From NCBI RefSeq assembly GCF_963921235.1, contig NC_086108.1:9982001-10046000 (forward strand): 64,000 nucleotides of DNA. Reading direction: 5' to 3'. A program made the translations under genes and the position numbers. Positions within the stretch are counted from its first letter, which is position 1; each line of letters opens with the position of its first letter. The notes beneath the pieces are model-generated. The model was given only the letters and a program-made list of their open reading frames with translations, made no database searches and was not told where the DNA came from. Shown one piece after another: positions 1-64,000 of this stretch. Source of the stretch: Mobula hypostoma (lineage: Eukaryota).

Positions 1-608
1 TCGACGTTCCGAGTGCAGGGCCCTCTGCAAGCCCCTCTCGCTGAACTCGACGTTCCGAGTACAGGGCCCTCTGCAATCCACTCTCGCTGAACTCGACGTT
101 CCGAGTACAGGGCCCTCTGCAAGCCCCTCTCGCTGAACTCGACGTTCCGAGTACAGGGCCCTCTGCAATCCACTCTCGCTGAACTCGACGTTCCGAGTGC
201 AGGGCCCTCTGCAAGCCCCTCTCGCTGAACTCGACGTTCCGAGTACAGGGCCCTCTGCAATCCACTCTCGCTGAACTCGACGTTCCGAGTGCAGGGCCCT
301 CTGCAAGCCCCTCTCGCTGAACTCGACGTTCCGAGTGCAGGGCCCTCTGCAAGCCCCTCTCGCTGAACTCGACGTTCCGAGGGCAGGGCCCTCTGCAAGC
401 CCCTCTCGCTGAACTCGACGTTCCGAGTGCAGGGCCCTCTGCAATCCACTCTCGCTGAACTCGACGTTCCGAGTGCAGGGCCCTCTGCAAGCCCCTCTCG
501 CTGAACTCGATGTTCCGAGTGCAGGGCCCTCTGCAATCCACTCTCGCTGAACTCGACGTTCCGAGTGCAGGGCCCTATGCAAGCCCCTCTCCCTGAACTC
601 GACGTTCT
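1..608. repeat. 46-bp tandem minisatellite (~13 copies, runs off window start)
   Basis: Unit TCGACGTTCCGAGTGCAGGGCCCTCTGCAAGCCCCTCTCGCTGAAC recurs at 1, 47, 93...; two variants (AAGCCCCT / AATCCACT). Confidence 0.97.
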
Positions 609-649
609 GGATCCCACTACGCTTCAGTATGTGACAGTGGTGAGAATGA

Positions 650-755
650 ACCTACTAACCGGTATGAACCCGGAGCACCCGGAGGAAACCCACGTGCTCA
701 CAGACAGGAAGGAACGTATAAGCTTGCTTAGAGAGAGCACTGGAATTGAACTCTG
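650..755 (-). mobile_element. V-SINE (HE1-like) fragment
   Basis: CCGGAGCACCCGGAGGAAACCCACG is the reverse complement of the V-domain seen in the fuller copy at 21053. Confidence 0.7.
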
Positions 756-829
756 AAAGATGTCAGCCTTGACATGGCATCACTCCCTCTGTAACACACT
801 GCAATGTAGGCTTGGATCTGTCTAAAGCG

Positions 830-1790
830 ACCGACACACAATGCAGATCAGACAGCTTCTATGAAAATGAATAAACAGTTGGTGTTTCAGGCCGAGACCC
901 TTCATCAAGAGAGGACACAGTTTTAAGGTGCTTGGAAGTAGGTACAGAGGAGATGTCAAGGGTAAGTTTTTACGCAGAGAGTGGTGAGTGCAAGGAATGG
1001 GCTGCTGGCAACGGTGGTAGAGGCGGATACAATAGGGTCTTTTAAGAGACAGATACATGGTGCTTAGCAAAATAGAGGGTTAGGTAATTTCTAAAGGACA
1101 TGTTCGGCACAGCTTTGTGGACAGAAGGGCCTGTATTGTGCTGTAGGTTTTCTATGTTTCTATCTTTCTATCAAGACGAAGAAGGAACAGGGAAGATGCC
1201 AGAATAAAAAAGTGGGGGGAGGGGAGGGAGGCTAGCTAGAAGGTGATAGGTGAAGCCAGGTGGGTGGGAGAGGTCAAGAGCTGGAGAGGAAGGAATCTGA
1301 TAGGAGAGGAGAGTGGACCACAGGAGAAAGGGGAAGAGGAGGAGACCCAAGGGGAAGTAATGGGCAGGTGAGAAGAGGTAAAAGGCCAGAGTGGGGAATA
1401 GAAAAAGAGGGGAGGGGGAGGGAACATTTTTTTACCAGAAGGAGAAATCAATATTCGTGCCATCAGGTTCGAGGCTACCCTGACGGAATATAAGTTGTTG
1501 CTCCTCCACCCTGAGGGTGGCCTCATCCTGGCACAAGAGGAAACCATGGTCCGACGTGTCAGAATGGGAATGGGGATCAGAATTAAAGTGTTAGGCATCT
1601 GGGAAGATTCACTTGCGGCAGATGGAGCAGAGGTGCTCGACGAAGCGATTCCCCTGATTTACGACGGGTTTCACCAACGTAGAGGAGGCTGCCTTGGGAA
1701 CACCGGACCAACCCCAGCAGATTTGCAGGTGAAGTTTTGCCTCAACTGGATGGACATTCTGGGGCCAGGAATGGAAGTGAGGGAGGAGGT
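830..1790 (-). mobile_element. Penelope-like element 3' part (GIY-YIG C-terminus + pseudo-LTR), interrupted by CR1
   Basis: Minus strand 1440-1790 gives decayed ...LCQDEATLRVEEQQLIFRQGSLEPDG..., typical of the PLE endonuclease C-terminus; pyrimidine-rich 3' region and hammerhead-like motif near 877-910. Confidence 0.8.
911..1169 (+). mobile_element. CR1 LINE 3' end
   Basis: RGHSFKVLGSRYRGDV-like end, near-identical to the 3' end of the CR1 at 48780-49055; (TTTCTAT)n tail; flanked by ATCAAGA at 904-910 and 1170-1176. Confidence 0.9.
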
Positions 1791-2189
1791 CTGTCTATCG
1801 GAAGCAACTGTGTACAAAATCATTGTGCAACAGGTCATTTTACAAACTCGATAATTTGATCAGAATCACGGGGTGACTATCTCCAAGGGGCCCACAATCT
1901 TGCCACAGGGTCTGAGGCTTGCGTACCTCATTGATCCAGAGAGCTATACTGGCTGGAGTCAGGGGCTTGTGCTAGGTCATCCATGCCAAACAGGTCAAAG
2001 GGTAGAAGCCAGACTAAGAATGAAGCATACATAAAATAGTTGAATTTAATAAGTAGTGCAAAAACAGAATTAAAAAAGTAGTGAGGTACATGATTATATA
2101 GCAAGAAAAATAAATAAGTAAAGAAATCACAGTAAGTAATAAAATAATCAATTAAAAATAGTGCAAAACGGAGATAATATTATAAGTAG

Positions 2190-2350
2190 TGAGGTGGTAT
2201 TCATGGGTTCAATGTCCATTCAGAAATCGGGTGACAGAAGGGAAGAAGCTGTTCCTGAGTCGTTGAGTGTGTGTCTTCAGGCTCCTGGCCCTCCTCCCTG
2301 GTGGTAGCAGAGAGCAGGGTGATGGGGTCCTCAGTGACGGACGCTGCCTT
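2190..2350 (-). mobile_element. Rex1/Babar LINE 3' fragment
   Basis: Similar to the 3' end of the Rex/Babar copy at 19090-19260 (GAAGAAGCTGTTCCTGA...GTGTGTGTCTTCAGGCTCCTG). Confidence 0.7.
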
Positions 2351-2771
2351 CGTTGCTACCAGCGGCGTAACAGGCAGGTAAATGATAGGGCAACCATGGC
2401 AGGATTAGTTGGATGAACAGGCAGGTAGATACCGACTCCTGCTTGCCAGGTTAGATGCCTCTGATAACTTCTGTCTGTCCGTTTAAGTATTTGTTTTATT
2501 TTTTCAAGTGATTTATCAACACAATCGGTAGAGTTTAATCGTGATGAATGGGAAATGAAAGACGACTGGAGTCAGCAGTAAGAGTGATGTTAATCTCACT
2601 GGGTTATGAAGTGGAAACGATAATAAATCAGTGCCTTAGAATCTCCAGCTGTATGCGTGATGGGAATCATCTTATTTTTCTCTCGGCCGTTTCCCAAGCC
2701 AGTACCAAAATCCTCTCTCTGATTTCAGAAATGAATGGGCAGTAATTAGCAGTTTTGAATTCAATTAGGTA

Positions 2772-3166
2772 ACGAGGTGGAGGTACGTCCCTACCAAAGG
2801 AGGTGTAAGGTGTTCCTTCCCTCCGCTATCCTGCAGGTCACCCTTGGGTAAGTTGTAACACCTGCCTTGACTGTCACCCTCGATCAGGGTCACGTGAAGC
2901 CATGCAAGCAGGTGCTGGATGGTTGTACGAGCAGTCGGAGCATATCACGAGTCCTGGTTATGGGACCACTGACACCAGGCAGACAATCTCTAAACTGTAT
3001 TGATAATCGCTGGAGTCAACTGACTTGTAAAGACGCTGCCCAGAAGAAGGCAATGGCAAACCACTTCTGTAGAAAAATTTGTCAAGAATGATCATGGTCA
3101 TGGAAAGACCGTGATCGCCCATGTCGTATGACACGGCTCACAATGATAATGATGATGATGATGATG
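2772..3166 (+). mobile_element. Non-coding RTE-derived SINE-like element, (GAT)n tail
   Basis: Contains GAAGGCAATGGCAAACCACTTC (Bov-A/RTE-like motif) and ends in (GAT)n; homologous copies at 13025-13470 (+) and 14208-14530 (-). Confidence 0.7.
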
Positions 3167-3519
3167 AATTCAATCTCAGTTTGATCTGCTGGGATACCAG
3201 TGTTAGGGTGAATCAGAGCCCGTCCAAGGGACAGAGGCCTGGATGCGGTCCAGTCCTCGTTGGGGGCCTGCCTGAGTGGGTGAGTTAGGAACGGGAAAGG
3301 GGCTTGTTTTTTCTGTTGTTGTTTTGTTTTGTTTCTTATTCAAGTTCAAGTTGAAGTTTAATTGTCGTTCAACCATACACGAAAACCCATGAATAGAACC
3401 AGATGAACAGTGTTACTCCAGGGTCAAGGTACAAAACACATTACCAACAGTCACACACAGCACAAAACATGCACAAGGTAACAGTAAACATACAGTCACA
3501 CTAAAAAATAATAATAATT

Positions 3520-3885
3520 TTTCCCTGTCCTTCTTCTCTTCTTTTATTCCCCACTCTGGCCTCTTACCTCTTCTTACCTGCCAATCACCTCCCCTGATGC
3601 CCCTCCTCCTTCACTTTCTCCTGTGGCCCACTCTCCTCTCCTATCAGATTCCTTCTTCTCCAGCCCTTCACCTTTCCCACCCACCCGCCTTCACCTATCT
3701 CCTTCCCTCCCACCACCGTTTAATTCTGGTGTCCTCCCCCTTCCTTTTCGGTCCTGATGAATGGTCTTGGCCCAAAATGTCAACTGTTTATTCATTTCTG
3801 TAGACGCTGCCTGACTTGCTAGGTTCCTCCAGCATTTTGTGTGTGTGTGTGTTGGTCTGGAGTTCAAGCATTTGCGGAATCTATG
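3520..3885 (+). mobile_element. Penelope pseudo-LTR / 3' UTR fragment
   Basis: CT-rich tract, then GTCCTGATGAATGGTCTTGGCCCAAAATGTCAACTG and GCTGCCTGACTTGCT...TTCCTCCAGCATTTTGTG, the pLTR signature repeated throughout the window. Confidence 0.8.
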
Positions 3886-4407
3886 TGCTGACAATATGAT
3901 ACTGGGTGCCATGTCCTGTAGGTGGATGGTGCGTGGGAGGTTGTTGGCGAGAACAAGCCTGCAGCAGTCTGATAATATTGCTGTCGCCATTGTTGTTGCT
4001 TGTGTTATTATGCTGACCATTGTGAGCACCAGAATGTGTGTGGGTGTGTTGGCTGCTCATGCAAACAATGCATTTCACTCCATGTTTCAGTGTGCACCTG
4101 AGAAATAAACTTGAATCTTGAATTCCTTTGCCCAAAGTGATGCTGCTTGACCCAGTGAGTTCCTCCAGCACACTGTCTGTTGCTCCCTTTACCACTCACC
4201 AATTCTTAATCAACGCAGCTTGTGGATTGGACAGTGTAGCTCACGTTACGATGCGTTTCTGCATTCTGGTCACTCCTTTTTCTGTTGCTATTTTGGCCAG
4301 TTTTGAATCAGGGCTGCCTGCAGATAATGAACACTGATCTGAACTGAGTGTGTCTAGACTCTTCTGATTTTTTTTTTGGTTGACGTCTGTGCGATTTGTT
4401 TTTTTGC

Positions 4408-4872
4408 GCGAGAGGACTGGTGTGTGTTCCCTCGTTTTACCCTTTCTGAAGCCCACCATCAGCTCTTTGGTCTTACCGACATTGAGTGCAAGGCTGTTGT
4501 TGTGACAACACTCAACTAACTGGTACATCTCACTCCTGTTTGCCCTCTCATCACCATACGAAATTCTCTCAACAATAGCTGTATCATCAGGAAATTTATA
4601 GATGGCACTTGATCTGTGCTAGCCAGACAGTCAATAGTTGTAGGGGCTGTAGAGCAGTGGGCTAAGCACACACCCCTGAGGTGCACCAGTGTTGACTGTC
4701 AGCGAGGTGGAGATGTTATCTCCAACCTGCGCAGATTGTGGTCTTCCTATTAGGAAGTTGAGGATCCAATTACAGAGGGAGGTACAGAGGCCCAGGTTCT
4801 GTAGCATCCCAATCAGGACTGTAGGAATGATCGTGTTAAATGCTGAGCTATAGTCAACAAAAAGCATCCTGC
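4408..4872 (-). mobile_element. Rex1/Babar LINE reverse transcriptase fragment
   Basis: [15 protein letters not shown]...[14 protein letters not shown] and NNSLALNVGKTKELMVGFRK RT motifs, disrupted. Confidence 0.88.
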
Positions 4873-5669
4873 TTTTCTTTGAATAGGTTCCACGCCTTTC
4901 TTTGTTTCGTGGCTGTCTGTGGGGTAGACGAATCTCGGGGTTGTATACTGCATACGTACTTCGATAATAAATGTACTTTGTATCTTTGAAGCTTTGAAAC
5001 TATCAGGACTGAAGAGGAGGCAGGTTGAATTAGAGTCGAAGTCAAAGTCAAGGTTATTGTCATACGCACAAGTACAAGGAAACATTTAGCTCCAGCATCA
5101 CTTCTATATACTGTCTTAGGTACATATATATAGCTAGGGTGGTTAAAACCTATGCACAGTACTGTCATAATTTTAAACAGGGACCCGAAAGAACACAATT
5201 AAAAAAAATATAAGACCAACCCACAGTTCCCGCGGAGAAAGAAAAAAAACAACAGAACAAATCATGCAAACAACAGAAGTGAGAAACGATAACAACATTC
5301 CAACCCAATTGAATCCTTGGATCCAAATCCGTGCAACAGCTCGGAGTATACCCAAGGCCTCAGTGTTCAGTTCATTGTATCAGCAGGGCAAGTCGCTACA
5401 AAGTTCACAGAAGCCGCGGGTCGAATCACAGGCTTAGCATCGCAGAGGGAGCAGCCCCCAGACTATCTGGGCTGGTGTTCAAATTGTCCAAAACTCACAC
5501 TAAGAACTATTGCCCCGCAGCCACTGCGAATCACTCCAGGCCTAGATTTCGCTACTGGAGAAGCCATTCTCAACCTCTCCAATCAGCTCAGCACATAGAG
5601 TGATCCAAACTCGCCCGGCTCGTGACATCCTGCCTCATCTGGGCCGGTGTTCAGATTGTCCAGTCAGGG

Positions 5670-6010
5670 TATTATCCCTCATGTTAGGACCCATCAGCCG
5701 TGGTTGGCAGCTCACCTAGGAGAAGGGGAACTCTGATCTCAAACCTCTGTTGTCTTGCGACTATACCCTCTCATGGGGAAGGCTTCAGGAGTAAATCCCG
5801 AGGCAAAATTCAGTGCTGGAGTCCCTAAGGCAGTCCTATGTTGTGTTCAATGTTGACTGGCAACCCCTGCGACAGTGGTGGTGCCAAACTCTGTCAGTCT
5901 CTGCTGTTCCTTTGGATTCTCAGCTGCATGGGAAGGGGGAGCCTGCTACAGGAGCAGTAGCTTGCTCTCCATGTCGTCCTGCCCTTGCACGTCACGTCAA
6001 CAGCTTGGAT
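5670..6010 (+). mobile_element. Probable RTE-type 5'UTR-derived repeat
   Basis: 5870-5990 resembles the body of the CORE-SINEs at 13611 and 41837 (GGTGCCAA..., CCTTTGGA..., GGGGAG.C.TGC); no ORF. Confidence 0.4.
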
Positions 6011-6182
6011 GCAGCATGCGGATATGATCGGGTCTTTTAAGAGACTCCTGGATAGATACATGGAGCATAGAAAAATAGAGGGCTACAGGTAAACATACAT
6101 AGTTTCTAAAGTAAGTACATGTTTGGCGCAGCATTGTGGGCCAAAGGGCCTGTATTGCGCTGTCGGTTTTCTATGGTTCTAA
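6010..6182 (+). mobile_element. CR1 LINE 3' end fragment
   Basis: Same 3' UTR as 1020-1165, ending GTTTTCTATGGTTCT. Confidence 0.8.
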
Positions 6183-6419
6183 CTATTGGACTGCAGTGCT
6201 GCTGCAAAAAACCCCAGATTTATTGACATATGTAGGTGATGATAAACCTCTCTGTGAATACATAACTCCTCTATAGAGAGAGTTAAATGGACCAAATTCC
6301 TGGCAGTTCACATCATGGTTGACCTCACCTGGTCCCTTAATTTCACCTCTCTGAACAAGAGAGGCACAGAAACTCCTCCACTTCCTCAGCAGGGTGAGGA
6401 AAGGGAGTCTCCCACCAAC

Positions 6420-7550
6420 CCCCATCTTAACTGTATTTTACAGTTAATTTGAGAGTGTTCCAACAAGTTGTACTTCCACCTGGTCTGGAAGCAGCCAAGC
6501 AACAGACCAGAAGTTCCTACAAAGGACTGTAAGAATGGCCGAGAGGATCACTGGGGTCTCCCTACCACCATCCACTGGGGCATATATCAGGAGAAGTACA
6601 TCTGCAGGGCCTTTAGTATTATCAATGGTCCTACCCATCCACCCAGCATCCTCTTTGACTTTCTACCATCAGGCAGGAGACTCTGATGCATAAAGACAAG
6701 AACGGTCAGGATGGGAAACAGCTTCTTCCCTCAGGCTATTAGGTTTCTGAACTCCCTGCCGCATCGCATTTGAAGTGTCACAAGTTAATCTGTTCTGTAC
6801 CTGACAATATTTAATTTATGCACTTTACTTTGTTTATCTATGCATGATTCATCTGTAAAGTTTTATCCTTACTTTCCTAAGTTATTGTGAGTTATGCATG
6901 TGTTCTGTACACCACTGTGCTTTACACCCTGGTTCAGAGAAACGTTTTCTCATTTGTATATAGTTAAATTTGGCCTGTCCTCTAAAACCCTCACTAATTT
7001 TTATAGATGCACTGTAGAAAGCATTCTTCTAGGGTGCATCACAACCTGGTATGGAAGTTGTCCTGTCCAAGACTGGAAGAAGCTGCAGAAGATCGTGAAC
7101 ACAGCGCAGCACATCACACAAACCAATCTTCTGTCCTTGGACTCACTTTACACCGCACGCTGTCGGAGCAGTGCTGCCAGGATAACCAAGGACATGACCC
7201 ACCCAGCCAACACACTTTTCGTCCCTCTTCCCTCTGGGTGAAGGCTCAGGAGCCTGAAGACTCATACGGCCAGATTTGGGAACAGCTTCTTTCCAACTGT
7301 GGTAAGACTGCTGAACGGATCCTGACCCGGATCTGGGCCGTACCCTCCAAATATCCGGACCTGCCTCTCGGTTTTTTTTGCACTACCTTACTTTCCATTT
7401 TTATATTTTTCTATTTATGATTTATAATTTAAATTTTTAATATTTTCTATCGATTTATAATCCAGGGAGCGGGAAGCGCAGAATCAAATATCACTATGAT
7501 GATTGTACGTTCTAGTATCAATCGTTTGGTGACAATAAAGTAAAGTAAAT
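6420..7550 (+). mobile_element. Two adjacent Rex1/Babar LINE 3' fragments
   Basis: FYRCTVESILLGCITTWYGSC...LQKIVNTAQHIT...HPANTLFVPLPSG (6963-7320) and HPPSILFDFLPSGRRL (6420-6760); tail GACAATAAAGTAAAGTAAA. Confidence 0.85.
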
Positions 7551-8064
7551 GACAATAAACTTGACTTGACTTGACCTGATTCTAATATGGGTCTCTATTG
7601 TGGACTGCGAGTGGGAAGGAGGCAGGGAGACGGGGATCATGGTTGGAAAAAGGGGAAGGGACAGGGGAGCGAGCAGGGAACACCAGAAGCACCAATGATC
7701 AATAAACCAATTGTTTGGAATCATTTGACCTGGTGTCTCAGGGCTGGGTGTGTCTACACCTGTGCCACCCGGCACTCCTTCTCTGCCATCTGAGCAACAC
7801 CCTAATGTGAGGCTCCAGCCTCACCACTCCTAATATCCCACGCTCCCGCCAGATTTACAAACTCACTTGCTGCTCCACGTTGACAAATACAGTACTATGC
7901 AAGTCTTAGGCACCTGAGCTATATAGATTGTGTCCAGTACTGTAGCATCGAGACACAATATTCATCAAAAATCAAAATTATAAATTATACAAAATTAAAC
8001 ATGAAAGAACATAATTAGAACAAAACAAAAAGTAAATTGTAGAGTAAAAAGCTTCAGGATAGTG

Positions 8065-8345
8065 CTAGCAAACAACACTACCAAAGGTGACGTCCTGCTG
8101 ACATTTCACAAAACTACTTTTAATTCTTCTTTCAAATATGATTCTGCTACTAAGCTGAGTGCAATTGGAATCTGTGATTATATTTTGTTGGTGTGTTTTT
8201 GAGCCAATTAAACGATCCGGCACTTTGCTGTCTCCAAGAGAGTTCAGTGAAGTTTGGTGCAGAATGTAACCTGGAGCCCAGGAAGCCTGAAGATGGGTCG
8301 TGAGCCCACGATCGACCCCATTGCTTCTCTCCGATTGAGGAGTCA
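8065..8345 (+). repeat. Unclassified interspersed non-coding repeat (5' part)
   Basis: Homologous to the reverse complement of 18060-18275 and to 22705-22900; a more distant relative lies at 56477-56700. Confidence 0.7.
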
Positions 8346-8524
8346 AGGGTGAGATTCAGAATCAGCTTCATTATCACAGACATATGTCGTGAAGTGCAAT
8401 GTTTGTGGCAGCAGCAGAATGCTACAGATAAAACACACTAAAATCAGAATAAAAATAAAAATAAATAAGAATAAATCATAAAATATAAGTAGCGCAAATA
8501 GAAAGGAAAAACATTGAGATAGTG

Positions 8525-11500
8525 TACACTGTGTACAGCGCTGTGGGATCTACACTGTCCCAGTGACAAGGATCATCTGACTGTACACAGCGCTGTGGGA
8601 TCTACACTGGTACCAATGACAGGGATCAACCCAACTGTGCACAGCGCTGTGGGATCTACACTGGTACCAATGACAGGGATCAACCTAACTGTGCACAGCG
8701 CTGTGGGATCTACACTCTTCCCAGTGACAGGGATCACCTGATTGTGTACAGTGCTGTGGGATCTACACTGGTCTCAGTAACAGGGATCACCCGACTGTGT
8801 ACAGCGCTGTGGGATCTACACCGGTCCCAGTGGCAGGGATCACCCGACTGTGCACAGTGCTGTGGGTTCTACACTGATCCCAATGACATCGATCACACGA
8901 CTGTGTACAGTGCTGTGGGATCTACACTGGTCTCAGTAACAGGGATCATCCGACTGTGTACAGCGCTGTGGGATCTACACTGGTCCCAGTGGCAGGGATC
9001 ACCCGACTGTGCACAGTGCTGTGGGTTCTACACTGATCCCAATGACATCGATCACACGACTGTGTACAGTGCTCTGGGATCTACACTGGTCTCAGTAACA
9101 GGGATCAACCCAACTGTGCACAGCGCTGTGGGATCTACACTGGTACCAATGACAGGGATCAACCCAACTGTGCACAGCGCTGTGGGATCTACACTGATCC
9201 CAGTGACAGGGATCACCTGATTGTGTACAGTGCTGTGGGATCTACACTGGTCTTAGTAACAGGGATCACCCGACTGTGTACAGCACTGTGGGATCTACAC
9301 CGGTCCCAGTGGCAGGGATCACCCGACTGTGCACAGTGCTGTGGGTTCTACACTGATCCCAATGACATCGATCACACGACTGTGTACAGTGCTGTGGGAT
9401 CTACACTGGTCTCAATAACAGGGATCACCCGACTGTGTACAGCGCTGTGGGATCTACACTGGTCCCAGTGGCAGGGATCACCCGACTGTGCACAGTGCTG
9501 TGGGTTCTACACTGATCCCAATGACATCGATCACACGACTGTGTACAGTGCTCTGGGATCTACACTGGTCTCAGTAACAGGGATCACCCGACTGTGTACA
9601 GTGCTGTGGGATCTACACTGGTCACAGTGACAGGGATCAACCCGACTGTGCACAGCGCTGTGGGATCTACACTGGTCCCAGTGGCAGGGATCACCCGACT
9701 GTGCACAGTGCTGTGGGATCTACACTGATCCCAATGACATCGATCACGCGACTGTGTACAGTGCTGTGGGATCTACACTGGTCTCAGTGACAGGGATCAC
9801 CCGACTATGTACAGCGCTGTGGGATCTACACCGGTCCCAGTGGCAGGGATCACCCAACTGTGCACAGCGCTGTGGGATCTGCACTGGTCCCAGTGACAGG
9901 GATCACCCGACTGTACACAGCGCTGTGGGATCTACACTGGTACCAATGACAGGGATCAACCCGACTGTGCACAGCGCTGTGGGATCTACACTGATCCCAG
10001 TGACAAGGATCACCTGACTGTGTACAGTGCTGTGGGATCTACATTGATCCCAGTGACAGGGATCACCAGACCGTACACAGTGCTGTGTGATCTACGCTGG
10101 TCCCAGTGACAGGGATCACCCCGACTGTACACAGTGCTGTGGGATCTACACTGATACCAATGACAGGGATCACCCAACTGTACACAGTACTGTGGGATCT
10201 ACACTAATACCAATGACAGGGATCGCCCAACTGTACACAGTACTGTGGGATCTACGCTGGTCCCAGTGACAGGGATCACCCCGACTGTACACAGCACTGT
10301 GGGATCTACACTGATACTAATGACAGGGATCACCCAACTGTACACAGTACTGTGGGATCTACACTGGTCTCAGTGACAGGGATCACCCGACTGTACACAG
10401 TGCTGTGGGATCTACACTGGTCTCAGTGACAGGGATCACCCAACTGTGTACAGCGCTGTGGGATTTACACTCATTTCTGTGACAGGGATCACCTCGACTG
10501 TGTACAGCGCTGTGTGATCTACGCTGGTCCCAGTGACAGGGATCACCCCAACTGTACACAGTACTGTGGGATCTACACTGGTCTCAGTGACAGGGATCAC
10601 CCAACTGTGTACAGCGCTGTGGGATCTACACTGGTCTCAGTGACAGGGATCACCCAACTGTGTACAGCGCTGTGGAATCTACTCTCATTTCTGTGACAGG
10701 GATCACCTCGACTGTGTACAGCGCTGTGTGATCTACACTGGTCCCAGTGACAGGGATCATCCCGACTGTACACAGTGCTGTGGGATCTACATTGATCCCA
10801 GTGACAGGGATCACCAGACAGTACACAGTGCTGTGGGATCTACACTGATACCAATGACAGGGATCACCCAACTATACACAGTACTGTGGGATCTACACTG
10901 GTCTCAGTGACAGGGATCACCTGACTGTACACAGTACTGTGGGATCTACACTGGTCTCAGTGACAGGGATCACCCCAACTGTACACAGTGCTGTGGGATC
11001 TACACTGATCCCAGTGACACCCCAACTGTACGCAGTGCTGTGGGATCTACATTGATCCCAGTGACAAGGATCACCTGACTGTGTACAGTGCTGTGGGATC
11101 TACATTGATCCCAGTGACAGGGATCACCAGACAGTACACAGCGCTGTGGGATCTACACTGGTCCTAGTGACAGGGATCACCAGACTGTACACAGTGCTGT
11201 GGGATCTACACTGATCCCAATGACAGGGATCACCCAACTGTACACAGTACTGTGGGATCTACACTGGTCTCAGTGACAGGGATCACCCAACTGTGTACAG
11301 TACTGTGGGATCTACACTGATCCCAGTGACAGGGATCACCCAACTGTACACAGCGCTGTGGGATTTACACTCATTTCTGTGACAGTGATCACCTCAACTG
11401 TGTACAGCGCTGTGTGATCTACACTGGTCCCAGTGACAGGGATCACCCTGACTGTGCACAGTGCTGTGGGATCTACACTGATCTCTGTGACAGGGATCAC

Positions 11501-12015
11501 CTGACTGTGTACAGCGCTGTGGGATCTACACTGATCCCAGTGACAGGGATCACCCGACTGTACACAATGCTGTGGGATCTACACTGGTCTCAGTGACAGG
11601 GATCACCCGACTGTGTACAGTGCTGTGGGATCTACACTGGTCCCAGTGACAGGGATCACCCGAATGTACACAGAGCTTTGGGATCTCCACTGGTCTCAGT
11701 GACAGGGTTCACCCAACTGTGTACAGTACTGTGGGATCTACACTGATCCCAGTGACAGGGATCACCCGACTGTACACAATGCTGTGGGATCTACACTGGT
11801 CTCAGTGACAGGGATCACCCGACTGTGTACAGTGCTGTGGGATCTACACTGGTCCCAGTGACAGGGATCACCCGAATGTACACAGAGCTTTGGGATCTAC
11901 ACTGGTCTCAGTGACAGGGTTCACCCAACTGTGTACAGCACTGTGGGATCTACACTGGTCCCAGTGACAGGGATCACTCCGACTGTGTTCAGTGCTGTGG
12001 GATCTACACTGATCT
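8525..12015. repeat. 53-54-bp satellite array, ~3.5 kb (~65 units)
   Basis: Unit CTGTGTACAGTGCTGTGGGATCTACACTGGTCCCAGTGACAGGGATCACCCGA; CTGTGGG at 8701 and 8754 gives a period of 53. Confidence 0.97.
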
Positions 12016-12569
12016 GAGTGTACCCACACTCCTGACTGATGGGGGACACACATACACTGAAATATCACTCCGTGGAATTGGGTCTGACATGGCCCAGGGT
12101 TCACCGGAAGGAATTAAAATCTGTAGCAACCAATTTAAATTACAGAGTGGTTACAGAGAACAGTTGCGAACCATTATTAAAACGTTGCAGTTGTGTCTAA
12201 TTAATTAAAACGTAATAAGTCTTACTAATTAATGACGCGGCCTGTGGTAATGATCAGTGATTGTTCACCAGTCATGCTGTCAGACAACAAATCCAACACC
12301 TTTCCTTTCATCCCTTCCCCCCCTCTCTCTCATTGCATTTCCCGTCAGTTTTGCCTGCTCGTCGCAGTACCGACTATGGTGACTGTGCGGCAGATCTATT
12401 CATCTTGGCAGGCTCTTCCATGCTGAGCTGTCCTCTCTTCCTGCATGCACCTGTAGCTTCAACAGCTCCGATGCAGTAAACAATGCGTCACCTCACAGTC
12501 TGAGGCTGGAGAGGTTCTGCAGGTGCTGGAAATCTTGAGGAACATCCACAACATACTGGGAGAACATTA

Positions 12570-12842
12570 GGCCAGCACAACAGCGTCGTGGTTAGCAGAA
12601 CACTCTGCAGTACCAGTTCTCCTGGGTTCAATTCCCGCCACTGCCTGTGAGGATTTTGAACACTGACCACATCGGCTTCCTCCGGGTGCTTCAATTCCAT
12701 CCCACAGTCCAACAACGTTCTGGTTGGTAGGTAGAGCATTGCAAGTTGCCCTGTGGTTAGGTGAGAGTTAAATCAGGAGATTACAGGTGGTGTGGCTCGA
12801 AGGGAGGATGGCCTGTTCTGCGCTGTATCTCAATAAATAAAA
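12570..12842 (+). mobile_element. V-SINE (HE1-like, tRNA-derived) inserted in a Penelope pLTR remnant
   Basis: A/B-box-like head (GTGGTTAGCA...GGGTTCAATTCCCG), V-domain TTCCTCCGGGTGCT...CCCACAGTCCAA, CAATAAATAAA tail; flanks 12512-12566 and 12843-12930 are pLTR halves. Confidence 0.8.
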
Positions 12843-13024
12843 CACTCAACAGGTCAGGTAGCATCTGTGGAGAGGGATAATGACCTCTAAGGGAGTGTGT
12901 TGGCCCGAAATGTATCCTCCATAGGTGCTGTCTGGGTTGGAGTAATAGAGGACACCATTGTCTTACACAACTTCAACTGAGCGTTCCAATTCCTGTACTC
13001 AGTACTCTGATTTATGGTGGCCAG

Positions 13025-13470
13025 TAGGTGGCGGGTGGAGCTATGTCTCTACCAAAGGAGGTGTAAGGTGCTTCTTCCCCTTCACTTGCCTGCAGGAGCC
13101 ATGGGGGCAGGTGCTGGATGGTTGTATGAGCAGCTGGTGCACATCACAAGTCCTGGTTATGCGACCACTGACGCCAGGCAGACTATCTTTGGCGAGTATT
13201 GATAATGGCTGGGGTCACCCGTCTTGTAATGGCACTGCCCAGAAGATGTCAATAGCAAACCTCTTCTGTAGTTGCCAAGAACAATTATTGTTATGGAAAG
13301 AACAGAAAGTCTGCAGATGCTGGGAATCCGAGCATCATACATAAAATGCTGGAGGAACTCAGCAGGCCAGGCAGCATTTATGGAAAAGAGTACAGTCGAC
13401 GTTTCAGGCTGAGACCCTTCATCATGGAAAGACCATGATTGTTCACGTATGGCACAGAACGAATGAACGA
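13025..13470 (+). mobile_element. RTE-derived SINE-like element, interrupted by a Penelope pLTR piece (13302-13423)
   Basis: Homology to 2772-3166; ATGGAAAGA duplicated at 13293-13301 and 13424-13432. Confidence 0.8.
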
Positions 13471-13610
13471 AAGAATAAAGGCTCTCCAGCATCATGTGTG
13501 TGACCTCTTAATCTACCAGGTCTTGGCCTTGGCTGCATCGCACTAGCTGTTACAGTTCATTCTACATTCTGTTATTGTTTTCCCTTGAACTATCAAATGC
13601 ACTGTGTAAT

Positions 13611-13914
13611 GGTGCGTGGCCAAGTGGTCGTGGCACGTGGCCAAGTGGTTAAGGCGTCGGGCTAGTGGTCTGAAGGTCGCTAGTTCGAGCCTCAGCTGAG
13701 GCAACGTGTTGTGTCCTTGAGCAAGGCACTTAGCCACTCATTGCTCTGTGACGACACCGGTGCCAAGCTGTATCGGCCCTAGTGCCCTTTCCTTGGACAC
13801 CATCGGTGGCGTGGAGAGAGGAGACTTGCAGCATGGGCAACTGCTGGTCTTCCAAACAACCTTGCCCAGGCCTCGGTCAACATCGAAAATCGATGGACAG
13901 CCGAAGACGAAGAA
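13611..13914 (+). mobile_element. tRNA-derived CORE-type SINE with TSD
   Basis: A box TGGCCAAGTGG, B box AGTTCGAGCC, CORE-like GTGTCCTTGAGCAAGGCACTTA, (GAA)-like tail; GCACTGTGTAAT duplicated at 13599-13610 and 13915-13926. Confidence 0.88.
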
Positions 13915-14002
13915 GCACTGTGTAATGAAATGATCTGTGTGGACGACATGCTGAACAAAGTTTCACATTCTACCTCAGCACATGTGACGGTAATAAATCA
14001 AT

Positions 14003-14110
14003 TTCATCATCACCATCACCATCATCATATTCATCATTATCTTCATTATTTTTTTCATCATCACCATCGTCATCATAATCATCATCGTGTTGGATGATGA
14101 AGATGATCAT
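14003..14110. repeat. Degenerate (CAT)n microsatellite
   Basis: Direct inspection. Confidence 0.8.
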
Positions 14111-14207
14111 GGTCTTTGACCTCTAGGCCTCTGCTCCTTGCACAGACTCTCAATCATCTGTTTACACCTTTACACTGATTCCCTAGTGGATCCAACTCAA
14201 GGTTAAA

Positions 14208-14530
14208 TTCATCATCATCATCATCATTATGTGCCATACCTTGGCAAATTTTCTACAGTGGTGGTTTGCCATGTCCTTCTTCCGGGCAGAGTTTTTACCA
14301 GACAGGTGACCACAGCCATTATCAATACTCTTCAGAGATTGTCTGCCTGGAGCCAGTGGTTGGATAACCAGGACTTATGATATGCAGCGGCTGCTTGTAT
14401 GACCAACCACCACCTGTTCCCATGGCTTCACGTGTCCCTGATCGGGGTGGTGCTGGGGGGTAAGTAGGTGCTACACCTTGCCCGAGGGTGACCTGCAGGC
14501 TGGCGGAGGGAAGGAGTGTCTTACACTTCA
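14208..14530 (-). mobile_element. RTE-derived SINE-like element (third copy)
   Basis: Reverse complement matches 2772-3166; (CAT)n at 14208-14228 is its tail. Confidence 0.8.
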
Positions 14531-14994
14531 CCCCGTCACCCACTGTGCAGTGTCCTACCCAAATTATCTCCATTTTGAACTTACACATTTTACATCTCAG
14601 TGCACCTTTACAGTCAGGGCAGCAGCAACCCTGCCTGCAGCCACCACGCATCCATAAGGATCGTGTGCAAGGATCTGCCTGTAAAGGACAGCTCCATCCT
14701 GCATCACGCCAAACACTGTAGCTGATTTAGAGAACCAGCCACTTCTTGCAACGATGGTCACCACTTGCTTTAACAGTCTCAGTTGCTGGGAAATAACGTT
14801 AATTGGTCTGGAGTTAAGCCAGCTCTTTGCTTTTGGTTAGTAATTGATCATGCTTGCCGATTACAACTTAATGAAGCACATGTTCTGGGAGATATCACTG
14901 CCAGGCAACTGGGAGTCCAGGAAACTCAGCTAATTCTGTCTACTGTCAGAAGGGCCAGCACCTTTTTCCCAGGGCGGTCTTGACTAATCCAAAT

Positions 14995-15680
14995 GGACAA
15001 ACTGGCAGAACTGGTCCTCACCCTGAACGATTTTTCCTTTGGCTCCTCCCACTTTCTCCAAACTCAAGGGTTAGCCATGGGCACCCGCAAAGGCTGTGCC
15101 TGCCTCTTCGTTGGCAGTCCACATTCAAAGCCTTCACCAGTTATACTCCCGAAATCTTTCTCTGCTACATCGGTGACTGCATTGGTTCTGCTTCATGAAC
15201 CCATGCTGAGCTCGGCAATTTTATCAACTTTGCCCCTAACTTCCAACCTGCCCTTAAATTCACTGACTCCACCTCTGACACCTCCCACCCCTCTATCAAT
15301 CTCTCTGTCTCCATCTCTGCAGACAGCCTGTCAATGACATCATTTATAAACCTGCTGATTCTCATGGTTATCTCAACCATACCTCCTCCCTCCCCGTCTC
15401 CTGTAGAAATGCTATTCCCTTTTCTCAGTTCCCGGGATGTGGCTTTCCATTCCAGGACACCAGAGATGTCCTCCTTCTTTAAAGATAGGGTTTCCCTTCC
15501 TCTGCTATTGATGCTGCCCTCACCCTCATCTCCTCCATTTCTTGTACATCCCATCTTCCTGGCACCTTAACAGTGATCAAGTCCCTCTTGTCCTTACCTA
15601 CCGCCCCCATGAGCCTCTGCATCCAATATTCTCTGTAACTTCTGCCATCTCCCAAAGGACCTTACCTCCAAACAAATTGT
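14995..15680 (+). mobile_element. Penelope-like reverse transcriptase fragment (pseudogene)
   Basis: LAELVLTLNDFSFGSSHFLQTQGLAMGT, FLCYIGDCIG (YIDD relic), DVAFHSRTPEMSSFFKDR, VPLVLTY; frameshifted. Confidence 0.9.
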
Positions 15681-16448
15681 GGTGCACCCGGGGTGGAGGG
15701 CGGTTGGAGGGGAAACTGCCCCCAGCATTCCTGGCAGCCAGTGCTGCTTATTGTCCTTGTTTTAAAATGCGTTCATTGGATTATGGTGGGATGTTCACGT
15801 TCACTTATTGTTGTGTTTTAGCTTGGGTTATAGTTATTTGCTTGTGTGTTTGTGGGTCAGGTTGTACACTGTATACATTGTCTGATATTAAATTGAGCCA
15901 TTGAGCCAAGCTTCACCCTTCCATGCCAATCAGCACACATGTACACACCCACACGACTGGGTCTGCAGGGCCCCAGTCTCACTGCTTCCACTCCCAAGAC
16001 CACAGCATTGGTGACTTTCAAAGTTCAAAGTACACCTATTATCAAAGTACCTACGCTTATCCAGCCTTGGGATTCGTCTCCTTATGGGCAGCCACAAAAC
16101 AAAGAAACACAATAGAACCCATTTCAAGCAAAAGAAGACTGGCAAACACCCAACGTGCAGAGAGAGAGAGAAAACAAATTGTGCAAAGAATAATGATTCA
16201 AATGGGTCCACTTAACATCAGAGAATGTATACAGTACACAACCTTTTCACAGACATCCACGAAACACAAAAAAACCCGAAGAATGAATGACAGAGAGATC
16301 AGAACTCCGAAGTCCCCCGTCCCCCTGCCACGTCCAAACAACTACAAAAGCATTAAGCTTCCACACCTCCCCCTCCCCCCACAATGCAGGAGTAGCAATG
16401 CCTCCAAAGGGACCACGATCTGGAGGCCATCAAAAATTACAGTCCATC

Positions 16449-16867
16449 TCGTTGGAATTTAGAAGATTGAGGGGGGATCTGATTGAAACGTATAAAATCC
16501 TAAAGGGATTAGACAGGCTAGATGCAGGAAGATTGTTCCCGATGTTGGGGAAGTCCAGAACAAGGGGTCACAGTTTGAGGATAAAGGGGAAGCGTTTTAG
16601 GACCGAGATTAGGAAAAACTTCTTCACACAGAGAGTGGTGAATCTGTGGAATTCTCTGCCACAGGAAACAGTTGAGGCCAGTTCATTGGCTATATTTAAG
16701 AGGGAGTTAGATATGGCCCTTGTGGCTACAGGGGTCAGGGGGTATGGAGGGAAGGCTGGGGCGGGGTTCTGAGTTGGATGATCAGCCATGATCATAATAA
16801 ATGGCGGTGCAGGCTCGAAGGGCCGAATGGCCTACTCCTGCACCTATTTTCTATGTTTCTATGTTTC
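16449..16867 (+). mobile_element. CR1 LINE 3' end (young subfamily)
   Basis: SLEFRRLRGDLIETYKILKGLD...FFTQRVVNLWNSLP; near-identical to 19981-20360 and 29520-29938; (TTTCTATG)n tail. Confidence 0.95.
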
Positions 16868-17714
16868 TATCCCAACACTTTGGTATCTCAGACAGACTCT
16901 CTCTCTCTAGCGAGGGAGAGAACGGTTGCTCCAGTAAAAGTAAGCGAATAACGTTGAGAACTGAAGTTTATGAGAGCAAGTCCGTCCGCAGATATGAAGC
17001 CAGGCATCGTGGCAGCTGATGCAGGGGCAGGCCACGGCCTCAGTTCAGCGCAGAGCCGAGTTAATGTCACGGAGCAGCAAACGACACTGATGTTGGTTTA
17101 GAGTTCTTACACTGTAATCATTCTAAGTATTGCTGTGCTGGTGGCAGCCAGGGGATAGTCTTCTCATTTATAGTCATTCTGCTGGTTTACTTAAACTCAG
17201 GATTCAAATAGAACCGTTTTATTAAGGTTTGAGAAAACAATGCCCTTGCAGACCTGTCACTGCTAAAAACCTCTCCCTTAAGAACTGCCTCTACTTAAAG
17301 CAGTGTTCTAATTGATTTGCTTTCAGTGACTGATACTGAAGGATTAAACATTTGAGTTATGAGCTCGAAGTGATGTGAAGCGTTCACGCCGAGTGCGAAG
17401 ATAGAGCTTCAATTAATGGTCTTACCCCAAAGGCAAGGATTGGAGAGTCAGATCACGCCCACCCGGGACAAAGCAGGCAAATACCTGGGCCAGAAAATCC
17501 TATGAATTAACAGTATCTATGAACAGGCAATGACATTGAGTTAAGGAGACGAGGAAAGGAAATCTGAGCCAAGTAGGCGGATACTTTTATCTGTTTATCA
17601 GTTCATTTTCTACCTACCTATCGATCTTCCTTTATTTCTATCCTCCTCCCTCCCTCTCTCTTTCTTTCTACCATTCTTTTTCTTTCTGTCCCCTAGTTCA
17701 GTTTAATTTAGTGA

Positions 17715-18275
17715 TGTGTCGTTCGTTGACTGCAGGTCGCAGATCCAGTCCGTCCCGATCAAACTCGCACAAAATAGCAACCAGAAACTGGAAACACATC
17801 ATAACATGAACTGCAGAGTCCAGTCCACAAACTGCGTCAATTAAACCTTGACCGAGATCCAAGACTCCGGCACCATCCTGCAGCAGCATTGTGCAAGTAG
17901 GAGAGAGAGACTTATCAAACATGGGCACCTTCCTCCGGGAGCAATAAGCAAGAGAGAACTGGTCAAACCCAGGCAGATGACGCTGAACACTCGCTCGCCT
18001 TCTGCTCTCATCCTTGTTGATTTCAATCTTGCTCAATGCCTTAATTGGTGAGATCAATGATAAGTGGAGTTGATCCTGGCTTCCAGGCTGCGTACTCTGT
18101 TCAAAACTTGGTCGGAGATAGCAAAGCGTCAGTTCGCTCAGTCAGCCCAAAAACACACCATCAAAATACAAATCACAGATTCCATTTGTAGCGGAATCAT
18201 ATTTGAAAGAAGAAGTAAAAGAAGTAGTTTTGTGGACTGTCTGAAGGACGTCACTTTTGGTTGTGTTGTTTGCTG
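17715..18275 (-). repeat. Unclassified interspersed non-coding repeat
   Basis: Reverse complement aligns with 8065-8345. Confidence 0.7.
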
Positions 18276-18454
18276 GACCTATCTTCTTCTTCATCTATTT
18301 CCAAATTGGGGAATTAAGAACCAAAGGGCACAGATTTAAGATGAGAGGGGAAAATTTGATAGGAACTGAGGAACAACATTTTCATACAGAGGGTGGGCTG
18401 CATATAAAACGAGCTGACAGAGAAAGTAGTTGAGTAGCAACGTCCAAAAGATTC

Positions 18455-18640
18455 CTTTGGGTGCTCCAGTTTCCTCCCACAGTCCAAAGACGTACTAGTT
18501 GGTAGATTAATTGGTCATTGTAACTTGTCCCGTGACTGGACTTGCTCAGATTAAATCAGGGGATTGCTGGCCAGCGTGGCTGGAGAGCTGGAAAGGTCTA
18601 TTCCAAGCTGCATCCCAATAATTAAATAGAAATACATAAA
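18455..18640 (+). mobile_element. 5'-truncated V-SINE inside a CR1 3' remnant
   Basis: GGGTGCTCCAGTTTCCTCCCACAGTCCAAAGACGTA...; CR1-like sequence on both sides (18310-18450, 18645-18700). Confidence 0.75.
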
Positions 18641-19084
18641 ATAAAAAGATACTTGGACGGGTGCATGGATAGGACAGGTGGGTCAAACATGGGCAAACTA
18701 GCAGTTTTCCTCACAAGACCATGTAACCATTCCAGTTAATTGCTATTTAGCTTTCTCTGAAGTCCTTCAGAATCAGAATCGGGTTTAATATCAAAGTTCA
18801 AAGTCAATTTTATTATCAAAGTAACCATATACAACTCTGACATTCATTTTCTTGAGGGCATTCTCAACACATCGATGGAATAGTAGCTATAACAGAATCA
18901 ATGAATGACTGCCAGACTAGGGGTTTCAACCAGAGTGCAGAAGGTACTTGTCATAAAATTTATTGTTATACGGCAGCATACATTGCAAGACATAATAATA
19001 AAACTGTAAATTACAGTAAGAAGTAGGTAAATATTGAAAAGGTTTAATTAAATAAGCAGTGCAAAAAGAGAGGGATAAGTAGTG

Positions 19085-20810
19085 AGTTGTGTTCATGGGT
19101 TCAATGTCTGTTCAGAAATCTGATGGCAAAGAGGAAGAAGCTGTTCCTGAAGCATTGAGTGTGTGTTTTCAGGCTCCTGTACCTCCTCCCTAATGGTAGC
19201 AATGAGAAGAAGGCACGTCCTGGGTGATGGGGGTCCTTAATAATGGACGCCACCGTTTTGTGGCATCGCTCCTTGAAGATGTCCTGAATACTATGGAGGC
19301 TAGTACCCAAGATGGAGCTGAACTTTCTCTTGGTCCAGTGCAGTAGTCCCCACTCAAACCCCCAAAACCATACTAGCCAGTGACACAGCCTGTCAGAATG
19401 CTTTCCACAGTACATCTACAGAATTTTTTGAGTGTTTTAGGTGACAAGCCAAATCTATGAAGTATCTAATGAAGTAAAGCTGCTGTCTTGCCTTCTTTAT
19501 AGCTGCATCGATATGTTGGGACCAGGTTAGGTTCTCAAAGATCTTGACACCCAGAAACTTGAAACTGCTCACTCTCTCCACTTCTGATCCCTCTATGAGG
19601 ATTGGTTAGGGTTCCCTTGTCTTATCCTTCCTGAAGTCCACAATCAGCTCTTCCGACTTACTGACGTTGAGTGCCAGGTTGTTGCTGTGACACCACCTGT
19701 CTCGCTGATACATCCTGCTGTTGTACGCCCTCTCATCTCATCTGAGATTCTACCAACACTGGTTGTGTCATTAGCAAATTTACAGATGGCATTTGAGCTA
19801 TACCTAGCCATGCATTCATGAGTATAGAGGGATTCAGAGCAGTGGGCTAAGCACACACCCCTGAGGTTTGCCAGTGTTGATTGTCAGCAAGGAGGAGATG
19901 TTGTCATCAATCCTCACAGATTGAGGTCTTCCGGTTAGGAAGTCAAATATCCAAATGAAGAGGGAGGTACAGAGGCCCAGATCCTAAAGGGATTGGACAG
20001 GCTAGATGCGGGAAGATTGTTCCCGATGTTGGGGAGGTCCAGAACGAGGGGTCACAGTTTGAGGATAGAGGGGAAGCCTTTTAGGACCGAGATTAGGAAA
20101 AACTTCTTCACACAGAGAGTGGTGAATCTGTGGAATTCTCTGCCACAGGAAACAGTTGAGGCCAGTTCATTGGCTATATTTAAGAGGGAGTTAGATATGG
20201 CCCTTGTGGCTACGGGGGTCAGGGAGTATGGAGGGAAGGCTGGGTTCTGAGTAGGATGATCAGCCATGATCATAATAAATGGCGGTGCAGGCTCGAGGGG
20301 CCGAATGGCCTACTCCTGCACCTATTTTCTATGTTTCTATGTTTCTATGTTTCTATGTTTCTGTAACTCATTCAGTCAGGATTGTAAAGATGATGGTGTT
20401 AAACACTGAGCAATAGTCAATGAGTGGCATCCTGACACAGATGTTTGTGTTGTCCAGGTGATCCAAGTCCGTGTGAACAGCCACTGAGATTGCGTCTGCC
20501 ATTGACCTGTTGTGGCGATAAGCAAACTGCAGTGGGTCCAGCTCCTTGCTGAGGCAGGAGCTGATTCTAGTCATGACCAACCTTTCAAAGCATTCCATCA
20601 TCGTAGATGTGAGTGCTACTAGGCAATAGTCATTAAGGCAGCTCACACTACTCTTCTTTGGCACTGGTATAATTATTGCCTTTTCTGAAACAGGTAGGAA
20701 CTTCCAACCCTAGTAGTGAGAGGTTGAAAATGTCCTTGGATACTTCTGCCAGATGGTTAGCAGAAGATTTCAAAGCCTTACCAAGTAGTCCATCAGGGCC
20801 TGGCACCTTG
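19085..20810 (-). mobile_element. Rex1/Babar LINE ORF2 relic, interrupted by CR1 (19981-20360)
   Basis: PGPDG..., [23 protein letters not shown]...[39 protein letters not shown]...RNSFF; many disablements. Confidence 0.92.
19981..20360 (+). mobile_element. CR1 LINE 3' end (young subfamily)
   Basis: Same sequence family as 16449-16867; four TTTCTATG-type tail repeats. Confidence 0.95.
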
Positions 20811-20837
20811 TGCATCAGCTTTATTATCATTGACATA

Positions 20838-21679
20838 CACTCAGTGACCACTTCATTCGGTACCTCCTGTACGCAATAAAGGGGCCACTGTGTACACTCG
20901 TGCTCTACCGCAGCCGTAGCCCAGGGTTCGTTCAGAGATGCTCTTCTGCACACCATTAATGTAATGAGTGGTTATTGGAGTTACTGTCACCTACCTGTCA
21001 GCTAGAACCAGTCTGGCCTCTCTCAATAACAAAGTATTTTTGCCTGCAGAATGGACAGCACGGTAGCATAGTGATCAGCACAACACTTCACAGCACCAGC
21101 AACACGGGTTCGATTCCCGCTGCTGCCTGTAAGGAGTTTGTATGTTCTCCCTGTGACCGCGTGGATTTCCTCCGGGTGCTCCCGTTTCCTCCAACGGTCC
21201 AAAGACCGACCAGTTGGTGGGTTAATCGGTCATTGTAAATTGTCCTGTGGTTAGGCTTGGGTTAAATCGGAGGGTGAGCGGGTGCTGGGCGGGGCAGATC
21301 AAAGAGCCAGAATGGCCTATTCCGTGCTGTAATTCAATAGATAAATTAAAAATTAAAAAATAAACTGCCATACATTTGATGTTTTTTTTTGTTTTTGCAT
21401 CATTCTCTGTAAAGTCTAAAAACTCCTGTGTATGAAAATCCCAGCAGTGCAGCAGTTTCTGAGATACTCAGACCACCCCATCTGGCACCAATAATCATTC
21501 CACAGTCAAAGTCACTTAGAGCACATTTCTTCCCCACTCTGATGTTTGGTCTGAACAACAACTGAACCTCTTGACCATGTCTGCATACTTTTATGCATTG
21601 AGCTGTTGCCACATGATTGGCTGATTAGATATTTAACGAGCAGGTGTACAGGTGTATCGAATAAAGTGGTCACTGAGTA
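20838..21679 (-). mobile_element. Non-autonomous Tc1/mariner element with TIRs and TA TSD
   Basis: TA|CACTCAGTGACCACTTCATTCGGTAC ... GTATCGAATAAAGTGGTCACTGAGTA|TA; minus-strand relic of the Tc1 HTH (GKKCALSDFDCGMIIGARWGGLSISETAALLGFS). Confidence 0.88.
21053..21364 (+). mobile_element. V-SINE (HE1-like), near full length, nested in the Tc1 element
   Basis: GGACAGCACGGTAGCATAGTG...GGGTTCGATTCCCG head, V-domain GCGTGGATTTCCTCCGGGTGCTCCCGTTTCCTCC, A-rich tail. Confidence 0.9.
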
Positions 21680-22284
21680 TATGTCGTGAAATGTATTTTT
21701 GTGGTTGCAGTACAATGCATTACCATTACCATAAATTTCAAAAATATTAAGTAGTGCGAGGGAGGAATAGTGAGGAATAGTGGTAATCGTGGGTTCGTGC
21801 ACTGTTCAAAAATCCAGTGGTGGAGCTGAGAAAGCTGTTTCTGAATTCTTGTGTGTGAGTCTTCAAGCTCCTGTACCTCCTCCCCGTTTCCCTCTTTCCT
21901 CTTATGGGAGTACCCAGAAGCAAAGAACATCATTTAATTTGGAAGTCACTAATGTCAGACAATACTGAGATGAACTGCAGTCTCTCTCAGAGGATGGTGA
22001 GTCTTCGTGACTCCTTTTTTCCTCGAGGGGCATTAAAGGCAGAGCCTTTGGACCGAAGAGGTGAAGACATGGGGGCGAAGGGTCATGGGGTTAAAGGTTA
22101 CACTCTGATTATCCACGACGTTACTGAGTGATGGGGGAGGTTGGGATGGCCAAGCGGAGGACTCCAGGTCCCTATTCTTGCATTCTTCCTGTATTTCAAT
22201 GGTTCTATGGTTCAATAGTTCCATTTAATATGAGAGAAGGTTTATGATATACAACCTGAAATTCTTGTTCTTCACACACCATAA

Positions 22285-22700
22285 GACCACAAGATATAGG
22301 AGCAGCATTAGGCCATTTGTGGTGGCAGGAGAGGGGGATTGATGAATTTGCTGCTGTTTGTTTGAAGGGAGGGGGAGCAGAGGCTTCGGGGTTTCGGCGT
22401 TTGTATCATTCATTCTATTTTGTGAATGTCTGTGAAGAGTAAGGATTTCAGGTTGTATACTGTACACATTCTCTGATATTAAATGGAATTGTTGAACAGT
22501 TGGCCCATCAATTCAGCTCTGACATGTCATCATGGCTGATCCCATTTCCCTCTCAGTCTCAATATCCTGTCTTCTCCCTGTATCCCTTCATGCCCTGACT
22601 AGCCAAGAATCTATCAACCTCTGCCTTAAATATATGTAATGACTTGACCTCCACAGCCACCCATGGCAATGAATTTCACAGATTCACCATCCTCTAGACA
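22285..22700 (-). mobile_element. CR1 3' end remnant split by a short repeat
   Basis: CATAAGACCACAAGATATAGGAGCAGCATTAGGCCATT (22280-22320) resumes at 22500 GGCCCATC...GAATTTCACAGATTCACCA. Confidence 0.7.
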
Positions 22701-23084
22701 GATGACACCAGCGAACAACACTACCAAAGGCCGCAGCCTCAAGTCGGGTCACGAAGCAACTCCTTTCATTTCTCTTACATCTTTTTGTTTCAGCCTGTTA
22801 TCTACATTATGGCATTGTGCTTTTGGGCCGATCGGGCGATCTGGCGTTTTGCTGTCTCCGAGAGGTTTCCACGGGGCTGTGAGTGAAGGGGGTGGCATGT
22901 GGACTGGGAAGCCTGGAGCCGGGCCGCGAGCCCAAAACTGACTCAATTCCTCACCGATCTCACTAATTAAAGCACCGAGGAAGATTGAAATCTTCAAAGC
23001 GAGTGTGGAGGGTGAGAAAATGTCCCCCTCTCTCCCTCTCCCTCTCACTCGCTGTTCCCAAAGGCTGGTTCTTGTGCTTGAATT

Positions 23085-23237
<153 letters not shown>

Positions 23238-24396
23238 TCAACGCTGAGGGAGGATGGGACTGGAGCAAGGTTTAAGCAATGTGGTTTGTGAACCGTGGAC
23301 AAATCGTAGTTCACAAGATGATGTGTTCTAGTTTCTGGTCTCTTCTTTTCTTTTGCTGCTTTTTTTGGCCGATTTTGAATTGGGGTGGCCTACAGATGAT
23401 GAACATGGAGTTGAACTGAAATATGCTTTTTGATTTTGAGTACTTTATTCTGTGATTTTACTCATTTTTTTGTTGCTGTTTGTGCGAAGGGGTTTTGATG
23501 TTTGATGTTTTTTCTTTGAATGGTTCTCCTTTTATTTGTGGCTGTGGGGAAGATGAATGTACACTGCATACTACTTTGATAATAAATCTACTTTGAATCC
23601 TTTGACTTCAAATGTGTCACATGGTGCTGCGGACCTCCGGCCAGAGGGGGTGCTGTAGGGTTCTAATGAAATATAAAGTCCTCAGCCTGTGCTGGATGGC
23701 CTGACCTAATTACTTTGCTTTGGTCCTCAGAGACCCTTGGAAATCCAGGCAGTATCTCAGTGTCAGTGTAAATCCAAAAGAAATCCCCAGTTTTAATCAT
23801 GTCTCCTGGAGCTGCCTGCCTGGGGAGATTGATTAGTATGTTAATGTACAGTTCACAATGCAAATTCCAGAGGTATATTTTTAGAAGCGAGTGCGTTATT
23901 TTGCAAAACCACAGTGTGATTAGGAATGAAATTTTTGAATGATTTTTTTTCTCTCTGCTTAACTGAACCAATCTTCTGCTGAATGGAGCTATTTATTCTG
24001 GCTCATCTTAGCACTGATAACTTTCCACGAGGTGCTGCATGTACAGTTTGCAGCTAATAACACATTAAATATGCCAAATGCCTCCATCGATCATTATCAA
24101 TAGCACAAAGCCACGAGTACCAGCTGTCCGACGCTCCCGTCTGCCCGAGGATGGACCACAGTTTGGGTGGGAGCTGTGGCAATCTGCTCAAGGTCAGCCA
24201 GCCTCCTAAGAGCAGGAGACACCTATCAATCATCACCAGTCCTGCGTGCTCAGTGCACAAGCATTCCATCCCTGCCCCTTTCGTGGGTTCGGTTCTCACC
24301 AAAGATGCTGCAAAGGCAAAACCTTTGGCGGCCCAGTGATGCCATCAGAACAATCCGCATGAGCGGGGCATTTTGAAGGGCATAGGGGAGCAATCA

Positions 24397-24682
24397 ACAG
24401 ATGCTGGAAATCCAAAGCAACACATACAAGATGCTGGAGTAACTCAGCAGGTCAGGCAGCATCTATGGAAAAGAGTTTCAGGCTAAAACCCTTCTTCAGG
24501 ACTGGGAAGGAAGTCGGGAGATGCCTGAATAAAAAGGTGGGGGAAGGGGAAAGAGGCTAGTTGGAAGGTGAAGCCAGGTGGGTGGGAAAGGTCAGGGGCT
24601 GGAAAAGAAAGAGTCTGATAGGAGAGAAGAGAAGGAGGAGGGGACCAGGGGTTAGTAATGTGCAAGTGAGAAGAAGTAAAGG
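24397..24682 (-). mobile_element. Penelope pseudo-LTR fragment
   Basis: CAGATGCTGGAAATCCAAAGCAACAC...AACTCAGCAGGTCAGGCAGCATC; minus strand CAGTC-CTGAAGA-AGGGTTTTAGCCT-GAAAC. Confidence 0.85.
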
Positions 24683-25614
24683 AATTTTACTTTCATCTAA
24701 AGATTAAAGTTTTAAAATAGTTTAATGTCATTTCCAGTACACAAGTGTAAAGGAGAATGAAATAATTGTTACTCGCAATCTGATGCAGCACAAAAAACAC
24801 AATAAGTTAAAGAACACAATAATAAGAAAAACACACAATAAATATAAAAGCATACAATAGCTTATATACATTATATTCAATTCAATTCAAGTTTAATTAT
24901 CATTCAGACAAAAATGAATACCCATGAGAGTGTTACTCTGGGGCCAAGGTACAAAACACAGTACCAGCAATCACACATAGCGCATACCTGAAAGCAAAAT
25001 GTAAGATATCAGTAAAACATAGCCAAGCAAAATAAAATACAGGGTAGTCCAGATCCTGAATCCATGCATGCCGCAGAAATCTGCAGTCATCTGTTTGGAG
25101 CTTGTCTTCTGCCAAGTGAACACTGGGGGGTAGCACCAACTCCAGCCTGGACACTATGCCACACCATCCCTGGTAGAGCGCACTGGCTTAAATGCCACTC
25201 TCCTGGCAGCTGTAAACAGATTGTGCATAGATAACATACAGCTTATACACACAGATAGTATGTCAATATGGTGACACTATGCATATAGGTTTCTGTATGT
25301 AAGGTGACTCTGACAGGAAATGATAAAGCAGTGGCGATTGGCGGTGTGGAGGGGTGGGTTAGTGGGTGGAGGTGTTGATCAGCCTTACTGCTTGGGGAAA
25401 GGAACTGTTTTTGAGTCTGGTGGTCCTGGCGAGGTTGCTACATAGCCTCCTTCCTGATGGGAGTGGGACAAACAATCCATGAGCAGTGTGAGTGGGATCC
25501 TTCATGATGTTATGGGCCCTTTTCAGTCAGATTTCTGTATATACGTCCTTGCTGGTGGGTAGCTTGGTGCCAGTGATGTGTTGGCAGTTTTGACAATATG
25601 TTGTAGAGCCGTCC

Positions 25615-25985
25615 TGATACAGGGCTGTGGGGAGAGAGCGGGGCTGTTGGATTAGTTTGAGGACCGATACAGGACTGTGCGGAGAGAGCGGGGCAGTGGG
25701 ATTAGTTTGGGGACTGACACAGGGCTGTGGGGAGAGAGAGGGACAGTGGGATTAGTTTGGGGACTGACACAGTTTTGTGGGGAGAGCAGGGCAGTGGGAT
25801 TAGTTTGAGGACTGACACAAGACTGTGGGGAGAGAGTGGGACAGTGGGATTAGTTTGAGGACTGACACAGGGCTATGGGGAGAGAGTGGGACAGCGGGAT
25901 TAGTTTGGGGACTGACACATGGATGTGGGGAGAGTGGGACAGTGGGATTAGTTTGGGGACTGATACAGGGCTGTGGAGGATTAAT
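25615..25985. repeat. ~50-bp minisatellite (~7 copies)
   Basis: Unit ACAGGGCTGTGGGGAGAGAGCGGGGCAGTGGGATTAGTTTGGGGACTGAC; GGGATTAG at 25698 and 25748. Confidence 0.93.
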
Positions 25986-26721
25986 CTGTGACTGATGCCT
26001 GTCTTCCTGAACCTGACACTTCTAGACGAAGGTTTCCTGTTCTTTTTTCTCTCCGCTGAAAGCTTCAAATTCCTTTTAAATGCTGGATTATCTTCATTCT
26101 GCTTCTACTCTACAGTAAAATGCTGGATCTAACCACTGCGGTTTTGCGTCATGTTGTGACAATCGAGGCCTGTACAGCCCATTGCCACAATAACCTTTCC
26201 TGCCGTCTAATGCAAACAATAGACTTGTCATGAAAATTGCTAGCTCTCCCCGTTTCCTGCTTATATCCCACTGTCTGAATGAGGTAACCTTTCGCGGATA
26301 AAGGACTGGGTAGCAGCCTCTGCGGCTGTTAATTACTCCGCTGTGTTAAACCCTGGTGAGATAATAATCTCTACAGTAATGAAGCGGGATGTCTTTGTTC
26401 ACCTACTTCGGCCGTGGCCTCCAGGAACATGCTCCGTGTCCTGGGTCAGACCAGCTCATCTGTGACAAGGACGAGCTGTCGGTGATGAACCTGTTCTCAA
26501 GCTCCTCCACTGGGCTGCAGCGTGTATGAGCGTCCACCGTCTGCTCTCTGGGAGTGGACCGAGTCGGTGAGAGTGCTACTGGTCTGGAAGATATTGGCTT
26601 AGGGCAAAAAAATTCCCCAGCAGACTTGTTTCCTCTCTCCCAGTCCCACCACCACACTCTCTCCAATATCCTCGTATTAATTCCACTATGAGAGAGCGGG
26701 GCAGTGGGATTAACTTTTTAA

Positions 26722-27160
26722 AATAGAACATTGAACTGTACAGCTCAGGAACTGGCTACTCAGCGTCGTGCCAAACCAACTAAAAGGCAAATCAAAAACA
26801 CCCAAACATTAATCCTTCCTACCTACACCATGTCCTTATCCCTCCATCTTCCTCACATCCATGAGACCACCCAAATGCAACTTAAAAGCCTCTAATGTAC
26901 TTGCCTCTAGCACCTGCCCTCTGGTACTAGACATTTCAAACCTGGGAAACAGATGCTCTCTGTCCATTTTCTCTGTGCCTCTCATAATCTTGCAAACCTC
27001 TATCAGATCTCCTCTCAGCCTCTGGCACCCCGGAGAAAACAGCCCAAGTTTGTCCAGACTCTTGCGATAGCACAAGCCGTCTAAGTCAGACAGCATCTTG
27101 GTAAACCTCTTCTGCGCCCTCGCCAAAGCCTCAATACCCTTCCTATAGTGGGAGGAACAG
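26722..27160 (-). mobile_element. CR1 LINE 3' fragment
   Basis: RAQKRFTKML...LDKLGLFS...RLRGDLIEVCKIMRG. Confidence 0.88.
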
Positions 27161-27164
27161 AAGC

Positions 27165-27352
27165 ATAGGCCCTTCAGTCGGCACCGTCAAGGTATCCTCT
27201 GATTTAATCCTGGCCTGACAATTTACAGTGACTAATTAACCTACCAACTGGAACGTCTTTGGACTGTATGGGGAAATTGGAACACCCAGGGGAACTCATG
27301 GGGTCACAGAGAGAACGTGCAAGCTCCTTACGGGCAGTGGCGGGAATTGAGC
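27165..27352 (-). mobile_element. V-SINE fragment
   Basis: Reverse complement of the V-domain and B-box region. Confidence 0.75.
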
Positions 27353-28525
27353 TCAGCTCACACGTCATTCCAATTAACTGAAGAGAGCAGGACTGTGGGG
27401 AGAGAGTGGGAAAGTGGGATTAGTTTGGGGACTGACACAGGCCTATGGAGAGAGGTGGGTGGCAGTGGGATTGGCCTCTTTCATCAGGCAGAGGATATAA
27501 GAGTTTGAAAGCACGTACTACAAGGCTGAAGCAAAGCTTTTCCACACGGTTATAAGAGTAAGTTCCTTTGTACAATATGACCCTTGGCCTCACAATCTGC
27601 CTTGTTATGGTCTTGCACTTTGTCCTCTGTCTGAAATGCATTTTCTCTGTAGTTGTTATAACAGACAAAGCTGATTAGCATTCATTTTGGGTGTCTGGAG
27701 TGTGGGTGGGAAGAAGGAGGTGTTTGAAAAGTGTATGTAATTCATAGGAAGCATTGTAGATACATTGTAACTATAGAATTGTCCTGCTGTTGCCTTTGAT
27801 CTTCAGCATATAAAATACCAATAGTTCAATGATTTAATTTAATATCAGAGAATGTCTGCAGCAATACCTGAAATTCTTATTCTTCACAGACATCCACAAA
27901 ACAGAGAAAAACCCAAAGAATAAGTGATAGAAAATGTTAGAACCCGAAGCCGCCTCCCCCTCCCACACACAAGCAGCAGCAAAGGCATCAACTTCCCCCT
28001 CCCCTCACCCCACTTGCTCCAGTGAAACATTAACTCCCACCCAGCCACCACCCACCATGCAAGCAAAAACTTCCAGAGACCACAATTTCAAGTCCATCAA
28101 AAACCACTGTCCATCCTAACACTTCAACATCTGAGACAGGCACTCTTTCTCACTAGCGAAGGAGAGACCGATATCTCTCACTGTTTAGATGTTACAGTCT
28201 TCTGCGTTACTTCTCAGAGCCCACCCCCCCCCTCAACTCAGGGACCAACAGAATCTCACTCACCATCGAGAGAGAGAGAGACAGAGAGATTGCTCGATTC
28301 ATGGTGTATTGGGTCGAGCAGGCCTCTCCTTACAAGGGTGTCTCAATGTGATGCCCTGTTGCTCACTTTTGTTAACTAAAACACTCTACACCCACTAGCT
28401 TCAGGAGGGAGGAGAAGATGGCACGACGCAGCGCGTGCGGCCGCTCGGAAATGATATCGTATTTGTGAAGTAGGATGCCGTGCACAATCCTGATTTGATG
28501 GAGACAGACGTAAGAAGCACGGAGG

Positions 28526-30699
28526 TATTCCTATTTTAGGTAACATATTTTTTCCTCCCTCTTTGACGGATCGCGCTTTTCAAACCTGGAAGACTAAGGG
28601 TATTTTACGGTTTTTGGATTTATTTTTAGATGGTTCCCTTATGTCTTTTGAACAATTATCTAATAAATATAATTTATCAAGAATACATGTTTTTAGATAT
28701 TTACAAGTTAGAAATTTCCTAAGTACTGTACTTTCTTCCTTTCCAATGCTTCCTCCTACAGATATTTTAGATTCGATAATTAACCTTAATCCATGTCAGA
28801 AAGGTGCATCGGCTATGATTTATAATATTATTATGAAACTTAGGAAAGCTCCATTTGATAAGATTAGGGTAGATTGGGAACAGGAATTGGGGCTTACCAT
28901 CTCTGTGGATGATTGGGGGCAGATTTTACAATTAGTTAATACTTCCTCTATTTGTGCTAAACATTCCCTAATTCAATTTAAAGTGGTTCATAGAGCACAT
29001 ATGTCCAAAGATAAATTAGCGCGTTTTTACTCGCAGTGTTAGCAGTGAGGAGGATGCTAAGAGGATGCAGGGTGACTTGGATAGGTTGGGTGAGTGGGCA
29101 AACTCATGGCAGATGCAATTTAATGTGGATAAATGTGAAGTTATCCACTTTGGTGGCAAAAATAGGAAAACAGATTATTATCTGAATGGTGGCCGATTAG
29201 GAAAAGGGGAGGTGCAACGAGACCTGGGTGTCATTATACACCAGTCATTGAAAGTGGGCATGCAGGTACAGCAGGCGGTGAAAAAGGCGAACGGTATGCT
29301 GGCATTTATAGCGAGAGGATTCGAGTACAGGAGCAGGGAGGTACTACTGCAGTTGTACAAGGCCTTGGTGAGACCACACCTGGAGTATTGTGTGCAGTTT
29401 TGGTCCCCTAATCTGAGGAAAGACATCTTTGCCATAGAGGGAGTACAAAGAAGGTTCACCAGATTGATTCCTGGGATGGCAGGTCTTTCATATGAAGAAA
29501 GACTGGATGAACTGGGCTTGTACTCGTTGGAATTTAGAAGATTGAGGGGGGATCTGATTGAAACGTATAAGATCCTAAAGGGATTGGACAGGCTAGATGC
29601 GGGAAGATTGTTCCCGATGTTGGGGAGGTCTAGAACGAGGGGTCACAGTTTGAGGATAGAGGGGAAGCCTTTTAGGACCGAGATTAGGAAAAACTTCTTC
29701 ACACAGAGAGTGGTGAATCTGTGGAATTCTCTGCCACAGCAAACTGTTGAGGCCAGTTCATTAGCTATGTTTAAAAGGAAGTTAGATATGGCCCTTGTGG
29801 CTACAGGGGTCAGGGGGTATGGAGGGAAGGCTGGGTTCTGAGTTGGATGATCAGCCATGATCATAATAAATGGCGGTGCAGGCTCGAAGGGCCGAATGGC
29901 CTACTCCTGCACCTATTTTCTATGTTTCTATGTTTCTATATTAATCCTTTTTGTGATAGATGTTCGGGGCAGATAGCCTCTTTAACTCATATGTTTTGGT
30001 CTTGTCCTACTTTGGAAACTTTTTGGAGAGATATTTTTAATATTATTTCTAAGGTATTAAATATAGATATCTCTCCTCACCCTATTACTGCTATCTTTGG
30101 ACTTCCTAAAATTTCTAGTAATCTTTCCCCTTCAGCCCGTAGAATGATCGCATTTCTTACTTTAATGGCGAAAAGGTGTATTTTACAACATTGGAAAGAG
30201 CTTAATGCTCCAACTACCTTTTTTTGGTTTTCTCAGACGATTTTATGTTTGAATTTGGAGAAAATTAGAAGCAACCTTTATGATTCTTCATTTAAATTTG
30301 AACAGATTTGGGGACCTTTTATTCGATACTTTCATTTAATGTAATACATACCCTTCTTGTTTTTTTTCACTGTTTTTAATGGAGGTCGGGATTGAGGACG
30401 TGATTTTAAGTTTAACTCTGTTTGGTTTCAAGTTAGCCCATTGCTTTGCTTTGCTTTTAGTTAGTTGCACGGTGGGTTTTTTTTTGGGGTTTTTTTTTTC
30501 TTTTTTTTTCCATTGATATATATATAAAATTTAGTATACTATTATGTTATCTTGGTTTTTTATGTTTAAATTACATTGTTTGTAGTATTTTTTTTGGTAT
30601 TGATACCTTCTGGAATTCTATTATATTTTAACATTGTATTAATGTTTATATGGTTTACCTTTTTGTATACTTATTCAATAAAAAGATTTAAAAAGAAAG
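28526..30699 (+). mobile_element. L1 LINE 3' fragment (ORF2 C-terminal zinc-binding region), interrupted by CR1
   Basis: FQTWKTKGI...FRYLQVRNFL...LIQFKVVHRAH; after removing the CR1 it continues FYSHINPFCDRC...LTHMFWSCP; T-rich 3'UTR, AATAAA and A-rich tail; 13-bp TSD AGAAGCACGGAGG. Confidence 0.93.
29036..29938 (+). mobile_element. CR1 LINE 3' portion with intact 258-aa ORF2 C-terminal frame
   Basis: MQGDLDRLGEWANSWQMQFNVDKC...YKALVRPHLEYCVQFWSP...; (TTTCTATG)n tail. Confidence 0.96.
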
Positions 30700-31439
30700 A
30701 GAAGCACGGAGGAACATCTGGAGAAACTTCTGAAATGCCCGCTTCGCTGACGCTGCTACTGTGCGATCGAGAATCTCCGGAGGGGAAGGCCCCAAATCCT
30801 CGGCTTTGACTGTCGCCTGTTGCCGGGGCCGGGGTCGAAGTGCTCGGCAGAGATGGTGCTCGGTGCTCGGTGTCGGAAGGCTGGTCGGAGGCTCGAAGTT
30901 TTCGGACGGACTCAAGAGTCGGCTGAGGTCGGGTGCTTCCAGGGTGCTGCATCAGCAAGTTTGCGGCGCTGGAGGTTCATAGCAGGAAGAGAGTTTCCCT
31001 TCCTTCTACCGTCAGCGTGAGATGATGGGACTTTCGAGAGACTTTGAGATTTTTTTTTACTGTGCCCATGGTCTGTCCTTTCTCAAATTGCGGTATTGCT
31101 TGCATGGTTGTAACTATATGTTATAATTATGTGGTTTTTGTCATTTTTTTAGTCTTGGTTTGTCTTGTGTTTCTGTGATATCATTCTGGAGGAACAAGTT
31201 GTATCATTTTTTAATGCATACATTACTAAATGACAATAAAAGAGGACTGCGTGTCCTCATAATCTAATCTGATCTAATCTAATCTTCATTGCCTCTCTGG
31301 TGGCTTTGTTCACAGTTACAACATCTGACAATAATAAACCAATACCAATAATCTAATTCCAATGCAAGTTCCAAAGTTGAAAACTTATCCATGTGTCCTT
31401 CATGCTGTCACAAGGGTAACGCAGATCCTGCAACCAACC

Positions 31440-31912
31440 TGACTGTGACAGCCATTGAGCACATCTACATGAAACGCTATCATAGGAAAGCAGCATCTAT
31501 CATCAACCATCCCCACCACCCAGGACATGCTCTTTCCTCTCTGCTGCCATCAGGTAGAAGGTACAAGAGCCTCAGGACTCGCAACTCCAGGTTCAAGAAT
31601 AGTTACTACCCCTCAACCATTAGGCTTTTGAACCAAAAGGGATAACTACATTCATCTATTGAGATGTTCCCACAACCACTGATCTCACTTCAAGGACTCT
31701 TTATCTCATTATCTTATGCTGTCATTATTTATTGCTATCTATTTATATTTGTAATTGCACAGTTTGTTGTCTTCGATGCTCTTGCTCTTTCATTGATTCG
31801 GTTTAGAGTTACTGTTCTATAGATTTGCCGAGTATGCCCACAGGAAAAAGAATCTCAGGGCAGTATGTGGTGACGTGTGTGTACTCTGATAATAAACTTT
31901 ATTTTGAACTTT
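31440..31912 (+). mobile_element. Rex1/Babar LINE 3' end
   Basis: KAASIINHPHHPGHALSSLLPSGRRYKSLRTRNSRFKNSYYPSTIRLLN; tail GATAATAAACTTTATTTTGAACTTTG. Confidence 0.88.
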
Positions 31913-32109
31913 GGACAGCTGGGCAGGTGATGACGTTGCAGTCTGCAGGAGTTTATTGCAGCAACCGTTTATCGTTCTTCCTCCCTTACAAATCAGCAGG
32001 GGTTCAGAATTTGTGCCACGCCCTGATGGGGTTGTGCCGGGCGATAGAGAAATGAAACTCTTCATTTAACAGATTCCCTTCCCATTCCCACGGGGAGCCT
32101 GCCACTGAG

Positions 32110-32665
32110 TATTGAAAGGCCTAAATAGAAAGGATGTGGAAAGCATGTTTCTTGTAGTGGGCAAGTTTCAGAGTAAAGGGACTTCTATTTAGAACAGAAA
32201 TGAGGAAAATGAGGAGGAATTTCTTTAGCCAGGAGGTGCTCAATCTGTGGAATTTGTTGCCACAGACGGCTGTGGATGTCAAGTCATTGTGTACTTTTAA
32301 AGCGGAGGTGATAGGTTCTTGATTAGTAATGGTTATGGGAAGAAGGCAGGAGAATAAATCAGCCAACTCAATGGGCCAAATGGAATAATTTTGCACCTAT
32401 GTCTTATGGTTTTATGATCACTGCCAATATTAAATGGAACATAAGATGTGAGGGGTAAGGTTTTTTACTCAGAGTGCTGGATGCCTGGAATGCTCTGCCT
32501 GGTATAGTGGTGGTGGCAAATACATTAGAGGCTTTTAAGAGACACCTGGATAGGCACAAGGATGTGAGGAAGATGGAGGGATATAGACATTGTGTAAGTA
32601 GGAAGGATTAGTGTTGGGATATTTTGGGCCTAATGTCCTGTTCATATGCTGTTCATATGTTCTGT
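32110..32665 (+). mobile_element. Two decayed CR1 3' ends
   Basis: MRRNFFSQ/NLWNLLP-like segments and CR1 3'UTRs. Confidence 0.75.
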
Positions 32666-32754
32666 AAGGGGTCATATAGAGGCAGGCCCGTTGGTTTGTA
32701 AAATACATGCAAACTATCGGACTAATTCCATTCTCCCAGCTTCTGCCACACACT

Positions 32755-33435
32755 TAGATTAGATTTAGATTATGAGGACACTCAGTCCTCGTTTATTGTC
32801 ATTTAGTAATGCATGCATTAAGAAATGATACAATGTTCTTCCAGTATGATATCACAAAAACTCAAGACAAACCAAGACTAAAACTGACAAAAATCTCATA
32901 ATTATAACATATAGTTACAACAGTGCAAAGCAATACTGTAATTTGATAAAGACCAGACCATGGGCACGGTAAAAAAAAAGTCTCAAAGTCCCGATAGCCC
33001 CATCATCTCACACAGACGGTAGAAGGAAGAAAAACTCTCCCTGCCATGAACCTCCAGCACCGCAAACTTGCCGATGCAGCACCCTGGAAGCACCCGACCA
33101 CAGCCGACTCTGAGTCTGTCCGAAAACTTCGAGCCTCTGACCAGCCCTCTGACACCAAGCACCGAGCACCATCTCTGCCGAGCGCTTCGACCCTGGCCCC
33201 GGCCGCCAAGCAATAGACAAAGCCAAGGATTTGGGGCCTTCCCCTCCCGAGATTCTCGATCACACAGTAGCAGCGGCAGCGAAACAGGCATTTCAGAAGT
33301 TTCTCCAGATGTTCCTCTGTGCTTCTCACATCCGTCTCCATCATATCAGGATTGTGCACGGCATCCTACTTAACAAATAACAGATATTCATTCCGGAGTG
33401 GCTGCTGCGCGCACGTCACATCGTCATCTTCTCTT
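32755..33435 (-). mobile_element. Uninterrupted copy of the ~680-bp non-coding retroposon
   Basis: Reverse complement starts GAGAAGATGACG..., contains a single AGAAGCACAGAGG, and ends GACAATAAAC...(TCTAA)n. Confidence 0.88.
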
Positions 33436-33639
33436 CTACTCACTGAAGGCAATTCAAAGTGGAGAATTTATCTGCTGACCGAGGTGTCTGGTGTGCGGTA
33501 GGAACCCATGTGGTCATGGTGTGTCCTCACACAGATAGCACCAGAGGGCAGGGTCGGATCGGGGTCCCTGGGACAGGGTGTGTGTGAGGCAGCAGCTTCA
33601 TCCAGTGAGCCCCTGTGTAAGAGAAAGCCCCGCAAGAGA

Positions 33640-34535
33640 GTCCAAAGCAGCACAGAGAAAACGCTGGAGGAGCTCAGCAGGTCAGGCAGCATCTACGGAA
33701 ATGAACAAACTTTTGATGTCATGTGCTGAATATTGCTCAAGATACCTGCAGTATCTTACACTTCCTTGCAAGACTGGAAGAGGCAATTCAGCCCACTGAA
33801 TCCATGCTGTCCCTTTTGTCAATAAGAGACACAGAAAGTGCTGGAGGAGCTCAGCAGGTCAGGCAGCATCTGTGGAGAGGAATAAACAGTCGACGTTTCA
33901 GGCTGAGACCCTTCATCGGCACAGGAAAGAAAGGGGGCAGAAGCCGGAATAAGAAGGCGTGGGGAGGGAAGGGGGACAAAGCAATGCACGCAAAATGCTG
34001 GAGGAACTCAGCAGGTCAGGTAGCATCTGTGGAAATTAATCAACAGTCAACGTTTCAGGCCGAGACCTTTCATCAGGATTGGAAAGGAAGGGGGAAGATC
34101 CCAGAATAAAAATGTTGGGGGGGGGGAAGGGAAGGAGGATAGCCAAAAGGAGATAGGTGAAGCCAAGGAGGTGGGAAAGGTCAAGGGCTAGAGAGGAAGG
34201 AACCCAATAGAAGAGGAGAGTGGAGCATAGGAGAATGAGAAGGAGGAGGGGACACCGTAGGAAGTGATAGGCAGGCAAGGAGAGGTAAGAGGCCAGAGTG
34301 GGCAAGCTTGGTGAAACCTAGGTGAGGGGCAAGGTGGGTGGATGAGGAAAGTAAGAAGCTGGAAGGTGGTAGGTAGAAGAGGTGAAGGGCTGAAGAAGAA
34401 GGAATCTGATAGGAGAGGAGAGTGGACCATTAGAAAGGGAGAAAGGGAAGGAGGAGGAGACCCAGGGGGCAGTGATGGGCAGGTGAGGGGAATAGAAGGG
34501 GTGAGAGGGGAACCGGAATGAGGAATGGAAACTAA
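33640..34535 (-). mobile_element. Cluster of three successive Penelope pseudo-LTR fragments
   Basis: GCTGGAGGA(G/A)CTCAGCAGGTCAGG(C/T)AGCATC at ~33663, ~33840 and ~33997; hammerhead-like motifs at 33887-33920 and 34044-34081. Confidence 0.85.
34044..34081 (-). ncRNA. Minimal type I hammerhead ribozyme motif (Penelope pLTR)
   Basis: Minus strand CAATC-CTGATGA-AAGGTCTCGGCCT-GAAACGTT-GACTG: conserved CUGANGA and GAAA boxes, short stem II, palindromic ACGT stem III. Confidence 0.7.
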
Positions 34536-34733
34536 ATAAACCTCCTCCTACTCACTCTCGTTTTGATTTAAGATTGTTTAATGTAATTTCCAGTACACAA
34601 GGGTAAAGGAGGCAAAATAATTGTTACTCTGGATCTGATGCAGCACAGAAAAGAAAACAAAGTAAGATAAGAACACAATAATAATGAAAAACAACACAAT
34701 AAATATAAATGCATAAGATAGCTTAATACATAG

Positions 34734-35345
34734 TTGCTGTTGAAATTGTACAAGGCATTGGTGAGGCCAAATTTGGAGTATTGTGTACAGTTCTAGTCAC
34801 CGAATTATAGGAAAGATGTCAACAAAATAGAGAGAGTACAGAGAAGATTTACTAGAATGTTACCTGGGTTTCATCTCCTAAGTTTTAGAGAAAGGTTGAA
34901 CAAGTTGGTTCTTTATTCTTTGGAGCGTAGAAGGTTGAGGGGGGATGGACTTGATAGAGGTGTTTAAAATTATGAGGGGGATAGATAGAGTTGATGTGGA
35001 TAGGCTTTTTCCATTGAGAGTGGGGGAGATTCAAACAAGAGGACATGAGTTGAGAGTTAAAGGGCAAAAGTTTAGGGGTAACATGAGGGGGAACTTCTTT
35101 ACTCAGAGAGTGGTAGCTGTGTGGAACGAGCTTCCAGCAGAAGTGGTTGAGGCAGGTTCGATGTTGTCATTTAAAGTTAAATTGGATAGATATATGGACA
35201 GGAAAGGAATGGAGGGTTATGGGCTGAGTGCAGGTCGGTGGGACTAGGTGAGAGTAAGAGTTCAGCACGGACTAGAAGGGCTGAGATGGCCTGTTTCCGT
35301 GCTGTAATTGTTATATAGATATATGGTTATATGTGGTTATACATA
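34734..35345 (+). mobile_element. CR1 LINE 3' portion, (GTTATAT)-type tail
   Basis: LYKALVRPNLEYCVQF, DLIEVFKIMRGIDRVD...FFTQRVVAVWNELP. Confidence 0.92.
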
Positions 35346-35489
35346 AAACTTCTCAGCAGTGGCACCAGCTGACTTCCTGTTCTCCTGGCAGTGCCAGGAG
35401 CATTGACTTCCAATGCTCAGTCTGGTGTGGCCTGGCCTACTTAGTACATCGCCTTCCCACAGGTGGTCAGCAGAGGAAAGTCCCTCCTC

Positions 35490-35965
35490 CTGCCCACAGG
35501 ACAGCTGTTCAGGTGCTGATGAAGGGTTTTGGTCCAAAAATTTAATTGTTTGTTCTTTTCCACGGATGTGCTGCATTCCTCCAGCACTTTGTGTGTGCTA
35601 CTCTGGATTTCCGGCATCTGTAGAATCGCTTGTGTTTCTGTAAAAATCAGGGAAGCTGTTCAGGTTCTGATGAAGGGTCACTGCCCAAAATGTCGACTGT
35701 TTATTCGTCTCCATGGATGCTGCCCGAGCTGCTGAGTTACTCCAGCATTTTGTGTGTGCTGCTCTGGAATTCCAGGATCTGCAGAATCTCTTGTGTTTCT
35801 GTAAAAATGAGATCTGCCCAACAGGGTAGCTGTTCAGGTCCTGAGCAAGGATCTTTGTGTGAAACATCAACTGTTTACTCCTCTCCACGAAGGCTGCTTG
35901 ACCTGTTCAGTTCCTCCAGCGTTTTATGTGTGTTGCTCTGGATTTCCAGCATCTGCAGATCCTCT
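35490..35965 (+). repeat. Tandem triplicate of a pLTR/hammerhead-containing unit (151 and 174 bp spacing)
   Basis: AGCTGTTCAGGT at 35503, 35654 and 35828, each followed by CTGA(T/G)..., TCCAGCA...TGTGTG and GGA.TTCC.GCATCTG. Confidence 0.85.
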
Positions 35966-36484
35966 TCAGTGTAATTGTTGTTTATCTGCCTATTGTCTCA
36001 CAGTGGGCTGATGCCATCAGCACTAAAGGAAGTGTATTTCTTTTAATCTGTCATAATGGTTTATAAATAACCTTAATTACACACAGTTTGATCACATCAC
36101 TGTCTCAGAGTGAGCTTGGGCTTCTACCTTCTCTCCAGGAGCTGTATTACCCTTTAATCTGTCCCTACTCCTTCTCACCTCTAACTTCCAATTAAAAATT
36201 ATAAATCTTCCTTTGTCCTTGTCCCCTTGTCAGCCCCTTGACCCCAGGCGATCAGTCCTGCCCAGACATGATCAGCAGTGTGTACTGGAGCAGGTGCTGT
36301 GGTGGGTCCATGGTGGTGGCGACGGCCTGCGGCGTCCCACACCAGAAAATGTGAGGCAGTGTTGGTCAGTATGGTGTGGAGTGTTTAATGATGAGAAGCC
36401 TGCCACAGTCACTGGAATCAAGAAAGAGACATTCAGAGATGGAGGGATCAGCAAGAACAGACATTACAATAAGACAGGGTAAGG

Positions 36485-37670
36485 CTTAGAGTGAGAGAGA
36501 AAGACATATGTAGAAAAGAGAGAAAGATACACACACAGAAAAAAAGAGAGATATATACAGAAACAGAGAGATACAAACACAGAAACTAACAGAGAGATAA
36601 ACACAGAAACAGAGAGAGAAATATACAGATGGACAGAGAGAGAGAGATACACACACCGAAAATGAGAGGGAGATGCACATAGAAAGAGAGAGAGAGATAC
36701 AGACACAGAAACAGAGAGAGAGAGAGATACAAACAAAAACAGAGAGAGATACACACAAAGAAACAGAGGGAATGATACACACAGAAAGAGAGACAGATAC
36801 AAGCACAGAAACAGAGAGAAGAGAGAGAGAGATATGCACAGAAGCAGAGAGAGAGATACACACAGAAACACAGAGTAAGACACACACATAGAAACAGAGA
36901 GAGAGAGAGAGAGAGAGATTCACACAGAAACACAGAGAGTAAGATACACAGATGGAAACAGAGGGATACACACAAAAACATAGAGAGAGACAGAGAGAAA
37001 GAGAGTTAGAGATACACACATAGAAACACAGAGAGAGAGAGACAGATACACACACAGAAACAGGGAGAGAGATATGCACAGAAGTAGAGAGAGAGATACA
37101 CAGAGAAACAGAGAGACACATACATAAAACAGAGAGATACACAGATACACAGAGACAGAGATACACAAACAGAAATGGAGAGAAAGAAACAGAGAGAGAG
37201 ACAGCAGAGAGAGAGAAATACACACAGAGAAACAGAGAGAGAGCGAGATACACACTGCAACAGGAAGAGAGATGCACACACAAAAACAGCAATCGAGATA
37301 CACACAGAAACAGAGAGGGAGAGAGATTCAAACAAAAACAGAGAGAGAGAGATACACACACAGAAACAGAGGGAATGATACACAGGGAAACAGAGAGATA
37401 GAGAAATACACACAGACACAGAGAGAGATACAGACACAGAAACAGAGAGAGAGAGATACACACAGAAGCAGTGAGAGAGGGAGACTCACAGAACCAGAGA
37501 GAGAGATACACACAGAAACATACAGAGAGATACACACCAGAAACAGAGAGTGAGATACAGACTGAAACAGAGTGAGAGATACACACAGAAACAGAGATAC
37601 ACATGGGAACAAAGAGAGAGATACACCCAGAAACAGAGACAGTGAAAGGTAGACACTGACTCAGAGAGTG
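36485..37670. repeat. AG/AC-rich low-complexity tract
   Basis: Degenerate GAGAGATACACACAGAAACA units. Confidence 0.92.
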
Positions 37671-37674
37671 AGTG

Positions 37675-39193
37675 AATGAATGAATGAATTAATTAATTAA
37701 TTAAACTTATTTCGGTCAGTACAAACATAACAAGAAGCATCATTTTCAATGATGATTTCATAACGATCATTTCATGGGACAAAATTACAACAAAAAGACA
37801 TAGGTATTCCTTAAAACAGACTGAAAGGGTGTAGGATGAAGCTACAGCTTATTACGCCTACCCCTCTTACTTATACAACATATTTGGTGTCAATCATCAC
37901 ATCAAAACAAAAAATTTCATAATCTTTTAACACAAAATTCGGTTTCAAGTATCATTTATTTACATTACTCCCATTCATTTTAAATCATGTATTTTATATT
38001 TGTTCATTAAATTATTTTAAAATATTTTTTAAACTTTTTAAGTGTGGTGCATGTTTTTAAATTCTCACTACAACTGTTCTATAGATTCACCCCTCTGACT
38101 GAAACACAATGATTTTTTACATTTCTTCTTATCCTTTGTTTTTGAAATATACATGTTCCTCTCAGATCATGTTGACTTTCTCTCATCTTAAATAACCTTT
38201 GGATACTTTGTGGTAGCTGTCCATTTTTTACTTCTTACGTAATTTGTATTATTTTAAAATCTACAAAATCTCTGAATTTTAAAGTGTTTAGTTGAATAAA
38301 TAGTGGATTGGTTGGCTCATAATAACTTGCCTTATTTACAATTCGTATGACTTTCTTTTGGAGTAGAAAAATTGAGTTTGTATTTGTTTTGTATGTATTT
38401 CCCCATACCTCTACACAGTAAGTCACGTATGGGACTATAAGTGAACAGTATAATGTATACAAAGATTCCTGATTTAAGGAATCTTGTGCTTTGTACAGTA
38501 TTGCAGTAGATTTTGACATTTTTGCTTTGACAAATTATATATGGTTTCCAGCTTAATTTATTATCTATTACCACTCCTAAAAATTTTGTTTCAGATACCT
38601 TATCAACTTCAACATCATTTATTCTAAGTTTACTATATGAGTTTGGTACACAGTTTCCAAATATTATGAATTTAGTTTTACTTAGATTCAGTGATAATTT
38701 GTTAGTATCAAACCATTTCTTTATAATTTTAAGTTCTTTCTCCACTGTATCCAAAAGTTGTTTCAGATGTTCCCCACTACAAAATATAGTTGTATCATTG
38801 GTACATAATATACAGTTTAATGTCTGTTTAATGTTTATATACAAAATGAACAGCAATGGACCAAGCACTGAACCTTGTGGAACCCTACAAGTTACCCTCA
38901 AAAATTTTGAATTCGAGTTGTTTATATGTACATACTGATACCTGTCTTTCAAATAATTACTTAACCAGTCATGTGCCACCCCTCTAATACCATACCTTTC
39001 TAATTTTGTTAATAATAATTTATTGTCAATGGTGTCAAATGCTTTTTAGATCAAGGAATATTCCCACTGTGTATTCATTTCTTTCTATAGCGTTTGATGT
39101 TTCTTCTGCAAAATCTATTAACATTATTGTAGTGGTTCTGTTTTTTTCTGAAACCATATTGCTGTTCATAGAGTATATTATGTTTTATCATTT
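37675..39193 (-). mobile_element. L2-group LINE (Crack/Daphne-like) RT + 3' end
   Basis: DWLSNYLKDRYQYV...[17 protein letters not shown]...WFDTNKLSLNLSKTKFIIF...KFLGVVIDNKLSWK, LYCSLIVPYVTYCVEVWG; 3' stem-loop GGGGTAGGCG...CCTACACCC, CCGAAATAA and (ATTC)n tail. Confidence 0.88.
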
Positions 39194-39194
39194 A

Positions 39195-39302
39195 GGAGAG
39201 AGATACAGTATATACACTCAGAACCAGGAAGAGAGAGATACATAAACAGAGACGGAGATGCACACAGAAACACAGAGAGAGAGATACACACAAAGAAACA
39301 GG

Positions 39303-39346
<44 letters not shown>

Positions 39347-39691
39347 CACACAGAAACAGAGAGAGATGCTCAAAGAAAGAGAGAGAGATACACACACAGA
39401 AACAGAGAGAAAAATATACCCACAGAAACCGAGAGAGAACGAGAGAGATACACACAGAAACTCAGAGAGAGATACAGACAGAAACAGAGGGAGGAGGGAG
39501 CGAGAAAGAGAGATACATACAGAAACAGAGAGAGAGAGACACACACACATAGAAACAGAGAGAGAGAGATAGACACATGGAAAGACAGTGAGAGATATAG
39601 ATATAGAGACAGAGATGGAAGTAGAGCGAGTCGCAGAGAGAGACAGAGACAGAGATAGATAGCGAGAGATAGAGACAGGGCTACAGATACA

Positions 39692-39730
<39 letters not shown>

Positions 39731-40360
39731 CCCCTCGGAGAGACAGATAGAGTGAGAGAGAGAGACAGAGGCAGAGAGAGTAAAAGGGACACACACACAC
39801 ACCCAGACAAACACACAGAAATAGAGAGGCAGCAGTAAAGGCAGGTAGAAAGAGAGACAGGGGGACAGAGGACAGGGCTACAGACCTACAGACATGCACA
39901 GAAACATACACATATAGAAACAGAGAGAGAGACAGATAGAGAGATAGTGGAAGAGAGACATAGAGAGAGTCACCCAGTGAGACATTCAGAGAGAAACACA
40001 GAAAGACGGAGAAAGTGAACTTCAAGGGGGATGAAGAGAAGAGAGTTGAAGGAAGGGAAGGAGAGAGGGAGAGGAAGAAATTTATAGAAAGGAGTCTGGG
40101 AGGCAGGGAACAAGAGAGACAGAGAGAGGGGGGAGAGAGAGGGAGAGAGAGGGGGGAGAGAGAGGGAGAGAGAGAGGGGGAGAGAGAGAGGGAGAGAGAG
40201 AGAGTGGGGAGAGAGAGAGAGTTAGAGAGAGAGGAGGGAGAGAGAGAGAGAGAAAGAAAGGGGAGAGAGAGAGGGGGAGAGAGAGAGAGAGAGAGGGAGA
40301 GAGAGAGGAGAGAGGAGGAGGGAGGGGGGAGAGAGGGGGGGGGAGAGAGAGAGAGAGTTG
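39195..40360. repeat. AG/AC-rich low-complexity tract with (GA)n, (CA)n and polypurine stretch
   Basis: Continuation of the 36485-37670 tract on the far side of the LINE. Confidence 0.92.
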
Positions 40361-40847
40361 CTGAATGAGACAGAGGGACAGATTCATGTGTGACCAGAAA
40401 CAGACAGATGTAATGGAGAGAGGAAGAGGCATCTGGAATGTGGGAGGCAGGCAGAACAGAGAGGGACACACAGAGGGAGAGGAACAAGCAGATAGGGAGA
40501 TGAAAGGGTGACTGAGAAGCACACAGCCAGCTTGTGCAGGAGCCAGAGGGGATAGGAAAAAGGGGGAAGAGAGAGGAGAGTACACAGTACAGTATCATTA
40601 ATATCCTCTTCAGCAAGGTGTTGATCTGACAATTGTGCAAGAATCAACAGATACTGCTGGCCAGCCCCTCCGACTAAGAGAGCAAGGGCCTCGCTGTCTG
40701 TGCAGGACCCCCCTAGAAAAAAAAACATCAGCCATTATTTGGATTCTACAGGTAACTCCTACCCCAGGAATGAATCTCTCCTTACATACAGGAGTAGAGA
40801 CACATTGCCAGCTGAATTCTGGCCTGAGAAGGACTGAGGTGAAGTAT

Positions 40848-40891
40848 TTTGTGTGTGTGTGTGTTTTTGTGTGTTCATTTGTGTGTGTGTT

Positions 40892-40922
<31 letters not shown>

Positions 40923-41121
40923 TTTTGTGTGTTCATTTGTGTGTGTGTTCGTTTGTGTGTGTGTGTGTGTATGTTTTTGTGTGTTCATTTGTGTGTGTGT
41001 GTTCGTTTGTGTGTGTGTGTATGTTTTTGTGTGCGTGTGTGTGTGTGTGTATGTTTTTGTGTGCGTGTGTGTGTGTGTGTGTGTTCGTTTGTGTGTGTGT
41101 GTATGTTTTTGTGTGTGTTTT

Positions 41122-41154
<33 letters not shown>

Positions 41155-41165
41155 TTGTGTGTGTG
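40848..41165. repeat. Compound (GT)n microsatellite
   Basis: (GT)n punctuated by TTTTT, TTCATT and TTCGTT. Confidence 0.95.
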
Positions 41166-41836
41166 GTGGGGGCGTTGTCACAGTACAGAGTATGGATCAC
41201 CCACATGTGTGAAGTCAACACTAGATGCTTTTGACAGTGGTCACTCCCATCTCCCACCCACCACATACTCAGAAATCGATCCTCAGTGACTCAGCGTGAC
41301 TGCCTCCAACATCCGAACTTGCATTGCAATCATTTTTCATGATATGGGTTTTGTTTTGGTATACAATTGATAATTTTCTTGAATTTTTCTTGTAGTTTAA
41401 CATTCCTATGCTTTCTTGTATTTTTATATAATCAAAGTTGAAAGTTCAAAGTAATTTTATTATCAAAGTACGTATTTGTCACCATATACAGCCCTGAGGT
41501 TCAATTTCCTGTGGGCATACTCAGCAAATCCGCAGAATAATAACCATAACAGGGTCAATGAAAGACCACCCAACTAGGGGTTCAGCAAAAGTTCAGGAGA
41601 CAGCAAAATGTTCAAATGCAAAAAGAAGAAATAATAATAACAAATAAATAAGTAATAAATATCAAGAACATGAGACAAAGGGTTCATGAAACTGAATCCA
41701 TTGGTTGTGGGCTCAATGAGGGGGCGAGTGAAATTGAGTGAAGTTATCCCCCCCTGGTTTGAGCCTGATGGTTGAGGGGTATCACCCAAATCTGCATTAT
41801 ACAGTACATTGTACAGTATATTGAAGGAAAACAGCT

Positions 41837-42118
41837 GGTGCGTGGCCAAGTAGTTAAGGCATTCGTCTAGTGATCTGAAGGTTGCTAGTTCGAGCCTCAG
41901 CTGAGGCAGTGTGTTGTGTCCTTGAGCAAGGCACTTTACCACACATTGCTCTGCGACGACACCGGTGCCAAGCTGTATCGGCCCTAGTGCCCTTCCCTTG
42001 GACACCATCGGTGGAGTGGAGAGGGGAGACTTGCAGCATGGGCAACTACTGGTCTTCCATACAATCCTGCCATGGCCTGCACCCTGGAAACCGCGTGAGA
42101 CTAACGGATGCCTATTAA
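41837..42118 (+). mobile_element. tRNA-derived CORE-type SINE (second copy)
   Basis: Head, CORE and body near-identical to 13632-13870; different 3' tail; possible degenerate TSD GGAAAACA. Confidence 0.88.
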
Positions 42119-42317
42119 CTAATTAGAGGGAAAACAAGGGAAAACAACAACATAGTGAAGAATAAAGTGAAATGGCTGGAGGGAACATGCAGACAGGTAG
42201 ACAGTAAGCTGCAAGGTAGATTATGAGGTCCAAAATCCATCTTATTATACAAAGGTAATACACACAATATGTTGGATGAAGTCAGCACCTCAGACAGCAT
42301 CTATGGAGGTGAGTGAA

Positions 42318-42355
42318 CTGTCAACATTTCGGACCAAGGCTCTTCATCAGGACAG
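42318..42355 (-). ncRNA. Minimal hammerhead ribozyme motif (Penelope pLTR)
   Basis: Minus strand CTGTC-CTGATGA-AGAGCCTTGGTCC-GAAATGTT-GACAG; perfect 5-bp stem I. Confidence 0.6.
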
Positions 42356-42839
42356 ATGATGAGACCCTTCATTATGTCATGGTCCAAAATGATGACTGCT
42401 TATTCACCTCCATAGATGTTACATGACCTACTGAGTTCCTCCAGTATTTCAAAGTTCAAAGTTCAAAGTAAATTTTATTATCAACGTACTTATATGTCAC
42501 AATATAAAATCCTGAGATTCATTTCCTTGTGGGCATACTCAGCAAATCTATAGAACAGGATCAATGAAACAACTTATGTACATGTAATTGGTCAGTGAAT
42601 TTTCTGGTAGTTGTGGTATGGTTGCTTCTGTATTTTTCTAGAAACAGCAGGTTTCGCACCATTTGAATCTCGCTGTTTTGTAGGCTGGCTGTTTTCATTG
42701 GAACGTTACTATCCTTTCAGCTGGAGTTGGTTTTCATAGAGGATGACCACAATCTCTTTGTTACTCTGCTCTTCATTGTTCATTCTTTGTTCTTGTTCAG
42801 ATCCAAGTGTCACCAAAGAAAGCTGAACTGAAAGGATTA

Positions 42840-43635
42840 CACTGGACAACAAAGATTTTGCTTCCTGAATACTTTTGATTGTATCTTATGGACTTTGGGC
42901 TGTGGATTATAAAAATCACCTTGAAATATCTTATCATGCACCACTTTCTTGAAATTGCCTATATTTGTTATTTCAATTCGTAATTCCATTTCAATTAAAA
43001 TGTTGCCAGCAATGTAAGCTGAAAAGTTTTCTGTCTTGTCCAAGCATGCCCAGGTGGAGCGGATGGCAGGACAGGACAGATTTTAGAAAGGCTATAAATT
43101 TCTGTAAAGGATTTTGATATTTGAGACAGATGTTTCTCAGAATAATTGATACCAAGATTAAGGAAGGCATTTCTGTTGGTTCACAAATCGAATAGGTTAT
43201 CAATGACAGACAATTTGAAGAACTTCTAGTGGGACCGGAGAAAATCACATGGAAGGAATTCAAGGATGTTGTTAAAAATTTACTTGGCAATCACAGAGCA
43301 CCAAATTACGTGCGGCTGGTTGACAACATGCTTCAAGCACATAAAACCATGAAGTGCAAACATGTCACTAAAGATTCATTTTGTGTGTTCCCATTTAGGC
43401 TTCTTCCCTGCAAATCTTGGTGCTGTCAGTGACGAGCATGGTGAAAGGTTTCACCAGGACATTGTGGTCATGGAGAAACGGTATCAGGGCAACTGGAATC
43501 CAACAATATTTTTTCTAAATTCCTAATGATACAAATAGTCTGAAATTATATTTAGTTTTCAGAATCAAGTACAGTATCTATCATAAACACAAAATTCTGA
43601 AGAAGAACATATTTGAAAAAAAATGTTGTCCAGTG
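42840..43635 (+). mobile_element. Internally deleted Chapaev3-like (CMC) DNA transposon
   Basis: Perfect TIRs CACTGGACAACA / TGTTGTCCAGTG, TTA on both flanks; transposase relic KIKEGISVGSQI, WKEFKDVVKNLLGNHRAPNY, NLGAVSDEHGERFHQDIVVMEKRYQGNW. Confidence 0.85.
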
Positions 43636-43792
43636 TTATTGGTGAAGAAGTAATGCTATTCACAAGACCCCTCTGCTGATGATTGAAGGAGGAATTACTG
43701 GGCTGCAAGCTGCCAAACTGATTTTTGCAATTTAGAATGTTTGGGGTTTTCTTCTGAATCCCTAGTCAGTAACTGTTGGATATGCTGACCTA

Positions 43793-44110
43793 AGTTTCCA
43801 GGGTTGCTTGCAAAGCCTGGAGGTTAGGTCACAAACGTTTCATCACCAGTTGAGGTGACATCATTAGTGTGCAATTGAGTGTTGTTTCCACCAAATGCTC
43901 GCATTTACATTGTCTGACTTGTTGTAATTACCAATCAGAACAATGGATTGGACCAAAATAAACAGGAGCACACAGAGGAGCCCACACTCAGTTGCATGTT
44001 GATGATGCGACCTTGATGGTGATGACACATTTACGACCTAGCCTCTAGACTCAGTGAACAACCCCACAACATGCAGCCAACCTGAACTACCAATCTTCTC
44101 TTTCATTGCA
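43793..44110. mobile_element. Inverted pair of second-family Penelope pseudo-LTRs
   Basis: Minus-strand motif CTAATGA-TGTCACC-TCAACT-GGTGAT-GAAACGTT (43830-43872) and a decayed plus-strand copy at ~43998-44100; ATGCTGACCTA at 43782-43792 and 44111-44121. Confidence 0.7.
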
Positions 44111-44164
44111 ATGCTGACCTAGGTCTGGTTCAGGTATCTAATGGCCTGTGTTCTTTGGATATGA

Positions 44165-44808
44165 CTAAGAGATAGGAGCAGAATTAGGCCATTCGACCCA
44201 TTGAGTCCACTCTGCCATTTCATCATGGCTGATCCATTTTCCTCTCTGCCCAATCTCCCTTCTTCTCCCCGTATCCTGTCATATCCTGATAAATGAAGAA
44301 GCTATCAACCTTATCCCTAAATTATCCAACGACTTGGCTTCCACAGTGACCTGTGGAAACGAATTCCACAGATTCACCACTCTCTGGCTAAAAAAAAAAT
44401 CCTCTTCGTCTTCGTTCTAAATGGACATCTATCTATTCTGAGGCTGTGCCCTCTGGTCTTTGACTCCCCCACTATAAGAGACATCCTCTCCATATCCACT
44501 CTATCAGGGCCTTTCACCATTCGATACGTTTCAATGAGATCCCCCTTCATTCTTCTGAATTCCAGTCAGTACAGGCTCAGAGACATCACTCCTCATATGT
44601 TAACACTTTCACTCTTGGGATCATTCTTGAGAACCTCCTATGAACCCTCTCCAATATCCTTTCTCAGATAAGGGGCACAAAACTGCTCACAATACTCCGA
44701 GTGAGGCCTCACCATTGCTTTAAATAGCCTCAGCATTACACTCCTACTTCCATATTCTAGTCCTCTTGAAATGAATGCTAACATTGCATTCACCTTCCTC
44801 ACCACTGA
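44165..44808 (-). mobile_element. CR1 LINE 3' portion, decayed
   Basis: Reverse complement of CR1 ORF2 end (AFISRGLEY, EFRRMKGDLIETY, FFSQRVVNLWNS) and 3'UTR. Confidence 0.88.
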
Positions 44809-45009
44809 CAGGGGATAGTTTACAACACCACCCCTTCAATCCTGGGACTGGCTGTGGATGCAGAATGTTAGGCAGTTGAGATATCGACATCTCATTGGAA
44901 CATTATATCTGAGGTCAGAATGGACATCACCACTGCCGTTGGCCATTAATGGTGCGAGAAACCGAGAACAACTGGTGTAGTAATTGAAACATTAGACAAA
45001 GGCACAAAG

Positions 45010-45272
45010 GAAGGACTCCACCATGAATGATCTCAAGCCCAGCTGTGAAATGAAGAGGATTGGGTATGGGGCTAGCAGCCCCACCCTGTATAAGCCTGGA
45101 GCTACAGAAACACTGACAGAAGCTCCAAAGCCCTCATTCCTGGGAAAAGGAGGATGCACCAAGAGAATGGGCTGCACTTGGGGGCAACTCGAAAGACTGG
45201 CCCAGGACAGAGGAATCTGATGAGCTGCTGCCGGTGGTCTGTGCCCCATTAGGGGTGATGGGCTGAAGAAAA
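45010..45272 (+). mobile_element. RTE LINE-derived fragment
   Basis: KRMGCTWGQLERLAQDRGI*..AAGGLCP, an RTE C-terminal motif. Confidence 0.65.
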
Positions 45273-45719
45273 TGAAGAAGTGCAGGAGAAAGGGACAATC
45301 AGGAAAGGTGAAAGCAGATCAGGGCCGATTGTTGTGGGTGAGCATGTACTGCCCCACTTTACAGGGAGCTGTATGCTGCCTTGACATGGGGCAGACATCA
45401 GGGACCATCCCCACCTCTGACCTTACAATGCAAGGAAGGTCACCGATGGCTGGGTTTGACAGACCTGTCAACCCAGCTTCAGGCTTGGCAAACAACCCGA
45501 GAATCTAGGTCAGCATGTCCCCAGCCAACTCCCATCATGTGAGATATGTCAGAGGCGTCTGAGCAATGCCCATTCACGTTTCACCAGGGCTCCTAGTTGG
45601 TCAGCGGCGGCTGTGACCTTGGGGGCACGTTCACCTGCAGAGCTCAGCTGTTGGTTTGTGTACAGTGTGGTAAAGGCCAACTGCTCTACAATTAACCTAC
45701 TCCAAGATCAACTTAACCC

Positions 45720-46070
45720 TTGGCCAGACTTATCCACAAGGATCCATGAACATCAACTGGCTGTAAAGCGGAGTGACCAACTGTGAAGATCAAGAGGGGC
45801 ACAAATTCGACTGGGTATCAGTGAAAGCCATATGACGCAGGCGAACACGCGGCATGTAGGAGAATTCCTAGAGGTGCCATTTTCCATGAGTAATTCTGTA
45901 AACAGACATGTAGACCTCGATCCTATTTATGAGCCAATGCCAGCAAAAGTCCAGGCCTAACGCACAATATTTGCCACACAACCAATCAACGAGGAGACTT
46001 GCTCCCTACATCACAATTGAGTTTCTGTAATAATAATCAATCAGTGATGAAACTTCCTCCTTACATCACA
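45720..46070 (+). mobile_element. Penelope GIY-YIG C-terminal relic; its pLTR resumes at ~49057-49235 after the CR1
   Basis: LSTRIHEHQLAVKR, EGHKFDW, QANTRHVGEFLE, NSVNRHVDLDPIYEP in shifting frames; hammerhead-like motif at 49126-49165. Confidence 0.8.
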
Positions 46071-46077
46071 ATTGAGC

Positions 46078-49056
46078 TTCCAAACTGAAGAGACAGAGGA
46101 AGGGGCAGTTGGCTCACAAATAGAGAAAGCTTGGAGACAATGTGAGAGGGAGGATGGGCAGGTGATAGAGAAGGCACGCGCTCAGACAGATGGTTTGAGA
46201 TGTGTCTATTTTAATGCAAGGAGTATTATGAACAAAGCGGATGAGCTTAGAGCGTGGATCAGTACTTGGAGCTATGATGTTGTCGCCATTACAGAGACTT
46301 GGTGGCTCAGGGGCAGGAATGGTTACTTCGAGTGTCAGGCTTTAGATGTTTCAGAAAGGACAGGGAGAGAGGTAAAAGAGGTGGGGGTGTGACACTGTTG
46401 ATCAGAGATAGTGTCACGGCTGTAGAAAAGGAGGGAGTCATGGAGGGATTGTCTACTGAGTCTCTGTGGGTGGAAGTTAGGAAGAGGAAGGGGTCAATAA
46501 CTGTATTGGGTGTTTTTTATAGACCACCCAATAGTAACAGGGACATCGACGAGCAGATAGGGAGACAGATTCTGGAAAGGTGTAATAATAACAGGGTTGT
46601 TGTGGTGAGAGATTTTAATTTTCCAAATATCAATTGGCATATCCCTAGAGCGAGGGGTTTAGATGGGGTGGAGTTTGTTAGGTGTGTTCAAGAATGTTTC
46701 TTGACACAATATGTAGATTAGCCTACTAGATGGAGAGGCTGGACTTGATCTGGTATTGGGAAATGAACCTGGTCAAGTGTCAGGTCTCTCAGTGGGAGAG
46801 CATTTTGGAGTTAGTGATCACAATTCTAGCTCCTTTACCATAGCATTGAAGAAGGATAGGAACAGACATGTTAGGAAAGTGTTTAATTGGAGTAAGGGGA
46901 AATATCAGGCTAGCGGGCAGGAACATAAGTTGGGAACAGATGTTCTCAGGGAACTGTATGGAAGAAATGTGGCAAATGTTCAGGGGATATTTCCGTGGAG
47001 TTCCAGGTGCATAGGTACGTTCCAAAGAGAGAGGGAAAGGATGGTAGGGTACAGGAACCGTGGTGTACAAAGGCTGTTGTAAATCTAGTCAAGAAGAAAA
47101 GAAGAGCTTACGAAAGGTTCAAAAAACTAGGTAATGATAGAGATCTAGAATATTGTAAGGCTAGCAGGAGGAGCGTAAGAAAGAAATTAGGAGAGCCAGA
47201 AGGGGCCATGAGGAAGCCTTGGTGGACAGGATTAAGGAATACCCCAAGGCATTCTACAATGATGTGAAGAGCAAGAGAATAAGATGTGAGAGAATAGGAC
47301 CAATCAAGTGTGATAGTGGAAAAATGTGTATGGAATCAGAGGAGGTAGCAGGGGTAATTAATGAATACTTTGCTTCAATATTCACTACGGAAAAGTACCT
47401 TGGCGATTGTAGGGATGACTTACAGCGGACTGAAATACTTAAACATGTAGATATTAAGAAAAAGAATGTGCTGGAGCATTTGGAAAGCATCAAGTTGGAT
47501 AAGTCAGCAGGACCAGACGAGATGTACCCGAGGCTACTGTGGGAGGCGAGGGAGGAGATTACTGAGCCTCTGGCGATGATCTTTGAATCATCAATGGGGA
47601 CTGGAGAAGTTTCTCAGAGGATTGGGGGGTTGAGGATGTTGTTCCATTATTCAAGAAAGGGAGTAGAGATAGCCCAGGAAATTATAGACCAGTGAGTCTT
47701 ACTTCAGTGGTTAGTAAGTTGATGAAGAAGATCCTGAGAGGCAGGATTTATGAACGTTTGGAGAGGCATAATATGATTAGGAATAGTCAGCATGGTTTTG
47801 TGAAAGGCAGATCGTGCATTACAAGCCTGGTTGAATTTTTTGAGGATGTGACTAAACACGTTCGTGAAGGTAGAGCAGTAGATGTAGTGTATCTGGATTT
47901 CAGCAAGGCATTTCACAAGTACCCCATGCAAGGCTTATTGAGAAAGTAAGAAGGCATGGGATCCAATTGGACATTGCTTTGTGGATCTGGAACTGGCTTG
48001 CCCACAGAAGGCAAAGAGTGGTTGTAGACAGGTCATATTCTGCATGGAGGTCGGTGACCAGTGGTGTGCCTCAGGGATCTGTTCTGGGACCCCTACTCTT
48101 CGTGAATTTTATAAGTGACCTGGATGGGGAAGTGGATGGATAGGTTAGTAAATTGCTGATGGCACAAAGGTTCGGGGTGTTGTGGATAGTGTGGAGGGCT
48201 GTCAGAGGTTACAGCGGGACATTGATAGGATGCAAAACTGGACTGGGAAGTGGCAGATGGAGTTCAACCCAGATAAGTGTGAGGTGGTTCATTTTGGTAG
48301 GTCAAATATGATGGCAGAATATAGCACTAATGGTAAGACTCTGGGCAGTGTGGAGGATCAGAGGGATCTTGGGGTCCGAGTGCATAGGATACTCAAAGCA
48401 GCTGCACAGGTTGACTCTGTGGTTAAGACAGCATACGGTGCATTGGCCTTCATCAATCGTGGGATTGAGTTTAGGAGCCGAGAGGTAATGTTGCAGCTAT
48501 ATAGGACCCTGGTCAGACCTCACTTGGAGTACTGTGCTCAGTTCTAGTCGCCTCACTACAGGAAGGATGTGGAAACCATAGAAAGGGTGCAGAGGTGATT
48601 TACAAGGATGGTGCCTGGATTGGGGAGCATGCCTTATGAGAATAGGTTGAGTGAACTCAGCCTTTTCTCCGTGGAGCAACGGAGGATGAGAGGTGACCTG
48701 ATAAAGGTCTATAAGATGATGAGAGGTATTGATCGTGTGGATAGTCAGAGGCTTTTTCTCAGGGCTGAAATGGCTAGCATGAGAGGGCACAGTTTTAGAG
48801 TGCTTGGAAGTAGGTACAGAGGAGATGTCAGGGGTAAGTTTTTTTACGCAGAGAATGGTGAGTGTGTGAATGGCTGCCAGCGATGGTGGTGGAGGCGGAT
48901 ATGATAAAGTGTTTTAAGAAACTCCTGGACAGGTACACGGAGCTCAGAAAAATTTAGGGCTATGGGTAACCCTAGGTAATTTCTAAGGTAAGGACATGTT
49001 TGGCACAGCTTTGTGGGCTGAAGGGCCTGTGTTGTGCTGTGGGTTTTCTACGTTTC
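46078..49056 (+). mobile_element. CR1 LINE with nearly complete but disabled ORF2 (APE endonuclease + RT)
   Basis: CVYFNARSIMNK...[70 protein letters not shown]; many frameshifts and stops; TTTCTA tail. Confidence 0.96.
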
Positions 49057-50529
49057 TATAATCAATAAGCTGATTGAAAAGTATATAAAAGCCAAACATT
49101 TGGAGGACACACCACAATTAACAGCGCACTGATGATGTCTCCTCATATGGTGATGTAACGTTTGCTAGTAAATTGCCAAGATCGGAGAACATCTCAACCC
49201 AACCATCAGCCACCTGAGTTACACGTTTTCCAAATGATTTCTAACCCTTTCCTCTCACATAGCCCTTCATTTTTCTTTCCTCCAGGTGTCTAAAATGCTC
49301 TTAAATGTTCCTGAGGTGCCCGGCCATATCACCATCTCCGGCAGTGCATTCCAAGCACTACCCACTCAGTTAAAAAAAAACACTGACTTTGCCCCTGTAC
49401 TTTCCTCCAATCATCATAAAAGTATGCTCATATTACCATTTTTAACCTGGGAAAAAATCTCCAAATGTCCACTCGATCTATGCCTTTTACCATCTTGTAC
49501 ACCTCTATTAAGACCAAAGAATTGATTGCAGACTTTAGGAGGGGTAAGATGAAGGAGCACACACCAGTCCTCATAGAGGGATCAAAAGTCGAAAGAGTGA
49601 GAAATTTCAAGTTCCTGAGCAGGCTACTGACATCTTTCTTGTACAAGTTAATTCACCAGATCAAACTTACCCTCCACTGTCTCATAATATCTCCTTTCTA
49701 ACTTTGAAAATACAGATGGCCTCCTCATAAGTTTGGAGTGATGAGTGACTGGAAGTGTTGGAGGAACTCAGCTCTGTTGGTCTGAAAGAACTACAGTCTA
49801 TAAATCAGTGAACTTGAATGAATCAAGGACAGTGCAAGGAGACAAAACAATTGTCTTTGTTCTTGCCATAAGCTTGAAGGAGATAAAGGTTGCCATTTTG
49901 TGAAGCTGCTCTGCATCCTTCATTTTGTGAACTGAAGTTGCAGACTGAAGTTGGTTAAATTAGTGTTTTAAAGTAGACACAATGATCCACCAGGTAATCT
50001 GATGGATTGAGATGATTTCCAATTAAGAAGTTATTTGTAAGGTGCTCTTTGATATAACGTGAAGGTTTGTGAATTTTGGAGAGGGCTAGCTTGGACTAGA
50101 GCCAATAAGAGGGCATTAAAGTTCAGTCAGATGACCTGCATCCAATAACACTGAAATGCACCATTTGAACTAGCAAAGAATGAATATAAAAGCAGACGCT
50201 TTGAGTGCTCTGGCAGTGATAATGCTCCAGCCACCAGAGACTCACCATCATGGATGTGGAGGACCCCATGGATGTGTGGAGATCAGGGGAATACATGGCC
50301 AGTATCAATTCCTTTTACTGGTTTTATCTATTCTATTCTTTGGAGGGTCAGGAATCCATAGTCGGTATGCACACATGTATTTGGTTGTGTAAATTCAGGC
50401 GTTCTTCTGTTGAGTCACTAAGGGTACTTGTTGGTAATTACAGATTCTCTCTGTGCCTCACTGATCATTATTACTAAGGGGTAGATCCTTGTAATAGCCC
50501 GAAATATCAACATTTCCTTTCGACCCCAC

Positions 50530-52480
50530 AGATGTAGGTAGGTCACTGTTTGCAGATGATGGGGCCTTGTGGAAAAGAGGTAGGAACATGGAGCATATAA
50601 TCAGGAAACTACAAGGAGCAAGTGGTGGAGTGGGGTTATGACTGGGGATGTAGATTTTCAGTAGAAAAAATGCAAACTGTATTTTTCACCAGGAAAAGAA
50701 TTGAGGTAGGGAAGAATTTCAGGATATATGGGATTGAATTAGAAAGGGTTGGATCATTTAAATTTCTGGGAGTTATATTTGATTCATGATTAACATGGGC
50801 AGACCATATCAGGAAAGTTGAGGAGAAATGTGAAAAAGTAGTAAATGTGATGAGATGTTTGACTGGTAGGGAATGGGGAGCAAGTTGTTCAGCGTTGAAG
50901 AGAATGTATGTGGCTTTAGTAAGGTCTGTGCTGGACTATGGAAATATAGCATATGGATCAGCAGCTAGGTCTCTTATAAAGAAACTGGATGTGGTTCAGG
51001 CTCGGGCTTTAAGAGTGTGCAGTGGGGCTTTTAAAACATCACCAGTGTCAGCCTTACAGGTAGAAGTGGGATTAATGCCTTTGGAACTAAGAAGGATGCA
51101 ATTGATGGCAAACTACTGTGCTAATTTGCAGGGGCACAATGATTCTCACCCTGCTAAAGGAGTGTTGCAGGAATGCTGGGAAAATGGGAGGTTTCAGAGG
51201 GATAACTTTAGTTGGGTAGGGAACGATATTGCTGAAGAGTGTGGAGTATTTAATCTAAGGATAAGTCCTTCAGTAGTTTATCCGGTTGTAGCTCCATGGA
51301 AGCTTGTGTGGCCTGACATAGACTGGCATTTGTTAGAGGTAAAAAGGAAAGGAAACTATAAAACTGATTTGGTAAGTGCACTTAACTGTCATGTGAAGGA
51401 AAAGTATAGTGATTATACTCAGATTTATACGGATGGTGCTAAGGAACCTGAAACAGGAGTGACAGGGTTTGGGATGGCTATACTAGCAAAAGAAATTGGA
51501 ATCAGCAGAAGAACATCTAATAAGTTAGGGGTCTATACAGTGGAGATGCTGGCAGTGTTGGTTGCGTTGCAATGGGTGGAGAAAGCTAGACAAGTCAAAG
51601 CGTTGATGTGCTCAGATTCATCCTCAGTTCTAGCAAGTTTAAGGTCTTTTCACACAAACAGTCGGCAAGATGTACTTTATGAAGTCCTTTAGTTAGTCAG
51701 AAGAATTGCAAATCAGGGAGGTCGGGTCAAATTTCTATGGGTTCCAGCACATGTAGGGGTGAAGGGGAATGAGAGGGTGGATGAGTTGACAAAGAGGGCG
51801 TTAAAGAAAAACAATATAGAAATGCACATTAGTATCAGTAAAGCAGAGGTTAAGTGTGTAATCTGGGAAAAAATCAACCAAATGTGGCAAGAAAGATGGG
51901 ACAGGGAGAGGAAAGAGAGGCATTTATATCAAGTACAAAAAAGTGTTGCAGTTACTAGGGTAGGTAGTGGATACAGAAGAGAGGAAATTGTGTGGACTAG
52001 GTTAAGGCTGGGGCACTGTGCATTAAACAAAACATTGAAAATGATAGGGAAACACCAGACAGGATTGTGTGAGGAATGTCAGGAAGAGGAGTCAGTAGAA
52101 CATGTAGTTCTGAGTTGCAGGAAGTATGGGATACAGAGAGAGATGATGATAATCAATCTAAGGGAATTGGGGGTGCAGGTATTCACATTAAAAGGGTTGC
52201 TGGGCATGGGTGAGAGAGCACAGGTCAGGGAATTTTTAGCTTTCTTAAGGGGTACAGGGTTTTTTATAAGATATGACAGATAAACAGGAATAGGGTACTA
52301 GAATGGCCAAAGAGGGGAGGATGAAGTGTAGGTTAGGGTATGTGTGTGTGTGTGTGTGTGTGATTGGGTGAAGGGATTTAGAATGTAAGTGCATTGCAGA
52401 CTCCGGAGCAGAAGGTGGCGGTAATGCACCATTAAACTGGGTGCCAACCACCGTAAAACAAGACGGAGACAGAGAGAGAG
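50530..52480 (+). mobile_element. I-group (Nimb-like) LINE 3' half: RT end, RNase H, CCHC zinc finger
   Basis: LFADDGALW, RSVLDYG, IYTDGAK...SDSSSVL, WVPAHVGVKGNERVDEL, RLRLGHCALN, CEEC...EHVVLSC; 3' GGTGGCGGTAATGCACC...CCACCGTAAAA. Confidence 0.92.
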
Positions 52481-53869
52481 ATGCTGCTTGGACTACTGGA
52501 CTCCTTCAGCCCATTGTTTGTTGCCTTGATATTGTTTTTTTATTGCTCCATAACCAATATACCTTCAGAAAGGATGAGCTGTTTAATCTCAAGCTCCTAA
52601 CAAGTCTGTGCAACTCAATCATGAGATCATGATCTGGTCACCAACTGCAAAGAAATCTCCTCTGAGATGGCAGTAACTTACCTGTTGGAGTAATTGAGGT
52701 CAAACCAGTGTTCTAGCTGAAGGACAAACATTAATATCTATTTTAATTAAACTTTAAACAAGAAATCTATAAACCTAAAGAGGTTGCACAGAGGCAGTGG
52801 CCAGGAATGATCCTCCTCTGCATGCATCGAGTGCTGTTGTCTGGAGATTCTCTGCCTTCAATCTTTTAGCTGCTCTCAATAAGTGGTGATTTATGGGCCG
52901 TTGCTAGAGATGTGTCACCTCTCAGAGTTTTTATAAGTCGCTGGCTTGTGTCGTGAGACATTACTTGCACTCTGAAAGTCCTAAAGAAGGAGCTGTAAAT
53001 TGAACAGATGTAATTTTCTCAAACCATTAGAACAGATTCCCAGACCATCCTGGCAACGGTCCACCTGCTCCCACATTATATGTTAATGCTGCAATTACAG
53101 ATGGCGCTTTGTGAGGGGCAGCTTTTCAACAGTCCACACAGACATACACACACACACACAACTTGAGGTTTGGCAGAGTGCTGAAGAGGCAAATAGCCCA
53201 GACCACAAATGGTGAACCACTGAGAAAAATTCAGAGTCTACTCCCAGAGGCAACTTTGCTAGCTTGTTAAGCATAGGAGGAGCTAACGATAGTTCCAGAG
53301 GTTTTTGTCGACCTGGGAGACATCTTCCAGTTCATCTGCGAAACAGTTGACTTTCTTTTCTTTTAATGTCTCCTTTTCCCTTTTCAAGGTGGCTGTGGTC
53401 TTACTGGAGTCCATGGTCTACTAGCTGCAATCAAACTGTGGTTCTTCATGTTAGCAAGTGTGAGAAAGAAAGAGAGAGAGAGAGAGAGAGAGAGGCTGTT
53501 TGAGATGTCGAAGTGTTGGGATGGACAGTACTTTTGATGGACTTCCCTCTCCCAGGCACAAGTAGCAGCAAAGGCTTCAATCCTACCCCTCCTGTGGTCT
53601 CTAAGGGCTTCACTATTGCTTGCATGGTGTGTGGTGGGAGCTGTTGCTTCTGTTGGAGCAAAGGGGAGAGGAGGAGGGGGTAGAATTGATGCTTTTGCTA
53701 CTCCTTGTGCGTGGGAGAGGAGAGGAGGTCTTTGGAGTTGTAACATTTTTCTGTCATTCATTCTTGAGGTTTTTTAGTTCTGTTTCACGGATGTCTATGA
53801 AGAGTAAGAATTTCAGGCTGTATACTATACATTCTCTGATAGTAAACTAAACCCTTGAACCATTGAACC

Positions 53870-55020
53870 CTCTGCACCTAGTGAAGTGACCAGAGTGTAC
53901 ATCCATGGTCTTCTGCAGCTGTAGCCCGTCCACTTCAAGGTTCAATGTGTTGGGCATTCAGAGGTGTCCTTCTACACACCGAAGTTCAAAGTAAATACAT
54001 ATATGACATTCAGGTTTTCCAGATAGACCGGAAAGCTTGAAAGTGGGGATGGGAGATGAGGGTCAGGCCGATATCACTTGGCCTCCCATGATAGTCATTC
54101 CCCTCCCCACCACAGGTGGTGGGGAGGCTGTGAACCGCTCCAGTGGCTGTCGCCTCTGTGAGTTTCACGGTATTTTTGCCCCGCTAATATGATGAACTGA
54201 GATCTAGGCTTGGGGCTTCACCAGCTGCTCTGGGGAGTGGATCTAAGGACTTGATTGGTTCGGCACGCTGTTGTTTGCTCCTATTGTTTGTATGGGGGGT
54301 GTGTGTGTTCCCTCTTTCTCAGCGCAGTGGTTATGGCCTCTTTTTAAATTGGGTTCAGGTTTCTTGCTTTGTGGCTGCCTGTAAGCAAACAAATCTCAAG
54401 GTGTATAATTTATGCATTCTTTGATAATAAATGTACTTTGAATCTTTGAATGTGTCACCATATACAACCCTGAGATTCATTTTCTTATGGGCATACCCAA
54501 CAAGTCTATATAATAGTAACCATAACAGGATCAAGGAATGATCAACTTGAGTACAGAAGACAACAAACTGTGCAAATGCGAAAAGAAGAAAGAATAATTT
54601 AAATAAGTAAGCAATAAATTAAGATTAAGTGTCTCTGTTGTAACGCGTAGTTATTTGAATTACTATTGTCTGCTGTCAGCTTGAACCAGTCTGGCCATTC
54701 TCCTCTGACCTCTCTCATTAACAAGGTATTTTTTTCCCACAGAACTGATACTCACTGGATGATTTTTGTATTTCACATCATTCTCTGTAAAGTCTAGAGA
54801 CTGCTGTGCTAGAAAATCCCAGGAAATCAACAGATTCTGAGATACTCAAACCATCCCGTCCGGCACCAACAATCATTTCGTGATCAAAGCCACTCAGATC
54901 ACATTTCTTCCCCATCTTAATGTTTGATCTCAACAACTGAATCTCTTGACCATGACGTTGAGTTGCTGCTACAATATTGGCTGATCAGATAGTTGCATTA
55001 AAGAGCAGGTGTACAGATGT
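53870..55020 (-). mobile_element. Second copy of the Tc1-like non-autonomous element, fragmented by other repeats
   Basis: 54635-55020 aligns with 20955-21050 plus 21365-21655. Confidence 0.7.
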
Positions 55021-55021
55021 A

Positions 55022-55885
55022 CAGTGCCTTGTAAAAGTATTCCACCTCAACTCTTTGTTCACATCCGTGAGTATCACAACCAGAGATTTTCATCAAGTTA
55101 ACCGAGGATTTTTATTTGTGAATTACATGCTTTTTTTTCACAGTACAGCCCAAAAAAATAGGGAAAATTTTAAAGCATGAAGAACTAAAAATTCAAAAAC
55201 CGAAATGTCAGCAGTTCAAAAGTATTCATCCCCTTTAGCTCAGTACTTATTTGAACCAGCTCTTGCAGCTTTTACAGCCAGTAGTCTTTCTGGATAAGTT
55301 TGGAAAGTGATGGAACAAGATTTACTAATTAATTGCTCAAGCTATGCCAGGTTAGTTGAGGAGAGGCAGTGGACAGCCTTCTTGAGGTTTTCCCAGAGAT
55401 GCTTGATCTGGTTGAGGTTAGGATTGACTGGGCCACTCAAGGACATCAACTTTTTTCATTTGAAACCACTCCATGATTGCTCTGGCAGTGTGCTTTGGGT
55501 TGTTGCCTTGCTGAAAGACAAACTTCCTTCCCAGTTTAAGCTTCTTGGCAGAGGCTAGCAAGTTTTTATTCAGGATCTCTCTGTATTTAGCAGTACTTAT
55601 CTTCCCATCAATCCTGATTAGATTTCCAGTCTCTGCTGCTGAAAAGCATCTCCATTGCATGAAGCTACCTCCACCGTACCTATAGTCAGGATGGTCTTAC
55701 GTGGCCGATGTACGATATTAGATTTACACCACATGTACTGCTAAATAAAGCCTATCCTTGCATGTAAAGACTTCGCAAAATATCATGTAGGAGCTACTGT
55801 AAAGATGTGAAACAAAGTCTAGTGGTTGGATGAAACTAATGTGGGATTCTTTGGTCTCAGCACAAAGCAGTACGTGTGGCGTATA
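55022..55885 (-). mobile_element. Tc1 transposon relic (one TIR, DDE-domain fragment, inverted internal segment)
   Basis: TA|CAGTGCCTTGTAAAAGTATT TIR; minus strand WRCFSAAETG...FVFQQGNNPKHT...VLEWPSQS; plus strand WLDETNVGFFGLSTKQYVWR. Confidence 0.88.
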
Positions 55886-57079
55886 TCACCTAATCTATGC
55901 CCCTTGTGATGTCATGAACTGCTCTAAGTTCACCCCTCAGCTGCTCCATATCACCCGACCTCCTGAGCCTATTAACATCCTAGTAAACCTTCTCTGCAGC
56001 CTCTCCAGATATCGTTTCTGTCATGAGCCTTGCAGGCCTCTGCAGTTTGCCGTAGAGCTTTGGGCTTCAGGCTTTCTCAAACACTTGTATTTACTAATTG
56101 CTAAACCCTGTTGCTTTCGGTTTAATCTGGTCAAGTTAATTGTAACTGGCATGTGTTTTCTGGATTCTATGATTATTTAGAGGGGACTCTCATTAAGCTC
56201 TGCAAGTGGAGTCCTTCTACGTGCTTGTGGAGAATGACTTATATCGCGGTGTCGCTCGGTCATCCCTCTGATGCTCTGTTGGTATTCCTGTGTCCACCTC
56301 TTGTTTCCATCTCTTCATGGGGAGTCTGCATTTCCTCTGCTCCTGAGCCGAGCTGTTGCCAGTGTTGACCGTGACTGGGTCTGTTGTTCCTCTGCGCTTG
56401 GGTCCAGTGCTGTGAGCTTGCACTGTGACAGTCATCATTAAGATCACTGCTCATTTCCACTCAATATGACATGGTCAAGATGACACCTGCGTACAACGCT
56501 CCCATGGTTGACATCTTCTGGATAGACCACAGAACTACTTATTTCACTTCTTTTACGTCTGTTTTTCATCTTGAATGTGTTTCTGGAACAGTTGGAGCCT
56601 GTGATTTGCAGTTTGAAGATTGCTTGGGTGATCCAGCTCTTTGCAGTCTCTGAGCTGTTTCCAGGAAGCAGGGAGTGTGAGCCTTGAGGCAAGGAGGCTG
56701 CAGGAAGGGGCACGAGCTGATGTCTGACTCCAGCTCGCTGATTAAATCTTCCATTGTTTGCTGATTAAAGCAACGAGTGAGATTGAAATACGTAGGCGAA
56801 TGCGGAAGGTGAGAGCCAGCTTCCTGCCTCCTGATTGCTGGTGGGATTGCTCTGCTGCCCAAGAGTGGAAACCGTGTGGACTGCCGGTGCCCAGAGAATG
56901 TTACCGAGGTTTTCTGCATTTTGGATTTGGGCATGGATTTAGACAATGGTCTATGGATTTTTTTCAGTCTACTAGTTTTTTATAATCAGTGCTTTTCACC
57001 TGATTTTTCTATTTTTTTGTGTGAGGGAGGGAGATTTGGGGGACTATACTCCTGTTTTGTTTTGTTTTTTGTGTGGGGA

Positions 57080-57195
57080 GGGGAAACTGGAGCACCCGGA
57101 GGAAACCGTGGTCAGGGGGAGAACATACAAACTCCTCGCAGGCAGTGGCAGGAATTGAACCGGGGTCACCTGTACCGTAACCGCTACACTACTGT
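57080..57195 (-). mobile_element. V-SINE 5' fragment
   Basis: GGAAACTGGAGCACCCGGAGGAAACC...GGAATTGAACCGGG. Confidence 0.75.
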
Positions 57196-57614
57196 GATCT
57201 CACAACCTATTATTTACCTGTACTGCACTTTCCCTGTAGCTGTTACACTTTATCCCGCATTCTGCTATTGCTTTACCTTATTCTCCCCCAATGCACTGGG
57301 TAATGATTTGATCTGTGTGACCAGTGTGCAAGAAAAGATTTTTGTTGTACCTCAGTACGTGTGACGAGAATGAACCAACGCCAACATTAATACCAATGCT
57401 ACATGATTTCAGAAATCAGTCTACCCATGGGATTCTTTAGCTGAGAAGGCAGTTTGCTCAGGATGGGTCCTCTGATTGTGCAGCATCCCTCCACGTGCAC
57501 TCACTGGCATCTCAGCCTCGACACCTGCGGAATACGATTGGGAATGGACCAAAGTTGCTGTGTGGCTGAGATCATCCAGCAGAGGCTGAGAGCTTTGCCA
57601 AACCCACTCATGTC

Positions 57615-58275
57615 TAGGGGGACTCTACGACCAGAAGGCACAGACTCAGAATAGAAGGACACCCCTCCAGAGCAGAGAGACGAAGAGCTTCTTTAGCGAG
57701 ATGCTGTTGAATCTGTGGAATTCATTGGAGTTTAGAAGAGCAAGTGAGGATCTCATTGAAACCTGTCAAATGTTGAAAGGTTTGCATGGAGTGGACGTGG
57801 GGGAGTTGTTTCCGATAGTGGGGGAGTCTAGGACCAAAGGACACATTCTCCAAATAGAAGGACGTCCCTTTAAATCAGTGATGAGGAGGAATTTCTTTAG
57901 CCAGAGGGTGGTGAATCTGGAATTTGTGGCGACAAATGGCTGTGGAGGCCAAGTCATTGAGTATATTTAAAGCAGAGGTTGATAGTTCTTGATTAGTAAG
58001 GGTGTCAAAGGTTATGGGGAGAAGGCGGAGAATGGGGCTGAGAAGGATAATAAACCACCCATGAATTTGATTGCAAAATTTACGAGAAGTGTGCATAAAG
58101 TTTGGACGGGAAGTGTTATGGAGGGCTATGGTCCAGGTACGAGTTGATGCGAGTAGTGAGAATACAGTTCAATATGGACTAGTTGGACCAAATGGATAAT
58201 AAATCAGCCATGATAGAATGGGGGAGAAAACGTAATAGGCCAAATGGCCTAATTCTGCTCTGATGTCTTATATCT
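57615..58275 (+). mobile_element. Several decayed CR1 3' fragments
   Basis: SLEFRRASEDLIETCQMLKGL...RRNFFSQRVVNL; CR1 3'UTR AAATCAGCCATGAT...GGCCTAATTCTGCTC. Confidence 0.85.
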
Positions 58276-58328
58276 GACATAGAATGTCAAGATCATCAAC
58301 AATAAAACCTGAGTTCAGCTCTGGCTAA

Positions 58329-58842
58329 AGGCTGATTTATACTTCTGCGTCAAATTGACGCCGGAGGTATGGTGTTGCCGCGAACCCTACGCAGAGCTTA
58401 CGTGGATCCCTATGTTGTAGCCTGACGCGCACCTCTCTCAAAATGTAACTACAGGTCGTGGCAACGCAGACCACAACAGCTGTTATTGGTCCGCTTGGTA
58501 GCATCGCATTTCCTCCTACGCTGCAATAGCTTCCCATTGGGCGACTGAAGGGCAGGGAAGGAACTCTGGCTGCAGTGCTTTCCATAAAGCTTTACAGACC
58601 TCCGAAATTATGGAGGACACATTTCGCTTTTACGAAAAAGACACTCGTTTTAAACTTGTTTACCCCGAGAAAGACTACCATGACCATGAAGCCTTGCACG
58701 GGCAGGTGTGCGCGCATGCGAGACGTGCACGAATTGCAGAGTGACACAGACACACCAATGCACAAGTACAAATGCTCACAACGTGCGTAGGCCACTTGCG
58801 TAGGTTATGGCATCGATTTGACGCAGAAGTATAAATCAGCCT
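58329..58842. mobile_element. MITE, probably PIF/Harbinger type
   Basis: Perfect inverted repeats AGGCTGATTTATACTTCTGCGTCAAAT / ATTTGACGCAGAAGTATAAATCAGCCT; flanks TAA and TTA; no coding capacity. Confidence 0.88.
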
Positions 58843-59867
58843 TTAGTCTTAACAGAAAGAATTGCCCGGATTCATGCATTAGGGGAGGACACCACCATGA
58901 CTGGCCCACTCTTCAACCTGAGGAGTGACTGGTTCTGCAAATGGGAGAAGAAAGGGACCAAGGTTCACTCGATTTTCATCGAGAGGCAACTACAGTCTGG
59001 ATGCTGCTGTAATCTGAAAATCTTTGTACAGTAATGGATAGGTTGGAACATCTATCATCTCTCAGCCTTTATTCTTCGACAATAACATTCTCATGATTGT
59101 TTTTTTTTTCTTGAATGCCATGTTTGTGCCTTTATCTGTTTCAAACACCTTGATTTGAAAAGGAGTGCAGTTTATTGGGATTTGCTGACAGGCTCTCAGT
59201 GACAGACCCCGTTCAGAGGGTCTCTGCTACCCGAGAATGAAGCCGACACTCAGATGTCGGAGCGCAGAAGACATCTTTGTGCAAAATGTCGGGTCCTCTT
59301 CCAGTTCCCCATCACCTCGGCCACTCATCCATCAGCACATCACACAGCACCAAACCTCAGTCAGACATGAATCTGCCCGTCACTCCCACACCCCATCACC
59401 TGGATCTGCTCCTCCAACTGTCTATCACCTCCTCCCCAAATCACCCATATCAACACTCCTATCTGTCCATCACTACCTCCTCCCCAAATCACCCAGATCC
59501 ACTCCTTCAACTGTCCATCACCTCCATCTCCCCAAATCACCCAGATCCACTCTTCCAACTGTCTATCACCTCCTCCTTTCTCAAATCACCCAGATCAACA
59601 CCTCCATCTCCCCAAATCACCCAGATCCACTCCTCCATCTTTACACCACTTCCTCCCAAATCATCCATATCAACAGCCCTATCTGTCCACCACTACCTCC
59701 TCCCCAAATCACCCAGATCCACTCCTCCAACTGTCTATCACCTCCTCCCCAAATCACCCAGATCCACTTCTTCAACTGTTCATCACCTCCATCTCCCCAA
59801 ATCACCCAGATCCACTCCTCCAACTGTCTATCACCTCCTCCCCAAATCACCCAGATCCACTCCTCCA

Positions 59868-60978
59868 ATAAGGCATTTGACAAAGTTCCACACGGTAGGC
59901 TTATTCAGAAAGTCAGAAGGCACGGGATCCAGGGAAGTTTGGCCAAGTGGATTCAGAATTGGCTTGCTTGCAGAAGGCAGAGGGAGGTGGTGGAGGGAGT
60001 ACATTCGGATTGGAGGGTTGTGACTAGTGGTGTCCCACAAGGATCTGCTCTGGGACCTCTACTTTTCGTGATTTTTATTAACGACCTGAATGCGGGGGTA
60101 GAAGGGTGGGTTGGCAAGTTTGCAGAGGTTGGTGGTGTTGTAGATAGTGTAGAGGATTGTCGAAGATTGCAGAGAGACATTGATAGGATGCAGAAATGGG
60201 CTGAGAAGTAGCAGATGGAGTTCATCTGGAGAAGTGTGAGATGGTACACTTTGGAAGGACAAATTCCAAGGCAGAGTACAAAGTAAATGGCAGGATACTT
60301 GGTAGTGGGAAGGAGCAGAGGGATCTGGGGGTACATGTCCACAGATCCCTGAAAGTTGCCTCACAGGTGGATAGGGTAGTTAAGAAAGCTTATGGGGTGT
60401 TAGCTTTCATAAGTCAAGGGATAGAGCTTAAGAGTTGCGATGTAATGATGCAGCTCTATAAAACTCTGGTTAGGCCACACTTGGAGTACTGTGTCCAGTT
60501 CTGGTCGCCTCACTATAGAAAGGATATGGAAACATTGGAAAGGGTACAGAGGAGATTTACCAGGATGCTGCCTGGTTTAGGGAGTATGGATTATGATCAG
60601 AGATTAAGGAGCTATGGCTTTACTCTTTGGAAAGAAGGAGGATGAGAGGAGACAAGATAATAAGGGGAATAGATAGAGTGGATAGCCAGCGCCTCTTCCC
60701 CAGGGCACCACTGCTCAATATAAGAGGACATGGCTTTAAGGTAAGGGGTGGGAAGTTCAAGGGGGATATTAGAGGAAGGTTTTTTACTCAGAGAGTGGTT
60801 GGTGCATGGAATGCACTGCCTGAGTCAGTGTTGGAGGCAGATGCACTAGTGAAATTTAAGACACTACTAGACAGGTATATGGAGGAATTTAAGGTGGGGG
60901 GGGTTATATGGGAGGCAGGGTTTGAGGGTCGGCACAACATTGTGGGCCGAAGGGCCTGTACTGTGCTGTACTATTCTA
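59868..60978 (+). mobile_element. CR1 LINE RT + 3' end, disabled
   Basis: [67 protein letters not shown]. Confidence 0.95.
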
Positions 60979-62499
60979 TAATTGTCCATCATCACCTCCT
61001 CCCCAAGTCACCCAGATCCATTCCTCCATCTTTACACCACCTCCTTCCCAAATCAACTGGATCCACTCTGTCTACTGTCCATTACCTCCTTCTTCCCCAA
61101 GTCATCTGGTTCCATCCTCCATCTGTCCATCACCTTGCACTCCTCAAATCACATACATCCACACCTCCATCAATCCATCACATTGTTCCTCCCCACATTT
61201 TGTGGATCCACTAACTATCTGTCGATCACCTTCTCCCCAAATCACCCAGGTCCACTTCTCCATCTGTCCATCACCTTCTCCCTCCACAAATCACCCAGGT
61301 CCACTCCTCCATCTGTCCAGCTTCTCCTCTGTCCTAAATCACACAGATCCTCTTCTCCATCTCTTCATCACATCTTCCCTCCTGAAATCACCCAAATTCA
61401 CTTCTCCCTCCCCAGTCATTCCATCTGTCCATCACATCCTCGCTTCCCAAATCACTTGGATCCACTCCTTCAACTGTCCATTACCTCTTTCCCAAATCAC
61501 CCAGATACAATCCTCCATCTATCCATCATTCCCTCCAAAAATCACCTGGATCTGCTACTCTGTCGGTCCAACACCTCTCCCTTCCCAAATCACAAGGTTC
61601 TACTCCTTCATCTGTCCCTCACCTCCTCCTTCCCCAAATCACCCTGATCCATTCCTGCATGTGTCCATCACCTACTCCCTCCACAAATCACATGAATACA
61701 CTCCTCCAACTGTCCATCTCCTCCTCCTGAATTCATGATCCATTGGTCCATCAACTCCTCATTCCCAAAATCACCAGAATCCACTCCTCTATTTGTCTAT
61801 CACCTCCTCCATCGCAAATCACCCAGATCTATACCTAAACCTGTCCATGACCTCCTCCTTCCCCAAATGATCAAGAACAATCCTCCATCTGTCCATTGAC
61901 TCCTCTGTCCCCAAATCACCTGGATCACTAACCATCTGTCCATCACCTCTTTCCTTGCCAAGTCACTCAGATCCAGTCCTCCATCTGTCCGTCACCTCCT
62001 TCCCCAAAATCACACAGACTCCCTCCTCTATCTGTCCATCACCTCCTCCCTTCTTAAATCATCCCCATCCAATCTTCCATCACATCCATCCTCCCCAAAT
62101 CACACAGATCCTCTCCTCCATCTCTCTATCACCTGCTCGCTCCCAAGTCTCCTGGATCCATTCCTGAATCGGTCCAACACCTGCTCCCTCCCCAATTAAA
62201 TCTGATCCAATTCTCCATCTGTCCCTCACCTCCTCCACAAATCACCCAGATCCACTCCACCATCTCTCTGTCACCTCCTCCCTAGAAAATTACCCAGATC
62301 CACTCCATCACCTCCTCCCTAGAAAATCACCCAGATCCACTCCATCACCTCCTACCTGGAAAATCACCCAGATCCACTCCATCACCTCCTTCCTGGAAAA
62401 TCACCCAGATCCACTACTCCCTCTGTCTATCACCTCTTCCCCAAATCACACAGATTATCTCCTTCACCTCTCCATCATTTCCTTCCCTGGGATCAACTC

Positions 62500-63917
62500 C
62501 AGACATCCCACCTCTCCCGGAAGTTCCGGCAGTCTCCCGCATACCGGTAGTGGCTCCCTGATGCCTGGAAATTATATACAATATCCCGAAAATAGAGTTT
62601 TTTTAAGCGGGAAAGGGAGAGGGAGAGCGAGCATCCTGATTGGTCTCTCTTCGTGCTAAGAGTGGTTCCCACCGACCGGGCCGCGAGGAAACAATATGAT
62701 TTGGTGATATGAGTCAGCTGCACCTTTCCTCATTCCCTGTCACACTCTGTTGAATTTGAACGCACGCAAGTTCATCAGTGACCCAAGACGTGCAAAGGAA
62801 TGGGTCCGTGACCCATTTGTGAATGTTTCCGGTGAATCTTCCATGTCAGCGCGGGAAAAAGATCAATTCCTCGAGCTTGCATATGATGGTGGGCTGAAAA
62901 GTATGTTTGACATAACATCTCTGCCGGCATTCTGGATCAAAGTCAAGGCTGAATATCCTGAGATAGCCACGAAAGCACTGAAAACGTTGCTTCCATTTCC
63001 AACTTTTTTCTGCGAAGCGGAGTTTTCAGCAATGAATGCAACGAAAACTAAATTGCGGAATAGACTGGACATGAGGAACCCCCTTCGAGTATCGCTGTCT
63101 CCCATCACCCCTCGATAGGACCGTGTTGTTCCAGGAAAACAAGCCCAGGGCTCCCACTGATTCAGCGATATTGGTGTGTTGCAATGATTTTATATGTTCT
63201 TACGGGGAAAATATGCGCTGTGTGTTTGATATCCAAACATTACTTAAAATGTTATGATGCGATTGACTATATTCACCTATATTCCGGTTGTGATTAACAC
63301 CCCCCGCTCCCGGTCGGCCGGTCCGCAAGAATATTGTCAATATTAAACCGGTCTGCGGTGCAAAAACGATTGAGGACCCCTGCCAAGTAGACCTATCAGT
63401 TTTCTCTATGGGCGAGCTTTACAGTCGACCTCAAAAATAATGACAGTGTTGCTCGTTGCACTGTTTGCAACAGTGACTTTTCTATTGCCCATGGTGGGTT
63501 AAAATATAAAAGACACGTTGAGGTGAGTTTAACAGGTGTCACTCATTCATTAGCATAACTAATGTTATTTAAACTAGCTGGCTGCTAAAGAGCTACGCTA
63601 TTGATGCCCTACTTGATGAGGCCAAACTCCCTATAGACTTACTTAAAGTTGTAATAGAATAAACATGATAATGTAATATAATATAAGTACGTATTTTAAT
63701 GTCACATTTTCTGCATATACCCAACTTGGTTTACAGATTAGAAAAAATCACTAAACAAAGTATTACATACACCCTTGGAGGTCGACGGGGTGGGGGGGGG
63801 TGGAGTTGGGGGTGGGGGAGGGGATATGGGGTTGCGGGGGGGGGGGCGGGAGTGCTACCTTTCCTGAAATGGTGGTGCTACCTCCCTGAAATGAGTTTTT
63901 GCAGGGTGGGATGTCTG
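62500..63917 (+). mobile_element. Non-autonomous hAT-like DNA transposon with 6-bp TSD
   Basis: TIRs CAGACATCCCACC / GGTGGGATGTCTG; CAACTC at 62494-62499 and 63918-63923; BED-finger-like relic ARCTVCNSDFSIAHGG...KRHVE at ~63450-63522 followed by GTGAGT. Confidence 0.85.
62661..63382 (+). mobile_element. hAT Charlie/Buster deletion derivative nested in the previous element
   Basis: EWVRDPF...LPAFWIKVKAEYPEIATKALKTLLPFPT..CEAEFSAM..TKTKLRNRLD hAT dimerisation domain; ends (C)AGTGGTTCCC ... GAGGACCCCTG. Confidence 0.9.
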
Positions 63918-64000
63918 CAACTCCTCCATCTGTGCAACTCCTGCTTCCCAAATCATCCAGCTCCATTGCTTCTTCTATACAACATCTCCTTCCCAAATCA

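What the first reader, a model, noticed from the sequence alone, without database searches (positions are those of the whole stretch)
877..49165. About a dozen minimal hammerhead ribozyme motifs from two Penelope families, with a compensatory stem-I change
Seen: family 1 consensus CAGTC-CTGATGA-AGGGTCTCGGCC(C/T)-GAAACGT(C/T)-GACTG recurs at ~877-910(-), 3751-3787(+), 13393-13424(-), 24473-24505(-), 33887-33920(-), 34044-34081(-), 35511/35662/35836(+) and 42318-42355(-). Family 2 (GCA-CTGATGA-TGTC.CC-loop-GGTGAT-GAAACGTT-TGC) occurs at 43830-43872(-), ~43998(+) and 49126-49165(+). The 42318 copy has stem I CTGTC/GACAG instead of CAGTC/GACTG, a double change that keeps pairing. Known: Penelope pLTRs carry minimal type I hammerheads whose palindromic stem III (here ACGT) implies dimeric cleavage. 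Inference: the most abundant short repeat here is a self-cleaving RNA module, mostly decayed by CpG mutation.
Basis: partly seen in the sequence, partly recalled or inferred. Interest (0 to 1): 0.7.

Follow-up and report, generated by a model that had tools for sequence, protein, structure and literature searches.

The report
Decayed hammerheads in Penelope retrotransposon tails
The repeated motifs are worn copies of the small self-cutting RNA signature (hammerhead ribozyme) that Penelope-like jumping genes are already known to carry; the kind is ordinary, but many short copies in this genome begin right at the motif's first bases, which suggests they were copied from RNA that the ribozyme had not cut.

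Summary
The motifs are real and at the stated places. They are minimal hammerheads in the terminal repeats of two Penelope-like retrotransposon families (family 1 Neptune-type, behind RT plus GIY-YIG; family 2 Poseidon-like), a kind published in 2014 and noted by this scan elsewhere in this genome. No window copy passes a strict descriptor. The genome holds 45,476 exact intact family-1 motifs and 60 of family 2. The 'compensatory' change at 42318 is not evidence: 1 of 93 copies, 0.38 expected by chance; over nine pairs 2 seen, 3.25 expected. Better evidence for selection: old and young subfamilies share 34-35 of 38 motif bases, but only about 60% upstream and 5-6 of 15 just downstream. One extra result: about 17.5% of motif copies lose element homology within 6 nt upstream of the motif, against 1.8% at a control site, and 8 of 20 inspected are 100- or 135-nt insertions whose target-site duplication abuts the first bases of stem I. 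No such pile-up shows at the cut site. Templates were therefore uncut RNA, most likely starting at a transcription start in stem I. Cleavage and expression were not tested.

The parts
819..1793 (-). One 5'-truncated family-1 copy: GIY-YIG remnant (1793-1441), 3' UTR, hammerhead split by a later insert of about 260 nt (1169-911) flanked by a 7-nt duplication, rest of motif at 910-876
3554..3884 (+). Family-1 terminal repeat; motif 3749-3786, G12 lost, stem I broken
13302..13424 (-). Short family-1 insertion that begins inside the core; 11-nt duplication with one mismatch on both sides
15002..15652 (+). Broken Neptune-type RT remnant, no hammerhead attached
24392..24679 (-). Family-1 terminal repeat; motif at 24473-24505 lacks cut site and 3' stem I
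33637..33720 (-). Family-1 tail fragment without the core
33827..33976 (-). Family-1 partial tandem copy; motif 33887-33924, U4 changed to C, stem I broken
33977..34488 (-). Family-1 3' UTR pieces and terminal repeat; motif 34044-34081 keeps the core but only 2 stem I pairs, N17 = U
35513..35970 (+). Three head-to-tail family-1 units (35513-35636, 35664-35797, 35838-35970), each starting at the G of stem I behind a shared local linker; 0 of 3 cores intact
42243..42356 (-). Family-1 copy with CTGTC/GACAG stem I (motif 42318-42355); core kept, stem II 3 of 4 pairs, C15.2 changed to U, N17 = U; sits at an inverted joint
42376..42449 (+). Inverted partner of the 42318 copy, starting in loop II
43832..44122 (.). 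Inverted pair of family-2 terminal repeats (44014-43832 minus, 43968-44122 plus); both cores broken
45937..46090 (+). Family-2 3' fragment ending before the motif
49056..49268 (+). Family-2 terminal repeat with TATA-like box upstream; motif 49126-49165, GAAA changed to GTAA

Best explanation
The sites are neutral, decaying genomic copies of the terminal repeat (pLTR) of two endonuclease-bearing Penelope-like retrotransposon families. The parent elements carry a minimal type I hammerhead about 300 nt behind the GIY-YIG stop codon (shown). Reverse transcription starts about 100 or about 135 nt downstream of the motif's first base (two 3' ends shown; mechanism from the Anolis Poseidon paper), runs back through the motif and usually stops early or folds back, which gives short, tandem and inverted copies (shown). 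The motif is kept by selection on the parent elements, not on the inserted copies (inferred from subfamily comparison). It lacks helix III, so it can cut only as a dimer through ACGU or with help from the element's protein (inferred from published work). The RNAs that were copied were uncut: every long copy crosses the cut site, and short copies pile up at the first bases of stem I, not at the cut site (shown). Most likely that edge is the transcription start, so the hammerhead is the first 38 nt of the element's RNA and cutting would decap it or remove the priming tail, acting as an off-switch (inferred, about 0.55).
For: RT and GIY-YIG end, then the motif, in L064 and most of L061-L090; GIY-YIG remnant attached to the first window copy; family-2 consensus and copies follow a different GIY-YIG end. 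45,476 exact intact family-1 motifs and 60 family-2, reversed-pattern controls 0. Old versus young subfamily: motif 34-35 of 38 identical, upstream 200 nt about 59%, next 15 nt 5-6 of 15, tail about 83%; the free core position N7 is A, U or C in different subfamilies. Family 1 and family 2 differ on both sides of four stem pairs and still pair. Two 3' ends about 35 nt apart match the tail of PMC11167929. 5' edge: 2,642 of 98,107 anchors show three purines where the element has pyrimidines, against 243 of 139,436 at a downstream control with four purines; after background correction 17.5% versus 1.8%. 8 of the first 20 listed have a 9-15 nt duplication next to the start and at a 3' end; mismatched controls reached 9 nt in 1 of 380.
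Against: No covariation inside family 1 or family 2. 83 of the first 100 intact copies have G.U rather than G-C at 10.1-11.1 (my count), and family 2 has U at the cut position and only 3 stem I pairs: both should weaken cutting. Pfam support for the domains is below the curated cut-offs (RVT_1 22-29 bits against 29.6; GIY-YIG 17.1 against 22.6 in 1 of 2 pieces). No 5' terminal repeat joined to a full ORF was seen: both upstream stretches fetched were truncated. The 5'-edge test has one control site, which was downstream and used four purines instead of three; about 6 of the 20 inspected copies were fold-back joints, not simple starts. Family 2 shows no such peak in 48 mostly query-selected hits. 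The start site itself is inferred from a short YYAGTYY match.
Confidence: 0.88

Rival explanations
1. The pile-up of 5' ends at stem I is made at the cDNA step, not by a transcription start: once the enzyme has copied the 5' strand of stem I, the new DNA folds on its own mirrored hairpin and leaves the template; or a nuclease trims the RNA back to the base of stem I.
For: The motif folds as a stable monomer hairpin, -11.0 kcal/mol, stem I pair probabilities 0.55-0.98. Fold-back joints are common at and around the motif (about 6 of 20; 74 of 100 listed by eye), many joined through the stem I letters.
Against: The simple, duplication-flanked copies start sharply at the A or G of YAGTCC, which fits an initiator; a promoter in the pLTR is shown for Drosophila Penelope (PMC2377424, passages).
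Confidence: 0.3
2. The window copies are host-used or still active ribozymes, or the triplet at 35513-35970 is a retrozyme that spreads as a ribozyme-cut circle.
For: Three head-to-tail units each begin at the motif; tandem hammerhead arrays derived from pLTRs are described in vertebrates (bioRxiv 10.64898/2026.07.22.740005, parts 1-3).
Against: 0 of 3 cores intact; units only 75-80% alike; the linker is matched only by the window's own units among 44 hits; 0 window copies pass the descriptor.
Confidence: 0.04
3. The motif is conserved as a promoter, splice acceptor or protein-binding fold and only looks like a hammerhead; it does not cut in vivo.
For: Stem I begins with YAG behind a long pyrimidine tract, as the intron end does in D. 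virilis Penelope (PMC4209133, part 2). No within-family covariation. The monomer fold pairs the core with the cut-site strand. No reads ended at the cut site in Anolis (PMC11167929, part 2).
Against: All invariant core letters and both stems are kept in two unrelated families with different stem sequences; the Anolis motif does cut with protein, and core mutants abolish it (PMC11167929, part 2). Duplications abut stem I with no upstream exon, against a spliced origin of the short copies.
Confidence: 0.15

Closest known systems
Minimal hammerheads (min-HHR) in pLTRs of metazoan Penelope-like elements (Cervera and De la Pena 2014, PMC4209133; parts 1-2 of 4 read)
   Same: CUGANGA and GAAA core, one unpaired base before helix II, short helix I, no helix III but a palindrome, place in the terminal repeat, mostly single dispersed copies; reported for Xena, Poseidon and Neptune elements of fishes.
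   Different: Family-1 helix II has 4 pairs, not the 7-8 of the Schistosoma families; most young copies have G.U at 10.1-11.1; 45,476 exact copies of one family against about 4,000 (coelacanth) and 9,000 (Xenopus) by their descriptor. Supplementary alignments were not seen and may list related fish motifs.
Poseidon of Anolis carolinensis (Frangieh et al. 2024, PMC11167929; parts 1-2 of 4 read)
   Same: Two RT start sites 30-40 nt apart giving the tail; uncut RNA as the main template; no ends at the cut site.
   Different: There the hammerhead overlaps the ORF start and the evidence is in vitro; here it is genomic, for a Neptune-type family, and adds a peak of 5' ends at stem I that the read parts do not report.
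Neptune clade of Penelope-like elements (as defined in Craig et al. 2021, PMC8557442; passages read)
   Same: [quoted passage not shown]
   Different: No tree against reference elements was built; clear 9-15 nt duplications are seen here, whereas that paper notes microsatellite bias hiding them in related clades.
Non-LTR retrozymes (Li, Clavereau, Pollet 2026, bioRxiv 10.64898/2026.07.22.740005; parts 1-3 of 5 read)
   Same: Tandem pLTR-derived units with a type I hammerhead, like the 35513-35970 triplet.
   Different: The triplet has no intact core and no dispersed family; the 100- and 135-nt copies are single, duplication-flanked insertions.

Membership tests
Metazoan PLE minimal hammerhead | Core CUGANGA ... 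GAAA ... NUH | tested here: met
   45,476 exact family-1 and 60 family-2 matches; in the window only 2 of 9 scored family-1 copies and 0 of 3 family-2 copies keep it
Metazoan PLE minimal hammerhead | Short helix I and a helix II behind one unpaired base | tested here: met
   Family 1: 5 + 4 pairs, unpaired A; family 2: 3 + 6 pairs with one mismatch, unpaired U
Metazoan PLE minimal hammerhead | Palindrome at 15.1-16.1 in place of helix III | tested here: met
   ACGU in both families
Metazoan PLE minimal hammerhead | G10.1-C11.1 pair | tested here: inconclusive
   G-C 26, G.U 54 of 92 family-1 copies; 17 of the first 100 intact copies G-C (my count); family 2 12 G-C, 20 G.U of 40. Part is CpG decay, part a subfamily state
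Metazoan PLE minimal hammerhead | Lies in the terminal repeat of a Penelope-like element | tested here: met
   Behind RT plus GIY-YIG in L061-L090 loci and window 819-1793; a 5' repeat before a full ORF was not seen
Metazoan PLE minimal hammerhead | Covariation of stems | tested here: inconclusive
   None within families (2 seen, 3.25 expected); four pairs differ on both sides between the two families; motif far better kept than flanks between subfamilies
Metazoan PLE minimal hammerhead | Self-cleavage as a dimer or with protein help | not testable with these tools
   Needs a bench assay
Neptune clade (family 1) | [quoted passage not shown] | tested here: met
   Read directly in the L064 and L066 frames; Pfam hits weak
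Neptune clade (family 1) | RT tree placement with reference Neptune elements | not tested
   No reference set was fetched
Penelope/Poseidon clade (family 2) | RT and GIY-YIG of the Poseidon type, no Cys linker | not tested
   Only broken GIY-YIG ends were read; the Poseidon label is recalled resemblance
Non-LTR retrozyme (triplet 35513-35970) | [quoted passage not shown] | tested here: not met
   0 of 3 cores intact; linker not found elsewhere among 44 hits

The most novel reading that the evidence does not exclude
In this Neptune-type family the hammerhead is the very first 38 nt of the element's RNA, with the initiator inside stem I. Thousands of 100- and 135-nt, duplication-flanked mini-insertions (roughly 7,000; 8 of 20 gives 19-64% of about 17,000) are direct copies from start site to priming tail. 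They are a genomic record that only uncut RNA transposes, and that the ribozyme works as an off-switch, not as a maker of RNA ends. Each such insertion could also seed a dimer-cutting motif in host introns.
Probability: 0.5. Interest if true: 0.55.

Novelty: new member of a known kind. Interest (0 to 1): 0.3.

Why it matters
The kind is known, and the window copies are debris. What the ribozyme does for Penelope-like elements is still called unclear (PMC8557442, passages); the standing idea is that it cuts the element's RNA out of longer precursors (PMC4209133). A genome with over 45,000 intact copies lets insertion ends be counted: they gather at the motif's 5' edge and not at the cut site, which agrees with the in vitro Anolis result that uncut RNA is the template. 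That makes the question testable by 5' end mapping and by assays on intact young copies.

Tried and rejected
Rfam: no hammerhead among 8 hits to E=10, as expected for motifs without helix III. The 42318 swap as covariation: rejected; a direct genome-wide count of that pair was not made. Core-versus-tail divergence in old copies (6.4%, stems 10.3%, tail 9.6%): not used, since the core is A-rich and copies were partly query-selected. A spliced host or element exon in front of the short copies: rejected for the 8 duplication-flanked cases. Pile-up at the cut site: 580 matches, about 3,550 after background correction, without a matched denominator and for the young subfamily only; 74 of 100 listed are inverted or deleted element joints by eye. 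Duplication search in 15 old copies starting at the motif edge: clear in few (L073, window 13302-13424), mostly lost in decay. In the local sample 19 of 133 pieces start at -4 to +2 and none at -50 to -5, but at least two are artefacts (L016, young subfamily; window 911, split copy) and some are fold-backs. RNA: no RNA holder listed; laying contigs of 4 of 24 runs showed cover along the element and no GT..AG joint among the 15 shown (426 not shown), which says nothing on expression or ends. PDB sequence search of the RT frame: 0 hits. Energy of the intermolecular helix III could not be scored in my script. Two stretches fetched to find a 5' terminal repeat were truncated copies. Literature searches for a cartilaginous-fish or 5'-edge report listed none, but subscription papers, Repbase and supplements were not seen. 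Lunse et al. 2017 on dimeric cleavage is recalled only.
Full report
Setting. The window is G000:C50:9982001-10046000 of a 3.48-Gb eukaryote assembly in 200 contigs, 45% G+C, CpG observed/expected 0.35. Its long frames are retrotransposon remnants.

Observation. All 13 sites hold the motif. Fuzzy scans gave 9 family-1 and 3 family-2 sites against 0 and 1 hits in 5 shuffles each. Profiles built from 30 genome hits per family find 18 family-1 pieces at E<0.05 and 5 family-2 pieces in the window. Scored one by one, 2 of 9 family-1 copies keep the core: 34044-34081 (2 contiguous stem I pairs, U at position 17) and 42318-42355 (5 stem I pairs, 3 of 4 stem II pairs, C15.2 to U, U at 17). The tenth, 24473-24505, has lost its cut site. 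None of 3 family-2 copies keeps the core. A strict descriptor found 25 motifs in 345 kb of held DNA, none in the window, and 0 in 10 random controls. CpG sites changed in 193 of 510 cells, others in 157 of 1789.

What carries them. [quoted passage not shown] The Cys linker marks Neptune and Nematis elements (PMC8557442, passages). In the window, 819-1793 is one such copy with a GIY-YIG remnant, its hammerhead split by a later insert of about 260 nt with a 7-nt duplication; 15002-15652 is an RT remnant. Family 2 follows a different GIY-YIG end and a CCAAT- and TATA-like stretch; 'Poseidon-like' is recalled resemblance. Partial tandems (33637-34488), inverted pairs (42243-42449, 43832-44122) and two 3' ends about 35 nt apart are the usual Penelope-like anatomy (PMC8557442, PMC3846280, passages). 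An exact 34-letter intact pattern matches 45,476 times and a family-2 pattern 60 times, reversed controls 0. Twelve young copies are 93% alike over UTR, motif and tail, and two are 97.9% alike over 285 coding bases: family 1 was active recently, family 2 is old.

The compensatory change. Among 93 aligned family-1 copies (85-93 by column filter; 30 loci were picked by similarity to a window copy and 30 by RT similarity), the A-U pair of stem I is T-A once, with 5 single changes to T and 7 to A; 0.38 expected, P about 0.31. Over nine pairs, 2 pairing double changes were seen and 3.25 expected. The best other genome matches to that copy are 83-89% (39 hits), so no close subfamily shows, and its 5' strand sits at an inverted joint. 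Inserted copies decay neutrally, so covariation is not expected among them. Selection shows at the level of parent elements: old consensus against three young copies gives 34-35 of 38 in the motif, about 59% over 200 nt upstream, 5-6 of 15 just downstream, about 83% in the tail. The position that differs among subfamilies is the free N7 (A, U, C), and the other two subfamily changes leave G.U pairs. Families 1 and 2 differ on both sides at stem pairs I.1, I.2, II.2 and II.3 and pair in both.

Where copies begin. In held DNA 19 of 133 family-1 pieces start within -4 to +2 of stem I, none at -50 to -5, 15 at +8 to +59; at least two of the 19 are artefacts. Genome-wide, 2,642 of 98,107 motif anchors have purines at three upstream places where both subfamilies have pyrimidines; a downstream control gave 243 of 139,436 with four purines (my control was stricter by one place). 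Dividing by background frequencies from held DNA (0.154, 0.096) gives 17.5% against 1.8%, 9.7-fold. Of the 100 listed, 55 match the element for 0 or 1 base upstream of the G (my count). I fetched the first 20: 8 are simple insertions with a 9-15 nt duplication 0-1 nt (one 3 nt) before the G and at +93 to +98 or +132 to +136; mismatched pairs reached 9 nt in 1 of 380; about 6 are fold-back joints. At the cut site the same kind of pattern gave 580, of which 74 of 100 listed are element-to-element joints by eye; there is no matched denominator.

How it most likely works. Shown: motif place, two 3' ends, truncation and fold-back, excess of 5' ends at stem I, templates uncut across the cut site. 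From papers: internal priming at two sites, protein-assisted cutting, uncut RNA as main template, no reads ending at the cut site (PMC11167929, parts 1-2); no monomer activity and low dimer activity of a min-HHR (PMC4209133, parts 1-2); a promoter within the pLTR (PMC2377424, passages). Inferred: YYAGTYY across stem I is an initiator, so the hammerhead opens the transcript. The monomer model pairs the core with the cut-site strand (-11.0 against -7.0 kcal/mol for the open form), an off state. Cutting would remove the cap from the 5' copy or the priming tail from the 3' copy, so it would switch the RNA off. The rival is cDNA fold-back or nuclease trimming at stem I; my data do not separate these, and no full-length 5' end was seen.

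Known or new. The class is published, and this scan has noted the same family in other windows of this genome. The high copy number was noted too. I found no report of the 5'-edge pile-up in five searches or in the earlier notes shown, but closed journals, Repbase, the supplements of PMC4209133 (not opened) and of the 2026 preprint (closed; it includes one cartilaginous fish) may bear on this.

Verdict. Observation mostly right, headline covariation claim wrong, kind known: new member of a known kind, interest 0.3. The start-site reading has about even odds and would deserve 0.55.

Noticed in passing
window 35470-35970 (+): Three family-1 units each preceded by the same local 16-30 nt linker; units are no closer to each other (75-80%) than to the consensus (80-86%) but share a few changes, so the array formed soon after insertion.
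   Followed up: partly
window 911-1169 (-): A LINE-tail-like insert landed inside a hammerhead core with a 7-nt duplication, splitting one copy in two.
   Followed up: partly
family 1, all copies; for example window 34082-34110 (-): Stem I starts with YAG behind a long pyrimidine tract, a good splice-acceptor look-alike; D. virilis Penelope has its intron end at the same place. With about 98,000 anchors, sense copies in introns could act as cryptic acceptors.
   Followed up: partly
family 2; window 49056-49268 and L032-L060: CCAAT- and TATA-like boxes lie about 60 and 40 nt upstream of the motif and a GTAA(A/G)T donor-like word follows stem I; several loci hold two copies 500-900 nt apart.
   Followed up: no
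genome listing: Many fold-back insertions join through the stem I letters at the cut site or through loop II.
   Followed up: partly
L066:2720-2770 and L051:2420-2465: A third family-1 variant with different stem I and stem II letters and U at the cut position.
   Followed up: no
window 1-736, 8523-11417, 25569-25987, 59363-64000: Tandem arrays with units of 46, 53, 50 and 45-49 nt; no hammerhead found in them by the scans.
   Followed up: no
window 50790-52283 (+): Nearly open non-LTR retrotransposon 3' part with weak RNase H hits, one stop between two frames.
   Followed up: partly
window 29020-29841, 46278-48547, 59900-60900, 38332-39045, 28494-30344, 62708-63118: CR1/L2-type and L1-type LINE remnants and a hAT-like transposase piece (labels recalled; RT and endonuclease Pfam hits).
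   Followed up: no
window 21062-21300 (+): tRNA-like head (Rfam tRNA, 21.4 bits, below cut-off) on a repeated sequence, probably a SINE.
   Followed up: no
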